63,257 nucleotides of DNA, filler included, from Reclinomonas americana ATCC 50394 (GCA_048213135.1; 18 parts of 18 records of this genome joined end to end with filler, not necessarily neighbours in it); one strand, 5' to 3'. Positions 1 through 63,257 are shown, counted from the whole stretch's first letter. Notes: generated by a model from the sequence alone, not told the origin. Program-made: numbers and translations.

Positions 1-303
1 CCATCAGCAACTGCACCTTCACATCGAATACTGCAAACAGCAATCAGAAAGGTGGTTCTTCGAACGGTGAGTGGTATGAATGACACTTGGTGTGTGTGCG
101 CGTGGTGCATGTTGTTCTTATGTTCCGGTTCAAGATGCGTGTATGAGAGTGAATGTGTGTGAGGTTGATTGCATGTACGATGGCCTGGTTGATGTGTGCT
201 CTTTGCTTGTAGGCGGTACGACTGCGGATAGCAGCGGGAACACAAATGGTGGTGGTGTCATGCTGATCTATGCGATTGCATCTACGGGTCAGGTGTGTTC
301 TCA

Positions 304-334
<31 letters not shown>

Positions 335-888
335 TGTTGGTTGTATGTTTGCACAAGCTTGGAAAGAGTTGAGAGACTGATTGCTTTCATGTCACTCTCA
401 CTTTGTGTGCGTCTTCTTCGTGTTGGTGTTGTTGTTGTCGGTTGTTGCAGACCATCAGCAATTGCATCTTCACATCGAATACTGCAAACTACAATGGGAA
501 TGGTGGTTTTGTGAACGGTGAGTAGCATGAAGGACAGTTGGTGTATGTGCATGTGGCGCATGTTGTTTTTTGTTCCGGTTTTAGGTGTGTATATGAGAGT
601 GAATGTGTGTGTGAGGTTGATTGCACGTACGATGACCTGGTTGATGTGTGCCTTTTTGCTCGCAGATGGCGGCACGAGTGCGGATAGCAGCGGTAACACG
701 AATGGTGGTGGTGTCATGCTGATCAACAACGCCGGTATCTCTACAAACCAGGTGTGTTCTCTCCCTCTCTCTTTCACTCTCTCCCTTTCCTTTTGTTGGT
801 TGTATGTTTGCACAAGCTTGGAAAGAGTTGAGTGGTTGTTAGTCTTCGTGTCACGCTCACTTTGTGTGCGTCTTTTTCGTGTTGTTGC

Positions 889-919
<31 letters not shown>

Positions 920-1399
920 GCTGCAGACTATCAGCAACTGCATCTTCACATCGAATACTGCAAGCAACAATGGGAATGGTGGTTTTGTGAACAGTGAGTA
1001 GTATGAATGACACTTGGTGTACGTGCGTGTGGTGCATGTTGTTCTTATGTTCTGGTTTTAGGTGTGTATATGAGAGTGAATGTGTGTGTGAGGTTGATTG
1101 CACGTACGATGACCTGGTTGATGTGTGCCTTTTTGCTCGCAGATGGCGGCACGAGTGCGGATAGCAGCGGTAACACGAATGGTGGTGGTGTCATGCTGAT
1201 CAACAACGCCGGTTTCTCAAACCAGGTGTGTTCTCTTTCTCTCTTTCTCTCTTTCTCTCTCTTTCCTATTGTTGGTTGTATGTTTGCACAAGCTTGGAAG
1301 AGTCGAGAGGCTGCTTGTTTTCGTGTCACTCTGACTTTGTGTGCATCTTATTGTTGTTGTTGTTATTGTTGGTGTTGTTGTTGTTGTTATTGTTGGTGT

Positions 1400-1432
<33 letters not shown>

Positions 1433-2179
1433 CGTTGTAGTTGTTGCAGACCATCTGCAACTGCACCTTCACATCGAATACTGCAAGCAACAATGGGAAT
1501 GGTGGTGTTCATGGTGAGTAGTATGAATGACACTTGGTGTGTGTGTGTGGTACTGTTGTTCTTATGTTGCGGTTTAAGATGTAGGTGTGTGAGTGAATGT
1601 GTGTGTGAGATTGATTGCATGTACGATTGACCTTGTTGATGTGTGTGTTTTTGCTTGTAGGTACGACGAGTGCGGATAGCAGCAGTAACACGAATGGTGG
1701 AGGTGTCATGCTGATCAACGCCGATACCTCTACAACAAACCAGGTGTGTTCTCTCTCTCTCTNNNNNNNNNNNNNNNNNNNNNNNNNNNNNNNNNNNNNN
1801 NNNNNNTTAATTAATTAANNNNNNNNNNNNNNNNNNNNNNNNNNNNNNNNNNNNNNNNNNNNATGTTGTTCTTATGTTGCGGTTTGCGATACGTGTATGA
1901 GAGTGAATGTGTGTGTGTGAGGTTGACTGCACGTACGATGACCTGGTTGATGTGTGCTCTTTGCTTGCAGAATACGGTGCGAGTGCGGATAGCAGCAGTA
2001 ACACGAATGGTGGAGGTGTCATGCTGATCAACGCCCTTCAAGGGCCAGCAAACCAGGTGTGTTCTCTTTCTCTCCCTTTCCGCCTTTCATATTGATGGTT
2101 GTGTGTTTGCACAAGCTTGGAAAGAGTTGAGAGATTGTTTTGTTTTCGTGTCACTCTCACTTTGTGTGCGTCTTCTTCG

Positions 2180-2219
<40 letters not shown>

Positions 2220-2299
2220 GCAGACCTCGACAATCAGCAACTGCACCTTCACGTCGAATTCTGCAAATAACAATGGGAATGGCGGCTCCAGCTCTACGG
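1..2299 (+). repeat. Tandem array of about 480-bp exon A/intron/exon B/intron units (at least 5 copies, interrupted by a gap)
   Basis: TISNCxFTSNTA exons and ADSSxNTNGGGVMLI exons recur together with near-identical introns, for example 518-751 vs 994-1225. Confidence 0.95.
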
Positions 2300-5200
2300 G
2301 TGAGGCCGCCTACGCCACCACGACGGCAATGGCATTGTAATCCCATGATTTTGGATTCTAAAACACGAATGTTCTCGTGCGTCGCCGTACACAGTTTCAG
2401 CCAGTGCCTCTGGCAGCGTGAATGGAGGTGGAGCGATTCTGGTATCGTTAGCCGCTGGTTCGATGTCGAATCTGGTTCGTGCCAACTTGGTTGTTGCCAT
2501 CATTGTATATCCGATTCTCACACAATCCCACAAACAGATAATTGAGTACTGCCGCTTCGATAGGAACGCGGCCAGCACAAATGGAAATGGTGGATCGAGT
2601 CAACTCACAAACAGCGCATCAGGTTCTCAAAATGGAGGTGGCGCATTGCTTGTGTCACTCGCGAGCAACACGAACACGGTTTCTCGCTCCATCGCCGTTC
2701 TGCGTAACTGCCTGAACTCATTATCACGCTTGCGCAGGCGGTTTTACGGGGCTGCTCATTCCTCTCCAATGTGGCTTCATGGAATGCTGTTGGAGGCAGT
2801 AGTGCCAACCGCGGCGATGCCACCGGGTCAGCCAGTGGCGGTGGTGCCGTCCTGGCCGCTCTTCCTGGCATTCTCGAGGTTCTGCTTGTCGTCTTCATCA
2901 AGTGTCTCAAAGTGTCACTCACTTGTCGCGTTGTGCTGCTCATACAGATCTCCGGCTGCACCTTTTTCAACAATTTTGCAGGTGGCAATGGTGATCCCCA
3001 CTCTCGTTATGCACGAAAATCATTACCCTGCACTCCTGCTCATCGTTCACACAGGAAACGGGGGAAGCGGAAATACATCGTCGGGAAGCAGCCTTGCAAC
3101 ATTCTCCGGCGGAGGCGCTCTGCTTGTCTTCTCCGCCCCAAATTCTGCATCCTTCCTGGTCTGTCTGCCTGTCACTGAGTGCATCCGCCTTTGCAAAGTC
3201 CTGAGTCTCTCACCTTCACCGTGCAGACGCTCAGCCAGTCCCTGTTTCTCAACAACACATCGTGGCGCAACGGTGCGGGCGGTTTCAACAGCACGATCGG
3301 TGCATCTTTTGGCGGCTTCAATGGTGGAGGAGCGACGCTGCTGGTTGCACCGTCGACAACAGTTGCACGGTTTCTGTTGCTCATAATGTCGTGCTCGAAG
3401 CTCATTCACTCGCCCTTTTCCTTCCGCTCTTAGGGCACATTCAACGTTACGGGTTGCACATTCGTCGGCAACCAGTCTCTCCGTGACGGTGCGGGTGGCC
3501 TCAGCAACACTCTCAATGGGCAAGGCAGCAACCACAACGGTGGTGGTGCCGTGCTGTTGGTGAATTCGCCCTCATACCTCTCCGCTTCTCAGTTTGTCGA
3601 CAACCGCGTGGAGGATGCTGGTGCTGGCAATGCGCTGTATCCTTCTGGTGGATTCTGCGGTGGCGGTGCGGTGCTCGCCGTTGACGGTGCCGCGGTTTCC
3701 TCGTCCACCCTGACTGGCAACTCTGTGCAATCGTCTGTCCCGCTTGTCATTGCCGGTCGCTCTCATGGTGGTGGCGCAATGCTGCTCGACGCATCAAGCT
3801 CAGCCACTGGATGTATCATCTCGGGCAACTCCGTGTCTGGCGAACACGTAACTGGTGGCGGTGTGCTGGTGGGAGCGCAGTCTCTCCTTGCCGCATCTCA
3901 TGTCTCGGGGAACACTGCGCTGGAAACGGGTGGTGGTGGCGTGGCCATGAGCGGACAGGGCTGCAAGATTGTGGACTCTTTCGTCACGTCCAACTCGGCG
4001 CCAAATGGATACGGTGGTGGAGTGGTATTCAACGAAGTGGCCACCTCGGCCACAATCAGCAACACTAGTATCTCGAGCAACACGGCGCTGTATGGTGGTG
4101 GACTTGCTGTGCGTGCCGAACAGGCACACTTGCAGATCCAATCACAATCGGTTGTGGAAGGCAATCAGGCCTTTAGCGGTGGCGGCGTATTTCTGACCGC
4201 CACCGCCACGCTTGCCGTGTCGAGTGGTACGAGTGTGCAGAACAACAACGCGCTTAATTTCGGTGGCGGAATGTTTGCCGACCTGCGGTCCTCGTCTTCC
4301 TGGTCGAATGCCTTCATCGTCGGCAATTCTGCACCCTTTGGTAGCGGCCTGTTTATTGACCAGAACAGCAAGCACACGCTGATCGGAACGTCACTCCGCA
4401 GCAACGAGGCGACTGCCGATGGTGGTGGCGTGTACGCTGATGGCGTGTCGCAGGTCAGTCTCGCCAACTGCTATGTGGCGGCCAACGATGCCACCCTGGC
4501 CGGAGGTGGCATGTACGTGTCCCAAACAGCCAATGTCACATCGTCCACCACCCAGTTCCTGAGCAACACAGCTGCCACCTCCGGCGGTCATGTGACTACG
4601 CAAGGACTGGGAATGTGGACGGATACGGGCAGCACACTGAGTGCTGGCCTGGCACAGTTGTGGGGCGGTGCATTGTATGCCGCCGGCAGCTCAAGCACCA
4701 CGCTACGGGGATCCCGACTGCTCGCCAATCGTGTCGCTGGTGGTGGCGGTGGTGGAGTGTCGGCGGCGGAGACTGCGCGAGTGGCAATTACGGCAGTGAC
4801 AGTGGAGGGAAACCAAGCTGAGAACGGCGGTGGTGTGTACACGGATAACAGTCCGCAAGTGAACATCACGCGCTCGCTGCTGATGAACAACACGGCGACA
4901 ACAGTTGGTGGCGGACTCTTTGCCGGTGGCGCTGCCATGTTCAACTGCTCAAACACTCGTTTTGCAATCAACCACGCCGAGCATGGTGATGGTGGTGGAG
5001 CATCGGTGGTGGACACGACGACGACTTCCTTTGTCTCGACGACGTTTGCTAACAACTGGAGTGGAGCACGCGGTGGTGGCCTGGCTGTCAATATCACTCA
5101 ATCTAGAGTGGGTTCTGTCGGTGTGCTTCTATATGGTGTGTCAGTGTATGACAACCATGCGGTGGCGCCTCTGGGTCAACCGCGGTTGGTTGGCGAGGGT

Positions 5201-8200
5201 GCCGGTGGCGGCTTGTTTTGGAATGGTGGTGGCAATCCGTCCACGCTGGCTGCTGTATCGCAGTCCTTCGCTGCTGCTGGCGGATGGTCATCGTGGATGC
5301 AACAGCGGCAATTAAACGTCACTGGTAACCTGGCCAGTAACTCGCTGGCGAATGATGTCGGTAGCAGTTGCGTTGAATGTGATGAACACAAATCTCTTTA
5401 CTTGTCTTTTGAAGGCTCGTGCTCCACTGCAGCGCTGTACTCTGTGGTAATGGACTCGAGCAGTGATGTGCTGTATCCATCGCCACAGCAACCACGAGTT
5501 ATACAGGTGAACGCTACGGATGTCTTTGGTCAGTTCATGTCGACACTGGACAACACCCAGTTCCATGTCACTTGCTCCTCGGGTTGCAACCCAGCGGTTT
5601 GTCGTGGATAGTCATCTCTTCCTTCAGAATTGCGCCGCACTGACGAAACCCGCCCACTTATGCAGACAAGCTCTCTGTCGGAGTCGACCGTGAATGGAAC
5701 TGCGACATTCCAGTTGACGATTGTCAAGGGCGGGGCGAATCCAACCCAAGGCATTCGCGCGCATCTGCGCGACAGCAGTGATTCTGTGAGCATCAGCATC
5801 ACCACTGGCTCTGGTGGTGGCTTTGTCGGCCCGCAGCCTGAGCTCTCATTGCCACTGGCAGCCTGTCCTGCGGGATACCAGTATTCTACTGATATTGGCT
5901 GCCTGCAATGCCCCCCTGGGCGGTATGCGCTGCCGACGAGTGCGTTCAATCAGACGTGTTTGCCGTGTCCAGCCAATGCCGACTGCCTCGGCGGAACGCA
6001 AATGGAAGTGCAGTCGCAGTTCTGGACCTTCCCAGTTGATGCTGACTGGCAGATTGAGGGTGTCTTGTCCAAAGGGTGGACTGGCACGCTGGTTTCGCCA
6101 CCATCAACCGTGGTGGCATACCTCTGTCCCTATGATTACTGCGAACGCGGTGATGACGCTAGCCAAACTTTGGTTGCAGTCGACGCCGAATACTGCAGTG
6201 AGGAGACGAATCGCGCGTCAGACTCACCGCTGTGTGGAGCATGTAAGGTGGGTAACATGTCGGTGCAGCGAGGGGACGATGGTTTTCTCACAGGAATGTG
6301 CAGGAGGGCTACTCTCAGTGGCAGGGAGTGTGCATTCCGTGCGAGGCCACGTCCGGCTGGGCGCGCTTGTGGATATTTACAAAGATGCTTGCCTTTGTGC
6401 TATTCATCCACGTCTTCTTCCAGATTGATGTTGGCGGAGGTATGCAATCCGGGAGAAGAGACGTGAATTGCGAAAGTGAGATGGAAGAGATGGGAAACGC
6501 GTGGGCGATAAGAGCTATGGACTGGGAAGCGAGTACTAGAGGAAAGGAGACATGTGATGCGTGAGAGGAGCGATGAGGGAAGCCGCAAGTAGTGCAAGAC
6601 ACAGCGAGTGGGAGAGAGATGGTAACACGACGCAGTCGAAGGAGAGACAGCAAGAGAGAGGACATGAAGCAAGTTGCGGCAGCAGAACTCGAGGCAGTTG
6701 GAGAGGATTGCAAACAATGCTCCTTGTGAATGGAATAGACTCCCTCAAGACTGACCCACATGTGTATTCGCTTGTAGCATCTGCCGAAATCATCATCTTC
6801 ACGCTCCAGACCACCACGCTGCTCTTCTACCCCAACGTGGAACTCATCTCTCTCAACCGACTGCTCACCTTTGTCGTGCCGCGCATTCTGGATGTCGGCT
6901 GTCCGTTCAACACCGACGCTGTGGGTGACCTGTTGGCTCGTGTCGTATCGCCATTTGTGTCGCTGGCGATCTTGTGGGCCTGCTTCGGCCTCCACTGGCT
7001 GCTTGCAAGAGCATTGGTGCGCTGCATCCATCGTGGCTCGACGAGCGGACGATGGCCGCGATTCGTCGCCTGGTTCAGGCTTATCGCCTCGCCGCACCAC
7101 TACATTCTGACGACGGTTGTGCTGTTGCTGGGAGCGTACGAGGGCCTGGCGGAGACGGCGATTACGTTCTTCACGTGCACGGAGGTCGGCAACAGTCATG
7201 TTGTGCTCTTTTCACCCAGCATTGTGTGCTACGAGGGAGTGTTGCGTTTGATTTTGCAGTGAAGCGGCTGTCTCGTTCCGTGCTGATCAGCAAACGTGTG
7301 TGCGCAGGTGGCAGCGACTGATTCCGCTCTTCGCCGTGCTGCTGGCAGCCACTCTCAGTGTGCCAGTGTTGGTGGTGTGGTGGACCGTGCGCCTGCGTCG
7401 GCAAAAGAGACTGCATGACGAGAAGGTTGGTGGGATTGCAAGTAATCAGCGTGAGAAGCCATTGTCTCATTCTTGTGCGACAGACTCGGCGACGATTCGG
7501 TGTGTTGTACGATCACTTCCGGCCTCCGGTGGTGTGGTATCAAGGTGAGTGACACGAAGGGAAGGGTGGAAGAGAGGGAGAGATCACAATGCACGCGGGT
7601 AGGTTGATGCTTTTCTCCGATGTATTCTCTGCGTCACTCTTTCACGTGCAAGACGAGGTATTGCAATTGCTGGGTGCGCACAGCAAATCATGCCCAAAAG
7701 TTGCTGAGAGCGTGAGGTCCAGAGTGCATACGAACGCACTGATGCTTGATTGTTTGCTTCTCCGCTGTGCTGTCTGTGTGTCACTCTTACACATATTTGC
7801 ACTACGCACGGCAAATAGTTGCACTTGTGCCACTTATCATCGAAAAGAGTCTCGTGTACGCACCTCACTGAGGGACAAACAAGCACACAGTATGGGAATA
7901 CAAAGGACAACAATTGCCCCACCAGCAATATTACAGATGAAGGTCGTCACCGCTGCGCACCGAGCATTACTTCTCACTATTCCTTTTCGGTACATCAGGC
8001 TATCAACTCTGTCGACGTCTGATCATCCTCGCTGTGCTCTTCCCTCTCGCCGCCACGGGATCAATCGACATCCTCCCACTGGCGCTGTGGGTGGTGTGTG
8101 TCGCCTTCCTCGCGGTGCATCTCGTCGTTCGCGCCTATGAACATCTCTTGTACAATGTGCTGGAGGTGAGTCGTGCACTGTGAGTGCGGACACACATGCA

Positions 8201-8666
8201 TTCTCATTGTGTGTGTGCTTGGCAGGCCATCGGTCTCGGCTCCCTGGTTATCATCTCCACTGTGTTCACGTCACACGCATCTCCGCGCTTCAAGGTCGTC
8301 ACTTGCGTCGTGATACTCTCGCTGGTTGGTGCAGTGTTGGTGGGTCCAGTAGTGCTGTCTGGCATCAAGGCTGTGGTGGCATTTTGCCGACGTCGGCAGA
8401 GGCGAGGATCGGCAGCCTCTGATGGTGAGCTTCGACTGGGAGGCGGGGATTCTCGATGCACAGAACTCTCATTACCCTCTCTCTCTCACTGTATCCCTCC
8501 CCCTCACTCATGTGCCGCGTGCACAACAGAAATCGAGATGCAAGTGGGTGCAAGCCGTCATGTGCAAGTCACCAGCGATTCCACGCTCCATGCGCCGCTT
8601 TTGGAGGCTGCCGACGAGGATGACAACAGAACCGAACATCGCGGCATGGTCACAGGAGCTGTTTGA
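1..8666 (+). CDS. Large receptor-like membrane protein, 5' partial, about 25 exons: parallel beta-helix (Pmp/pectin-lyase-like GGG/GGA and FxxN repeats), Cys-rich CxxCPxG (GCC2/GCC3-like) region, then about 7-8 TM helices
   Basis: Exons join in frame at GT-AG: <1-66, 213-292, 451-517, 666-751, 927-993, 1143-1225, 1450-1513, 1661-1743, 1971-2056, 2224-2299, further short exons, a long exon from 3434 (contains ORF 3551-5611, NxAxxGGG repeats), then CPAGYQY..CLQCPPGRYA..CLPCPANADC, then TM exons with FGVLYDHFRPPVVWYQ and LYNVLE. Stop TGA at 8664-8666. Confidence 0.85.
1763..1862. other. Scaffold gap linker N44-TTAATTAATTAA-N44 (first of 17; others start at 10862, 12218, 16273, 17750, 23800, 29295, 32349, 34367, 37566, 39098, 41498, 44417, 46656, 47908, 57962, 60610)
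   Basis: Identical 100-nt spacer with stops in all six frames, usually placed inside intronic simple repeats. Confidence 0.98.
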
Positions 8667-8851
8667 TTCAGTGTGTCACACAAGAGTGCTGAATCCCTCT
8701 CATTTATGAAAGTGTGCCACTCGGAGCGTCGCCAGCTGATTGATACCAACAGAGTAGTACGTCCATTCCATTTGCTGATCATTCGCCGCAATCTAAATTC
8801 AACCCGCCATTCTCAAGATCTCAACTCTAATTTCTCCCCTTTACTCCCCGT

Positions 8852-11800
8852 CTACTCCTCCACCTCCCCCTCCTTCCCTCTCCCCCTCTCCTCCCCCCGC
8901 CTCCGCTTGCCCACCCCCGCCTCATCACTCTCCCCCGCCGCCACCGTCTTCTCCCCCCGCAGCCTCCGCGTCACCACGAACACACGCCGCCACATCGCTT
9001 CCTCCCCGCCCTCCTCCACCGACGACTGGACACGCGCAGCGACTCCACCTGCATCACGCAAGTCAGCCATCTAATCCCAACAACAACACAATCACATAGC
9101 ATTAGAAGTTGTCGAACCTCGGCAACACTGGCAGTCCACCAGCCATCGCACGCCAAACAGAACCAACTTTCGCAGCGAACCAGCTGCGCAGAAAACCACC
9201 AAGCGTGAGGAGCGAGCGGTGACAAAAGGCGACATCAACAACACAAACCTGACAACTCCATTCCGCCGCCACTCAACGCCGACGCCAGCGCGTTCAACAC
9301 AAGCGGTCCGCCGCTACACTGTTCCATCCCGCCCGCCGAGCCAACAACTCGCTGCTGCATCCCCGCACGGCGCACGCGCACAAGCGAGTCGCAGAGTTGC
9401 GCCGACTCCACCGGCTGCAGAGCGCGAGGCACGACGAGCAACGCCGTCACCAGCCGACGAGCACAGTCGCCACTTACGTCATTGCTGGTCTCCCCAATCG
9501 TGCACACTGCCACATGCAGCAGCTCCATAACCAGCGGACACGCCACAGCCGCGGCCTGACGCATCCGCAAGAGGCCAGTTGCGAGCGACATGGCGACCGT
9601 GGTGGGCATCAGTCCGGCCAGTCCACGCATGCGGTACGAGCACAGGACGCCGGCGATTGTGATAAGGCGGTGAGTGCGGTCCACAAGCCGCAGGCCGGGA
9701 GCAGCCGAGGTCTCCGTGCTGCTCTGGCAGTAAATTCCTGCGAGGAAGACAAGTGAGGAGAGCGGCCAATCAACGGTGGTAAGGAAACCAATGGTGAACG
9801 CAACGAGCAATTGATTCAGCCACCGACCACACTGCATGACGCAGTTGCACGGTAATGACGCCCGTTCTGAACGGCGCCAGCGGGATGCCCTTGGTCACAC
9901 ACTCGAGCCACAACAGAACCGCATCCAGTGCCTCCTCCTGGAACTCGGTTCGCACGGCGAGGAGTGGCGGCGAGACGACACTCGGGATCCAAGCTGATGC
10001 ACAAGAAATGAGAAAGAGGGTGGTAGGAGATTCACTTTTAACGAGACGCACCCAGAAGCCCGTGATGAGCTACGAGATCGGCGGCTGCCGAGGGAATGCG
10101 ACAGAGACCAGTGAAAATCTGCGCAGAGGGTCAATTAGTTTCAAAGTAGGAAGGGAGAGCAGAGTGGGAAGGGAAGAGAGGGAGAAGAGCGAGAGAGTGA
10201 GAGAGAGGAGGAGGAGAGGGAGATGAATGTGAGAATAAAAGAGAGCACAGCGAGAGGGGAGCAGAGCGATAGAGGAGCAGAGCGAGAGAGGAGCAGAGCG
10301 AGAGAGGAGCAGAGCGAGAGAGGAGCAGCGCGAGAGAGGAGCAGCGCGAGAGAGGAGCAGCGCGAGAGAGGAGCAGCGCGAGAGAGGAGCAGCGCGAGAG
10401 AGGAGCAGCGCGAGAGAGGAGCAGCGCGAGAGAGGAGCAGCGCGAGAGAGGAGCAGCGCGAGAGGGGAGCAGAGCGAGAGGGGAGCAGAGCGAGAGGGGA
10501 TCAGAGCGAGAGATGAGAAGAGCGAGAGAGGGAGCAGAGCGAGAGAGAGAAACAGAGAGAGAGAGAGAGAGCACAGCGAGAGGGGAGCAGAGCGACAGGG
10601 GAGCAGAGCGAGAGGGGAGCAGAGAGAGAGAGAGAGAACGGCAGATCGAAGAAGAGCACACCGAGAGAGCACACCGAGAGAGGGACAGAGCGAGAGAGGG
10701 AGCACACCGAGAAAGGGAGCAGCGCGAGGCAGGAGCAGCGCGAGGCAGGAGCAGCGCGAGGCAGGAGCAGCGCGAGGCAGGAGCAGCGCGAGGCAGGAGC
10801 AGCGCGAGGCAGGGCAGCGCGAGGCAGGAGCAGCGCGAGGCAGGAGCAGCGCGAGGCAGGCNNNNNNNNNNNNNNNNNNNNNNNNNNNNNNNNNNNNNNN
10901 NNNNNTTAATTAATTAANNNNNNNNNNNNNNNNNNNNNNNNNNNNNNNNNNNNNNNNNNNNGGAGCAGCGCGAGGCAGGCGCAGCGCGAGGCAGGAGCAG
11001 CGCGAGGCAGGAGCAGCGCGAGGCAGGCGCAGCGCGAGGCAGGAGCAGCGCGAGGCAGGAGCAGCGCGTGGGAGAAGCAGCGCGAGGGAAAAGCAGCGCG
11101 TGGGAGAACATCGAGAGAAGGGGCACAGCGAGAGAAAGCTCAGCGAGAGGGAACTCAGCGAGAGGGAGATCAGCGAGAAAAGAGACAGTTCGAGAGGGGA
11201 GCAGAGCGAGGGAGGGAGCAGAGCGAGGGAGGGAGCAGAGCGAGGGAGCAGCGAGAACGAATACAGCAGGAACGAAAGTGAATTAAATCAACAGAAGCAC
11301 GTAGTGACAAACGCAAGATGGCACACAGAAACAGAAACACAGGAAAAGCAGAGATACAGAGAACACAGAATCAGCAATGCAGAGACTTAATCATGAAGAT
11401 AGAAGAGGATTGAGAGGCCGTGGTTGTGAGAGCTACATCCAGCGCACACCCGCACCTGCAAGATCGCGCGGCACTCCGCCTCCTCCACAGACGAGTGCGA
11501 GTACAAGGTCATGAGCTGATGGAGGGCGTGACGACGTCGGAGCATGAGATAGTCCTGGAGCCACTGCAAGTGAGTTAAAGCTCATATAAAAAGGCGTGAG
11601 GACTCACGCAACAGCAGAGTGCAGGGAGCCGCCGGCCAGTAGCGACAGCACAAACTGACGATCGCGTTTCCAACTCAGATTCGTCGAGTGGAAAAGGTCT
11701 TGGAAAACAGGAAGAATGGTGTCGTCCAGGCACACGTCGCGAATGATGAATCGGGAAACGGCAGTAAACTGCGAGTGCGATGGCTGCAGAAGTACAGGGA

Positions 11801-13185
11801 CCTGCACCAATGCGAAAGGGATGAGAGATGAAGTGAGAACTCGAGAAGAGAGTGGTGAACGGCGTGGAGTAAGTGTCCTTTGATTTACACCACGACACGG
11901 GATGGACTTACCGCACAGGCAAGGAACGTGGCAAGTGTTCCAGGAAGGATTGCGCACGGCTCCGACACCGTGTTGCGCAAGCACTCAAGAACAGCGAGCA
12001 GTGGCGTCCGACTGCGCAGAGTGGAGTCCAGCACTCGCTGGTGCGTGAGTGCAATCACGTCGTAGGCCTGCAAAATAACGATTAGCACATTGACGCGCGA
12101 CGGAAAGGTCACTAGTCTCTGTTACAATGCCCCTTCCCAACCCACATCTCACTCTCTACCATTGTCAGCTGAATCTTCGGAGGCCTTATCCCTTCCTTGT
12201 GTTGAACTCCTGATCTCNNNNNNNNNNNNNNNNNNNNNNNNNNNNNNNNNNNNNNNNNNNNTTAATTAATTAANNNNNNNNNNNNNNNNNNNNNNNNNNN
12301 NNNNNNNNNNNNNNNNNCCTTCCCTTCACCCCATTCCCTTTACTTACTGACCCCTTCCCTTCACCCCCCACACCCTTCCCTTTACCCCACCCCACCACTC
12401 ACCACCCCCCTCACACCCTCCACCACCGACGAGCACGCCGCAATCGCCAGCGACAGCACCCCCGACGAAGCCACCCTCCGCAAATCCAAACTCTGATCCG
12501 CCAGCTGCAACACACAGTGTGCAAACTGCGCGCGAGATCACACCCCCTGTCAGCCCCCACGCCGAAGCGCCAAATAAAAGAGACGCGCCACACTCACTTG
12601 CAGCAGGAATCGCGGGTCGTACACACGCAGTCGTCGCGCACGTGATGCTTCGCTTTCCCAGCCAACCGACGATCCATGACTCGCCTCCTGCCCGCGCACG
12701 AAGTGAGTAATCGATGGACGCAATAAAGCTGCAGCACCACGAACCAAGGCTGAGAGAACGGCCTCCACCGCCGAGAAGTAAGCGTACGTCTCCGTCACTC
12801 GTTCGGCAACCACCTGGCAGACGCAGAGTGATGAGCACCGGAATCGTGAAGGAGTGAGTCTCGGCTTACGTACCCAAGTCTCGAGGCCTTCCGGGAGCCA
12901 TTCAGTCAACTTGCCAGTCGGCAGCGGCACATACGGTTCACGCAGGAGCAACTCTGTACCGAGGGACAGGCATAAGCGACAAGAAAGCAGAGGGATGTAA
13001 ACACTCATTCACATTTTATCTCTGACTGTCTATATGTCTGTCTGTTTGTCTGTGTTCCGCGTCTCTTCTCTGCTCCTGCGTCTTGTTCACTTTCATGTCT
13101 CTCTGTGCTCTTCCTCCCGCGCATGTGCGTCTTGTATTCCGTCTCTGCACCGACTTCACTTCATATTGCTCTCTCTGTCGATCTG

Positions 13186-13223
<38 letters not shown>

Positions 13224-16200
13224 TCCTTTCTATCTCTCTCTCTCATTTCTATCTCTCTCTCTCCTTTCTATCTCTCTCTCTCCTTTCTATCTCTCTCTCT
13301 CTCCTTTCTATCTCTCTCTCTCCTTTCTATCTCTCTCTCTCTCATTTCTATCTCTCTCTCTCCTTTCTATCTCTCTCTCTCTTTCTATCTCTCTCCCTCC
13401 TTTCTATCTCTCTGTCTGTCTCTCTCTCTCTCTCCCTCCTTTCTATCTCTCTCCTCCCTCTACCCTTTCTCCTGTCCCTCTTCCCTCTTCCCTCTTCCCC
13501 CTCTTCCCCCTTTCTTTCCCCTCTCCCCTCGCACAAATACCTCGAGCCGCCGGACCCCACGAATACGACGCATTCTGCACCATGTTGACGTGCTGTGCAT
13601 CAAACAGCTGGATCATGGAGAAGATGCACAGGTCTTCGTCGCCGAGAGATGCGCGGTACCCGGCACACAATTGCCGATGGAGGCCGCCAAATCTACAGCA
13701 GCGTCAGGAAATCTCGTGGAAACCAAAGTGCAGACGCAACAGACTCACCGACTTCGATCGTCGACTTGGAGGAGCAGGGCATGGACGCCACGAAGCACGG
13801 CAAGCCGCGGTGACAGTGACGGTGGAGTGTACCCACGATGGCTGACAAGAGACAGGTAAGAATAAGAAGCAGAGCAAAGGCGTGGACATCGTACACGCAG
13901 GACACACGACTCACCGATGATGCAGCGGCAGCACACGGCTCAACACACGACCAGACCAAGATGCACACTCAAAGAGAGCAAGCGGTGAGAACTCTCTCGC
14001 CGTGTCCTCCGTGCTGGCCATCGTAGCAGTGCTGAGCAACGAGCGCATCGCGTCCGACGACTCGCGAATGACCGTGTCAAGCACGCTCGAGGCCTGCTTG
14101 GGTGACAGGGAGGCCTGTGAACACGATTGTGAGTTAAGGGAAAGGCGAAACAACACGAATAATCTCTCTCATTCTTGTCTGCTAACTCTATTTGCTTGGT
14201 TATCTATTTCAGTTCTCATGGCACGTCCTCTCTCATCTGGCCCATGCCTTGTCTCTGTATTCTAGCTTTGCTCCTCTTTCCTCTCCTGTTCTCTTTCCTT
14301 CTCTCCTCTTCTCCTTACCACTCTCTCCTTTTTTTCTTTTTCTTGTCGCCTATTCTCTTCTCTGCTCTCCTCTGCTCTTCTCTCTTTCCTTTTCTTTCTC
14401 TTCAATTCATCATTCTTCTTCTCATCTCTCCTCGTCCCCTCCTTCTCTTTCTTTCCTTTGCTTCTCCTCCCATTGCCTTCTCTTCTATCCATCTCTTCTT
14501 TTCTTTCCTTCTCCTCTCCTCTCTTCTCCTCTCATCTCTTTTCTTCACTCCACTTCACTCCACTTCTCTCCTCTCGTTCTTCTCTTTTCTTCTTTCCTCA
14601 TCTCTTCTCTGCTTTTTTCTTCTCCTCTCGTCTCTTATCCTCTTCTCTTTTATTCTCTTCTCTTCTTTTCTTCTCACCTCTTCTCTTCTCTTGTATTCTC
14701 TTTTCCTCTCCTTCTCATCTCTCAACTCCTCTCTTCTCTACCTTTCTCTTCTGTTCTCTTCTCATCTCCTTCTCTTCTCTTGTTCTCATCCCTCGTCTTT
14801 TTTCATTCCTTCTCCTCTCTTCTTTCCTCTCCTCTGTCAGCTCCTCCCTTCTCTTCTCTTCTCTTCTCTTCTCTTCTCTTCTGTTCTCTTCTCATCTCCT
14901 TCTCTTCTCTCATCTTCTCTTCTATTTTATTCTCTTCTCATCTCTTCTATTTCTTGCCTCCCCTTCCCTCACCGTCCCCTCTCCTTCCCCCTCTCCCTCT
15001 CCCCCCTCTCCCTTTCCCTTTCCCTTCCCCCTACTCACCGACAACACGCTAAGCACTCGCACAAGCGCCACCCGCGTCGTCGTTGTCATTCGCGAAGAAG
15101 AGTGAGCCGCATCACGGCACAATTCCAGCAACAGCTGCGATGCAGCACGCTTGCAGTTCGCCACCGCGCCATCCAGTGAAATCGACTCGAACACATCGCG
15201 TGTTGCTAAGAGCGAAAGTGAGAAACTGCGTGATAGCACGACTATTAGGCGGAGACGACGCACCAATCCATTCGCCCAACAGCAACAGCGCATCGCGGTT
15301 GTCATCAGCATCGACGTGCAACTCGCCCTTGCTCCCAACAAGAGAGATAAAGTCGGCGACCAACTGTGCAGCCAGGCGCTCCGCCTGACCCGGTTCGAGA
15401 TGACCAGAATTGAGCACGGCCGTGCCGAGGACGGCCCAGTGCGTTTGCAACATATGACTGCACGAAACAGCAACGCTGTTGAGTATGCGCGCTACTCACC
15501 AAGATCAAACAACACTTACCCGTGGTCATGCAAGTGAGGAGCGAGCGTGTGGGACCACAGCTTTTTCCGGAGACGAGCATCCGCTTCGCCACGGTTACCG
15601 AGCATACCAGCGACCAGCGACAAGATGCATGATTCGTGCCAGCTTCTGCGAATGAGAGAAAGGTGAGAAGGAGACGTTGTGAAAGAGGAGCGAGAGAGGG
15701 AGCAGGGCGACAGGGAGGAGCAGAGCGACAACAGGAGCAGAGCGACAAGAGGAGCACAGCGACAAGAGGAGCACAGCGACAAGAGGAGCACAGCGACAAG
15801 AGGAGCACAGCGACAAGAGGAGCACAGCGACAAGAGGAGCACAGCGACAAGAGGAGCACAGCGACAAGAGGAGCACAGCGACAAGAGGAGCACAGCGACA
15901 AGAGGAGCACAGCGACAAGAGGAGCACAGCGACAACAGGAGCACAGCGACAACAGGAGCACAGCGACAACAGGAGCACAGCGACAACAGGAGCACAGCGA
16001 CAACAGGAGCACAGCGACAACAGGAGCACAGCGACAACAGGAGCACAGCGACAACAGGAGCACAGCGACAACAGGAGCACAGCGACAACAGGAGCACAGC
16101 GACAACAGGAGCACAGCGACAACAGGAGCACAGCGACAAGGAGAGCAGCGCGACAACAGGAGCACAGCGACAACAGGAGCACAGCGACAAGGAGAGCAGC

Positions 16201-17888
16201 GCGACAAGGAGAGCAGGGCGACAACAGGAGCAGAGCGACAACAGGAGCAGAGCGACAACAGGAGCAGAGCGANNNNNNNNNNNNNNNNNNNNNNNNNNNN
16301 NNNNNNNNNNNNNNNNTTAATTAATTAANNNNNNNNNNNNNNNNNNNNNNNNNNNNNNNNNNNNNNNNNNNNGAGTGGGGGGGAGACGGAGTGGGGGGAG
16401 ATGCAGTGAGGGGACGCAGTGGGGGGAGACGGAAGTGGGGGGAGACGGAAGTGGGGGGAGACGCGAGTGGGGGGAGACGGAAGTGGGGCGAGGCAGGAAG
16501 CAGAACCGAGGAAAAACTAGTTGCCTGCTTAAATTCTCAGCAAATTACCTGCATCAGGGGCCAGCGAAACATACGTGGCCTGCAACGCATCGGCCATGTC
16601 GTACAGTCCACGCTGCACGTACTCCACACTGCGTTCGAACAACTGCTCAGCTTGCGGGAACTCCTGCAGTGCGTGCGACCAGTACAGCCGTTCGGACGGA
16701 GATGCTGCGCCAAAGAGTCAGTGTGCGAGTCATCACCTCAAATCACTAGGATTTTGCTCACCGGCGAGAACTGGCAAATGCGCCAGCACGTGCGCAAGAA
16801 GCAGCGCACTCTGCTTTCGGACGCACAACGGCAGCGCAGAGTTGCGCAGCGGTTCCAGGCACACGTGGAGGAGCGGGGCGAGCCCTGTTGACCGACTGAT
16901 GAGGAAAAGCAACCAAATAGCACCCCGCGACCCTCCCGTCTCGCCGCGCAACATTTCTTCTGGCGCGCCGACAACACCAGCGTTGAGTCCAAGAACGACA
17001 GCAGCTTGATGTGCAGCGCGCTGCCGGGCGCCGCCGCCGGAAGGGCCAGCAGATCGGCCACCACGCGGAACGGAGGAGTGGAACCCACAAGCTGTTCGCA
17101 CAAAAGTCAGCTCGCGCTGCGCATAAGCAATTTCTTCACAGGAAAGCAACGCACCTCCGGCGCACAAGCATAGTAGAGTGCGAGGACATCCACCCACGCC
17201 ACCGCTGCCACCGAGCTGGAGTCACCAGCAGCCACCTCAGCCACCATGGCCGGACGCAGCGCCAGCACCACCTGCACGTCCGGCAGATAGTTGGCCACCA
17301 GCGATGCCAGATGCTCGCTGCTGATCGACCCCGACGCTTGCTGCAGTCGACGCAGAATGGTGGCCACCAGCAGGAGCGAGTGGTGGCGCACCAGGCGATG
17401 CTGCGACTGGAGCAGCCAGGAGACCTGTGCACGCGTGGCGGACCGCGAAATGTGCTCTGGCAGTGCCGCGGCGAGGACGTCCGCCGGCAGGCGGTTGAGC
17501 AGCTGAATGTAGAGCGACAGCGCGCTGAATGTGGCAAACGATGGCTTGCCATCAAAGGAAAAGGGGAAGCCGGCGAGGTACCTGCAGACAGGGAAAGGGG
17601 GTGAGAAGGGGGGTGAGAGGGAGAGAGGGAGAGGGAGAGGGAGAGGGAGAGGGAGAGGGAGAGGGAGAGGGAGGAGGGAGGAGGGAGAGGGAGGAGGGAG
17701 GAGGGAGGAGGGAGGAGGGAGGAGAGGAGAGAGGGAGGAGGGAGGAGGGNNNNNNNNNNNNNNNNNNNNNNNNNNNNNNNNNNNNNNNNNNNNTTAATTA
17801 ATTAANNNNNNNNNNNNNNNNNNNNNNNNNNNNNNNNNNNNNNNNNNNNCTCTTTCTCTCTCTCTCTGTCTCTCACTCTCGCATTCTG

Positions 17889-17919
<31 letters not shown>

Positions 17920-20900
17920 CTCTCTCACTCACTCACTCACTCACTCACTCTCTCTTTTCTCTCTCTTTCTCTGTCTCCCTCTCTCTCCCCTCACTCTCCT
18001 TCTCTTCCATCTCTCTCTTTTTCTCTCTCTCTCTAACACACACACACACACTCACTTCCCTTTTCCCATACTCTGTTTCCTCCTCTCATTTTGCATTCCA
18101 ACGCAACTCGACCAAAAACTCCGGCGGCGACATGTCGACCATGTGCAACAGCAGAGCCCGCTGGCGCGTGTTCACCAACGCCGCCGACAGAGAGCGTGCC
18201 ACGGCAACCAGCACGCGGTTCACGGTGGCGGCCAGAGCGGCCACGCTGTTCTCGTTGAAGGTGCCAGCGCCTTCCTCGACCAGCTGCTCGGCGTGCGGGG
18301 TGTACTCGAGGCCAGAGACGGGGCGGCAGAGAATGTCCATGAGGAAGGTGTGTGCCAGCAGCTCGCTCTCCTCCGAGTCGCGGGAGTACATTTGGATGAA
18401 CTGCGGGGGGAGGGGAAAGGGGGAGGCAGAGGGGGAGGATGAGGGAAAGGCAAAGGAGGAGGGGAAGGCATGGGGAAGGGAGGGGGAAGGGCAATGCGAG
18501 AAAAAAAGGAAGGATAAAGGAGTGAAGGCATACCGGAAGGGAGGATGAAGAGATCGCAACAGGGAAGGGATGGAGCGTACGGTCAAATAGAAGGGAGGAT
18601 GCAGCGGAAGCGAACGGGAAGGGAGGATGCAGGGAGGAAGAAGGGAACGGAAGATGAAGGGGAATGTCAAGAGAGAAAAACGGAAACAGAGGGAAGGCAA
18701 CAGAGTGAGGGACGATGAAGGTGATGGCAACAGAGAAAGGCGGATAGAGGGGAAGGCGAAGGAGAAGGAGAAGGGAGGATGGAGGGGAAGGCGAAAGAGA
18801 AGGGAGAATGGACGGAGAGGAAATTAAGAGAGAGAGAGAGAGGGAAAGACTGAGAAAGAGACTGAGAGAGACTGAAAGAATGAGAGAGAATGAGGGAAAG
18901 AGAGAGACTGAGAGAGTGAGAGGCAAGTAAACGGATGAGGTTGGCTGGCGCTAGAGGAGAACAACCGGGGGAAAGGAAGAAATGGTCAAGCGGGACAGAA
19001 AACGCGAGAAACGAAGAATGCGACAAGAACTCTTGCGTCTCTCCTCTGAACCAAATGGTTGCTCTTTTCGCGAGAGAGCGAGAGAGAGAGAGAGACTGAG
19101 AGAGAACAGAGAAGGGGGGAGACTGAGACAGAAACACAGTGAGACTGAGGGAGAGACTGAGAGAGAGACTGAGAGAGAGACTGAGAGAGAGACTGAGAGA
19201 GAGAGAGACTGAGAGAGAGACTGAGAGAGACTGAGAGAGGTGTGAGCATGGGATGAGGTTGGACGGCGTTAGAGGAGAACAAACGGAGGAATGAGTGGAT
19301 GCAATGAGGAACGAAGAGAGGACTCTCTAGCTTCTCACTTCCCTTCTCCGCCCTTCTTCGCCTCCCTGCACTCACCACCTTGGCCGTCACTTGATCAAAG
19401 AAACGAGTCTTGCTGCGGCGGGAGATGCGCGTGTTGCGGAACACACGCTTGCGCAGCGCCGTGATGAGCAGTGCTTGCACCTGCGCACAAATTCGTGAGA
19501 AGGCTGTGGCACTCTGGAGCCGCATCACCGAGCACCCCCACCTTGGGCGTGTTCATCCACAACCCGCGAATGGCAGAGCGCAAAAACGACTTTTCCTCCA
19601 GCATGGCATTGACGAGCTCGCGATCTGCCACACGCAGCGTGTGCGCGGCGATCTCCACGTACAGGTTGCGGTAGACTGCAACTGAAAGTGAGCAAGGCAA
19701 ATCAACGGGGTCTACGAAAATGCCCAGCACACCTGCGACGCCCTTGACTTTGCCGTCGGGGTGCCGACTGTGCCACACGAACGGCTTGAAGGTGAAATTG
19801 AACTTGTGGAAGAACTCGCGCGCGGCAAACGGGCCCTGTCGCACACAGTCGCGCAGCAGTTCCATGGAAACGCGCACCAGCATCGCCGTCTGCGAGCCGA
19901 GGTGCTTGGTGATGGTCTTCATGTGATAGCGGAACACCTAGAGCGGGGCGGGAAAGGGAGGAAGAAGGGTGAGCGGGGTGGGTGGAAGGGACGAAGGGAA
20001 TGAGGACGCACCAGCAGCGCGAGTTCCTGCCCGAACCGCCGCTCGGCGGTCTCGGTGCTCCGGTGGAGGGCGCGCAGGAGGGCCGAGAGAAGGGAGAGGA
20101 TGGCGGTGGTGAGGGCCGTGGAGTCTTGTCCTTGCTGCGAAACAAATAAAGAAGGGGGAGAAGGCGTGAGGGAAAGCAGGAAAAGAGAGATCGATAGCGG
20201 GAAAGGATAACAGCACATAAAGCAGGGGAAGTGAGAGAAGGATGAAATAGACGGTCGGGAACAACAGAGAAAGAGATCTCGACAAAAGGAAAGGAGGGAG
20301 ATGTATGAACGGAAGGGGCGTGGAAAGGACAAGAGAGAGGCAGCGATGAGGGAGGGAAAAGTGAAAGAGAAAGAGGGAAAGAGGGAGAGGAGAATAGGAA
20401 CGGAGAAGACGGAGAGCAGAGGCGAAGAAAAAGAGAGACAGATGGAAAGATTGAAAGAGATGAGGCGGCAGAGAGAGGGCCAGCAAAAAGAGGGAGGGTG
20501 TGAGGAGTCGATCGGGTGAGGAGCGGAAGCAAGAGGGCAGACAGAAGAGGGAAAAGAGAAGAGACGTATCGCAAACAATTTGTCTGGAAAGTGACTGATG
20601 GAAGAGATCACGCCAATTAATCAGGAAACATCGACTCCTGAAGAACGAGTGCATCCCACAAACACGTCTTCTACGGTTAACAACTTCGTGTCTATGAGAT
20701 TGAAGGAGTTCTGTTCGCACAGTTACTCTTTCATCTTCCCCTCTTCCCTCTTCTCTCCCCTTCCCATCCTTCACTCACCCTGGTGGCCTTGGACCAGAAC
20801 CCCAGCACCTCCTTGCCGGCCCTCTCCGTCACCACGTACTCGCGAAGGAAGGCCGCCACTTGCAGTTCCGTGCCGGAGCCGGAGGCAGAGGCCCCACCGG

Positions 20901-21961
20901 TCTCTTCGACGTCCATGTCGGCCTCGTCGTTGTCGGCGGCGCCAGCGCCGCTGTTGAAGAATGCGGCCCACTGGTGCAGGGCTGAGGGTGGGAATGAAGG
21001 GGGGGAAGGGAAGGGAAGGGTGAGTGTGGGGGATGACGGAGGAGGGAGGGAGGGAGGGAGTTGAAGAGAGAGAAAAGACGGAGAAAGAATGAGAGAAGGT
21101 GAGGAGGAATGAGAGAGAGGAGGGGGGGTGGGGGAGGGAGGGGGAGAGCGAGGGTGGTTGCTCATGTCGTCAAGCACAGAGGGGACATACAATGCTGAAG
21201 ATTAGCGAACGCATTGCACAGAGAACCGGATCGCCCCATGCACGCGCACGTGCAAGGAGATGCTTTTCTTGCTCTTCCTCTTTCGCAAGCCCACCCTTTT
21301 CTCTCACAGGCGTGTAAGAGCTGACAGAACGCATCTATCGCACACACACGCGTCTCCGCTCTCTCTTCTCCTTCTCTGCGCTCACACAATGCACGCACTC
21401 GCATTGCCTGTCTTTCCTTGCTCTCCTTCACGCAATCACAGAGTGTACACAATACATGAATCCCTCTTGCAGCACTTGCTCACAGTGAGAGAGAGAGAGA
21501 GAGAAAGAAAGAGAGAAGGAGAAAGCGAGAGAGAGAGAGAGAAACACAACAACTATCTTCAATACACTCACGCTATGCAATCAATGCATGTACTTCCTTC
21601 ACTCTCTCTCTCTCTCTCTCTCGCACACACACACACACAACAAACACACAACAAAACACACACAATGCAACACACACAATGCACACACAATGCACTCACA
21701 ATGCACACACAATACACGCAATGCACACGCATTGCACACAAGCTTACTCAATGCACACACAAAGTGCACGCACTCTCTCCATTTCCCTCACTTTCTCTCT
21801 CACACACACACATAATGCACACACCTACACACACAATGCACACATAATGCACACATAATGCACACATAATGCACACAATGCACTCACACAATGCACTCAC
21901 ACAATGCACACATACCCTCCTCAACGCACTCACACAATGCACTCTCTCTACTTCCCTCACT

Positions 21962-22021
<60 letters not shown>

Positions 22022-22474
22022 CACCACATAATGCACACATAATGCACACACAATGCATACATGCATGCACAATGCACACATACCCTCCTCAACGCACTCA
22101 CACATACGCACTCTCCACTTCCCTCACGCACACACACACTCTCTCTCTCTCTCTCTCTCATCCCCTTTTCCTCCCCTTTTCCTCCCCTTTTCCTCTCTCT
22201 CTCACACACCCTTCGCCTGCGCCCTTGTAATCGTCGCATTCTTGCTCCTCGCCGACGCCAACAAGCGCAACAACGACGGCACAGTAAACGAGGCCACTTG
22301 CGCAATCGCCAATGCAGCTGCCTCTTCAGAGGAAGAAGAAGCAGAGGAAGAGGAAGAGAGAGGCACTGCTTTCTCCTTCTCTTCCTTCTTCTTCTTTTGC
22401 TTCTTCTCCTTCTTAGAGGAAGGCATGCGCTCGTCCTCTGTGATGGAAGCGGCCTTCTTCTTCTCCTTGGGCAT
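8852..22474 (-). CDS. URB1: Nucleolar pre-ribosomal-associated protein 1 (URB1/Npa1), multi-exon, spans four gaps
   Basis: ATG at 22474 (MPKEKKKA...). Npa1 N-domain motifs QGPFAAREFFHKFNFTFK, RISRRSKTRFF, HTFLMDILC. Mid-region GYRASLGDEDLCIF..SWGPAA and YDPRFLL. C-terminal NopRA1-like LPVFQDLF..WKRDRQFVLSLL..DYLMLRRRHALHQLMTLY. Last exon 9070-8852 ends in TAG. Not every internal exon boundary was resolved. Confidence 0.88.
10240..11100. repeat. Intronic minisatellite, about 17-nt unit GCAGCGCGAG(A/G)(G/C)AGGA, in URB1
   Basis: Visible tandem repetition on both sides of a gap. Confidence 0.95.
15710..16272. repeat. Intronic minisatellite, 17-nt unit AGCGACAA(G/C)AGGAGCAC, in URB1
   Basis: About 30 tandem copies with a block-wise G-to-C switch near 15935. 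Confidence 0.95.
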
Positions 22475-22608
22475 CGAAAATGGACGAATAGAATGTGTCC
22501 TGCAGAATGAATGCAATGTAATGTTTTCTTGCGAGTGCAGGGAGCAAGGAACTGTGCGTATCGCCTCCTCAACTGCATCGTCTTTCACGCTGCATTCGGT
22601 GCGTGCAT

Positions 22609-22785
22609 TTACGCAATCGCCAAGGCAGCTGCCTCTTCAGAGGAAGAAGAAGAAGAGGAAGAGAGCTCGAGAGGCACTGCTTTCTCCTTCTCTTCCTTCT
22701 TCTTCTTTTGCTTCTGCTTCTTCTCAGAGGAAGGCATGGGCTCGTCCTCTGCGATAGAAGCAGCTTTCTTCTTCTCCTTGGGCAT
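22609..22785 (-). pseudogene. Truncated tandem duplicate of the URB1 5' end (58-aa upstream ORF)
   Basis: MPKEKKKAASIAEDEPMPSS..EEAAALAIA* copies the URB1 start at an offset of about 311 bp, upstream flank included, and ends in TAA at 22611-22609. Confidence 0.85.
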
Positions 22786-23549
22786 CGAAAATGGAAGAAT
22801 AGAGTGTGTCCTGCAGCGCATGAATGCACTTCTCTCTTGCCACGCCCTCGCTGCTGAGTGTGGAGGGTATACCATGAACAGTGCGGCAGAGAACTCTCTT
22901 AACTGCATTGTCTTGCACGCTGCCACTCTGCATTCTACGTTTTTCAAACGTCGAGAAGAGTTGACGGGTGTCCTAACACGGAATGCACTGCGCTCTTGGC
23001 ACCTTGTCGCTTATGGATGTGGAGGGCACGTCGCAACGAACACTGTGGAACATTCTCTCGCCTGCATCGTCCTCCACGAGCGCTGCATTCGAACGATATA
23101 TATCGCGACGTCGAGACTGTTACCAGAGCAGTGTGCACCTGCAGGTCGAGCTTGTGCGTGGAATACCTCCTACGCTTGTGTCTCTAGTGATACCGCCACA
23201 GCAACGAGCGAGTGTGCACGTGAATCCGCATAATTTGTCGACGTCGACGTCGACGTCGCGTAAATGTTTGCACTGCACAGCTGCCACTGCTGTATGAGAT
23301 CTGCTTCCTCACACAAGCACTCGCGCACTACCACCTCTTCCAGTTGGCTGCCTTTCAAACTGCGCATGCATGATCATAAAACACGTCGACGTCGGCATCT
23401 CTTCTCCTCATTGTGAAAAGACTTGCGATTTTCCTTGCACACCTCACCACTGCACCCACTCACTCTCTCGCCTTTCCACTCACGAGGCAACATTGCAGAC
23501 TGAGCAGACGACATCACAGGACACCATTTGCTCTCTGTCCACACGCGCA

Positions 23550-23899
23550 ATGGCTTCTTCTCCGTCTTCTTCCTCTTCTCCCTCGCTCTCCGCCGCCGAG
23601 AGTGCGCTCATTCGCGACTTCCTCGTGGACGTTCCGCGCACGTTCAATGGATCGCCGTTGGACGAGGAGGAGAGAACGCGGAGGGCGAGGTGGTTGGCTG
23701 AGAGGCACATGCAGGTGGCCAACTTGCATGCCACGAAGAAGGTGGGAGAGAGGGAGAGGGAGAGGGAGGAGAAGGAGAGGGAGGAGAAGGGAGGGAGAGN
23801 NNNNNNNNNNNNNNNNNNNNNNNNNNNNNNNNNNNNNNNNNNNTTAATTAATTAANNNNNNNNNNNNNNNNNNNNNNNNNNNNNNNNNNNNNNNNNNNN

Positions 23900-23933
<34 letters not shown>

Positions 23934-26900
23934 GAGAGATAGAGGTGAGAGAATGCATGATTGCTTACTTGCAGGAACGCTCGATCATTCAGACTCGGTC
24001 TTATTCGCACTCGGTGTCTCTCTCTTCTCTTCTCTCTCAGAGAAGCAGGAGGGAGGGATAATGAGAGGAATGCTCGATCATTCAGACTCAGTGTCATTCT
24101 CATTCGCCCATTCTCTCTCTCTGTTTCGCTCTCCCAGTCTCCTTTCTTTCTTTTGTCGCTCTCTATATCTCTCTTTTCTCCTCTTCTCTCTGTTTTCTCC
24201 TCTCTTCTCTCTCTTCTCCTCTCTCTCTCTCAGAGAGGCAGGGAAGGGAGTGAAGGTGACAGCATGATTGCTTGCAGGCAGGAATGCTCGATCATTCAGA
24301 CTCAGTGTCATTCTCATTCGCACTCGTTGTCTCTGTTTGTCTCTCTCTCTCTCTCTCAGAGAGGCAGGGAAGTGAGAGAATGTATGAGAGCATCACTGCA
24401 GGCGCCGATGCTTTAGCATTCAGGCTCCGTCTCTCGGTCTCGCATTGTCTTTCTCTCTTTGTTTTTCTCTCAGGGAGTCAGGGGAGGGAGAGAATGTGTC
24501 GCTGCAGGCGCTGATGCTCAATCGGACTCAGTCTTTCCCACCATCTCTCGGCCTCATCGTCTCTTTGTGGCTCTGAGGCTCGCAGTCCACCTCTCGTTGT
24601 CTCTCTGTTTGTCGCTCTCTTTCTCTCTCTCTCTCTCTTAGAGGCAGGGATGTGATAGAATGCATCACTGCAGGCGCTGATGCACATTCGGACTCACCTC
24701 TCGTATCAATCGCCCTGCCCTCTCTCTCAGCTTCACACTCACTGGTTCCGTTTCTCTGGCTTTCTGTGTCTGTGTCTCTGTGTCTCTCCGTCTCCGCCAC
24801 TTTGTCTCCGCGTCCCCATGTCTCCGTCTTGACCTTTCCACTTCCTTCCTCTTCCTCGATGTCATCGAATGGTCAACCTTGCCCTTCTCTCCTTTCGCTC
24901 TGCCTCTGCGCTGCGTGCCACCGACCTCGCAAATCATCCATGCCATTCTCCTCCTGTTCTACCTTTCACTCTCTCCTTTTCCCTCTCCCTCTCCCTCCCC
25001 CTTCGCCCTCTTCTGCCCTTTTCCTCCACCCACCCACCTTTCCCTCTCTGCAGTGGTCCGACGCCGAACACATCCTCCGCGACACCCTCGCCACCATGGG
25101 TGAGCGCGCCTGCGTCGATCCCGAAACCTCACGCGCCGCCCTCGGCTTCCGCAACAATCTCGGCGTCACCCTGATGCGCCAGAACAAGTTGGGTGCTGCA
25201 ATAACTCATTGTTGTTTCTCACCCCTGTTGCTTCTCCTCATTCCGTTCATTGTCCTCCTCCGACTCTGTTATCTTCATTGATTTCCTGGTATCCACTCTT
25301 CCTCTTTCCTTCTCCCATCGTCCTCCTCCGACTCAGTTATTTTCCTTGCTTTCCTGTTATCCATTCTTCCTCTTCCTTCTCCCATCGTCCTCCTCCGACT
25401 CTATTATCTTCATTGCTTTCCTCTTATCCACTGATCCTCTTTCCTTCTCCCATCGTCCTCCTCCGACTCTGTTATCATCCTTGCTTTCCTGTTATCCACT
25501 GATCCTCTTTCCTTCTCCCATCGTCCTCCTCCGACTCGGTTATCTGCATTGATTTCCTGTTATCCACTGATCCTCTTTCCTTCTCCCATCGTCCTCCTCC
25601 GACTCGGTTATCTTCATTGCTTTCCTGTTATCCACTGATCCTCTTTTCTTCTCCCATCGTCCTCCTCCGACTCGGTTATCTGCATTGCTTTCCTGTTATC
25701 CACTGTTAGTCTTTCCTTTTTCGATTGCCCAATTCCCATGACCCGAGAACGTGGTGGCCGCCGCCACACAACTCGCATAGCCTGTTGCACCGTAATAGTT
25801 GACGATCCATTCGCATGTCTTGCACGTTCCGTGGCCGGAGCATGTCGCAGTGGGACTGCAGTTGCAGATGGCATTGTCGTCGCCCGTGCACAGACACGTC
25901 CCATCACTCTGGCACGTTCCGTTGCCGGAGCAGGTGGTGGTCGGACTGCAGTTGCAGCTGGCATTGGTGTAGTCGCCCGCGCGGTCTTCTTTCCTTTCCT
26001 GTTATCCGCACTCCATCCATTCTCCCTCTTTCCTTCTCCCATTATCCTCATCCGACCCTTTATCTTCATTGTTTTCCTGTGTTCACTCTTCCTCTTTCCT
26101 TCCCCCATTGCCCTCTTCCGACACCTCATCTTCTTTCCGTTCCTGTTATCTGCACTCCATCCACTTTTTCTCTTTCCCTCTCCATTATCCTCATCCCTTC
26201 CCCCTTCTCCCCCTTCCTCCCCCTTCCCTTCCCTTACCATCTCCCTTCCCCTCCCTTCCCAGCCTCGCCGACGCCGAAACCACCCTCCTCTCCGTCATCA
26301 CCGCCGCCCGCTCGCACCACCCCGAGCTCATGTCCATCTCCCAAAGCAAGCTGGCCGAGGCCTACGCCTCCGCCGGCCGCCGCCAAGACGCCGAGGCCAC
26401 CCTGCGCGAGGCGCTCTCCTCGCTGGACCGCCACGGCGGCTCGGCACGCGACCGCTTCTACATTCGCCTCAACATCGGCACCCTCGCGCAAGAGGACGGG
26501 CGGTACGAGGACGCCGCGCGCATGTACGCCGAGGCCGGCCGCATCGCCGCGCAGTCACTGGGACCCGGTCATCGTGACACGAGTTGCGTGTGCTCCTCAA
26601 TGCTGTCTCTCTCTCCCTCTCCCTCACTTCCCCTTTTCTACGCAGTCCGCGCGCGCTCCGAACTGGTGGACCTGCTGCTGATGGTGGGCGACGGCAAAGA
26701 GGCCCTTCGAGTGTGTCGCGAGGACATGATTCCGCACGTGGACCAAAAGTCGGCCGAGGGCATGAGTGTGCGCTTCCTCTTTGCGCGCGTCCTGTCGCGC
26801 CTCGGCCAGTTCTCCGGCGCCGAGGAGATTCTCGTGCCGCTGGCCGACGAGATGCGCAGCTCGCAACATCCCCGCGCCATTCAGGTGCTGGAGCAGCTCG

Positions 26901-29900
26901 GTGAGACGCGTGTGCGCTCTGGTCGCGCCCGCGAGGCCGAGCCCGTGATGCGACAGGTGGCCGAGCAGCTCGATCGCACACCCGGACGGCCGCGCAACGC
27001 ACTGTTCGCGCGCAGCAACTACGCCGAGTGTCTGCTGGCACTCGGGCGATTTGCCGATGCGCGTACGCTGTTGGAGCAGTGCGTTGCGGGAATGACCGAG
27101 CAGTTGCGTGTTGGGTGCAAGGGAGTGTCTCTGTGAAGAAGAGAGAGAGAGGCTAAGTGGAGTGCGTGAGCAGATTTGGTGCGCGGTCGCCCGACACAAT
27201 TGCGACGCAACACCGCCTGTGCTTGTGTCTGGAGTTGCTGGGGGAGCGAGTGGAGGCGGAGCGACGGATGGAGGCCATGGAGCGTGAGGGGCAAGTGGTG
27301 CCCGATGATCCAAAGGGCCTGCTGTCGCGCAGTGAGCTGGTTGTGGTTCTCTGTCGGCACAGTCGGTGGAATGATGCGCAGAGAGTTGCGAAAGGGGGTA
27401 GTAGGGGAAAGGGAATAGGAGATGAAGGAGAAGGGGAGGTGAAGGGGGAAGGAATGAGAGAATTGGGAAGGAGTTGAAGGAGGAGGAGAAGGGGAGACAA
27501 ATAGGTAAAGGAGAAGGGGACGGAAAGTTGAGAGACATGGGAATGGAAGTGAGAGAGGAAAATAACAGGAGCAAGGGAAGCGAGAAGGAGAAGGGACAAG
27601 GACAGGGGGAATGGGAGAGGTAGAAGAAACATGGGCATGGAATAGGAGAAGGGGGGAGGAGAAACAGCAAGTGAGAACGAGAAGGGGAAAACGTAATGGG
27701 GAAGGGGAAGAGGGAGAGGAGAGAAATGAAAAGGGAAGGGAGACGTAGAAGAGGAGGGAAGTGGAAGGGGAAGTGAAAACGAAAAGAGAAAGGATAACGG
27801 GGAAGGGGAAGAGGAGAGGAAAGAAACGAAAGGGGAAGGAAACATGAAAAGGAGAGGGAAGACGACGGAGAAGAGGGAAGACGAAGTAGGAATAGAGAGA
27901 AAGGACTAGAAGAGAAAGGGATAGAGGGAAGACGAAGGAGAAAGTTGAGAGAAGGGAGGCGGATCGATGTCGCCAAGAAATGGGCGCTCTCTTCTCCTTC
28001 CGCTTCCGTCAATCTCTTCAATTCCCTCTTGTCTTTTCTTCCTCTCCCCTTCTCTTTCCTACCTGTTCTATTGTTCACTTTCGTTTTGTCTCCTCTTCCT
28101 CCCCCCTTCTCCTTCCCTTTGCCTGTTCTTCCTCTCCCCTTCTCCTTCTCCCTTCTCCTATTCCCTTATGATTTGTCTATTCCTCAAAAGTGAAGGGAAG
28201 AGGAGAAGGATGGCGGAAGGAGAAGAGAGCGCATTTTTTGGAGATATTATTCCTCCTGGTCTAACTATGCGTTACATGGCAGTTGGCCGAAGTCAGTCTG
28301 GCTCTCGAGGAGTCCATGTTTGGCGCCACGTCGCCGCAGACCATGACCACGAGGTGCTTTGGCGTGTGGTGATTCGGTGTTTTCGATTGTGGACTCACTG
28401 CATTTGCATCGCAGACTGCAGCTGGCGCAAATCTACCACCGCAACGGACAGTGGGCTGCTGCAGAGGCGGCCTACGATGTGTGCGTGGCGCGCGCCACGG
28501 AGGAGCTGGGAGAGAGACATGCACAGGTTCGAATCGAGTGGTATAATCCACTCCGCTGTTTCATTACCACCACCTGTCTGCATCGTGGGTGCATCCTGCT
28601 TGCAGTCTCTCTCGTCCATCCTCTCCTGTTTTCGGCACTGACTTGCATCGCCGCAAGCCAACTGCCTTCGGTTCCGCGTCTATCACCTTTGCTGCATGCT
28701 TTTCTTTAATTTGTTTGTTTTTTCGTCTGTCTTTGTGCACAACAAGATCTATTTTCCTTCCCTCATTTCTTGCCTCTCTTGTAACCACATTCTTGCTCCT
28801 TCGTATCTACTCCATTTTAGCTTTCATCTTGTCATTCCGTTCTGTATGATGCGAGCGGAGCTGCTCTTTGTCTTCGCCCTCTCCATTCTAGCCTTTTTTT
28901 CTCTTCGCACTCCCTCCGCGTATTTGACACTCACTTTCATCATCTCTCTCCCCACACAGACCATGATCGTGCGCTCGCGATACGGATCGCTGCTCAAGGA
29001 CGCCGGTCGCTACGCCGAGGCCGTGGAAGAGCTCACTGCCGTGCTGGCGGTGCAGCAGGAGCTCGGCACCGCCGGCGAAGTCGATCACAACGATTTGGTG
29101 TTCACTCGGCAGGAGTTGGTCGGTGCTCTCACTGGTGAAGGCGAGGTGGCGCGCGCCAAGGAGCTGATGCAGGAGCTGGTGGCCGACGAGGAGCGGTTGC
29201 TCGGCGCGGATAATCGGCGAACAATCTCCGCGAAGGAGCAAATGGTGAGTCGAGGGAAAGGACGTGAGGAGGAAGCTGGGAGCGAGCAGAGAGCNNNNNN
29301 NNNNNNNNNNNNNNNNNNNNNNNNNNNNNNNNNNNNNNTTAATTAATTAANNNNNNNNNNNNNNNNNNNNNNNNNNNNNNNNNNNNNNNNNNNNGTAGAG
29401 CGCGGAAGCGAATGCAGTGAGTAGAGCGCGGAAGCGAATGCAGTGAGCAGAGCGCGGGAGCGAATGCAGTGAGCAGAGCGCGGGAGCGAATGCAGTGAGT
29501 AGAGCGCGGAAGCGAATGCAGTGAGCAGAGCGCAGAAGAGAATGCAGTGAGCAGAGCGCAGAAGCGAATGCAATTAGCTGAGCGGGAGCGAATGCAATGA
29601 GCAGAGCGGAAAAGCGAATGCAGTGAGCAGAGCGGGAGAGCAAATGCAGTGAGCAGAGCGGGAGAGCAAATGCAGTGTGCAGAGCGAGAGCGAATGCAGT
29701 GTGCAGAGCGAGAACGAATGCAGTGTGCAGAGCGAGAGCGAATGCAGTGTGCAGAGCGAGAGCGAATGCAGTGAGCAGAGCGGGAGCGAATGCAGTGTGC
29801 AGAGCGAGAGCGAATGCAGTGAGCAGAGCGGGAGCGAATGCAGTGAGCAGAGCGGGAGCGAATGCAGTGAGCAGAGCGGGAGCGAATGCAGTGAGCAGAG

Positions 29901-31860
29901 CGGGAGCGAATGCAGTGAGCAGAGCGGGAGCGAATGCAATGCGCAGAGAGCGAGAGAGCGAATGCAGTGAGCAGAGCGGGCGAGCGAATGCAATGAGCAG
30001 AGCGGGAGAGCGAATGCAGTGAGCAGAGCGGGAGAGCGAATGCAGTGAGCGGAGCGGGAGAGCGAATGCAATGAGCAGAGCGGGAAAAGCCAATGCAGTG
30101 AACAGAGCGGGAACGACACGCCACCGTTTTCTTTCTTTATTTGTCCCTTTAGTCACCCTTTCCTCCTCTCCTTTCCTCCCTTGCAGGCCCTCCTGCTCCA
30201 CCGCCACGCCACCGACGACGCCGGCCGACAGGAAGCACTGCAGCTACAACTGGAGGTACTCGAGGCCCGGCGGCGCACCACCGGCAATGACCACCCAGAG
30301 ACACTGGCCTCGCGCCTCACGGCCAGCGAGATGCACCTGTCGTGTGGCAACGCGGGCGCCGCTGAGGCACTGATGACGGAGGACTTGAGTGTGCGCGAGC
30401 GCGTGCATGGTCCGGCGGAGCTGCCGACACTCATCGGCTGCTTGCGACTCGGTCAGGCGCTGGCGGCGCAGCGCCAGAATGCCTCGGCCTTGGTGTTTTT
30501 AAATCAGGCGTTGGCTGAGGCGCTGCGCACCATTGGCGCCACGGAGCCGGCGGCCATGGCCGCTGCCGACTTGGTGGCCATTGAAGCCGATCCCGTGGAT
30601 CACGTCCCCTCTGAAGAAGACGACGAGGAAGAGGAGGAAGTGAGGGAGGCCAGTGATCCGCAAGCTCTCGTGTCGCTCGCCGAGAGGCTAAAGGCGCGCG
30701 GCAATGTGCTGTTCCGCCGCAAGGCGCTGGAGGCCTCGATGCTGCAGTACCGACAGGCGCTGCGTGCGCTGGATGGTGTGCGCATTCGTGAGGTGCCGGG
30801 TGTGCGGACGCTGCACGTGGATCTGCACAACAACATGGCGTTGGTGGCGGTGAAAATGGGCGATTTTGCGGTGGCCGCCAGTCATGCGGCGCGTGTGCTG
30901 GAGTTGGACCCGATGAATCTGAAGGGACTCTATCGCGCCGCCGAGGTCGCCGCCGGTCAGGGGGACAGGGAGCGTGCGCAGGGGTTGCTGCGGCGCATTG
31001 CGGAGATGGATAGGACGCAGGCGGGGATTGTGGAGTTTCGGAGAGGGAAATGGGTAGAGGGGGAAAGGGTAAAAGGGGAAGGAGGGGAGGGAGGGGAAGG
31101 GGGAGGGAGGAGAAGGGGAGGGAGGAGAAGGAAGAGAGAGTCAGTATGCCGCAATCTTGAGGCCGGAGTCTCTGCACTTTCAACCCTTGATCGGTGTGTG
31201 CGTGCAATCAGTCTATCTCCTCCACCCTCGACCCTTGATCGATGTGTGTGTGCGATCAGTGTCCCTGTCCACCCTTGACTCCTTGATCGAAGTGCATGTG
31301 CAATCAGTCTATCTTTTCCGCCCTCAACCGTTGATCGATGTGTGTGTGCGATCAGTGTCCCTGTCCACCCTTGTCCCCTTGATCGATATGTGTGCATGTA
31401 CAATCAGTGTCTCTCCTCCACCCTCGACCCTTGATCGATGTGCGTGCAATCAATATCTCCCTCCACCATCCACCCTTGATCATCGTGTGCGTGTGATCAA
31501 TGTTTCTCTCCACCCTCAACCCTTGGTCGGTGTGCGTGTGATCTGTTCTCCTTCCACCCTCAACCCTTGATCGATGTGTGTATACAATCAGTATCGCTCC
31601 ACACTCAACCCTTGATAGGTGTGTGCGTGTTGTCTGATCAGAGTCTCCTGTGATCAGTGTGTGCATGCAATCAATGTCTCTCTCTTGTGCGTGGATCAGT
31701 GTCTGTCTACACCCTCGTCCCTTGATCGGCGTGCGTGCAATCAGTGTCCCTCTCTGTCCTCAACCCACGACCGACATGAGCGAGTGTCTCTCCATATTTG
31801 ACCCATGTTCTCACTGTTCCGCCTTGCAGGCAACGACTTCGCGAGCTGGAAATCAGGTAA
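23550..31860 (+). CDS. TPR-array protein: kinesin-light-chain/NPHP3-like TPRs, acidic linker, C-terminal co-chaperone-type 3-TPR domain; about 10 exons
   Basis: In-frame exons give repeats LGPGHRDTIRAR, FGARSPDTIATQ, FGATSPQTMTTR, LGADNRRTI, TGNDHPETLASR, then LKARGNVLF..LHNNMALVAVKMGDF..LELDPMNLKGLYR. The last exon (31830-31860) gives QRLRELEIR*. Confidence 0.85.
25240..25710. repeat. Intronic minisatellite, about 60-70-nt unit (cttctcccatcgtcctcctccgactc..ttcctgttatccactgatcctc), in the TPR gene
   Basis: About 7 tandem copies; related sequence resumes after the EGF fragment. Confidence 0.9.
25725..25980 (-). pseudogene. EGF/tenascin-like repeat coding fragment within a TPR-gene intron (antisense)
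   Basis: Minus frame from 25980 reads AGDYTNASCNCSPTTTCSGNGTCQSDGTCLCTGDDNAICNCSPTATCSGHGTC...; there is no start codon or polypyrimidine acceptor. Confidence 0.75.
29395..30110. repeat. Intronic minisatellite, 24-26-nt unit GAGCAGAGCGGGAGCGAATGCAGT
   Basis: Visible tandem copies in a TPR-gene intron. Confidence 0.95.
31165..31770. repeat. Intronic degenerate minisatellite, about 45-60-nt unit (acccttgatcgatgtgtg..atcagt)
   Basis: About 10-12 diverged copies in the last TPR-gene intron. Confidence 0.85.
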
Positions 31861-32011
31861 TGCCACCCCCACACGCCCGTGAATTCACCGCACATACCCC
31901 AAGTAGAACAGAAATAAAACACTTTCTATGAGGCGTGTAATGCGATTCGACACAACAACAACAGCAACAACGAAAAACACAAACACCAGTGAGTCACGAC
32001 GTGTGCTGGCT

Positions 32012-32243
32012 TCACGCACGCGAGTGCATCTCGTGTTCCCTGGCTTTCCTCTGTCGCTCGGCCTCCTCACGCTCCAGTCGCTCCTGGTAGCGTACCCACG
32101 AGTAGTAGCCGCTGCCGCCGAGGCAGAGCAGGATGCCGATGGCGTTGACGTTGGAGATGGGGTTGCGGAAGATCATCACGCCGAGGAGGGTTTGCACGCC
32201 AGCCTGCGGTGGGGGGAAGGGGTGAGACGGGGGGAGAAGAGGG

Positions 32244-32286
<43 letters not shown>

Positions 32287-35200
32287 CGACACAGAGCGAG
32301 AGCGACACAGAGCGAGAGCGACACAGAGCGAGAGCGACACAGAGCGACNNNNNNNNNNNNNNNNNNNNNNNNNNNNNNNNNNNNNNNNNNNNTTAATTAA
32401 TTAANNNNNNNNNNNNNNNNNNNNNNNNNNNNNNNNNNNNNNNNNNNNAGAGAGAGAGAGAGAGAGAGCGAGAGCGACACAGAGCGAGAGCGACACAGAG
32501 CGAGAGCGACACAGAGCGAGAGCGACACAGAGCGACAGCGACACAGAGCGACAGCGATACAGAGCGAGAGCGACACAGAGCGACAGCGACACAGAGCGAC
32601 AGCGATACAGAGCGAGAGCGATACAGAGCGAGAGCGACACAGAGCGAGAGCGACACAGAGCGACAGCGATAGAGAGCGAGAGCGATACAGAGCGAGAGCG
32701 ACACAGAGCGAGAGCGACACAGAGCGACAGCGACACAGAGCGACAGCGATACAGAGCGAGAGCGATACTGAGCGAGAGCGATACAGCGCGGGAGCGATAC
32801 AGAGCGAGAGCGATACTGAGCGAGAGCGATACAGAGCGAGAGCGATACTGAGCGAGAGCGATACAGAGCGAGAGCGATACAGAGCGAGAGCGATACAGAG
32901 CGAGAGCGATACAGAGCGAGAGCGATACAGAGCGAGAGCGATACAGAGCGAGAGCGATACAGAGCGAGAGCGATACAGAGCGAGAGCGATACAGAGCGAG
33001 AGCGATACAGAGCGAGAGCGATACAGAGCGACAGCAACACAGGAGCGAGAGCGATTCAGAGCAACAGCGACACAGCACAGCGACACAGCAACAGCGACAC
33101 AGAGCGAGAGCGACACGGAGCGAGAGAGCGACACGGAGCGAGAGAGCGACACGGAGCGAGAGAGCGACACGGAGCGAGAGAGCGACACGGAGCGAGAGAG
33201 CGACACGGAGCGAGAGCGATACAGAGCGACAGCGATACAGAGCGACAGCGATACAGAGCGACAGCGATACAGAGCGACAGCGATACAGAGCGACAGCGAT
33301 GCAGAGCGACAGCGATACAGAGCGACAGCGATGCAGAGCGACAGCGATACAGAGCGACAGCGATACAGAGCGACAGCGATACAGAGCGAGAGCGATACAG
33401 AGCGACAGCGATACAGAGCGAGAGCGACACATCTGTGCAGCAACTCGTACCTTGGCCGTTCCCGAAATGGTGTTCGTCAGCGGGCTGGTGACCTTGACTT
33501 GCAGGAACATGGCAATGTTGATCAGGAATCCGAACACCGCGGCCACAGTCATCCACCACCAGAACGAGGGGCTCGAGAGCGTGTCGTACTCGTAGAGCAC
33601 GTTGCGCTCGTCGGTGACGAAGATGATGGGGAGCAGCATGAAGGTGGCGAGCGGGGTGTTGTACATCGACAGGCGCCTGAAGAGGGGAAAGTGAGAAGAG
33701 GGAAGGAGAAGGGAGAATGGGAAGGGAGGACAGAGAGAAGGAGAAGGGAGGACAGAGAGAGCAGGAGCGAGAGCGAGAGTGAGAGTGAGAGTAAGAGTGA
33801 GAGCAGAGCGAGAGCGAGAGTGAGCACAAGAGCAAGAGCGAGAGCAGGAGCGAGAGCAGGAGCGAGAGCAGGAGCGAGAGCAGGAGCGAGAGCAGGAGCG
33901 AGAGCAGGAGCGAGAGCAGGAGCGAGAGCAGGAGCGAGAGCAAAGAGTGAGAGCAGCAGCGAGAGCAGCAGCGAGAGCAGCAGCGAGAGCAAGAGCGAGA
34001 GCGAGAGCAAGAGCAAGAGCGAGAGCGAGAGCAGGAGCGAGAGCAGGAGCGAGAGCAGCAGCGAGAGCAGCAGCGAGAGCAGGAGCGAGAGCAGCAGCGA
34101 GAGCAGCAGCGAGAGCAGCAGCGAGAGCAGCAGCGAGAGCAGCAGCGAGAGCAGCAGCGAGAGCAGCAGCGAGAGCAGCAGCGAGAGCAGCAGCGAGAGC
34201 AGCAGCGAGAGCAGCAGCGAGAGCAGCAGCGAGAGCAGCAGCGAGAGCAGCAGCGAGAGCAAGAGCGAGAGCGAGAGCAAGAGCAAGAGCGAGAGCGAGA
34301 GCAGGAGCGAGAGCAGGAGCGAGAGCAGGAGCGAAGAGCAGGAGCGAGAGCAAGGGCAGAGGAAGANNNNNNNNNNNNNNNNNNNNNNNNNNNNNNNNNN
34401 NNNNNNNNNNTTAATTAATTAANNNNNNNNNNNNNNNNNNNNNNNNNNNNNNNNNNNNNNNNNNNNGAGCGAGAGCAGCAGAGCGAGAGCAGCAGAGCGA
34501 GAGCAGAGCGAGAGCAGAGCGAGAGCAGAGCGAGAGCAGAGCGAGAGCAGAGCGAGAGCAGCAGAGCGAGAGCAGAGCGAGAGCGAGAGCGAGAGAGCAA
34601 GATCAAGAGCGAGAGCATGAACCCTCACGCTCCCTTCCCCTTCCCCTCCCTTCCCCTTCCACCCCTTTCCCCCCCCCCCCCACCTCACCACTCATTGCGA
34701 CCGACGGCATCCAGTCCGACCTTCACCATGATGCCGTACAGCGCCACAAAGAAGCTGGAGATCACGCCAAAGATGACGCCGAGCCATGAAAAGTGCACCT
34801 CGCCGGCGGCGCCGAGGATGAACCCGGCCACCACAATGATGCAGGCCTTGATGGCGCTCATCGATGTCTTCTCGCCGTGCATCAGATACGGCAGGGCGAG
34901 GCTGAAGAAGATGGTGAGCGAGCGTGCCACCTGGTAGAACGATACCTCGACGTATTGCAGGCACAGGTTCTGGAGAAGGGGGTGAAAGTGAGAGAAGGGA
35001 CGGAGGAAGAGGGAGAGAAGTGTGAGGTGACAAACATTGAAGATGATCATCATCAGGTAGACGACGGTGAGCTTGACAATCGGGCGCACGCGGCCCCACT
35101 CGAACTCGTAGGGAGGAATGAAGCTGAAGAGCGAGGTTCTGGGTGGGTGGGAAGAGGGTGAGCAGGAATGAGAGGAGAGAGGGATGAAGAGAGGTCATGG

Positions 35201-37432
35201 GAAGCGCAACTGCCGTCCGACGGTGGAGAGGACAAAGAGGCACACCCAGGCAATGACGAATTGGTACCAGGTAACCTGTGTAAAAGAGAGGTGAGGTGTG
35301 TGTGTGGAGAGGGGAGGGGTGGGGTGAACGCAACGGCCAGGGGGTACTCGAACTTTTGTTCCGAGTAGTTCATGATGAACTCTGGAGGGGAGGCAAACAA
35401 AGGGTAAGAGTGGGAGAAGAGAAGCAAGGAGGAGAGAAGCACGATGCCGACAAGGAGAGAAGTGAGCGACGGAGAGACCGCCAGACGACATAAACAAGTG
35501 CGATGGTCGGCGAAGGACCACGGACAGGTCAACAAGGTGGAATGCTAATATCCTGATAGACGCAAAAGAGAAGAAATGCGATGACAGGGAGAGAAGCAAA
35601 GAGAGAGAGAGAGAGAGGCCACATCCAGGCAATTGAGATTCAAAACGAGAGAAAGAACAGCGAAGGAGAAGCTCATATCGACAAGGACAGAAGCAAAAGA
35701 GAGAGAAGAGAGGCCACATCCAAACAATTGCGATTCAAAACGAGAGAAAGAACAGCGAAGGAGAAGCTAATATCCTGATAGACGCAAAAGAGAAGAAATG
35801 CGATGACAAGGAGAGAAGCAAAAGAGAGAGAAGAGAGGCCACATCCAGGCAATTGCGATTCAAAACGAGAGAAAGAACAGCGAAGGAGAAGCTCACATCG
35901 ACAAGGAGAGAAGCAAAAGAGAGAGACGAGAGGCCACATCCAGGCAACTGTGACTCAAAACGAGAGAAAGAACAGCAAAGGAGAAGCACATATCCTGAAT
36001 AAACGCAAGGAAAAGTTGACAAGGAGAGAAGCAAAGAGAGAGAAGAGAGGCCACATCCAAGCAATTGCGATTCAAAATGAGAGAAAGAACAGCGATGGAG
36101 AAGCTCATATCCTGAATAAACGCAAGGAGAAGAGATGCGATGACAAGGAGAGAAGCAAGAGAGAGAGAGAGAGGCCACATCCAAGCAATTGCGATTCAAA
36201 ATGAGAGAAAGAACAGCGATGGAGAAGCTCATATCCTGAATAAACACGAAGGAGAAGAAATGCGATGACAAGGAGAGCAGTCAGTAGACAGCTAGAGAGG
36301 CCCAACTGCAGGCAACTGCGATCCGACAATGGAAATACGGATTGCTGGCAGCAAGACAGAAGACCATGTTCTGGCGAATGGAGAAGCACGAGAGATCGAG
36401 GGACACGGAGAAGTGTTTGTTTGGAGAGCAAGAGAGAAGACCATCTCCATCAGGGACAGAGTGAATAACACATAGACACGGAGAGGCTAGAGAGAGCAAG
36501 TGAGAAGACTATCTCCATCAGGGACACGGTGAATGATGCATAAACACGGAGAGGTGTTTGTTGAGAGAGTGAGAGAGGCCAACGCTCGGGCAAATGCAGA
36601 AGAGGCAGACAGTCGCTCTCGACGACAAACGCAACTGTTCAAGAATACCTGCACGCAGAAGACAGTGAGTCAGAGTATCTCGTCAACTTCGCGTCAATGC
36701 ACACTCACCAGCGACAGCGACACGAAAAAGTAGAACGCGACGACCGAGGCGACCACACTGCAAGCGGGAGAGGGTGAGCAATCAAGGGTGAGAAGGAGGG
36801 ATGGGATGAGAGGGTGAGAAGGAGAGAAGGGACAAGTGATGTGCGTATGTGTGTGCAAGTGTGAATGCGGAGCGTGCAAGAGGATGGGAAGGAGGAGAGC
36901 GAGAGAGGCAGAGAGACAACGAGCGAAATGAGAACGCGTAAAGGAGAGTCGCGAAGAGAGAAAGACCCTGAGGCGGAGAGTGAGTGAATGGGTGAGAAGG
37001 AGGATGATGAGTTGTTGCATGAAAGACCAAGGGCCGCATGCACGCGAAATCACAGCGCAAGGATGCTGAGAACGACAGAGAGAGCGGGAGAATGCATGAA
37101 AACGCCCGAGTGCGTGAACAAGTGTCAAACACAAGCAAGAACGCAGCACAGAGAGAGAGAGAGAGAAGGAGTCAGGGAGTGAGCGAGTGCGAGTGAGTGA
37201 GAGCGATAGAGAGAGAGAGAGACGGGGAAAGAGAGAAAGCGATTGAGTGAGATAGGAGACGGACGAAGGGTTGCATGAACGTGAATCCAGCACGCAAAAC
37301 AGAGGGGCTGAGAACGACAGAGAGAGCGGGAGAATTCATGAAAACGCCCGAGTGCATGAACAAGTGTCAAACACATGCAAGAACACAGCACAGAGGGAGA
37401 AGGAGAGAGAGAGAGAGAGAGGGAGGGGGGAG

Positions 37433-37470
<38 letters not shown>

Positions 37471-38248
37471 GTACGTCCTTACTATCTTCTTCGTCCTTCC
37501 TACTCTACAATGTAGGTAGGAGGAGAGAGCACTAGGAGAGAGCGAGCGTAGGGGAAAGACGACGGNNNNNNNNNNNNNNNNNNNNNNNNNNNNNNNNNNN
37601 NNNNNNNNNTTAATTAATTAANNNNNNNNNNNNNNNNNNNNNNNNNNNNNNNNNNNNNNNNNNNNTCGCCGAACGAAATAATTCTTTCCTACCCACCCAC
37701 CCAACTCAAATACCGTCGTTTGTTTCTGCTGTACCGTACATCCGCCCTTGGCCGTACAGCAGGAGAGAGAGCAAGAGAGAGAGCAAGAGAGAGAGAGAGA
37801 GGGCAGTGAGAGAGTGAAGTGACACTCTCTGTCTTGCTTCCACTCTCAGAGCAGAAGGAAGAGGATGAGTGGAGTGAGTGTGTGTGTGAGAGAGAGAGAG
37901 AGCAAGAGAGTGAGAGAGTGATCAACAAAGAATGCATGCACGTGTCACCAACAAGGGTGCACACAAGCAAGAACACAAACAGAGAATGCAACAACACACA
38001 CGCACACACACACACACAAGGAGAGAGAGAGAGACAAACAAACACGCGCGCGTGCAACAGAGAGAGAGAGAGGCGAGCGGGCGCGCGATGGCCAACACAC
38101 GCAACATGGGAGAAAATTCATCGGGCCCGCCCGCCGCCGATGCCGCCGCCGACGACGACGACGATGACGTGGCGTTTCCGGTGGTGCCGCCGTTGCGGTC
38201 CTCGGGAGAGAGGAGACGATCGGTGTCGCGCGACTCGTGAAGCTTCAT
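32012..38248 (-). CDS. SLC35C1: GDP-fucose transporter (nucleotide-sugar transporter, SLC35C1-like), 9 exons
   Basis: Spliced protein has VAFYFFVSLSLVFLNK, VTWYQ, FNNLCLQYVEVSFYQVARSLT, QVKVTSPLTNTISGTAKAGVQT and GGSGYYSWVR, all diagnostic of the family. It includes a 13-nt exon at 36636-36648. Confidence 0.92.
32270..33430. repeat. Intronic minisatellite, 18-nt unit AGCGAGAGCGA(T/C)ACAGAG-type, in SLC35C1
   Basis: Long tandem array spanning a gap. Confidence 0.95.
33760..34615. repeat. Intronic minisatellite, 12-nt unit GCGAGAGCAG(C/G)A, in SLC35C1
   Basis: Tandem array; the source of the spurious 650-aa ORF. Confidence 0.95.
35545..36275. repeat. Intronic tandem repeat, about 105-125-bp unit (gaggccacatcc..caattgcgattcaaaa..gaacagcga..gagaagctcatatc), 6 copies
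   Basis: Recurring 'aggccacatcca' near 35616, 35711, 35836, 35931, 36048 and 36172. Confidence 0.9.
37726..37762 (+). other. Mate-pair internal adaptor with one extra C (assembly artefact)
   Basis: Same adaptor with a homopolymer error. The preceding 37666-37725 is an error-laden copy of about 40511-40562, 2.8 kb downstream. Confidence 0.92.
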
Positions 38249-38304
38249 TGTGAGAGAGTGAGTGATGAGAGGCGCGCAGGACGCGGGGTTGTCCCGTTTG
38301 TGTG

Positions 38305-39409
38305 ATGAGTGGCGAGGCGGGTGTGTCGGCGTGGTCGCCTGTGCAGGGTGTGGTGCAGGTGGCGAGTGTCCCGCCGAGTGTGCTGTTGAGTGTGCAAGGG
38401 GAAAGAGAGGGGAAGAGAGAGGGGAGAAGTGAGAGAGAGAGAGATGAGAGAGAGATGAGAGAGAGAGAGAACTTGTTTGGCATTCTCTCCTTGCATTCTC
38501 TTCCCCCACCTTGCTCTTCCCTCTTTCCCCCTCCTTACTGTGTCCCCTTTTCCCTGCATGCACTCCTCTCCATCACAGTCCTCTCTTGACTCAATGATCA
38601 CGATTTTGCTGCACATGTCTGCAACCTCCTCGTCTTGCACGCTGTTTTCCTTGCATTCTCATCTCCTCCCACCCTCCCTCCTCTCGCACCTCTCTCGTAT
38701 CCTTCTGTACATGCTCTCCTTGTCTTGCAAATTCTCTCTTCTCTATCTCTCCTCCCGTGTTCTCTGCATGCGTCGCTTGTTCTCTCCTCCTTGCTCACTC
38801 CCTTCTCCCCTCCCTCCCTCGCTTCTTCCTTTATTCTCCGTGCACAGCACTCGACTCTCCCGACGATGGGCGCTGCAATGGCTTCTGTTTGGCGGCGGCG
38901 GCTCTGTGTTGCTCTGGTGGCTAACGCGTGAGCGATGGAGCGTGGTGACGCCGAGGTGCGCTGTTTCGTGCTGCGTGTATGCGCCACTAATGGTGCTCAA
39001 TGTTCTCACTATCCATCCCTTTCCTCCCCTCTCCCCTTCCCTCCCTTTCCTCTCTCTCTCTCTCTCTCTCTCTTCTTTCTTCTTCTCCTCTCTCTTGNNN
39101 NNNNNNNNNNNNNNNNNNNNNNNNNNNNNNNNNNNNNNNNNTTAATTAATTAANNNNNNNNNNNNNNNNNNNNNNNNNNNNNNNNNNNNNNNNNNNNCTA
39201 CCTTCCTTCCTCCTCCTCCCTCCCTTCCTTCCTCTCTCTCTCTCTCTCTCTCTCTTTTTCTCTTCTCCCTCTCTCTTGCTTGCAGGCACATCGAGGAGCA
39301 ACGACGACGAGCGGAGGCGAGGCGACAGGCAGAGGCGGAGCAGCAGCAGCGGAAGCGGCTGCGTATCATTCTGGCCCAGGTGTTTGGATTGGCGGCGTAC
39401 CCGACGTGA
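38305..39409 (+). CDS. Hypothetical protein of about 100 aa with one TM segment and a charged coiled-coil tail; exons 38305-38384, 38848-38955, 39286-39409
   Basis: Phase-compatible GT-AG joins give ...RRWALQWLLFGGGGSVLLWWLTRERW...HIEEQRRRAEARRQAEAEQQQRKRLRII...*. No homolog recognised; exon 1 is the least certain. Confidence 0.55.
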
Positions 39410-39419
39410 GCTGTTCGAC

Positions 39420-40480
39420 TTGACTGAGGCATGACAGCGGCAGCAGCGACGAATGGAGCGCCGTGCAGCATGGTTTCAGACTGGAGTGCATCGCTCCGCA
39501 CGAGCATTTGATGCCCGACCAACAGCAGTGCCGTGCGACTTGGCCTGCAGTGCTTCGTGCGACGCCTGGAGAGCAACAACGACGACTGAAGCGTCGTACG
39601 ACGTTCCGCTTGGCTTCAGCTTGCAGTGCACCGATCCCGCTGGGGCAAGCGATGCCGAACGGAGCAACCACAGCGACGACTGCAGTGCTGTGCCGCTTTT
39701 GTCGTTCCCGCTGGCGACACCTGGAGAGCAGCAACGACGACTGCAGCTCCGTAAGGGTTGCCTTGCTCTGCGTCGTTCCCGCTCGGCGGTGCCCGAACAC
39801 TGCAGCAGCGGCAACGATTGCCCCGCCGCGACTTGGCTTCAAGTGCGGCGATCTCACTGGCGCATGCGATGCCGGACATCAGTGACGGTTGCAGGGCCGT
39901 GCTGCATTGCTCCGCGAAGCCCGATCAGCAAGAACGACGACAATTGCCTTGTCGTTCCACTTGGCTTCAGCTTGCAGTGCACCGATCCCGCTGGGGCAAG
40001 CGATACCGGACGGAGCAACCACAGCGACGACTGCAGCGCTGTGATACTTATGTCGTTCCCGCCGGAGAATGCGTTGCCTGGAGAGCAGCATCGATTGGAG
40101 CTCCGTCCGGGTTGGCTTGCTGTATGTTGACCCCACTCGGCAATGCAGGACAGCACAGCAGCAGCAACGATTGCCTCTGGTTTCAACCTGCCGTGGCATC
40201 GTCCGACCGGAGCACGCAATGCCGTAAATCAGTGACGACTGCAACCCCGTGCCGCGTGTGTCATTTTCATTGGGGCAAGCGATGCCCGACCAGCAGCAGC
40301 GCCTTACCGCTTGGCTTGCTGTGTGTCATTCCCGTTCGGCGATGCCCGCACAGCCGCAGCAGCAGCAACGATTGCCCCGCCGCGCGACTTGGTTTCATCC
40401 TCGTGTAGCGCCATACCACATGATTCCAGCCTGCCTTCGTGATGCCAGACGTACAAACCAGCGACAGCCGCGACTGTAAA
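39420..40480. repeat. Degenerate GC-rich complex repeat with a 351-bp direct duplication; possible decayed repeat-protein pseudogene
   Basis: 39602-39692 is nearly identical to 39953-40043. The motif gcagcaacgattgcc recurs near 39805, 40160 and 40362. No long clean reading frame. Confidence 0.7.
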
Positions 40481-40610
40481 AAACCCGTTCCTATTCCACA
40501 TTCCATTTCATCGCCGAAAGAATATTCTTTCCACCCACCACCAATCAAAATCCGTGTTTGTTGCGAGAGCACACCCACGCCCACGCCCACACACACACGC
40601 ACACGACACC

Positions 40611-43356
40611 ATGCCGTCTGTCGTCGCCCAGCGCCGCGTGCGCGTCCCTTCCTCCTCTTCCTCCTCCTCCGCACCCGCGCCCTCCAACGCCAACCCCGCG
40701 CAACAGGCGCACGTGGTCTCCGGGCACCGCAAGCGCACCGCGCCCGAGCAGGCCGACTACGAAAAGACAGTGCTGACGCGCCTCAAGCCGTTCATGCGCT
40801 CCTCCACGGCGCGCGCAGTCTATGAACTGGCGCTCTCGCTCGTCGTCTTTGCGTTCACGCATACCCCGTGGTGCCCCGGAGGCGTCTTTCATTTGGTGAG
40901 TGGAGTGGAGTGAGAGGAGAGGGCGCGAGGGAGTGAGGGGAGAGTGAGAGAATGTGTCGCACACCGATTTGGGGCAATAACGGTCTGAGAAGAGTGGATT
41001 CGCCTGTCTCTGCCTTTTGCCCTCTCTCTCTCCTGCACACTGTCTGTCACTCATGCACTCTCGTGTGCGTGTGTGCGTGCGTCATTGATCGTGCTTTCTC
41101 TCGTTGTGCTGATTGTCGTGTGTGGAATCAAGTTTTCTGTCAACTCCGTGGCGGGGGCCATGTTAGCTGCGCCACAAGGTAGTGCATGAACCGGCATTCA
41201 TGTGAGGGGTGACACGTGTATGGTGGCGGAGATGAGCGAGAGTGAGTGGAGAGTGGGTGAGCGCGAAAGCGAATGTGAAGCGGAGAATGCAATTCAATCA
41301 GCGCACGATCAGTGGTGATGCTCGTGAGAGAGAGAGAGAGAGAGAGAGGAGGGGAGGGGGGAGGGGGGGGAGGGGGGAGGGGGAGGGAGGGAAGGAGAGA
41401 GAGAGAGAGAGGTAGTAGTTGTTTGTTTGTTCGTGTCTAGTTCGTGTGTAGTAGTGGTGTTAGTGTTGTTCGTCTCGTTCCTTCCCTTTCTCCTCTCNNN
41501 NNNNNNNNNNNNNNNNNNNNNNNNNNNNNNNNNNNNNNNNNTTAATTAATTAANNNNNNNNNNNNNNNNNNNNNNNNNNNNNNNNNNNNNNNNNNNNGTC
41601 TCGTACCGCTTCTGGCGCCTCCTGCTGTACCGTACATCCGCCTTGGCCGTACAGCAGGGGAGGGAGGGAGGGAAAGAGAGAAAGAGAAAGAGATGCAAGT
41701 GTTTGTTTTGTTTGTTCGCATTCTGTGCAAGTGTGTGTATTGTGTGTGCTTCTCCCTTTCCTCTCTCCTCTCACTCACTCTCTCTCTCTCTCTCTCTCTC
41801 CTCTCTCGCTGGACTGGCAAACGTGTGCGAGAAGAGTGGGGGTCGGGACATTGTCATGTGCGGCGACATGGCGCGCCCTTTCTCACTCTCTCCTTCCCTC
41901 TTCCTCCTCCAGGTTCTGACGGCGCTGATCAAGGTGCGCATCTTTGTGCAATTCCACGACATGGCGCACGGGTCGTTCTTCCCGTCGTGGCGCTGGAACA
42001 AGCTGGTGGGCTACGTGTGCGGAGCGCTGTCGTTTACGCCGTTTGAGGCGTGGCAGGGCGCGCACAACACGCATCACACGTATCTGGCGAATGTGGAGGG
42101 CAATTTGGAGCAGGTGTGTGAGAGGGAGAAGGGAGATGCAGGAATTATTCGGGGGAGATGCAAGTGGGATGCAACGGAGGGGAATGGGGCAGCGAGGCAG
42201 AGGCTTGTGACGGGGATGAGAAAGGAGTGAGACAGCTCAGATACTCGTGGAGAGAGAGATGCAAAGAGGAGAAACGAACAATGCGAACACACAAGACAAG
42301 TCAATGAGGCGGCTCTGAGATTGACGGCAGAGAGGAGTAGGCAGATGGGTGCAAGGAAGAAGCGCGATAGAGGATGGATCGGAGATAGGACGTGAGAGGA
42401 TCAAGCAGCAAGTACAATGTAGATATGATCGGAGATGAGAGAGGAGTTGCAAATACAATGTTGATGATCCGAGACGAAGAAGAGATACACGCTTGTGGTA
42501 GAGAGGGGAGCAGCATTGGAGAGCGAGGCACCAAGATGCACTGGTGTCACATTTTAGGATGGAGCAGCCAAGACAAGATAGATGACGCGGAGATGAAGTC
42601 GGGTTTCATTCGCTACAAATCTTTACGATCGTTTCCCCTCAATCGCGATTTGGCAAACTCTCCCCATTTCACATCGTTTTCCTTACTCTCTCCCTCTCTT
42701 TCTCTCTCTCTCACTCTCCATCTGTCTGTCTCTTTGTGTGTCTGTGTGTATATGTCTGTCTGTCTGTCTCGCTGACTCTCTCACTCTCTTTTTCTTTCTC
42801 TGCCATTCTCTCTATGTGTGTGTATGTGTGTTTGTGGTTGTCTTTCTCTCTCTCTCTTGCTCTCTGCGTGTGTATCTCGGTCGCTCTCTTTCTTCCTGCC
42901 TGCCTGTCTGTCTCGCTGACTCTCTCTCTCTCTCTCTCTCTTTCTTTCTCTTTCTCTTTCTCTTTCTCTTTCTCTTTCTCTTTCTCTGCCATTCTCTCTC
43001 TCTCTCTGTGTATATGTGTGTTTTTGGTTATCTCTCTCTCCTGCTCTCTCTTTGTGTGTGTGTCACTGTCGCTCTCTTGCTTCCTTCCTGCCTGCCTGTC
43101 GTCTGTCTGTCTGACTTTCTCTCTCTGCCTGTCTGTCTTTGTGTCTCTCTGTCTATGGCTGACTCTCTCTCTCTCACTCTCGCGCTCTCTCTTTCTCTCT
43201 CTCTCTCTGCGTGTGTGTCTCGGTCGCTCTCTTTCTTCCTGCCTGCCTGCCTGTTGTTTGTCTATATGTCTGTCTGTTCTCGCTGACTCTCACACATTCT
43301 CGCTCTCGCTCTCTTTCTATTTCTCTGGCTTTCTCTCTCTTTGTGTGTGTGGTTGT

Positions 43357-43399
<43 letters not shown>

Positions 43400-44344
43400 C
43401 GTGTCTCGGTCGCTCGCTTTCATCCTGCCTGCGTGTGTGTCTGTCTGTGTGTCTGTCTGTGTGTCTGTCTCTATGTCTCTCTCTCTTTCTCTCACTATCT
43501 TCTTTCTCCCTGCCTGCCTGTCTCTCTGTCTGCCTGTCTGTCTGCAAGTCTCACTCTCTCTCTCTCTCTCTCGCTCTATCTCTATCTCTCACACAATGTC
43601 TGCCTGTCTCTCTCTTTTGTCTCATGCAGTTCGCCCCCTTCCCGCTTCTCCTTTCTTCCCCCTTCCCCATCCCCCTCCCTTCCCCTCCCCCCCCCCCTTC
43701 CCCTCCTTGCCTCATCTCACCCTTTCCCGTTTCCTTCCCCCTTCTTAGGCCGGCGAGGTCCCCACCTGGACCGTCAAGCAATACATGGCCGCCTCCCCCA
43801 CCATCCGCTTCCTCTACCGCGGCTACCGCCACCCCGTCTTCCTCTTCGGCGTGCTGCCGTGGTACGTCTTCATCGTCTCGTACCGCTTCTGGCGCCTCGA
43901 CCGCCGCGACACGTGGATCTGCAACGCGCTGATGGCCCTGCGCCTGGTCGGCCTCTACTATTTCTGCGGTGGCTGGTCGGCGGTCACCGCCGAGTTCCTG
44001 GTGGAGATGCTGGCGGCGACGCTCGGCTTCTTCCTGTTCTTCTCGCAGCACACGTTCAATCCGTTCCAGGAGCAGGTGACTGAGGGTTACTCGGCGGTCA
44101 AGGCCGGCGTGCACAGCTCGTCGTACTTTACCATGCCGGCGATCATGCACTGGTGAGGAGGGAAAAGGGAAAGGGGAAAGGGAGGGGAAGGGAGAAGAGA
44201 GAGAAGAGGCGATCGAAGGAGGACGAGGACAGGAGTGGGTGATGGTGTCGCTCTTTGTCATTTTTTCTGGACGTATTGCTCGTTCTTGTCGGAGGAAGGG
44301 TGAGAGACCGAATACGAGTGGATTGCTCGTAATTCTGTGATGTT

Positions 44345-44380
<36 letters not shown>

Positions 44381-44856
44381 AAAACAATAGACTAGGACAA
44401 CGCACCAACAGACGTTNNNNNNNNNNNNNNNNNNNNNNNNNNNNNNNNNNNNNNNNNNNNTTAATTAATTAANNNNNNNNNNNNNNNNNNNNNNNNNNNN
44501 NNNNNNNNNNNNNNNNCTCTTCCTCCCCCTTCCCCCCTTCTCATCCCTTCCCCTTTCTCCCCCTCCATAGGTTCACCGGCAACATCGGCTTCCACCACAT
44601 CCACCACATCACCACCCGCGTCCCCTCGTACCACCTCGCCGAGGCGCACTACGCCCTGGAGGACCTGTGGGACGACGTCACGCGTATCACCTGGGCGCAG
44701 GCCATTGCCGGCCGCAACCTCGGTCTGTGGGACGACGAGACCAAGGAGTACATTACGTGCGCCGACGCCGATCGCCTGATTGCCAACAAGGCGCTGCCGC
44801 CGCCGCCAGCCGACGTCAAGGCGGGCATGTCGACGCTGCTGTCGCGCCTCGGATGA
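40611..44856 (+). CDS. Membrane fatty-acid desaturase, bacterial Des (Bacillus delta5 acyl-lipid)-type; exons 40611-40895, 41913-42113, 43749-44152, 44571-44856
   Basis: Three His boxes HDMAH, HNTHH, HHIHH. Context RIFVQFHDMAHGSFF, TWTVKQY..FLYRGYRHP, FLFFSQHTF, SSYFTMPAIMHWFTGNIGFHHIHH..VPSYHL and LWDDE. Confidence 0.92.
41622..41657 (+). other. SOLiD/Ion-type mate-pair internal adaptor (assembly artefact)
   Basis: Sequence CTGCTGTACCGTACATCCGCCTTGGCCGTACAGCAG at a contig start. The preceding 24 nt (41598-41621) duplicate 43875-43898, about 2.3 kb downstream. Confidence 0.93.
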
Positions 44857-45112
44857 TCAGAAGAGCGTTCTTTTCACCTCCCCCTCCCTTCTCTCTCCTC
44901 TCTCTTGTGTCTTTTGAGCATGTGCGTGCGTGTTTCTCGGGTGCGTGCGCCGGTCTTTTTTGGGGGGAGGCCAATCTCGCTTTTTTTCCTTCATCCTGTA
45001 TGTACGTATTCTTCCTTCCCTCTTTGCAATTGAAGTGTGTTTTGCTGCATTCCGCTTGGGTTGTTGTTTCATTATATTTTCTTTTTCTCTCTGTCTCTCC
45101 TCTCTTCAAAAT

Positions 45113-45421
45113 TTAGGAACGAGAGTAGGCGCAGGTGCGGGCAGACGGCGCCGCCGTGCTCGCGGCCAACTTGATGGCCTTGCGCTCGCGCTCCGTGTTG
45201 CGGTCCTGGAACATTTGCTCGACGTAGCCCGAGTACTGCCACTTGCGGCGATTGTGCATCTCGCTCGGCTGACTCTGCGCGCCCTCCACTTGCATGTCGG
45301 TGAAATCGCGCCGATGCACCGTCTCCATCAGGTGCAAGTGCGGGAGGCGGCAGGCGGCGAGCACGGCGGCGTCGGTGCAGAGCACCATTGGGTTGCCCAC
45401 GGAGGTTCTGTTGGCTGACAT
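45113..45421 (-). CDS. Hypothetical 102-aa protein, apparently intronless
   Basis: ATG-to-TAA ORF with the GC3-rich codon usage of the real exons here. It is convergent with the desaturase and has an AT-richer upstream region. Confidence 0.65.
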   Translation of the reverse strand: MSANRTSVGNPMVLCTDAAVLAACRLPHLHLMETVHRRDFTDMQVEGAQSQPSEMHNRRKWQYSGYVEQMFQDRNTERERKAIKLAASTAAPSARTCAYSRS

Positions 45422-46089
45422 TTTGAAAGGGGGGAAGTGGGTAAGGGGGGAGAGTTGTCTCTGCTCGTCAAATGCCTGAAAAAAGTGGTTGACATACGGT
45501 TAATTTACGGGAATTTTTCAGGACGCGCCGGTGTGTGGCGCTGATGGTGAGTGTGGCGTGAGTGGGGGATGTGCAGAGGTGAGATAGGGAGGAGGGCGAG
45601 GGTGGGAGAGGCGTGTGAGGGTCGGAAATCGAGGGTGTGCGGTGAAATGGCGGTTTTCGGTATTTGATTGATACGGTAACTGCGATTAAGAAACGCATTT
45701 CTTTAATTGACTGAGACCAGCGCGCTGATGGAGTTTTCTGAGACACAAGGAGAAATGAAGTGGAGTGACTAGGCAACAGTACCTGCGTGTCACAGTTCTG
45801 AATCGAAGATGTGCTGCAAAAAACGACAAAAAAACAATTCATTCACCACATTCCAAAAATGCGATAAACGCCCATAAATCCCTTGCCGACAATGACCTTG
45901 GCACACCAACAATATACAAACACATAATTACTTCTCCAACAGTCATCTTCCCTTTCAGGAGACAAAGCCAATCGAACGCGTGTTCGCCTCGAAAGGATTT
46001 CGCGGCGCAAATTATTTTAAAAGTGTCAGCGGCCTACGTAGACGTTGAACTCGTTGAAGCTGGGTGCTGCAGTAGCGACTCGATGGTAA

Positions 46090-47310
46090 TTGTACTGCAA
46101 GTCGAACGTGCACACCGAGGCAGTCTTCTACACCGAGAAAGTACCGCAGAACTTGGTGGCAGCAGAAGAAAACCAGTTCGCAAAGTTGAAACCAGACATT
46201 GTGGTGTGGCTCGAGCAGGTCCAGGTGTCGATGCACAGGTGACGACAACAACAATTCATTCACCAACAAACAAGCAACAGCTGTCTTGATGACCAAGTTC
46301 AACCATATCCAAAACATCAACACAGACACCAATCTTGAGGCAGCAGCAGGTTCCTTGTGTGTGTGTGTGTGATGGAAGTGTTGAGCTGCGGAACACGAAG
46401 TCGAGGACAATCCATAACTGTAGTGTCCTCTCCTTCAGTTCCTTGCTTCTGTAGGCTTCCTTTCTTACGAGAGCAAGCCACCTGGTTGGCACTTCCGTGG
46501 TGGCCCACCCACCCGCCCGAATGTGTGTATGTTGACGGATGGTCACTGTGGAACCGATTACCGCGATGCACCGAGTGCTGTTTTGTGATGGCGGGATTAT
46601 CGTAGGCTTCATTGAGGAGGTGGCCTCGGACTTGGAGAGCACTACAGGCTAGCTGNNNNNNNNNNNNNNNNNNNNNNNNNNNNNNNNNNNNNNNNNNNNT
46701 TAATTAATTAANNNNNNNNNNNNNNNNNNNNNNNNNNNNNNNNNNNNNNNNNNNNGTAGCAGGCGTGGGGAGCCAGCGCCAATATCGGCGTGTATCCTCT
46801 GCTGCTGGTAGTGTGTTGGAGAGGGTGATGGGCGTGTGCAGTAGACGGACTGCTGTGACGCGGCGGGTTGTGCAAGCGACTAGTTGTGCGTGCGAGAATG
46901 ATGGCACAGGTGGAACGAGTACGCTGCTATACCTGTGTGTGGCGTCCGAGGGCCAGCGTGTGTGCGGTGGATGCGTTGGCGTTGTTAGCCGAGTGCCGAG
47001 TGCGGTCTGGAGACAGTTTACTGCGCCGTACTTGCGGGTCCGGAGTAGCCGGTTGCCAGGCGTAGCTCATTGATCGACTCCGGCCAGGACGGCTTTACCG
47101 TGGATCGGCACTGGCGGAACGAGAATCGGCGCACGAGGGCTTGATGTCGGTGCGGTTGCGAGTGTGCTCCAGCGGTGAGCACTCCGGCGGGAGCCAGGAT
47201 CGTGACCAGCGGGCCGCACACACGCTCGAGGGAGGGTTTTGCTGGTCACATTGCTTGACCGGCCCCTCTCGAGGCCCGATTTAAGCGAAGGCATGTAAAA
47301 TAAAGTCAAA
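46090..47310 (+). mobile_element. Possible decayed 3' end of an RLE-type non-LTR retrotransposon
   Basis: Stop-bounded frame NVHTEAVFY..LKPDIVVW (46189-46209) resembles a PD-(D/E)xK restriction-like endonuclease. Downstream are a hairpin (47225-47273) and an A-rich end TAAAATAAA. No RT motif seen, and a gap lies inside. Confidence 0.25.
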
Positions 47311-47814
47311 CTATAAGTCGGTTGTGGTTGGGGTGCATCGCTGTTTTGAGTTGTCGGTGTTGAATCGAGTAGAGAGTGCCACGTTAGTGACGGTGCTGTT
47401 CAGTGGTGGACTGGTGGTGGCAGTAGAGGACACTACAATTGGTTGTCGAGACTGATAAGTGTGGAGCAAGCTCAAATACGGAACTCTCTCCAAACGTAGT
47501 CAGGAGAGTGTGTTGGCTAATGAATTCTGTTGTTGTTGGACGTCGATTTCGCATTCGATATCGAGATAAACGTTCGAAATTCTTGCTGCCTCCACGTTTC
47601 TGCAACACATCTCAAGCGATCATCATACATCAGCGTGCATTGTTGGAGCGCACCAACTGATGCCCCTCACTGCGAAAGGCCGACGTCGAAAGGCACAAAC
47701 CTTTGATCGACGTTCGTAGCGGGTTTGTCCCAACGGATTTTTGTTTGGTTGCGGAGAAAAAGCAACACTTGAACCGTGCCTTCCTCTCTGCGCACTCAGA
47801 CACCGCGATCAATC

Positions 47815-48035
47815 ATGGACTCGTGCGATGCAACAAGGTGAGAAGCGATGAAACAGAAAGCAGCAGAGTCATGACGTGTTCGAGGATGACGAAACACGAG
47901 TTGTCGANNNNNNNNNNNNNNNNNNNNNNNNNNNNNNNNNNNNNNNNNNNNTTAATTAATTAANNNNNNNNNNNNNNNNNNNNNNNNNNNNNNNNNNNNN
48001 NNNNNNNTTCGTCGTTCGTTCGTTCGTCTCTCTCT

Positions 48036-48091
<56 letters not shown>

Positions 48092-51000
48092 CTCTATCTC
48101 TCTCTCCCTCCTCTCTCTCTCTCTCGCCTTCTCTCCCGCTTGCTCACTAGTGCAGAACTTGTCTGTGATCAATTTAACACCCTCTCTTTCCTCACCTCAC
48201 TCTCTCTCCACCCTTCGCCCCTCCCTTCCCCCTTCTCCCCCTCCACAGCCCCTCCAGCTCCGGCGAGCGCAAATCCCGCCGCGAACAAATGATGGCCGAG
48301 CGCCGCAAGTTCCTCGCCGAAATGCGCCGCAAGAAAGCCACTGCCGCCGCCGCCGCCTCCGACGACCCCTTCTCCGCCGCCGTACTCCAAGAGCGCGCCC
48401 CCGAGATCTGCAGTGAGTTCGTTCGCATTGAGGATCACTACGAGCTGCGCGGGGAGCTGGGTCGCGGACAATTCGGCATTGTGTATGATGGGATGGAGCT
48501 GAAGACCGGGAACTCGTATGCTGTGAAGGTGGGAAAGAGGGGAAAGAGGGGAAGGAGGGGGAGGGGAGGGGAGGGAGTGAAGGGGAAAGGGGGAGGGAGG
48601 GGAGGAGAACGAGGAGAACGAGGGGGAGTCAATTTCTTTTGCGACAAGTCGAGCTGTCTGTCACTGCCTCTCGCTGTGCGTCCCGCTCTGTGCCATGATC
48701 GCAACTGACTCTCTCATTGCGACTCACTCTTTGCTCACTACGATTCTCTTTTCTTTCCCCGTGCTTCGCTTTTTTCTCGCCACGACTCATTTTGATTCCC
48801 TCGTTCTTGTTGCGGCTCACTCTGCGTCTCGCTCGGTTCTCTTATCGCATCTCACTCGTGTTACATCACGACTCTCGCTTGTCTCACCACGACTCATTCT
48901 TGTTGATCACGTTGCACTATTATCGCAGCTCACTCTTTCTCTTTCAGCGTCCCACCCTTTCACACTTTGCGACTCTCACAGTCACACTGCCTCTCAGTCG
49001 GCGTATCACTCTGCTCCATCGTCGCAGCTCACTCTTATATCCTCATGTCTCACTCGTATCGCACAAGGACTCACTCTTATCTCTCAACGACTAACTCTTA
49101 TCCCCTCACGACTCACTCTTCTCTCATTACAACTCGCTCTTATCTTTCTGCATTCTTCCTCGGTATCTTACTGCGTCTTGTTCATCATGTTTCTGCCTCG
49201 TGCACTTTGGGCTTTTTAGCGACTATCTCACTGCAGCCTGTCTCACATGCTCCACTACTCACAACGGTGACCAACTCCGTCTTTTGTCACCCAGTCTATT
49301 TGCACGCAGTTTCTCCTTCCCGCCTTCCATTTATTCTCTCGTTGCCTTTCACTCGAGCACCGCCTCCCATCTTCTGTCCCTCACTCACTCTCTCTTGGAT
49401 TGACTCTCTGGCTTTCTCGCTACTTCGTTCTGCCAGTCACTCTGAGTCCCACAATGTCACTCACAGTTACTGTATTTCTGTCGCACTGTCAATCGTGCAC
49501 TCTGTTACATTCCTCTTTTCCCACCCTGTCTCACTTTCCTCCACCCTTCCCCCCCACGAAGGTGCTGTCAAAACGCGTCTGCAGCCCCCAAATGGACGCC
49601 GCCATCAAATCCATGCGCGAGGAATTCGGCATCCTCCGCGAACTCAATCACCCGGGCGTGGTGGGCCTGCACGAGCTGCTCGAGTCGGAGATCAACTTTT
49701 ATGTTGCGCGCACCGTATAGTCCTCTCTCTCTTTCTCACCCATCGCTCACCCTCCTCTCCTTTCGCAGCTGGTAATGGAGAAAATCAGCGGTGGCGAGTT
49801 GTGGGACCGCATTGTGGAGCACGGCGGCTACAATGAGCGCATCGCCGCTGGCCTGTTCCGCCAGCTGGTCGAGTGCATTCAGTATCTGCACGCCAAGGGC
49901 ATCTGTCACCGCGATCTGAAGCCGCAGAACATTTTGGTGCAGGAGGTTTGTGTGGGGGAAGGGGTTGAGGGAGAGAGAAAGGGCAGGAAGGGGGAGAGCG
50001 GAGAGTCAAAGACTTCGATGTCTTTATCAAAGTTCAAACCTCTCGATTGCACTCTCAAGTGTCGCTCTCCCTCTCTCTCTTTGACGACCTCTGCGCCTTC
50101 TGGACGCTCTCTCAATCGATTTCTCGCTCACTCACTCGCCTTCTCGATCACTCACTCGCCTTCTCGATCACTCACTCGCTTTCTCGCTTGCACACTCGCT
50201 TTCTCGCTCACTCACTCGCCTTCTCGCTTGCTCTCTCGCCTTCTCGCGTGCTCTCTCCCTTCTCGCTCACTCACTCGCTTTCTCACTTGCTCTCTCGCCT
50301 TTTCGCTCACTCACTTGCCGTCTCGCTCACTCACTTGCCGTCTCGCTCACTCACTTGCCTTCTCGCTCACTCTCGCTTTCTCGCTTTCTCACTCACTCTC
50401 TCACTCACTCTCTCGCCTTCTCGCTCACTCACTCGCCTTGCTCACTCTCTCGCCTTCTTGCTCACTCACTCGCTTTCTTGCTCACTCACTCGCTTTCTTG
50501 CTCACTCACTCGCCTTCTCGCTCACTCACTCGCCTTCTTGCTCACTCCGTCGCCTTCTCGCTCACTCCCTCGCTTTCTCGCTCACTCTCTCGCCTCCTCG
50601 CTTGCTCACTCGCTTTCTCGCTCACTCTCTCGCTTTCTCGCTCACTCACTCGCTTTCTTGCTCACTCACTCGCTTTCTTGCTCACTCACTCGCCTTCTCG
50701 CTCACTCACTCGCCTTCTCGCTCACTCTCTCGCTTTCTCGCTTTCTCACTCACTCTCTCACTCACTCACTCGCCTTCTTGCTCACTCACTCGCCTTCTTG
50801 CTCACTCACTCGCCTTCTCGCTCACTCACTCGCCTTCTCGCTCACTCACTCGCCTTCTCGCTCACTCACTTGCCTTCTCGCTCACTCACTCGCCTTCTTG
50901 CTCACTCCGTCGCCTTCTCGCTCACTCTCTCGCCTCCTCGCTTGCTCACTCGCTTTCTCGCTCACTCTCTCGCTTTCTCGCTTGCTCTCTCGCTTTCTCG

Positions 51001-51785
51001 CTCACTCACTCGCCTTTTCCTCTCTCGTTCTCGTTCGTTCTCCCACTCTTTCTTGATCACTGTTCTCTTTCTCACTCGCTCACTCGCTGTATCTTGCCGC
51101 CACTCACTGCCATTTCTCTCGAATCACTCGTCATCAATTGCTTTGCTCTCCCCTTCTTTCTGATCGTATCCCTTCCCCGTCATCGCAGGCCGTCAAAGAC
51201 CTGGAAAACGCACACATCAAGATCACCGACTTTGGCGTGAGCACGTTGTTGCCAGAGTCCGGCGCCTCCATGCGGGAAATGACGGGCACTCCGCAGGTGC
51301 TTGTTGCATGATCGTGTCCTTCCGTGATGTGACAAAGCTCATTTCAGTTGCCCTGCAGTACATGGCCCCGGAGGTCGTCCGCCTGGGCAAGTACGACGAG
51401 GAAGTGAATTTGGGAGACTATGACGAGACCATGCGCGGCGTGTATCATCTCTGTGTGGATATGTGGTGCGTATCTGCCGAAGGAGGAATGCGGAGAGAGT
51501 GTTGCTGATTGTGAGAACAGGAGCGCCGGCTGCATTTTGTACGTGCTGTTGTGTGGATTCCTGCCGTTTGATGATCGTGCGTTGTCATCTCTTGTCTTTG
51601 TGGGGTTGCGTCATGGCATTCACTCTCATTGTCTGACAGCCGACGAGTCGCGACTGGTGGAGAAGATCTGCACGGTGAGCTTCGCCGCAGAACCTGGCAG
51701 GAAACATCATCGCTCTCATTGATTCTTACTCTCCTGTCAGACTGACTGCCTCACTCCGTCTCACTCTCAGCGGAGCGTTGTACAT

Positions 51786-51831
<46 letters not shown>

Positions 51832-53070
51832 ACTCTCTTTGTGTCTGGCAAATACCTCTTCCCTCAGTCTCACTTTATTCTGTACCTTAGCACCCACTGC
51901 TTTCTCTGTCACGCACTCTCCCTTGAAAACCAGCTAACAGCTCCCCTCTTTTGCCCTCACCTCAACACTCTTCCGACGTCAGCCAACTAAGCCCTTCCCG
52001 TCGTCTGGATTAAAACGAACCTCCACGCTCTCGCGTTCTTTACTTCTCACCATTTTCTTCATCTTTTTTCACCTCATCAGTTTTTAATCGTATTCCACAT
52101 CTGCCTTTCCCGTCTTCACCATTTTCCACTCAAACTTGTTGCCCTTATCCCCTCTTGGCAAGTCATCGTGACCCGTTCCCGCTTTCTATCTTCGTCCCCC
52201 GACTTCCTTCCACTCCTCCCGTATCCGTTTTTCTTTATTCTTCCCATGGTCGCCCTTCCCCCATTTACCCTTCGCTGATCCACCCTTTCTCTCTTCATCC
52301 TGTTCTTTTCACCCTCGCCGCCGGATTCACCGTACTGCAAGCACTCTTCCTTTCGCCATTCATCGCCCCCTCATCATACTTCTCCTCTTCACCCTTCCCC
52401 TTGTTATCCTCCCCTCACCGCACCCTTCCCGTCGACTCTTTTCACCCTTGTCTACAACACTCATCCCATTCCCCCTTTTGTCCTTCCTGTTCCCCTTCAC
52501 CCTCTTCCTCATTGCCCTTCCTTGACCCTTCCTCTCTCATTTCCCATTCCATTCACCCTTTCCCCCTTCCTCATTCCCTTTCCACCCTTTCCTCATTACC
52601 CTTCCTCATTTTCCTCTCCACTCATTTCCTTCCCCTTCCACCCCTTTCCCTCATTTCCCTTCGCCCTTCCCCCCTTCCCCCCTTTCCAGGCCACCTACAC
52701 CTTCCCGGAGGACAAGGTCACCGTCTCAGCACAGGCACGCGACCTCATCAGCCACCTCCTCACCGCCAACCCCGACGAGCGATACACGGCCAGCGAGGTC
52801 TGTCGGTGTCACCACTCTGTGCCTCGTGTCTCCCTTCTCACTGCGGCACAGGTCCTGGCACACCCGTGGATGCACGAGGCGAGCGCCGAGTGGAGCCTGG
52901 AGAAGACGGTGAAGAACATGGAGACTTTCACTCGCCGACGCCTGCGTGCCGCCGTCAACGCCGTCATGGCCGCCAACCGATTCCAGCGATTGCTCGGTTT
53001 GGGTGGTGGTGGTGGTGGTGGCGATTCGTCGTCCACCGTGTCCTCGTCGTCGGTGCCTCCGGCAACGTGA
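47815..53070 (+). CDS. Ca2+/calmodulin-dependent (CaMK1-like) Ser/Thr protein kinase, about 10 exons
   Basis: ELGRGQFGIV, YAVK, LVMEKISGGELWDRI, HRDLKPQN, KITDFG, GTPQYMAPE, DMWSAGCILYVLLCGFLPF, HPW, and a CaM-binding-like tail RRRLRAAVNAVMAANRF. Likely first exon 47815-47837, second from 48249. Confidence 0.93.
50110..51020. repeat. Intronic minisatellite, about 20-nt unit CTCACTCACTCGC(C/T)TTCT(C/T)G, in the kinase gene
   Basis: Tandem array; the source of spurious 462- and 397-aa ORF extensions. Confidence 0.95.
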
Positions 53071-53497
53071 GTGCTCGGGGCGGGGAAAATGCATGACGAA
53101 TGCGCAGTGAAAATATTGTCATGACGAATGAGTTTGGATTGTGCTTGCTGCTGTGAGCAGTATCACAATGTCATTGACATATCGTTCGCATGCCAGTGCA
53201 CGGCGAGTTGCCGCACTGCATTCAAGCGCGCTGACACAATCCCATCAACAGACACCGCACCGAGATCAAGCGCAGCTTGCTAATATGGTCATCAAGGGGA
53301 GGGAGAGAAGATAGAGTTGATGAAGGAGACGAGAGAATGGCGAAGAACAAGAAGAAGAAGAGGATGAGGCGAGGAAGACGAGGGCTGCACGTCTTGCGAC
53401 AACCTGAAGACATGACTTGGTCAATTCACTCCACCACCTGCACCACTGCGCCGCGTTTAATGTTATTGCTCGGCACCCTCCCTTTGCCAATGAAAAA

Positions 53498-56400
53498 TCA
53501 TGGCTTGCTGATGCGAATCACCGGCTTGATGATCTTGCCGCTCAGCGAGTCGGCAGCCGCCTGGTTGAGATCCTCCAGCGAGTTGTAGAACGTGATCATC
53601 TTGTCGAACGGGAACTTGCCCTGCGCGAGCGACAACATGAGTCGATAGTCCAGTGATGCATCACTTTGCGCACACTCACTCACCGCCTTGTACAGGTCGA
53701 GCAGGTACGGCAAGAATGTGGACGGCACGCTGTCGCCCTGAATCACTCCACGCAGCGTGCGCCCGAGCAGCACAGAGAGCATGTCGAGCTGCACCTGTGC
53801 GCCGGGCGGGGAGCCACCAAGCAGAGCGCAGACACCTAAGCGAATCGATTAGCAAAGGGAGGGAACAGTAGAGTGGGCGGTGAAAAGACCTGTCGGTCGC
53901 AGCGCCATGAAACCAGTGCGCAGAATGCCGGGATTGCCAGTGGTATCCACGGCGAAGTCGAGGCCGCCGGATGCTGTGATTAGAGGAAAGGAGGCGAGAG
54001 AGGAAAGAGGGGGAAGTGAGGGAACAAGCAAGCCAAGAATTCATCAAACAGCGCAACGTATAAAGACGGAGAGATACGACGAGAAAATAGGGTGCATTCT
54101 GCTGCCTCCCTCCACTCTCTGTCCGCCCCTTTCCCTTCTCTCTCCCTCCCCTTTCCCCACCAGTCCCCCTTTCCCCACCCTCACAACCTCTTTCTCCTCT
54201 GTAACTCCTTCCTCTTCGTTCTCTTGCCATTTCTCCCCACCCTTCCCCTTTCCCCCCTTCTCCCTTCCCCCTTCCCCCTCTTCCCGCTCACCGCACACCA
54301 CATGCGACTTGATGGCCGCCAACAACGTATTCGACTGCGCATCAAACGACTTGTCCCGCGCATTCACCACGTGCGTCGCGCCGAGGTCCATGGCCAGATT
54401 CAATCGATGCGAGTGAATGTCCACGGCGATGATGCGCGAGCAGCCGACGACCTGCGTGGCACATGTGAGACTCCCTTTCTCTGAAATCTTTCTCCGTGTC
54501 TTTCCTTGTTATCCCCGTGTCTTTTTCCTTGTCTTTCACCGTGTCTTTCCCCTTTATCCCCTCACCTTACATCACCCCTTCTCTCCTTCTCCCCTCCCTC
54601 CTCTTCTCCATCTTCCCCTTGTCCTCGCCCCTTGTCTTTCCCATCGTCTGTCCCCCTGTCTTCCCCCTTTGTTCTTCTCTCATTCTCTCCTTCCCCTCCC
54701 TCCTCTTTCCTTCTTCCCCTTGTCTGTCCCCTTGTCTTCCCCTTGTCTTCTCCCTTTGTTCTTCTCACCTTGCTCTCACCCCTTCTCTCCTTCTCTCCTC
54801 CCTCCTCTTCTCCTTCTTCCCGATGTCTTTCCCCGTCTTTCCCCTTGACTTCTCCCTTTGTTCTTCTCACCTTGTCCTCGCCCCTTGTCTTCCCCTTGTG
54901 TCCCCTTTGTCTTTTTCTTGTTCTTCTCACCTTGCTCTCTCTCCTTCTCTCCTTCTCCCCCCTGTCTTTCTCCTGTCTTTTCCCTTGTCTTCCCCTTTGT
55001 TCTTCTCATCGAGCCCTCACTATTCCTTTCACTACCTCTCTCCTCCTTCCTATTCTCCTTGTCTTTCTCCTTGCCTTCTCCATTTGTTCTCTCACCTTGT
55101 CTTCTCCCTTTGTCTTTCCCCTTGTCTTCCCCCTTTGTTCCCTCACCTTGCCCTCACCCCTTCTCTCCTCCTTCTTCTTACCTTGCCTTTGCCCTTGTCT
55201 CTCTCCGTGTCTTTTCATTCCTCTCCCTTTTCTCCCTTTTGTCTTTCCGCTTGTCTTCCCCCGTTCTCTCTCACCATTTCTGCCACTACTTCTCTCCTCC
55301 TTCTTCGTCCCCTTCTCTTTCCCTTGTCTTTCATTGTTCTTTCACCTTGCCCTCACCCCTTCTCCTCCCTCCTCTTCCCCTCCTCTCCCCCTCCTCTCCC
55401 CCTGCTCACCTTGGCCGCCATAATGGCCGACAAGCCGACAGCACCGCACCCAAACACCACAATCGACGAGCCGCTCTGCGCCTTCAACGAGTTGAACACG
55501 GTGCCAGCACCAGAGGAGACGCCGCAGCCGAGCGGGGCGAGGCGCTCCAACTTCAGCGATTTGTCCTGCGAGAAAGGAGAATAAGCATTCCAGACAAACT
55601 ACTCAGATCCCGGGAATGCGAGAGACAGAGAGGCAGAGGGAGAGAGAGAGTGTGTGTGTGTGAGAGTGAGCATGTGCAAGACAGAAATCAGGGGAGACCA
55701 GACAAGAGAGGCAAGAGAGGGGCGCAGTGAGTGAGTGAGAGAGAGAGAACGGGAGAAAGAGTGGCCCCCTTTATGCAATCAAGAGCATCACTCACCACCC
55801 GCAACACATTCGACATCGAGGCAATCGAGTGCGTGGCGAACGAGGACTGGCGGAAGAAGCAGCCGTGCACGTCCTCGCTGGTGTGCGGATCGTAGTGCGT
55901 CGTGCTGCCGTCGCGGCGCGCACCGGAAAAGTTGATGGCGCGGTGGTGGATGCAGTAGGCGGGGTGGTCGTCGTGGCAGTTGACGCAGTCGCCGCACCAT
56001 GAGTAGCACATGATGACGTGGTCGCCTGCACAAAAGGGAAAGGGGGCGGAGAGGGGGAGAAAGGGGGAGGAAAGGGGGAAGGGGGAGATCAGGGGGAGAA
56101 AGGGGGAGAAAGGGGGAGAAAGGGGGAGAAAGGGGGAGAAAGGGGGAGAAAGGGGGAGAAAGGGGGTGGAAAGAAAAGGGCGGAGGGAGAGGGAAGAAGA
56201 TGATGAGTGAACAATCGCCTTTATCGATCGCACTCTCGCATTGCTCTAAATTTCACAAACTATACGATGTCAGCAGCACAACAGCGCGCACAAGAGACTA
56301 GATATCAGATACCACATGTGCTTGCCGTCTGCAACAAGCATTAGCCACCGCAATTTCTCTCTTCTCGCCATTCTCAATGCCACAAGCGCGTCAGCTGACT

Positions 56401-58063
56401 CCAAAGTCGCATCAACTCCATCGAAGTTGTTTCCACGCACACATACACACGCGCGCACTGAGTCACTCACTCACTCACGCGCTTGTAGTTTCCCTGTCAC
56501 AATTCAGATCGATCCCCAACACTTCCGTGCATCTCTCCCCTCAACCAGTTCTGTTCTTCCGCTTTTTCTCTTTCCCCCTCTCTAATTTCGCTGTTCAATC
56601 AGCAGCTCCGTCTTCAATCTCCTGCACTCCAGTCGACGCAACTCCCACCTCTATCCCTGGTAACCTATTTGTCGCCTTTGTCCTTGCTCTGGCTGCTGGT
56701 GCTAGTTGCAAGTATTCTTCCTCTTCTCGAGAACTTCAGATTCTTCTCTACCTCATATTTTTCTTCTTCTCACTCCCGACAGAGAAGGAACTCCAGAGAG
56801 ATATAAAGATGAGGGGAAAACGCAAGCGATACGAATAATCAGGAGAACTATCTCTCTTTCTCTTCCCTCTCCTCACTCCCTCCCTTTTCCTCTTCCTTCC
56901 CTCTTCCCCTCCTCTCCCTCCCCGCACCTGGCACCACCACCGACGCCGGCACCTTGCTCCCCACACGCTCCACCACACCCGCGCCCTCATGCCCAAGCAC
57001 CAGCGGGAACGCCGACGGGATGTGACCGTCGCGCACCGCCAAGTCCGTGTGGCAAATGCCTGCTTCAAAGTAAGCTGCGAGTGCAACAGACAAGCACTTC
57101 CTCTCTCCTCACAAACCAGAGGCCACCAATCGCACCAACACCTCGTCCTCCCGCGGCTCCTCCAGCATGAGATTGCGCACGCGGAACTGGCCGCCGAGCT
57201 TGTCGACGACGGCGGCCTTGATGGCCGTGCTGGTGGTGGCTGCGCAATGGACAAAGGGGGTGAGAAGAAAGGGGAAGGACGGAGAAGGATGGAGAAGGGG
57301 AAGGGAGTGCAAACTCTCAGGGTTGCAGGATCAATGCATTCCAATCGCTGGTTATAACTCTCTCTGGCGTGCTGCATCCCTCGCTCGCTCCTCTCTCGCT
57401 CCTCTCTCTCTCTCTCTGTTTCTTTCGCTTTCTAAGTCTCTCTCAATCTCGGCGTCTCTTTCTCTTTCTCTATCTATCTTTCTCTCTCTCTCTTTATCTC
57501 TCTCCCTCTCTCTCTCTTTGTTTCTTTCGCTTTCTAAGTCTCTCTCAATCTCGGTGCCTCCTTCTCCGTCTCTATCTATCTCTCTCTCTCTTAATCTCTC
57601 TCCCTCTCTCTCTCTCTCTTAATCTCTCTCCCACCTTTCTCTCTCTCTCTTTGTTTCTTTCGCTTTCCAAGTCTCTCTCAATCTCGGTGTCTCTTTCTCT
57701 TTCTCTATCTCGCACTCAGTCTCTTGCGTGTTGCACCCCTCTCTCCCTGATTCTCTCTTCTCCATCTCGCCTCAGACACGCTGAGTCTCTCTCGCTGCAT
57801 TCCCGCACACAAGCTGTATCTATGACAGACTGTCACGCCCTCGCACTCAGATGTGTTCCCTCTCCAGAATCAATGCACTCCGCTCATGCAAGTCAATAGT
57901 AATGCCAGTCAATTGTGCGCTGCATCCCTCGCTGTCCCTCTTGCTCTCTCTCTCTCTCTCTNNNNNNNNNNNNNNNNNNNNNNNNNNNNNNNNNNNNNNN
58001 NNNNNTTAATTAATTAANNNNNNNNNNNNNNNNNNNNNNNNNNNNNNNNNNNNNNNNNNNNTA

Positions 58064-58157
<94 letters not shown>

Positions 58158-58303
58158 CACACACACACACATTCACATGCACAACCTTCCTCTTTCCTCC
58201 CCTTTTCTTCCCCTTTTTCCTCCCCTTTTCCTCCCCTTTTCCTCTCCCCCTTCTCACCTGACCGCGAAAACTGTCGCTGCACTCGCGCCAGTTGCAACAT
58301 CAT
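53498..58303 (-). CDS. Zn-dependent aryl/benzyl-alcohol dehydrogenase (MDR family, XylB/AreB-like) with a presequence-like first exon (58303-58258); 9 exons
   Basis: [15 protein letters not shown], structural Zn [58 protein letters not shown]. Exon 1 [15 protein letters not shown] joins in phase 1 to the exon starting at 57239. Confidence 0.92.
56211..56440 (+). mobile_element. Decayed Ty1/copia RNase H-like fragment inside an ADH intron (antisense to host)
   Basis: Frame from 56211 reads [32 protein letters not shown], similar to the copia motif IxxDNxxAI..HxRTKHIDIRYHF..AD, with an in-frame stop at 56247. Confidence 0.45.
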
Positions 58304-58415
58304 TCTCTCTCTCTCTTTTCCCCTGTCACTTCACACACCACGAAGCAGGACACGTGCATGACAAAAACCATTCACCCGTTTTTCCCCTTCACGTTTCGAG
58401 AAAAGACAACATCCA
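58304..58415. promoter_or_regulatory. Putative compact bidirectional promoter (ADH / eIF5A-like)
   Basis: Only 112 bp separate the two divergent ATGs; it contains a CACGTG. Confidence 0.55.
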
Positions 58416-60563
58416 ATGGCCGCGCGTTTGCAGTACTTGACCGCTGAGAATGGCGCCGACGTCTACCCGGTAGAGGTGTGCGCGTTCCCACGTGCAGCCG
58501 TCGTTTGTCTGCAACTTTTTGTCCTATTTCTGTCTCCTCACTGCCCATGTTCACCAACTCGCTGCCTTCTGTCTCTCCCCTTGTTCCCCATCGCTCACTC
58601 TCCGTGCATCCGCATTCGCACACTCTTTTTACCTCGGAATTCCTCCATGTCCCCAAAATAGACACTCATACCCCGGTTTTCATTCTTTTCTCTGTTTTGC
58701 AGGTTGGCTCGCTCAAGGAGGGCCAGCACGTGGTACTGAGTGGCAAGCCGTGCAAGATCACCGATCTGAAGATTTCGGCTCCCGGCAAGCACGGCTGTGC
58801 CAAGGCGCACATTGTTGCGTTGCTGACCAAAAGAAGGCTTCCCTAGTCTCCCTCCCTGGATTCTTTCTACTCTTGTGTACCTGCTGGGCTCCACCGTCTC
58901 CTTCTGAGACACTCATTCTCTTTCTCCTCCTCTCCTTCTTGCATTCTCACACCCTTTGTCTTTTTCTGCTCTTTAGCCCTCTTCCATGTCTTGTGCTCGG
59001 GAAGCACCGTCTCTCACCCCCTTCATCCGTATTTTTCTCGTGCGCTCTTCAACGACTTGTGCACCTGCTGGGCTCCGCCGTCTCCTCCTTGCGCCCTCAC
59101 TCCCTTCATCCTTCCCCCTGGAACTCTCACTTGTTCGGGAAGCACCGTCTCCTTCTCGCCTCTCACTCCCTTCATCCATTCTCTTTGCATTCTCATGCAT
59201 GTGTCCCTCCTCCTTCCCCGGACGCACCGCCTCCTTCTCGCTCTTTCGCTTCCTTCACTTACCTTTCAAGCCTGCTGTTCCTGATCACTCCACAGTTGGC
59301 TTCTCGCCTTTTCACTCCTTTCACCCTCTGGATTTCTTGTCTCCTGCACTGTTGAATACCTTCTGTCCCTGCTCACTCCCCGGACGTCAACGCAGCGTAT
59401 CCTTATCACGCTCTCGCCCCTTTCAAATCCCATCTGCTGATGCTCTCCAACTCGACAATCTCCTTCTCGCCCTAACGTCCTTTACTCACCTTCAAGCCTC
59501 CTGCTCAGTCTTGCTCCCCGGATGCTCACTGCAGTGTCTCCATGGCATGCACTCACTCCCCTTGCATCCCTTGTGCTGCACTCAATGCCTTCTGTTCCCC
59601 CCTGATGCTCTCCAACTCAACTATCTCCTTCTCACCCTCACGTCCTTCACTTCAATTGTTCAAGCCTTCTGCTCCTTATCTCTTCGCCTGACACACCGTC
59701 TTTCGCTCATTCTCTCGACTCCTTCACATCCCTCTCCTGTACTCAAACACCCTCACTCTCCCGGATGCTCTCCAGCTCCACCGTCTCCCTCTCGCCCTCT
59801 CACGTCCTTCGTTTGACTCTGCTCTTTCTCACTCCCCAGAGCATCTCTTGTCACGCTCTCACTCCCTTCGCACTTCTATTATTCTCAATGCCCACCATCT
59901 CTTTCTCGCCCTCTACACCCTTCTGTCCCTACTCACTTCCCCCACTTGCACAGGTGGCCTACGGCGTCTTCGACAGCAAGCGCCTGGAGATGGTGGCCCC
60001 GTTGCGTCACCTCCTCCTCCACTCCTCCTCCTTCTCTCCTCCTCCGCATCACTCACCTCCCTTCCCCTCCTCTCCCGTAACGGCAGGTGCGACAACCGCA
60101 TTGAGCAGCCGGTGGTGGAGAAGAACGAGTACACGCTGATGGACGTCACCGACGATGACTTCCTGGTGCTACTCACCGCCGACGGCAAGGTGAAGGAGGA
60201 CATGCAGATGCCGGTGGAGCCGGCGCTGCGGCAGCGCATTGAATCGAATTGGACTGAGGGGAAGGTAAGCGCGAAGGGGAAGGACAGGGGGGGAAGGGGG
60301 AGGGAGGGAAAGGGGGGAGAACGGGGAGGGAGGGAAGAGTTGCTGCACGTTTTCGAAAGAAAAGAGCACGTCAGTGCGATCTTCATTGCGGGAGCGGATC
60401 AACTCGCCCAAGTACGATTCTTATCAACAGAAGGGAAGGGGGAGGGAGGGAGGAAGAGTTGCTGCACTTCTCCTAAGGAAAAGAGCACGTCAGAGCGTTC
60501 TTCATTGCGAGAGCGGATCATCTCGCCCAAGTACGATTCTTGATCACTTACTCTCTCTCTCCT

Positions 60564-60609
<46 letters not shown>

Positions 60610-60796
60610 NNNNNNNNNNNNNNNNNNNNNNNNNNNNNNNNNNNNNNNNNNNNTTAATTAATTAANNNNNNNNNNNNNNNNNNNNNNNNNNNNNNNNNNN
60701 NNNNNNNNNGTGTTGTGTGAATGTGCTGTGTGTGTGGATGATTAGGTGTACTTACTGCACACTGGACAGCCGGATTTTGTGGTGGACGTGAAGTAA
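58416..60796 (+). CDS. eIF5A: Translation factor eIF5A-like protein (divergent); exons 58416-58475, 58703-58813, 59954-60000, 60087-60264 and probably 60746-60796
   Basis: YPVEVGSLKEGQHVVLSGKPCKITDLKISAPGKHGCAKAHIVAYGVFDSKRLE..P..EQPVVEKNEYTLMDVTDDDFLVLLTADGKVKEDM matches the eIF5A pattern. The last exon lies beyond a gap and is less certain. Confidence 0.9.
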
Positions 60797-60928
60797 TAGG
60801 TGTGGCAATGAAGGCATGGAGGAGTATTCAGTAGTTTATGATTAGAAGACGTCCTTGTTGGTCAACTCTGGAAGTTGGCATGCATGTACGTCTTGCATGT
60901 CGCGAAGAATCCAACGCGTGATTGTCCA

Positions 60929-63022
60929 TCAGCGGTAAACATCGTTTTCGTCACGCAGCGGGAGCAGCGGTTCAGCGAGTTCGGCGACGTCGACGACGAC
61001 AACGGAGTGTCGATCAGGATCGCGATCGGGGTCGCGATGGCGAGGTGGGTGGAGCTCCAGAGCCACGGCATTGGGATTGTCAGCGTCTGCTGAGGGGCGA
61101 TGAGGAAAGAGAGAACCCGTCGGGGAAGCAATGAATACAGACCTGCTGCATCAGGCTCAGATCTGCGTCGTGCCAACTGCCGTCGACGAATTCCTGCGAC
61201 CTTTTTCCACGCAGACCACACAATTGGGGACACAAGGATAACTCCGGTGATCCCCAAGATGACAATGCTGATAATGGTCTTGAAATCCTGCGACGCTTGC
61301 GACGCAAAGATGGTGGAGACGACCACAAGACTGCCCAAGCCGATCGCCTGCGTACGATCCAAGCAATGTGAGGTCAGGGGCTTGCAGTATTTGAGTGCGC
61401 TCAACTTCTTTTCCTTCTGCGCCCACTGTCGCCTATGTCAGCAGTTACAGCTCTCCCGCCAGTACGTGCTTGGACACGGAACGTGCCCATGAAATGGTAC
61501 ACACCAGTGCCCTGATCATATGTAACAACAACAGCCGCAACTGCGGTCTCACTGCGACGTGCACTGGCAACGAAACGTAACACTGACATCACAACCAACT
61601 GCAACTACAGTCCCAATTGCGGCTGTCTGTCTAGTAGAACATACAAGATGAGCAATACTTGTCTACACAACTACGCCTCTGCCACTCTCTCTCTGTCTCC
61701 CTACTCTTCTCCCTCTCTCTCCCCCCTTCGTTCCTCCCCCCCTCCTTTCCCTCTCCTCTCTAACACACTCGTTCTTTCCCTTCCCTCCATCACGTCCTCC
61801 AGCTCGCAGCTAATAGCACGCACCTCCAATACGTTGAACAACCGACGCGAGTACGGTTGAATGGAGAGATGAACCGTCAAAAAGCCGACGCACACCAACC
61901 ACATGGCCAGAGGCATGATGGGAAGATGATTGGTGGCGGCGAGCGGGAAAAGCGTCCCCAACAAAGCTAGCCGTCGGAGCAGCTGATATGCTGCGCACAG
62001 ACGAAGATGCAAGTCAACAACAACAAATAAAATACTCGCACAGAATGACGATCGCTGGAAACGACAACAGAGTGTGCCACACACCTTGATACCACACCAA
62101 CGACGGCCGATAGTGGTGGTACAAGGAGCCGAGACTACGGCGCACTTTCTCGTCGTCAAGTCGCCGCTGACGACGAAGACGAACGGTCCACCACACAATG
62201 GCTACTGGCGTGCACACCAATATCGCGGCGAGAATCGCGTACAACGGAATGAGCTGCAACCATCTGCAACGAAGACGGGTAAACATACAAGTAAGCAGCA
62301 AAAGAAACATAGAAATGCGAAACTCGCTCGCCCAAACCGTTGAGAGAAGCACTGGATAGTTGGCGAAAAAAGCACCACACGGCTGTCTCCGACGTGCGCG
62401 CACGAAAAGAGATAAATAATGACCGTTTCTGCTACGCCGGCATACGCCGACAGCAGCAGCACCACAGTGGTTCGCACATAGCGGTATGGTGACGACGACT
62501 CATCGAACCACTGTGCAAACTGCGTTCGCCAACTCCGGTGCTGGAAGCGAGCCCTGATCTGGCAGCTGTGGTTGAAGAGAATGGCCAGCGCCTTGTGCGT
62601 ACCAAACATGGCCCACAGCATAATCTGGTAGGCAAGCGGCGTCAACGTCCGCACCAACATGTCACCAATCGGGCCCAAGCGCATGGGGCAGCCGGGAGTC
62701 AAGAAGTACGGTAGCCAGTTGTTGAGCTGTCGACTGATAGACAGAAGCCTCACGTCGGGGTAGAAGAGCAGAGTCATGGATTGCAGAGTGAAGATGATCA
62801 TTTCCGCACAGCCTACAGCAGAAGCTCTCACCGTCAGCAATCAGACGAACCAACTCTCTCCCCCGTTACTACTACTGACTCACCACCGCCACTCTCGGCC
62901 GCTTGGAAAAAGACGTGCACCGCAAGTACAAATACCGCAATCTTCACCACCATGACGAATTGCGCCAGACCCGACGTAGTGACGCACTCGATGCACTCTC
63001 CGTCCCAGTGAGAATAGTTTGT
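60929..63022 (-). CDS. Paralog of the 1-8666 receptor-like gene (Cys-rich end plus multi-TM part); 5' part outside the window
   Basis: Exon-by-exon similarity: YSHWDGECIEC vs YSQWQGVCIPC, AEMIIFTLQ..LLFYP, WWTVRLRRQRRLDDEK, VWYQ, NVLE, AIGLGSLVV. Stop TGA at 60931-60929. Confidence 0.88.
61415..61625 (+). pseudogene. Second, more decayed EGF-like fragment within an intron of the receptor paralog (antisense)
   Basis: 61537-61578 matches the reverse complement of 25824-25865 at 35/42 nt. GHGTC and NCGLTATCTGNET* remnants, with frameshift and stops. Confidence 0.6.
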
Positions 63023-63115
63023 CTGATAAAACAGAAAGAAAGAAAGAAAGAGAACATGAATAAGTAAGGAAGAAAGAACAAGAGAGAAAAAGTAAGAGAA
63101 AGAGAAAGAGAAAGT

Positions 63116-63167
<52 letters not shown>

Positions 63168-63257
63168 GGCGAGACGACGAACGACGGACGACTACGTACG
63201 AACGAAAACAAAGTAGTAGAGACGACACCGACCGACCGACCGTACCGACCCGACCCC

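Follow-up and report, generated by a model that had tools for sequence, protein, structure and literature searches.

In animal and fungal donors, G at the last exon base (-1) and G at intron position +5 compensate each other; as in the introns described below, the last exon base affects which intron-side bases are required. Roca and Krainer reportedly described in 2009 how U1 recognises atypical human 5' splice sites in a shifted register, and Roca and co-workers are said to have added in 2012 a register of U1 pairing with a bulge at +2/+3. Both have features in common with our case: in the shifted register U1 is proposed to lie one base downstream, with +1G meeting C9 and the cut staying at GU, at donors that lack a +5 G and that the canonical register would class as very poor, while a donor read with the +2/+3 bulge differs from a normal one by a single additional U behind GU. 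Shifted and bulged U1 registers have been proven in human cells according to Tan et al. (2016, PMC4856993), who give 1.5% of 201,541 sites for all validated non-canonical registers combined and 54-68 predicted human sites for bulge +2/+3 (their Table 3).

Protists provide a second set of comparisons. In the account of Roy & Bowser (2022, bioRxiv 10.1101/2022.06.08.495308), the Archamoebae have atypical donors with matching altered U1 5' ends, Entamoeba combining donor GUUUGU(U) with U1 AACAAAC and Mastigamoeba donor GUGCGC with U1 ACGUAC, and the GYGCGY donors of Mamiellales and the +4C donors of Thecamonas both go with a standard U1. The likeness to the Archamoebae lies in a lineage-specific consensus (U at +3, or C at a +4-type position) explained by a U1 change; theirs, as described there, is a single consensus, whereas here single genes contain both classes, the last exon base deciding between them. 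Mamiellales and Thecamonas are alike in preferring +3 G and +4 C in a GC-rich protist genome, but that account reports no second, offset donor class for them. GTTTGT donors also occur in our material, but in the standard register. Our literature search found no paper that describes such a donor class as the one below.

The material is one 63-kb window of one genome, that of the intron-rich eukaryote Reclinomonas americana ATCC 50394 (GCA_048213135.1); by the window we mean the whole stretch of 63,257 nucleotides analysed, to which all coordinates refer. The predicted introns are shown to be ordinary U2-type GT-AG introns with 5' splice sites in two classes, and the second class, GTTGCGT, observed in an earlier sequence-only reading, is confirmed among the predicted donors. 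Exons ending in G are followed by donors of the form G/GT(G or T)NG(T) (slash, cut), that is GTGAGT, GTGCGT, GTGTGT and GTTTGT, and those with a final A, C or T in most cases by /GTTGCGT. Predicted introns after exons without a final G therefore usually start with GTTGCGT instead of a GTGAGT-type sequence, as if the splicing machinery used registers offset by one base.

All 14 donors proposed in that reading carry GTTGCG on the strand given, with A, T or C and never G before the GT, and 11 have T at +7, the others having A (27385) or C (35210, 49703); they fall in seven genes, one more than had been counted. Four proposed variants (+25188, +38385, +31035, +3362) and two exceptions, A/GTGAGT at 994 and C/GTGCGT at 51577, likewise have the sequences ascribed to them. 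Compared with shuffled sequence GTTGCG is over-represented: its 52 copies, both strands counted, exceed the 30.83 +/- 5.64 (maximum 43) obtained from 100 dinucleotide-preserving shuffles. The heptamer GTTGCGT has 16 copies on both strands, 11 of them donors listed earlier and 11 to 12 serving as donors in our models, and T at +7 is found in 12/16 modelled donors against 4/36 of the remaining GTTGCG copies (Fisher 1.1e-5). C stands at +5 in 16/18 GTTG-N-G donors versus A10 C5 T2 in standard GTG-N-G donors (Fisher 4.9e-4), and 1 to 2 of the 19 copies of GTTG[A/T/G]GT lie at a modelled donor. The earlier description of the class as a common donor with an extra T thus holds for the resemblance to GTGCGT plus one U, but not for mere addition of T, the class being specific for C at +5.

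A self-trained gene finder that relied on frame, coding potential and learned acceptor signals, its donor model being GT only, placed GTTGCG first among its donors, in 6/63 predicted introns versus 0.49 expected (binomial P 9.9e-6, the expectation being set by 52 GTTGCG copies among 6726 GT sites). Across three blind sets the share was 6/63, 8/63 and 11/93, so that the class is frequent, as had been claimed, at a proportion slightly below the one in five proposed; the shifted register is rare in humans, while here a single heptamer makes up 10-13% of the donors predicted blind. Exact recovery of checked donors by the gene finder was 5-8 of 12 and 13-19 of 28. We consider it very unlikely that the class is an artefact, either of wrong gene models with cuts at nearby GTs or of a systematic extra T in GTGCGT. 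The assembly is indeed fragmented (18 contigs, 17 linkers, simple repeats at contig ends), an extra T inside an intron would leave reading frames undisturbed, and a second GT lies 5 nt downstream at 11/14 sites; however, the motif comes out of gene prediction in which donor sequence beyond GT played no part, an overcall would be independent of the last exon base and should strike GTGAGT, the commonest donor, equally, whereas just 1/7 GTTGAGT copies is at a predicted donor, and use of the GT 5 nt downstream would throw the SLC35C1-like and URB1-like genes, and by inspection of the sequence also the IF5A-like gene, out of frame.

Frame together with profile, repeat or paralogue collinearity backs 12/14 junctions (7241, 11612, 26583, 27103, 27385, 35210, 35334, 36635, 38105, 49703, 58814 and 60001; 38105 by phase only). 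In the GDP-fucose transporter (SLC35C1-like) gene on the minus strand, the donors A/GTTGCGC (35204..35210; intron 35139-35210, 72 nt) and C/GTTGCGT (35328..35334; intron 35276-35334, 59 nt) were both found without a donor model. Splicing at 35210 gives 270.9 bits and a contiguous match to the homologue profile, against 262.9 bits, a 24-residue insert and a stop when the intron is retained, and splicing at 35334 gives the gapless profile alignment feyPLA-VTWYQ; if the latter intron is retained, or the GT 5 nt downstream used instead, the frame is lost and 7 stops appear. A third donor, A/GTTGCGT (36629..36635), follows a 13-nt micro-exon (36636-36648, VFLNK) and opens a 1254-nt intron (35382-36635); the conserved profile vflnk, which holds the residues FLNK by which the earlier reading had placed the cut, is matched, and the score is 270.9 bits with the micro-exon versus 246.9 without it. 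The donor T/GTTGCGT at 38099..38105 ends the first coding exon (ATG 38248), whose open frame closes in phase 2, the phase demanded by the following exon (36757), and because the N-terminus is not conserved this donor is not distinguishable from an in-phase T/GTTGGCC 9 nt downstream.

The TPR gene on the plus strand contributes three further sites. Removal of the predicted intron at A/GTTGCGT (26583..26589; 26583-26645, 63 nt, in frame and free of stops), found without a donor model, leaves the repeat unit LGPGHRDT-IRARSELV whole, and splicing at A/GTTGCGT 27103..27109 (intron 27103-27173, 71 nt, phase 2) preserves the 41-residue interval between repeat glycines 220 and 261; an in-phase alternative, G/GTGCAA at 27115, would add 4 extra residues. 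The junction made at A/GTTGCGA 27385..27391 (intron 27385-28282, 898 nt, phase 0), AQR-LAEVSLALEESMFG, is open and preserves the repeat; the gene finder preferred 27340, at the cost of a helix. Two variants of confirmed sequence are A/GTTTCGG (31035..31041, plus strand), which ends a long TPR exon and was predicted in all gene-finder runs, and T/GTTGAGT (38385..38391, plus strand), predicted without a donor model.

In the URB1/Npa1-like gene on the minus strand, T/GTTGCGT (11606..11612; intron 11564-11612, 49 nt, phase 0) follows an exon with a NopRA1 Pfam match and its phase-0 donor meets a phase-0 acceptor, while a perfect GTGAGT 5 nt downstream would be out of frame and run into an in-frame TGA. 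The same gene has an additional donor absent from the earlier list, T/GTTGCGC (16946..16952; intron 16705-16952, 248 nt), predicted both by a signal-free run and by a run without a donor model, in which phase 1 meets a 2-nt exon start, and a putative one, A/GTTGCGT (18101..18107), whose sequence is confirmed, whose acceptor lies beyond the gap 17750-17849 and for which the gene finder preferred the GT 5 nt downstream. In the CaMK-like protein kinase gene (plus strand), the cut at T/GTTGCGC (49703..49709; intron 49703-49768, 66 nt, phase 0), which the earlier reading had placed by conserved residues, agrees with the Pkinase profile: position 74 is the last one covered by the INFY exon, and the LVME exon starts at 75, while an alternative donor at 49715 inserts VART and duplicates position 75. 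The IF5A-like gene (plus strand) has two sites, both found by the signal-free gene finder. Before T/GTTGCGT 58814..58820 (intron 58814-59953, 1140 nt, phase 0), exon 2 matches the IF5A-like_N profile at 8-44 and archaeal aIF5A residues 12-48, to its final residue; at C/GTTGCGT 60001..60007 (intron 60001-60086, 86 nt, phase 2), the 16-residue exon 3 and the first 8 residues of exon 4 span the distance from the N-domain profile to the OB-fold profile, which begins at residue 9 of exon 4. A donor C/GTTGCGT in a gene without known family (9798..9804, minus strand; intron 9738-9804, 67 nt) is phase-consistent only, its phase 1 suiting the 2-nt start of a 163-codon exon downstream, and was found again by the gene finder with self-trained signals. 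A weak candidate, A/GTTGCGT at 5367..5373 (plus strand), was predicted solely in runs with a self-trained donor model; the 48-nt in-frame segment 5367-5414 has an open frame throughout and a poor acceptor, GAAG, and is probably not an intron.

The GTTGCG class is strongly tied to exons without G at -1. A real, frequent class linked to exons that do not end in G, the central claim of the sequence-only reading, is supported by blind sets and checked junctions alike: for -1 G the blind pen -6 set gives 0/11 GTTGCG versus 30/43 GTG-class donors (Fisher 2.6e-5), the pen -7.5 set 0/8 versus 17/26 (P 0.0027), and the checked junctions 0/12 versus 26/28 (P 1.6e-8), the checked standard donors being partly drawn from the gene finder's own predictions and the checked junctions over-representing genes in which the earlier reading had claimed sites. 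Among checked donors without G at -1, 12/14 are of the GTTGCGT class. Compensation between -1G and +5G is graded and takes place in one register, whereas here both are absent and the switch is nearly all-or-none. The -1 base of the second class (A7 T6 C3 G0) mirrors the -2 base of the standard class (A26 T14 G4 C2), and its -2 composition mirrors the standard -3, so that in sequence the exon side of the second class looks like that of the standard class slid by one base. A pair of paralogues makes the same point. The donor T/GTTGCGT at 7241..7247 (plus strand; intron 7241-7307, 67 nt, phase 2), found again by the gene finder with self-trained signals, lies in a PMP-repeat/multi-TM gene, H, which when spliced is collinear with paralogue J without indels (SIVCYEGV-WQRLIPLF vs TIQCFSQR-WLQLIPLY); at the identical position and phase J has G/GTTTGGG (62331..62337, minus strand), so that GT/GTTGCGT in H faces CG/GTTTGGG in J, the exon ending in G having the standard-register donor and the exon ending in T having GTTGCGT.

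That these introns are copies of a mobile, introner-type family, their 5' ends shared by descent and not for function, we find scarcely credible: the first seven bases are identical across many introns in unrelated genes, but there is no conservation past +8 (+9 T6 G4 C3 A3; +10 G7 A4 C4 T1), lengths vary between 49 and 1254 nt, at their 3' ends they resemble all other introns, and a link to the -1 base would be unexpected for insertions.

In nearest-neighbour energies, which leave out pseudouridines and U1C/Prp8 contacts, the canonical U1 5' end in any register gives the second class a mean of -0.98 kcal/mol versus -7.45 for standard donors. By this calculation canonical U1 cannot bind the GTTGCGT class in any register; pairing being this weak, the mammalian solution, an ordinary U1 in a shifted or bulged register, would be insufficient, and the model calls for either a second U1 or a U1 with a changed 5' end. 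The register proposal of the earlier reading accordingly stands for the donor class and its -1 dependence but not for shifted or bulged pairing with ordinary U1, and the requirement for an altered U1 sets the case apart from the human shifted register. We found no snRNA genes within the window. It is also improbable that the extra U at +2/+3 is bulged from a normal-register U1 (later U6) helix, or that recognition is by protein or directly by U6/U5 with U1 minor. GTTGCGT does equal GTGCGT plus one U, the human +2/+3 registers cited above are validated, if at few sites, and two standard donors are followed, 8 and 28 nt further on, by copies of GTTGCGT that might act as a binding element, the first copy at 13734..13740 (minus strand) past G/GTGAGT (13748). 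Two intronic copies, however, are too few for an enhancer reading, duplex folding with canonical U1 finds no stable bulged structure, as the mean of -0.98 kcal/mol reflects, and a -1 G would add a pair and hence be favoured in a bulge, contrary to the 0/16 observed here; the human bulge is not known to have a -1 rule.

We lean, with slightly less than even confidence, towards one U1 that reads both classes through a shared frame, the second class shifted by one base. Both classes would offer a single U1 snRNA the same seven-base frame, G-N-U-G-N-G-U, whose first G would be the last exon base in the standard class and the first intron base in the second, placing U1 one base downstream relative to the cut; +1G would pair with U1 C9, and exon -1 and -2 with U10 and G11, with cleavage at the frame's first GU through U6/U5 as in other eukaryotes. 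The U1 5' end would be non-canonical (not ACUUACC), with G opposite the invariant C, and the best single fit is predicted to be ACGCACC, the complement of GGUGCGU. A U1 so ending would, in the model, bind both classes, the second shifted one base: AUACGCACCUG is the best of 4096 trial 5' ends for the standard class (-9.09) and best or second-best for both classes weighed jointly (second class -7.36), and an ACGUAC-type U1 gives -5.36 for the second class and -7.70 for the standard, with +1G pairing U1 position 9 at 10/16 sites. Either type (ACGCACC or ACGUAC) would be of the same kind as the Archamoebae U1 described in the source cited. The rigidity of the GTTGCGT consensus may be explained by the shifted class being already mismatched at frame position 2, so that no further mismatch is tolerated. 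Against a single altered U1, G opposite +4 predicts that GTGCGT be favoured, and the A10 C5 T2 seen there in standard donors is explained no worse by a canonical U1 and, for the second class, an RNA of its own.

Two U1 snRNAs, a canonical-type one for standard donors and a variant, ACGCAAC, the exact complement of the second class in normal register with nothing shifted, are an unlikely but serious alternative. At +5 the second class keeps a strict consensus of its own (C in 16/18, as above), and donor use is limited to GTTGCGT, not GTTG[A/T/G]GT; the complementary 5' end, at -11.6 kcal/mol, tops the 4096 trials for that class; Physarum has standard and modified U1 variants in the account of Roy & Bowser (2022), and humans have expressed variant U1 genes. 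By themselves, however, two U1s leave unexplained both the absence of GTTGCG donors after G and the one-base-slid exon side of the class.

Two exceptions to the -1 dependence lie in genes described above. The donor C/GTGCGT at 51577..51583 (plus strand; kinase gene, intron 51577-51638) is in phase 1 and meets a 2-nt exon start, giving the product PFDD-P-DESRLVEKICT. The donor T/GTTTGTC at 35029..35035 (minus strand; SLC35C1-like gene, intron 34970-35035) is of standard register (+5 G, +6 T), and the profile alignment continues across its junction as lalnnlCLqyvev. Separately, an intronic GTTGCGT lies at 51605, 28 nt past the 51577 donor and out of phase.

The second class of donors considered here starts introns with GTTGCG(T) after an exon that lacks G at -1, while standard donors have the form G/GT(G/T)NG(T), with the slash marking the cut. 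At all 14 positions where the sequence-only reading had placed such donors the sequence is indeed GTTGCG, extended to GTTGCGT at 11 of them and never preceded by G, and the variants and exceptions that it had listed also read as it gave them. On both strands of the window together GTTGCG occurs 52 times against 30.8 +/- 5.6 in shuffled sequence (0 of 100 shuffles reached 52), and the size of this excess is about that of the donor list. T occupies +7 at 12 of 16 modelled donors and at 4 of 36 other GTTGCG copies (Fisher P = 1.1e-5), and the sister heptamers GTTGAGT, GTTGTGT and GTTGGGT serve as donors at only one or two of their 19 copies. Sixteen GTTGCGT heptamers are present in the window, of which 11 are donors proposed from the sequence, one (5367, +) is a weak and probably spurious candidate, and four lie elsewhere: one deep within an intron of the Zn-dependent alcohol dehydrogenase gene (ADH; 53.5-57.2 kb, -), one antisense to an exon of the TPR gene, and two inside introns downstream of standard donors, at 13734-13740 (-), 8 nt from G/GTGAGT at 13748, and at 51605-51611 (+), 28 nt from C/GTGCGT at 51577. 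The last two were considered as donors and rejected, 13740 for the standard donor just upstream and 51605 (G/GTTGCGT) for being out of phase; they could be chance occurrences, decoys or helper sites for U1.

Genes, among them a fatty-acid desaturase (41.6-44.9 kb, +), were identified with Pfam on stop-to-stop open reading frames of the window and by later work, and in three of them, the IF5A-like, CaMK-like kinase and GDP-fucose-transporter (SLC35C1-like) genes, the cuts fit protein profiles at the conserved residues that had been proposed to fix them (AHI/VA, FY/LVME and FLNK, respectively). In the IF5A-like gene (58.4-60.3 kb; 58416-60264, +), exon 2 matches positions 8-44 of the IF5A-like_N profile and residues 12-48 of archaeal aIF5A through its last residue (...AHI), exon 3 contributes 16 residues, and the OB-fold profile begins at the ninth residue of exon 4, an arithmetic compatible only with cuts at 58814 and 60001; by our own reading of the sequence, cutting at the GT 5 nt downstream leads into unrelated frames or a stop. 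In the kinase gene (48.2-53.1 kb, +), the exon ending in ...INFY stops at position 74 of the Pkinase profile and the following exon begins at 75, while the alternative donor 49715, chosen by our gene finder, would add VART and duplicate position 75. For the SLC35C1-like gene (34.7-38.3 kb, -), a profile built from about 60 of the 120 homologues listed is matched in one block (positions 33-215, 270.9 bits) by a model spliced at three GTTGCG donors and at one that reads GTTTGT. This model includes a 13-nt micro-exon (36636-36648, -), which encodes the conserved VFLNK between introns of 60 and 1254 nt and is worth 24 bits, the score being 246.9 bits with it left out. Using the +5 GT as the cut, or keeping the 59-nt intron, breaks the frame and gives 7 stops, and keeping the 72-nt intron lowers the score to 262.9 bits and brings in an insert and a stop. 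The donor at 38105 closes the first coding exon of this gene, which opens with the ATG at 38248, in the phase required by the next exon, and a rival in-phase donor, GTTGGCC, 9 nt beyond also fits.

Other sites rest on frame, phase and repeat structure. The TPR gene (25-31 kb, +), whose repeat we compared with what we take to be the TPR_12 consensus, yields an open spliced product in which a spacing of 41-42 residues is held over the donors at 26583, 27103 and 27385; four extra residues would come in with the in-phase alternative at 27115. At 11612 in the URB1/Npa1-like gene (11.5-20 kb, -) a phase-0 donor joins a phase-0 acceptor, and cutting 5 nt further downstream, at a perfect GTGAGT, would lose the frame. 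The intron at 7241 in gene H, a gene with PMP repeats and multiple transmembrane segments (2-8.7 kb; 2349-8700, +), has the same position and phase as one in its paralogue, gene J (60.7-63.2 kb; 60710-63257, -), and the spliced products are collinear; at this common position H has GT/GTTGCGT and J has CG/GTTTGGG. The site at 9804, in an unnamed gene (8.7-10 kb, -), is phase-consistent, and the putative donor at 18107 is followed by an assembly gap. One further donor outside the original list, T/GTTGCGC at 16952 (-), was found without a donor model and is also phase-consistent. The introns so modelled run from GT to AG, with acceptors (YGCAG/CAG) like those of other introns, and their removal gives open frames collinear with homologues, as for U2-type (major) introns. 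U12-type (minor) introns combine a donor of the form /RTATCCTT with a branch-site box to match; the present donors read GTTGCGT, and U12-type identity was rejected.

The class also emerges from a gene finder that we wrote ourselves, a small hidden Markov model of both strands with three-periodic coding states and three non-coding compositions, in which introns keep phase and may open at any GT and close at any AG, and which was trained first on some 3 kb of exon sequence with Pfam matches and afterwards on its own predictions. Run without any splice-signal model, it ranked GTTGCG second among donor hexamers, with 4 of 57 complete introns. Adding a learned acceptor while leaving the donor unmodelled led to a converged set of 63 introns, among which GTTGCG was the top donor, at six introns against 0.49 expected from 52 GTTGCG copies among 6726 GT sites (P = 9.9e-6), followed by GTTTGT (5) and GTGAGT (4). 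With a self-trained first-order donor model GTTGCG opened 8 of 63 and 11 of 93 introns in the stricter runs, which converged; a mild-penalty run inflated to 268 introns and was left out. Accuracy was moderate, the finder being exact at 5-8 of 12 checked GTTGCG donors and at 13-19 of 28 checked standard donors, these latter partly drawn from its own predictions, so that it shows no favour for the new class.

The class depends strongly on the last base of the exon. The claim that G never precedes GTTGCG was borne out in the blind sets of the self-trained finder, where G stands at -1 of 0 of 11 GTTGCG donors against 30 of 43 GTG-class donors at penalty -6 (Fisher P = 2.6e-5) and of 0 of 8 against 17 of 26 at the stricter penalty of -7.5 (P = 0.0027); since the donor model links neighbouring positions only, neither run could have learned the association. 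Among checked junctions, a list enriched for genes with the sites first claimed, the figures are 0 of 12 against 26 of 28 standard donors (P = 1.6e-8), and 12 of the 14 checked donors without G at -1 are GTTGCG, the others being C/GTGCGT (51577) and T/GTTTGTC (35035). The contrast is with other donors: compared with 36 non-donor GTTGCG copies, six of which follow G, the missing G is not significant (P = 0.16). Donors reading GTTTGT and GTTGGT follow G about half the time and carry G at +5, which places them in the standard register. The class has a strict heptamer and a link to the exon's last base that is nearly all-or-none, which makes the observation firmer than it had been stated, and it is confirmed here on protein-level and statistical evidence from a single 63-kb window of one genome.

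Upstream of the cut, the base composition of the new class appears slid by one place. Its -1 position (A7 T6 C3 G0) resembles -2 of standard donors (A26 T14 G4 C2), and its -2 position (C7 G4 A3 T2) resembles their -3 (C18 G16 A9 T3). Standard donors read from -1 as G-G-U-G-N-G-U and the new class from +1 as G-U-U-G-C-G-U, one position differing, and given the slid exon composition both classes are able to offer U1 one and the same frame. We put at a little under even the chance that a single U1 reads both classes, the new one shifted by one base. On such a mechanism a C-A-G clamp on C9-U10-G11 of U1 would be formed either wholly by the last three bases of the exon or by its last two together with the first G of the intron, and the cut would fall at the first GU of the frame in both classes. 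If there is one U1, then, the exon-side clamp would set where it binds and the cleavage site would be picked separately as the first GU.

Whichever register is used, the pairing energies suggest an unusual U1. They were computed with ViennaRNA duplexfold on 12-nt sites and trial U1 5' ends, and are given as means in kcal/mol. The canonical end (AUACUUACCUG) gives -7.45 for standard donors and -0.98 for the GTTGCG class, which fits poorly in both the canonical and the shifted register, so that a canonical U1 is unfit for the new class. An end of the ACGUAC type, as in Mastigamoeba, gives -5.36 for the GTTGCG class and -7.70 for the standard class, the +1 G pairing with U1 position 9 at 10 of 16 sites, and AUACGCACCUG gives -7.36 and -9.09; among 4096 trial ends the latter ranks first for the standard class and first or second as a single compromise, a ranking that amounts to a concrete prediction for the 5' end of the U1 gene. 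The exact complement of GUUGCGU (AUACGCAACUG) gives -11.6 and -5.05. The shifted or bulged register proposed from sequence thus remains plausible in outline, with an altered or additional U1 required.

An additional U1 is the substance of a reading to which we assign perhaps one chance in a few, namely that a canonical-type U1 serves the standard class and a dedicated variant ending in ACGCAAC serves GTTGCGT. The fifth base is C in 16 of 18 GTTG-N-G donors, while at the corresponding place standard GTG-N-G donors have A10 C5 T2 (Fisher P = 4.9e-4), and two U1s account both for this strictness and for the missing C preference of the standard class; a single U1 with G opposite the C position explains why the weaker class is so strict, but leaves the missing preference unexplained. 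Two U1s, in turn, leave the -1 rule and the slid exon composition unaccounted for. Recognition through a bulge, or independently of U1, appears unlikely: with a bulge at +2/+3 an exon-side G at -1 should stay useful, yet it occurs at 0 of 16 donors (an indirect test), and canonical U1 forms no stable bulged duplex. We regard an artefact or an origin from introners, taken jointly, as very improbable. A sequencing overcall would make GTTGAGT equally often from the commonest donor, GTGAGT, but this was seen once, and a homopolymer overcall is unable to track the last base of the exon; mobile introner-like introns were rejected on unconserved +9 and +10 positions and lengths of 49-1254 nt. At the level of a rule, it is conceivable, and we hold it tentatively at somewhat less than even, that the genome uses a two-register (or two-U1) intron-start code in which the last exon base selects the start and GUUGCGU is the default for all non-G exons.

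Recognition of atypical human 5' splice sites by U1 in a shifted register was reportedly described by Roca and Krainer in 2009, and a +2/+3 bulge register is said to have been added by Roca and colleagues in 2012. To our knowledge, U1 has been seen to pair out of register with the 5' splice site only in rare mammalian cases, and lineage-wide changes of donor consensus have so far replaced one consensus by another. A literature search by motif or concept, covering openly accessible article texts, listed no match in which a GUUGCGU class is described. Tan et al. (2016; PMC4856993) demonstrate that U1 can pair in human cells through shifted, bulged and asymmetric-loop registers, the validated non-canonical registers together making up 1.5% of 201,541 human donors and the +2/+3 bulge 54-68 sites. 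Roy and Bowser (2022; bioRxiv 10.1101/2022.06.08.495308) describe GUUUGU(U) donors with U1 AACAAAC in Entamoeba, GUGCGC donors with U1 ACGUAC in Mastigamoeba, and a standard U1 in Thecamonas and Mamiellales although C stands at +4. In the relevant part of a 2026 tunicate paper (PMC13326754) a shifted register is mentioned merely as a possibility. Whereas the known lineage-wide changes involve a single consensus, here two classes one base apart occur within the same genes. If one U1 serves both, binding and cleavage would be routinely uncoupled by one base, at a tenth to a fifth of introns. A genome with two such coexisting classes, selected by how the exon ends, would offer a natural system for the long-standing question of how the U1 binding site and the cleavage site are coupled, bearing also on the co-evolution of snRNAs and splice sites. 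Gene finders that rely on one donor matrix will get a large fraction of the introns here wrong, which may partly explain the absence of the genome's proteins from the protein collection.

The protein collection searched yielded neither transcript-derived nor other proteins from this organism's genome, and no close relatives for the exons queried. The SLC35C1-like exon has 293 relatives, the best about 49-54% identical and scattered over fungi, Amoebozoa and others; exon 4 of the IF5A-like gene (by word search) and the multi-TM exon of gene H had no match, and a 725-residue repeat exon of the H/J family gave a weak Chlam_PMP lead only, in the Protein Atlas. The window holds no snRNA by Rfam, either at the gathering threshold (zero hits of any family) or at E<=1, where the only matches are sub-threshold ones of miRNA-model hairpins to GA/CT palindromes. 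Long GA-rich/CT-rich inverted low-complexity hairpins lie at 21480-21630, 22326-22415, 28127-28228, 38397-38542 and 41649-41800; they score 22-39 bits against plant and animal miRNA models with gathering scores of 47-100, and are probably not genes.

Between the 18 contigs stand 17 linkers, each N44-TTAATTAATTAA-N44, within 1763-60709 (e.g. 1763-1862) and with stops in all six frames; genes continue in order from one side of a linker to the other, so the linkers represent assembly gaps. Many contigs end within (CT)n, (GA)n or (CA)n repeats, and G+C is 51-57%. Introns are mostly strongly CT-rich on the sense strand (e.g. 58814-59953 and 35382-36635), although some in the TPR gene are purine-rich. 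The CT-richness makes GC and AT skews large, with a sign that changes with the orientation of the gene. The hypusine-loop region of the IF5A-like protein (ISAPGKHGCAKAHI) is closer to archaeal aIF5A than to eukaryotic eIF5A; its best match among solved structures is M. jannaschii aIF5A (E = 8e-11), the human protein reaching about 2e-6, and the gene may be a divergent second paralogue. Genes H and J combine Gly-rich PMP-like beta-helix repeats with a multi-TM C-terminal module and have mostly common intron positions, with an extra intron in H at 7426-7483 (G/GTTGGT). At 139-2223 (+) a unit of about 470 nt is repeated in tandem, with the same intron-like pieces in every copy, CAG/GTGTGTTCT...TTTTAG/GT at 293, 752, 1226 and 2057 and TGT/GTATATGAG at 589 and 1066; gene H may thus carry an array of repeated exons at its 5' end.
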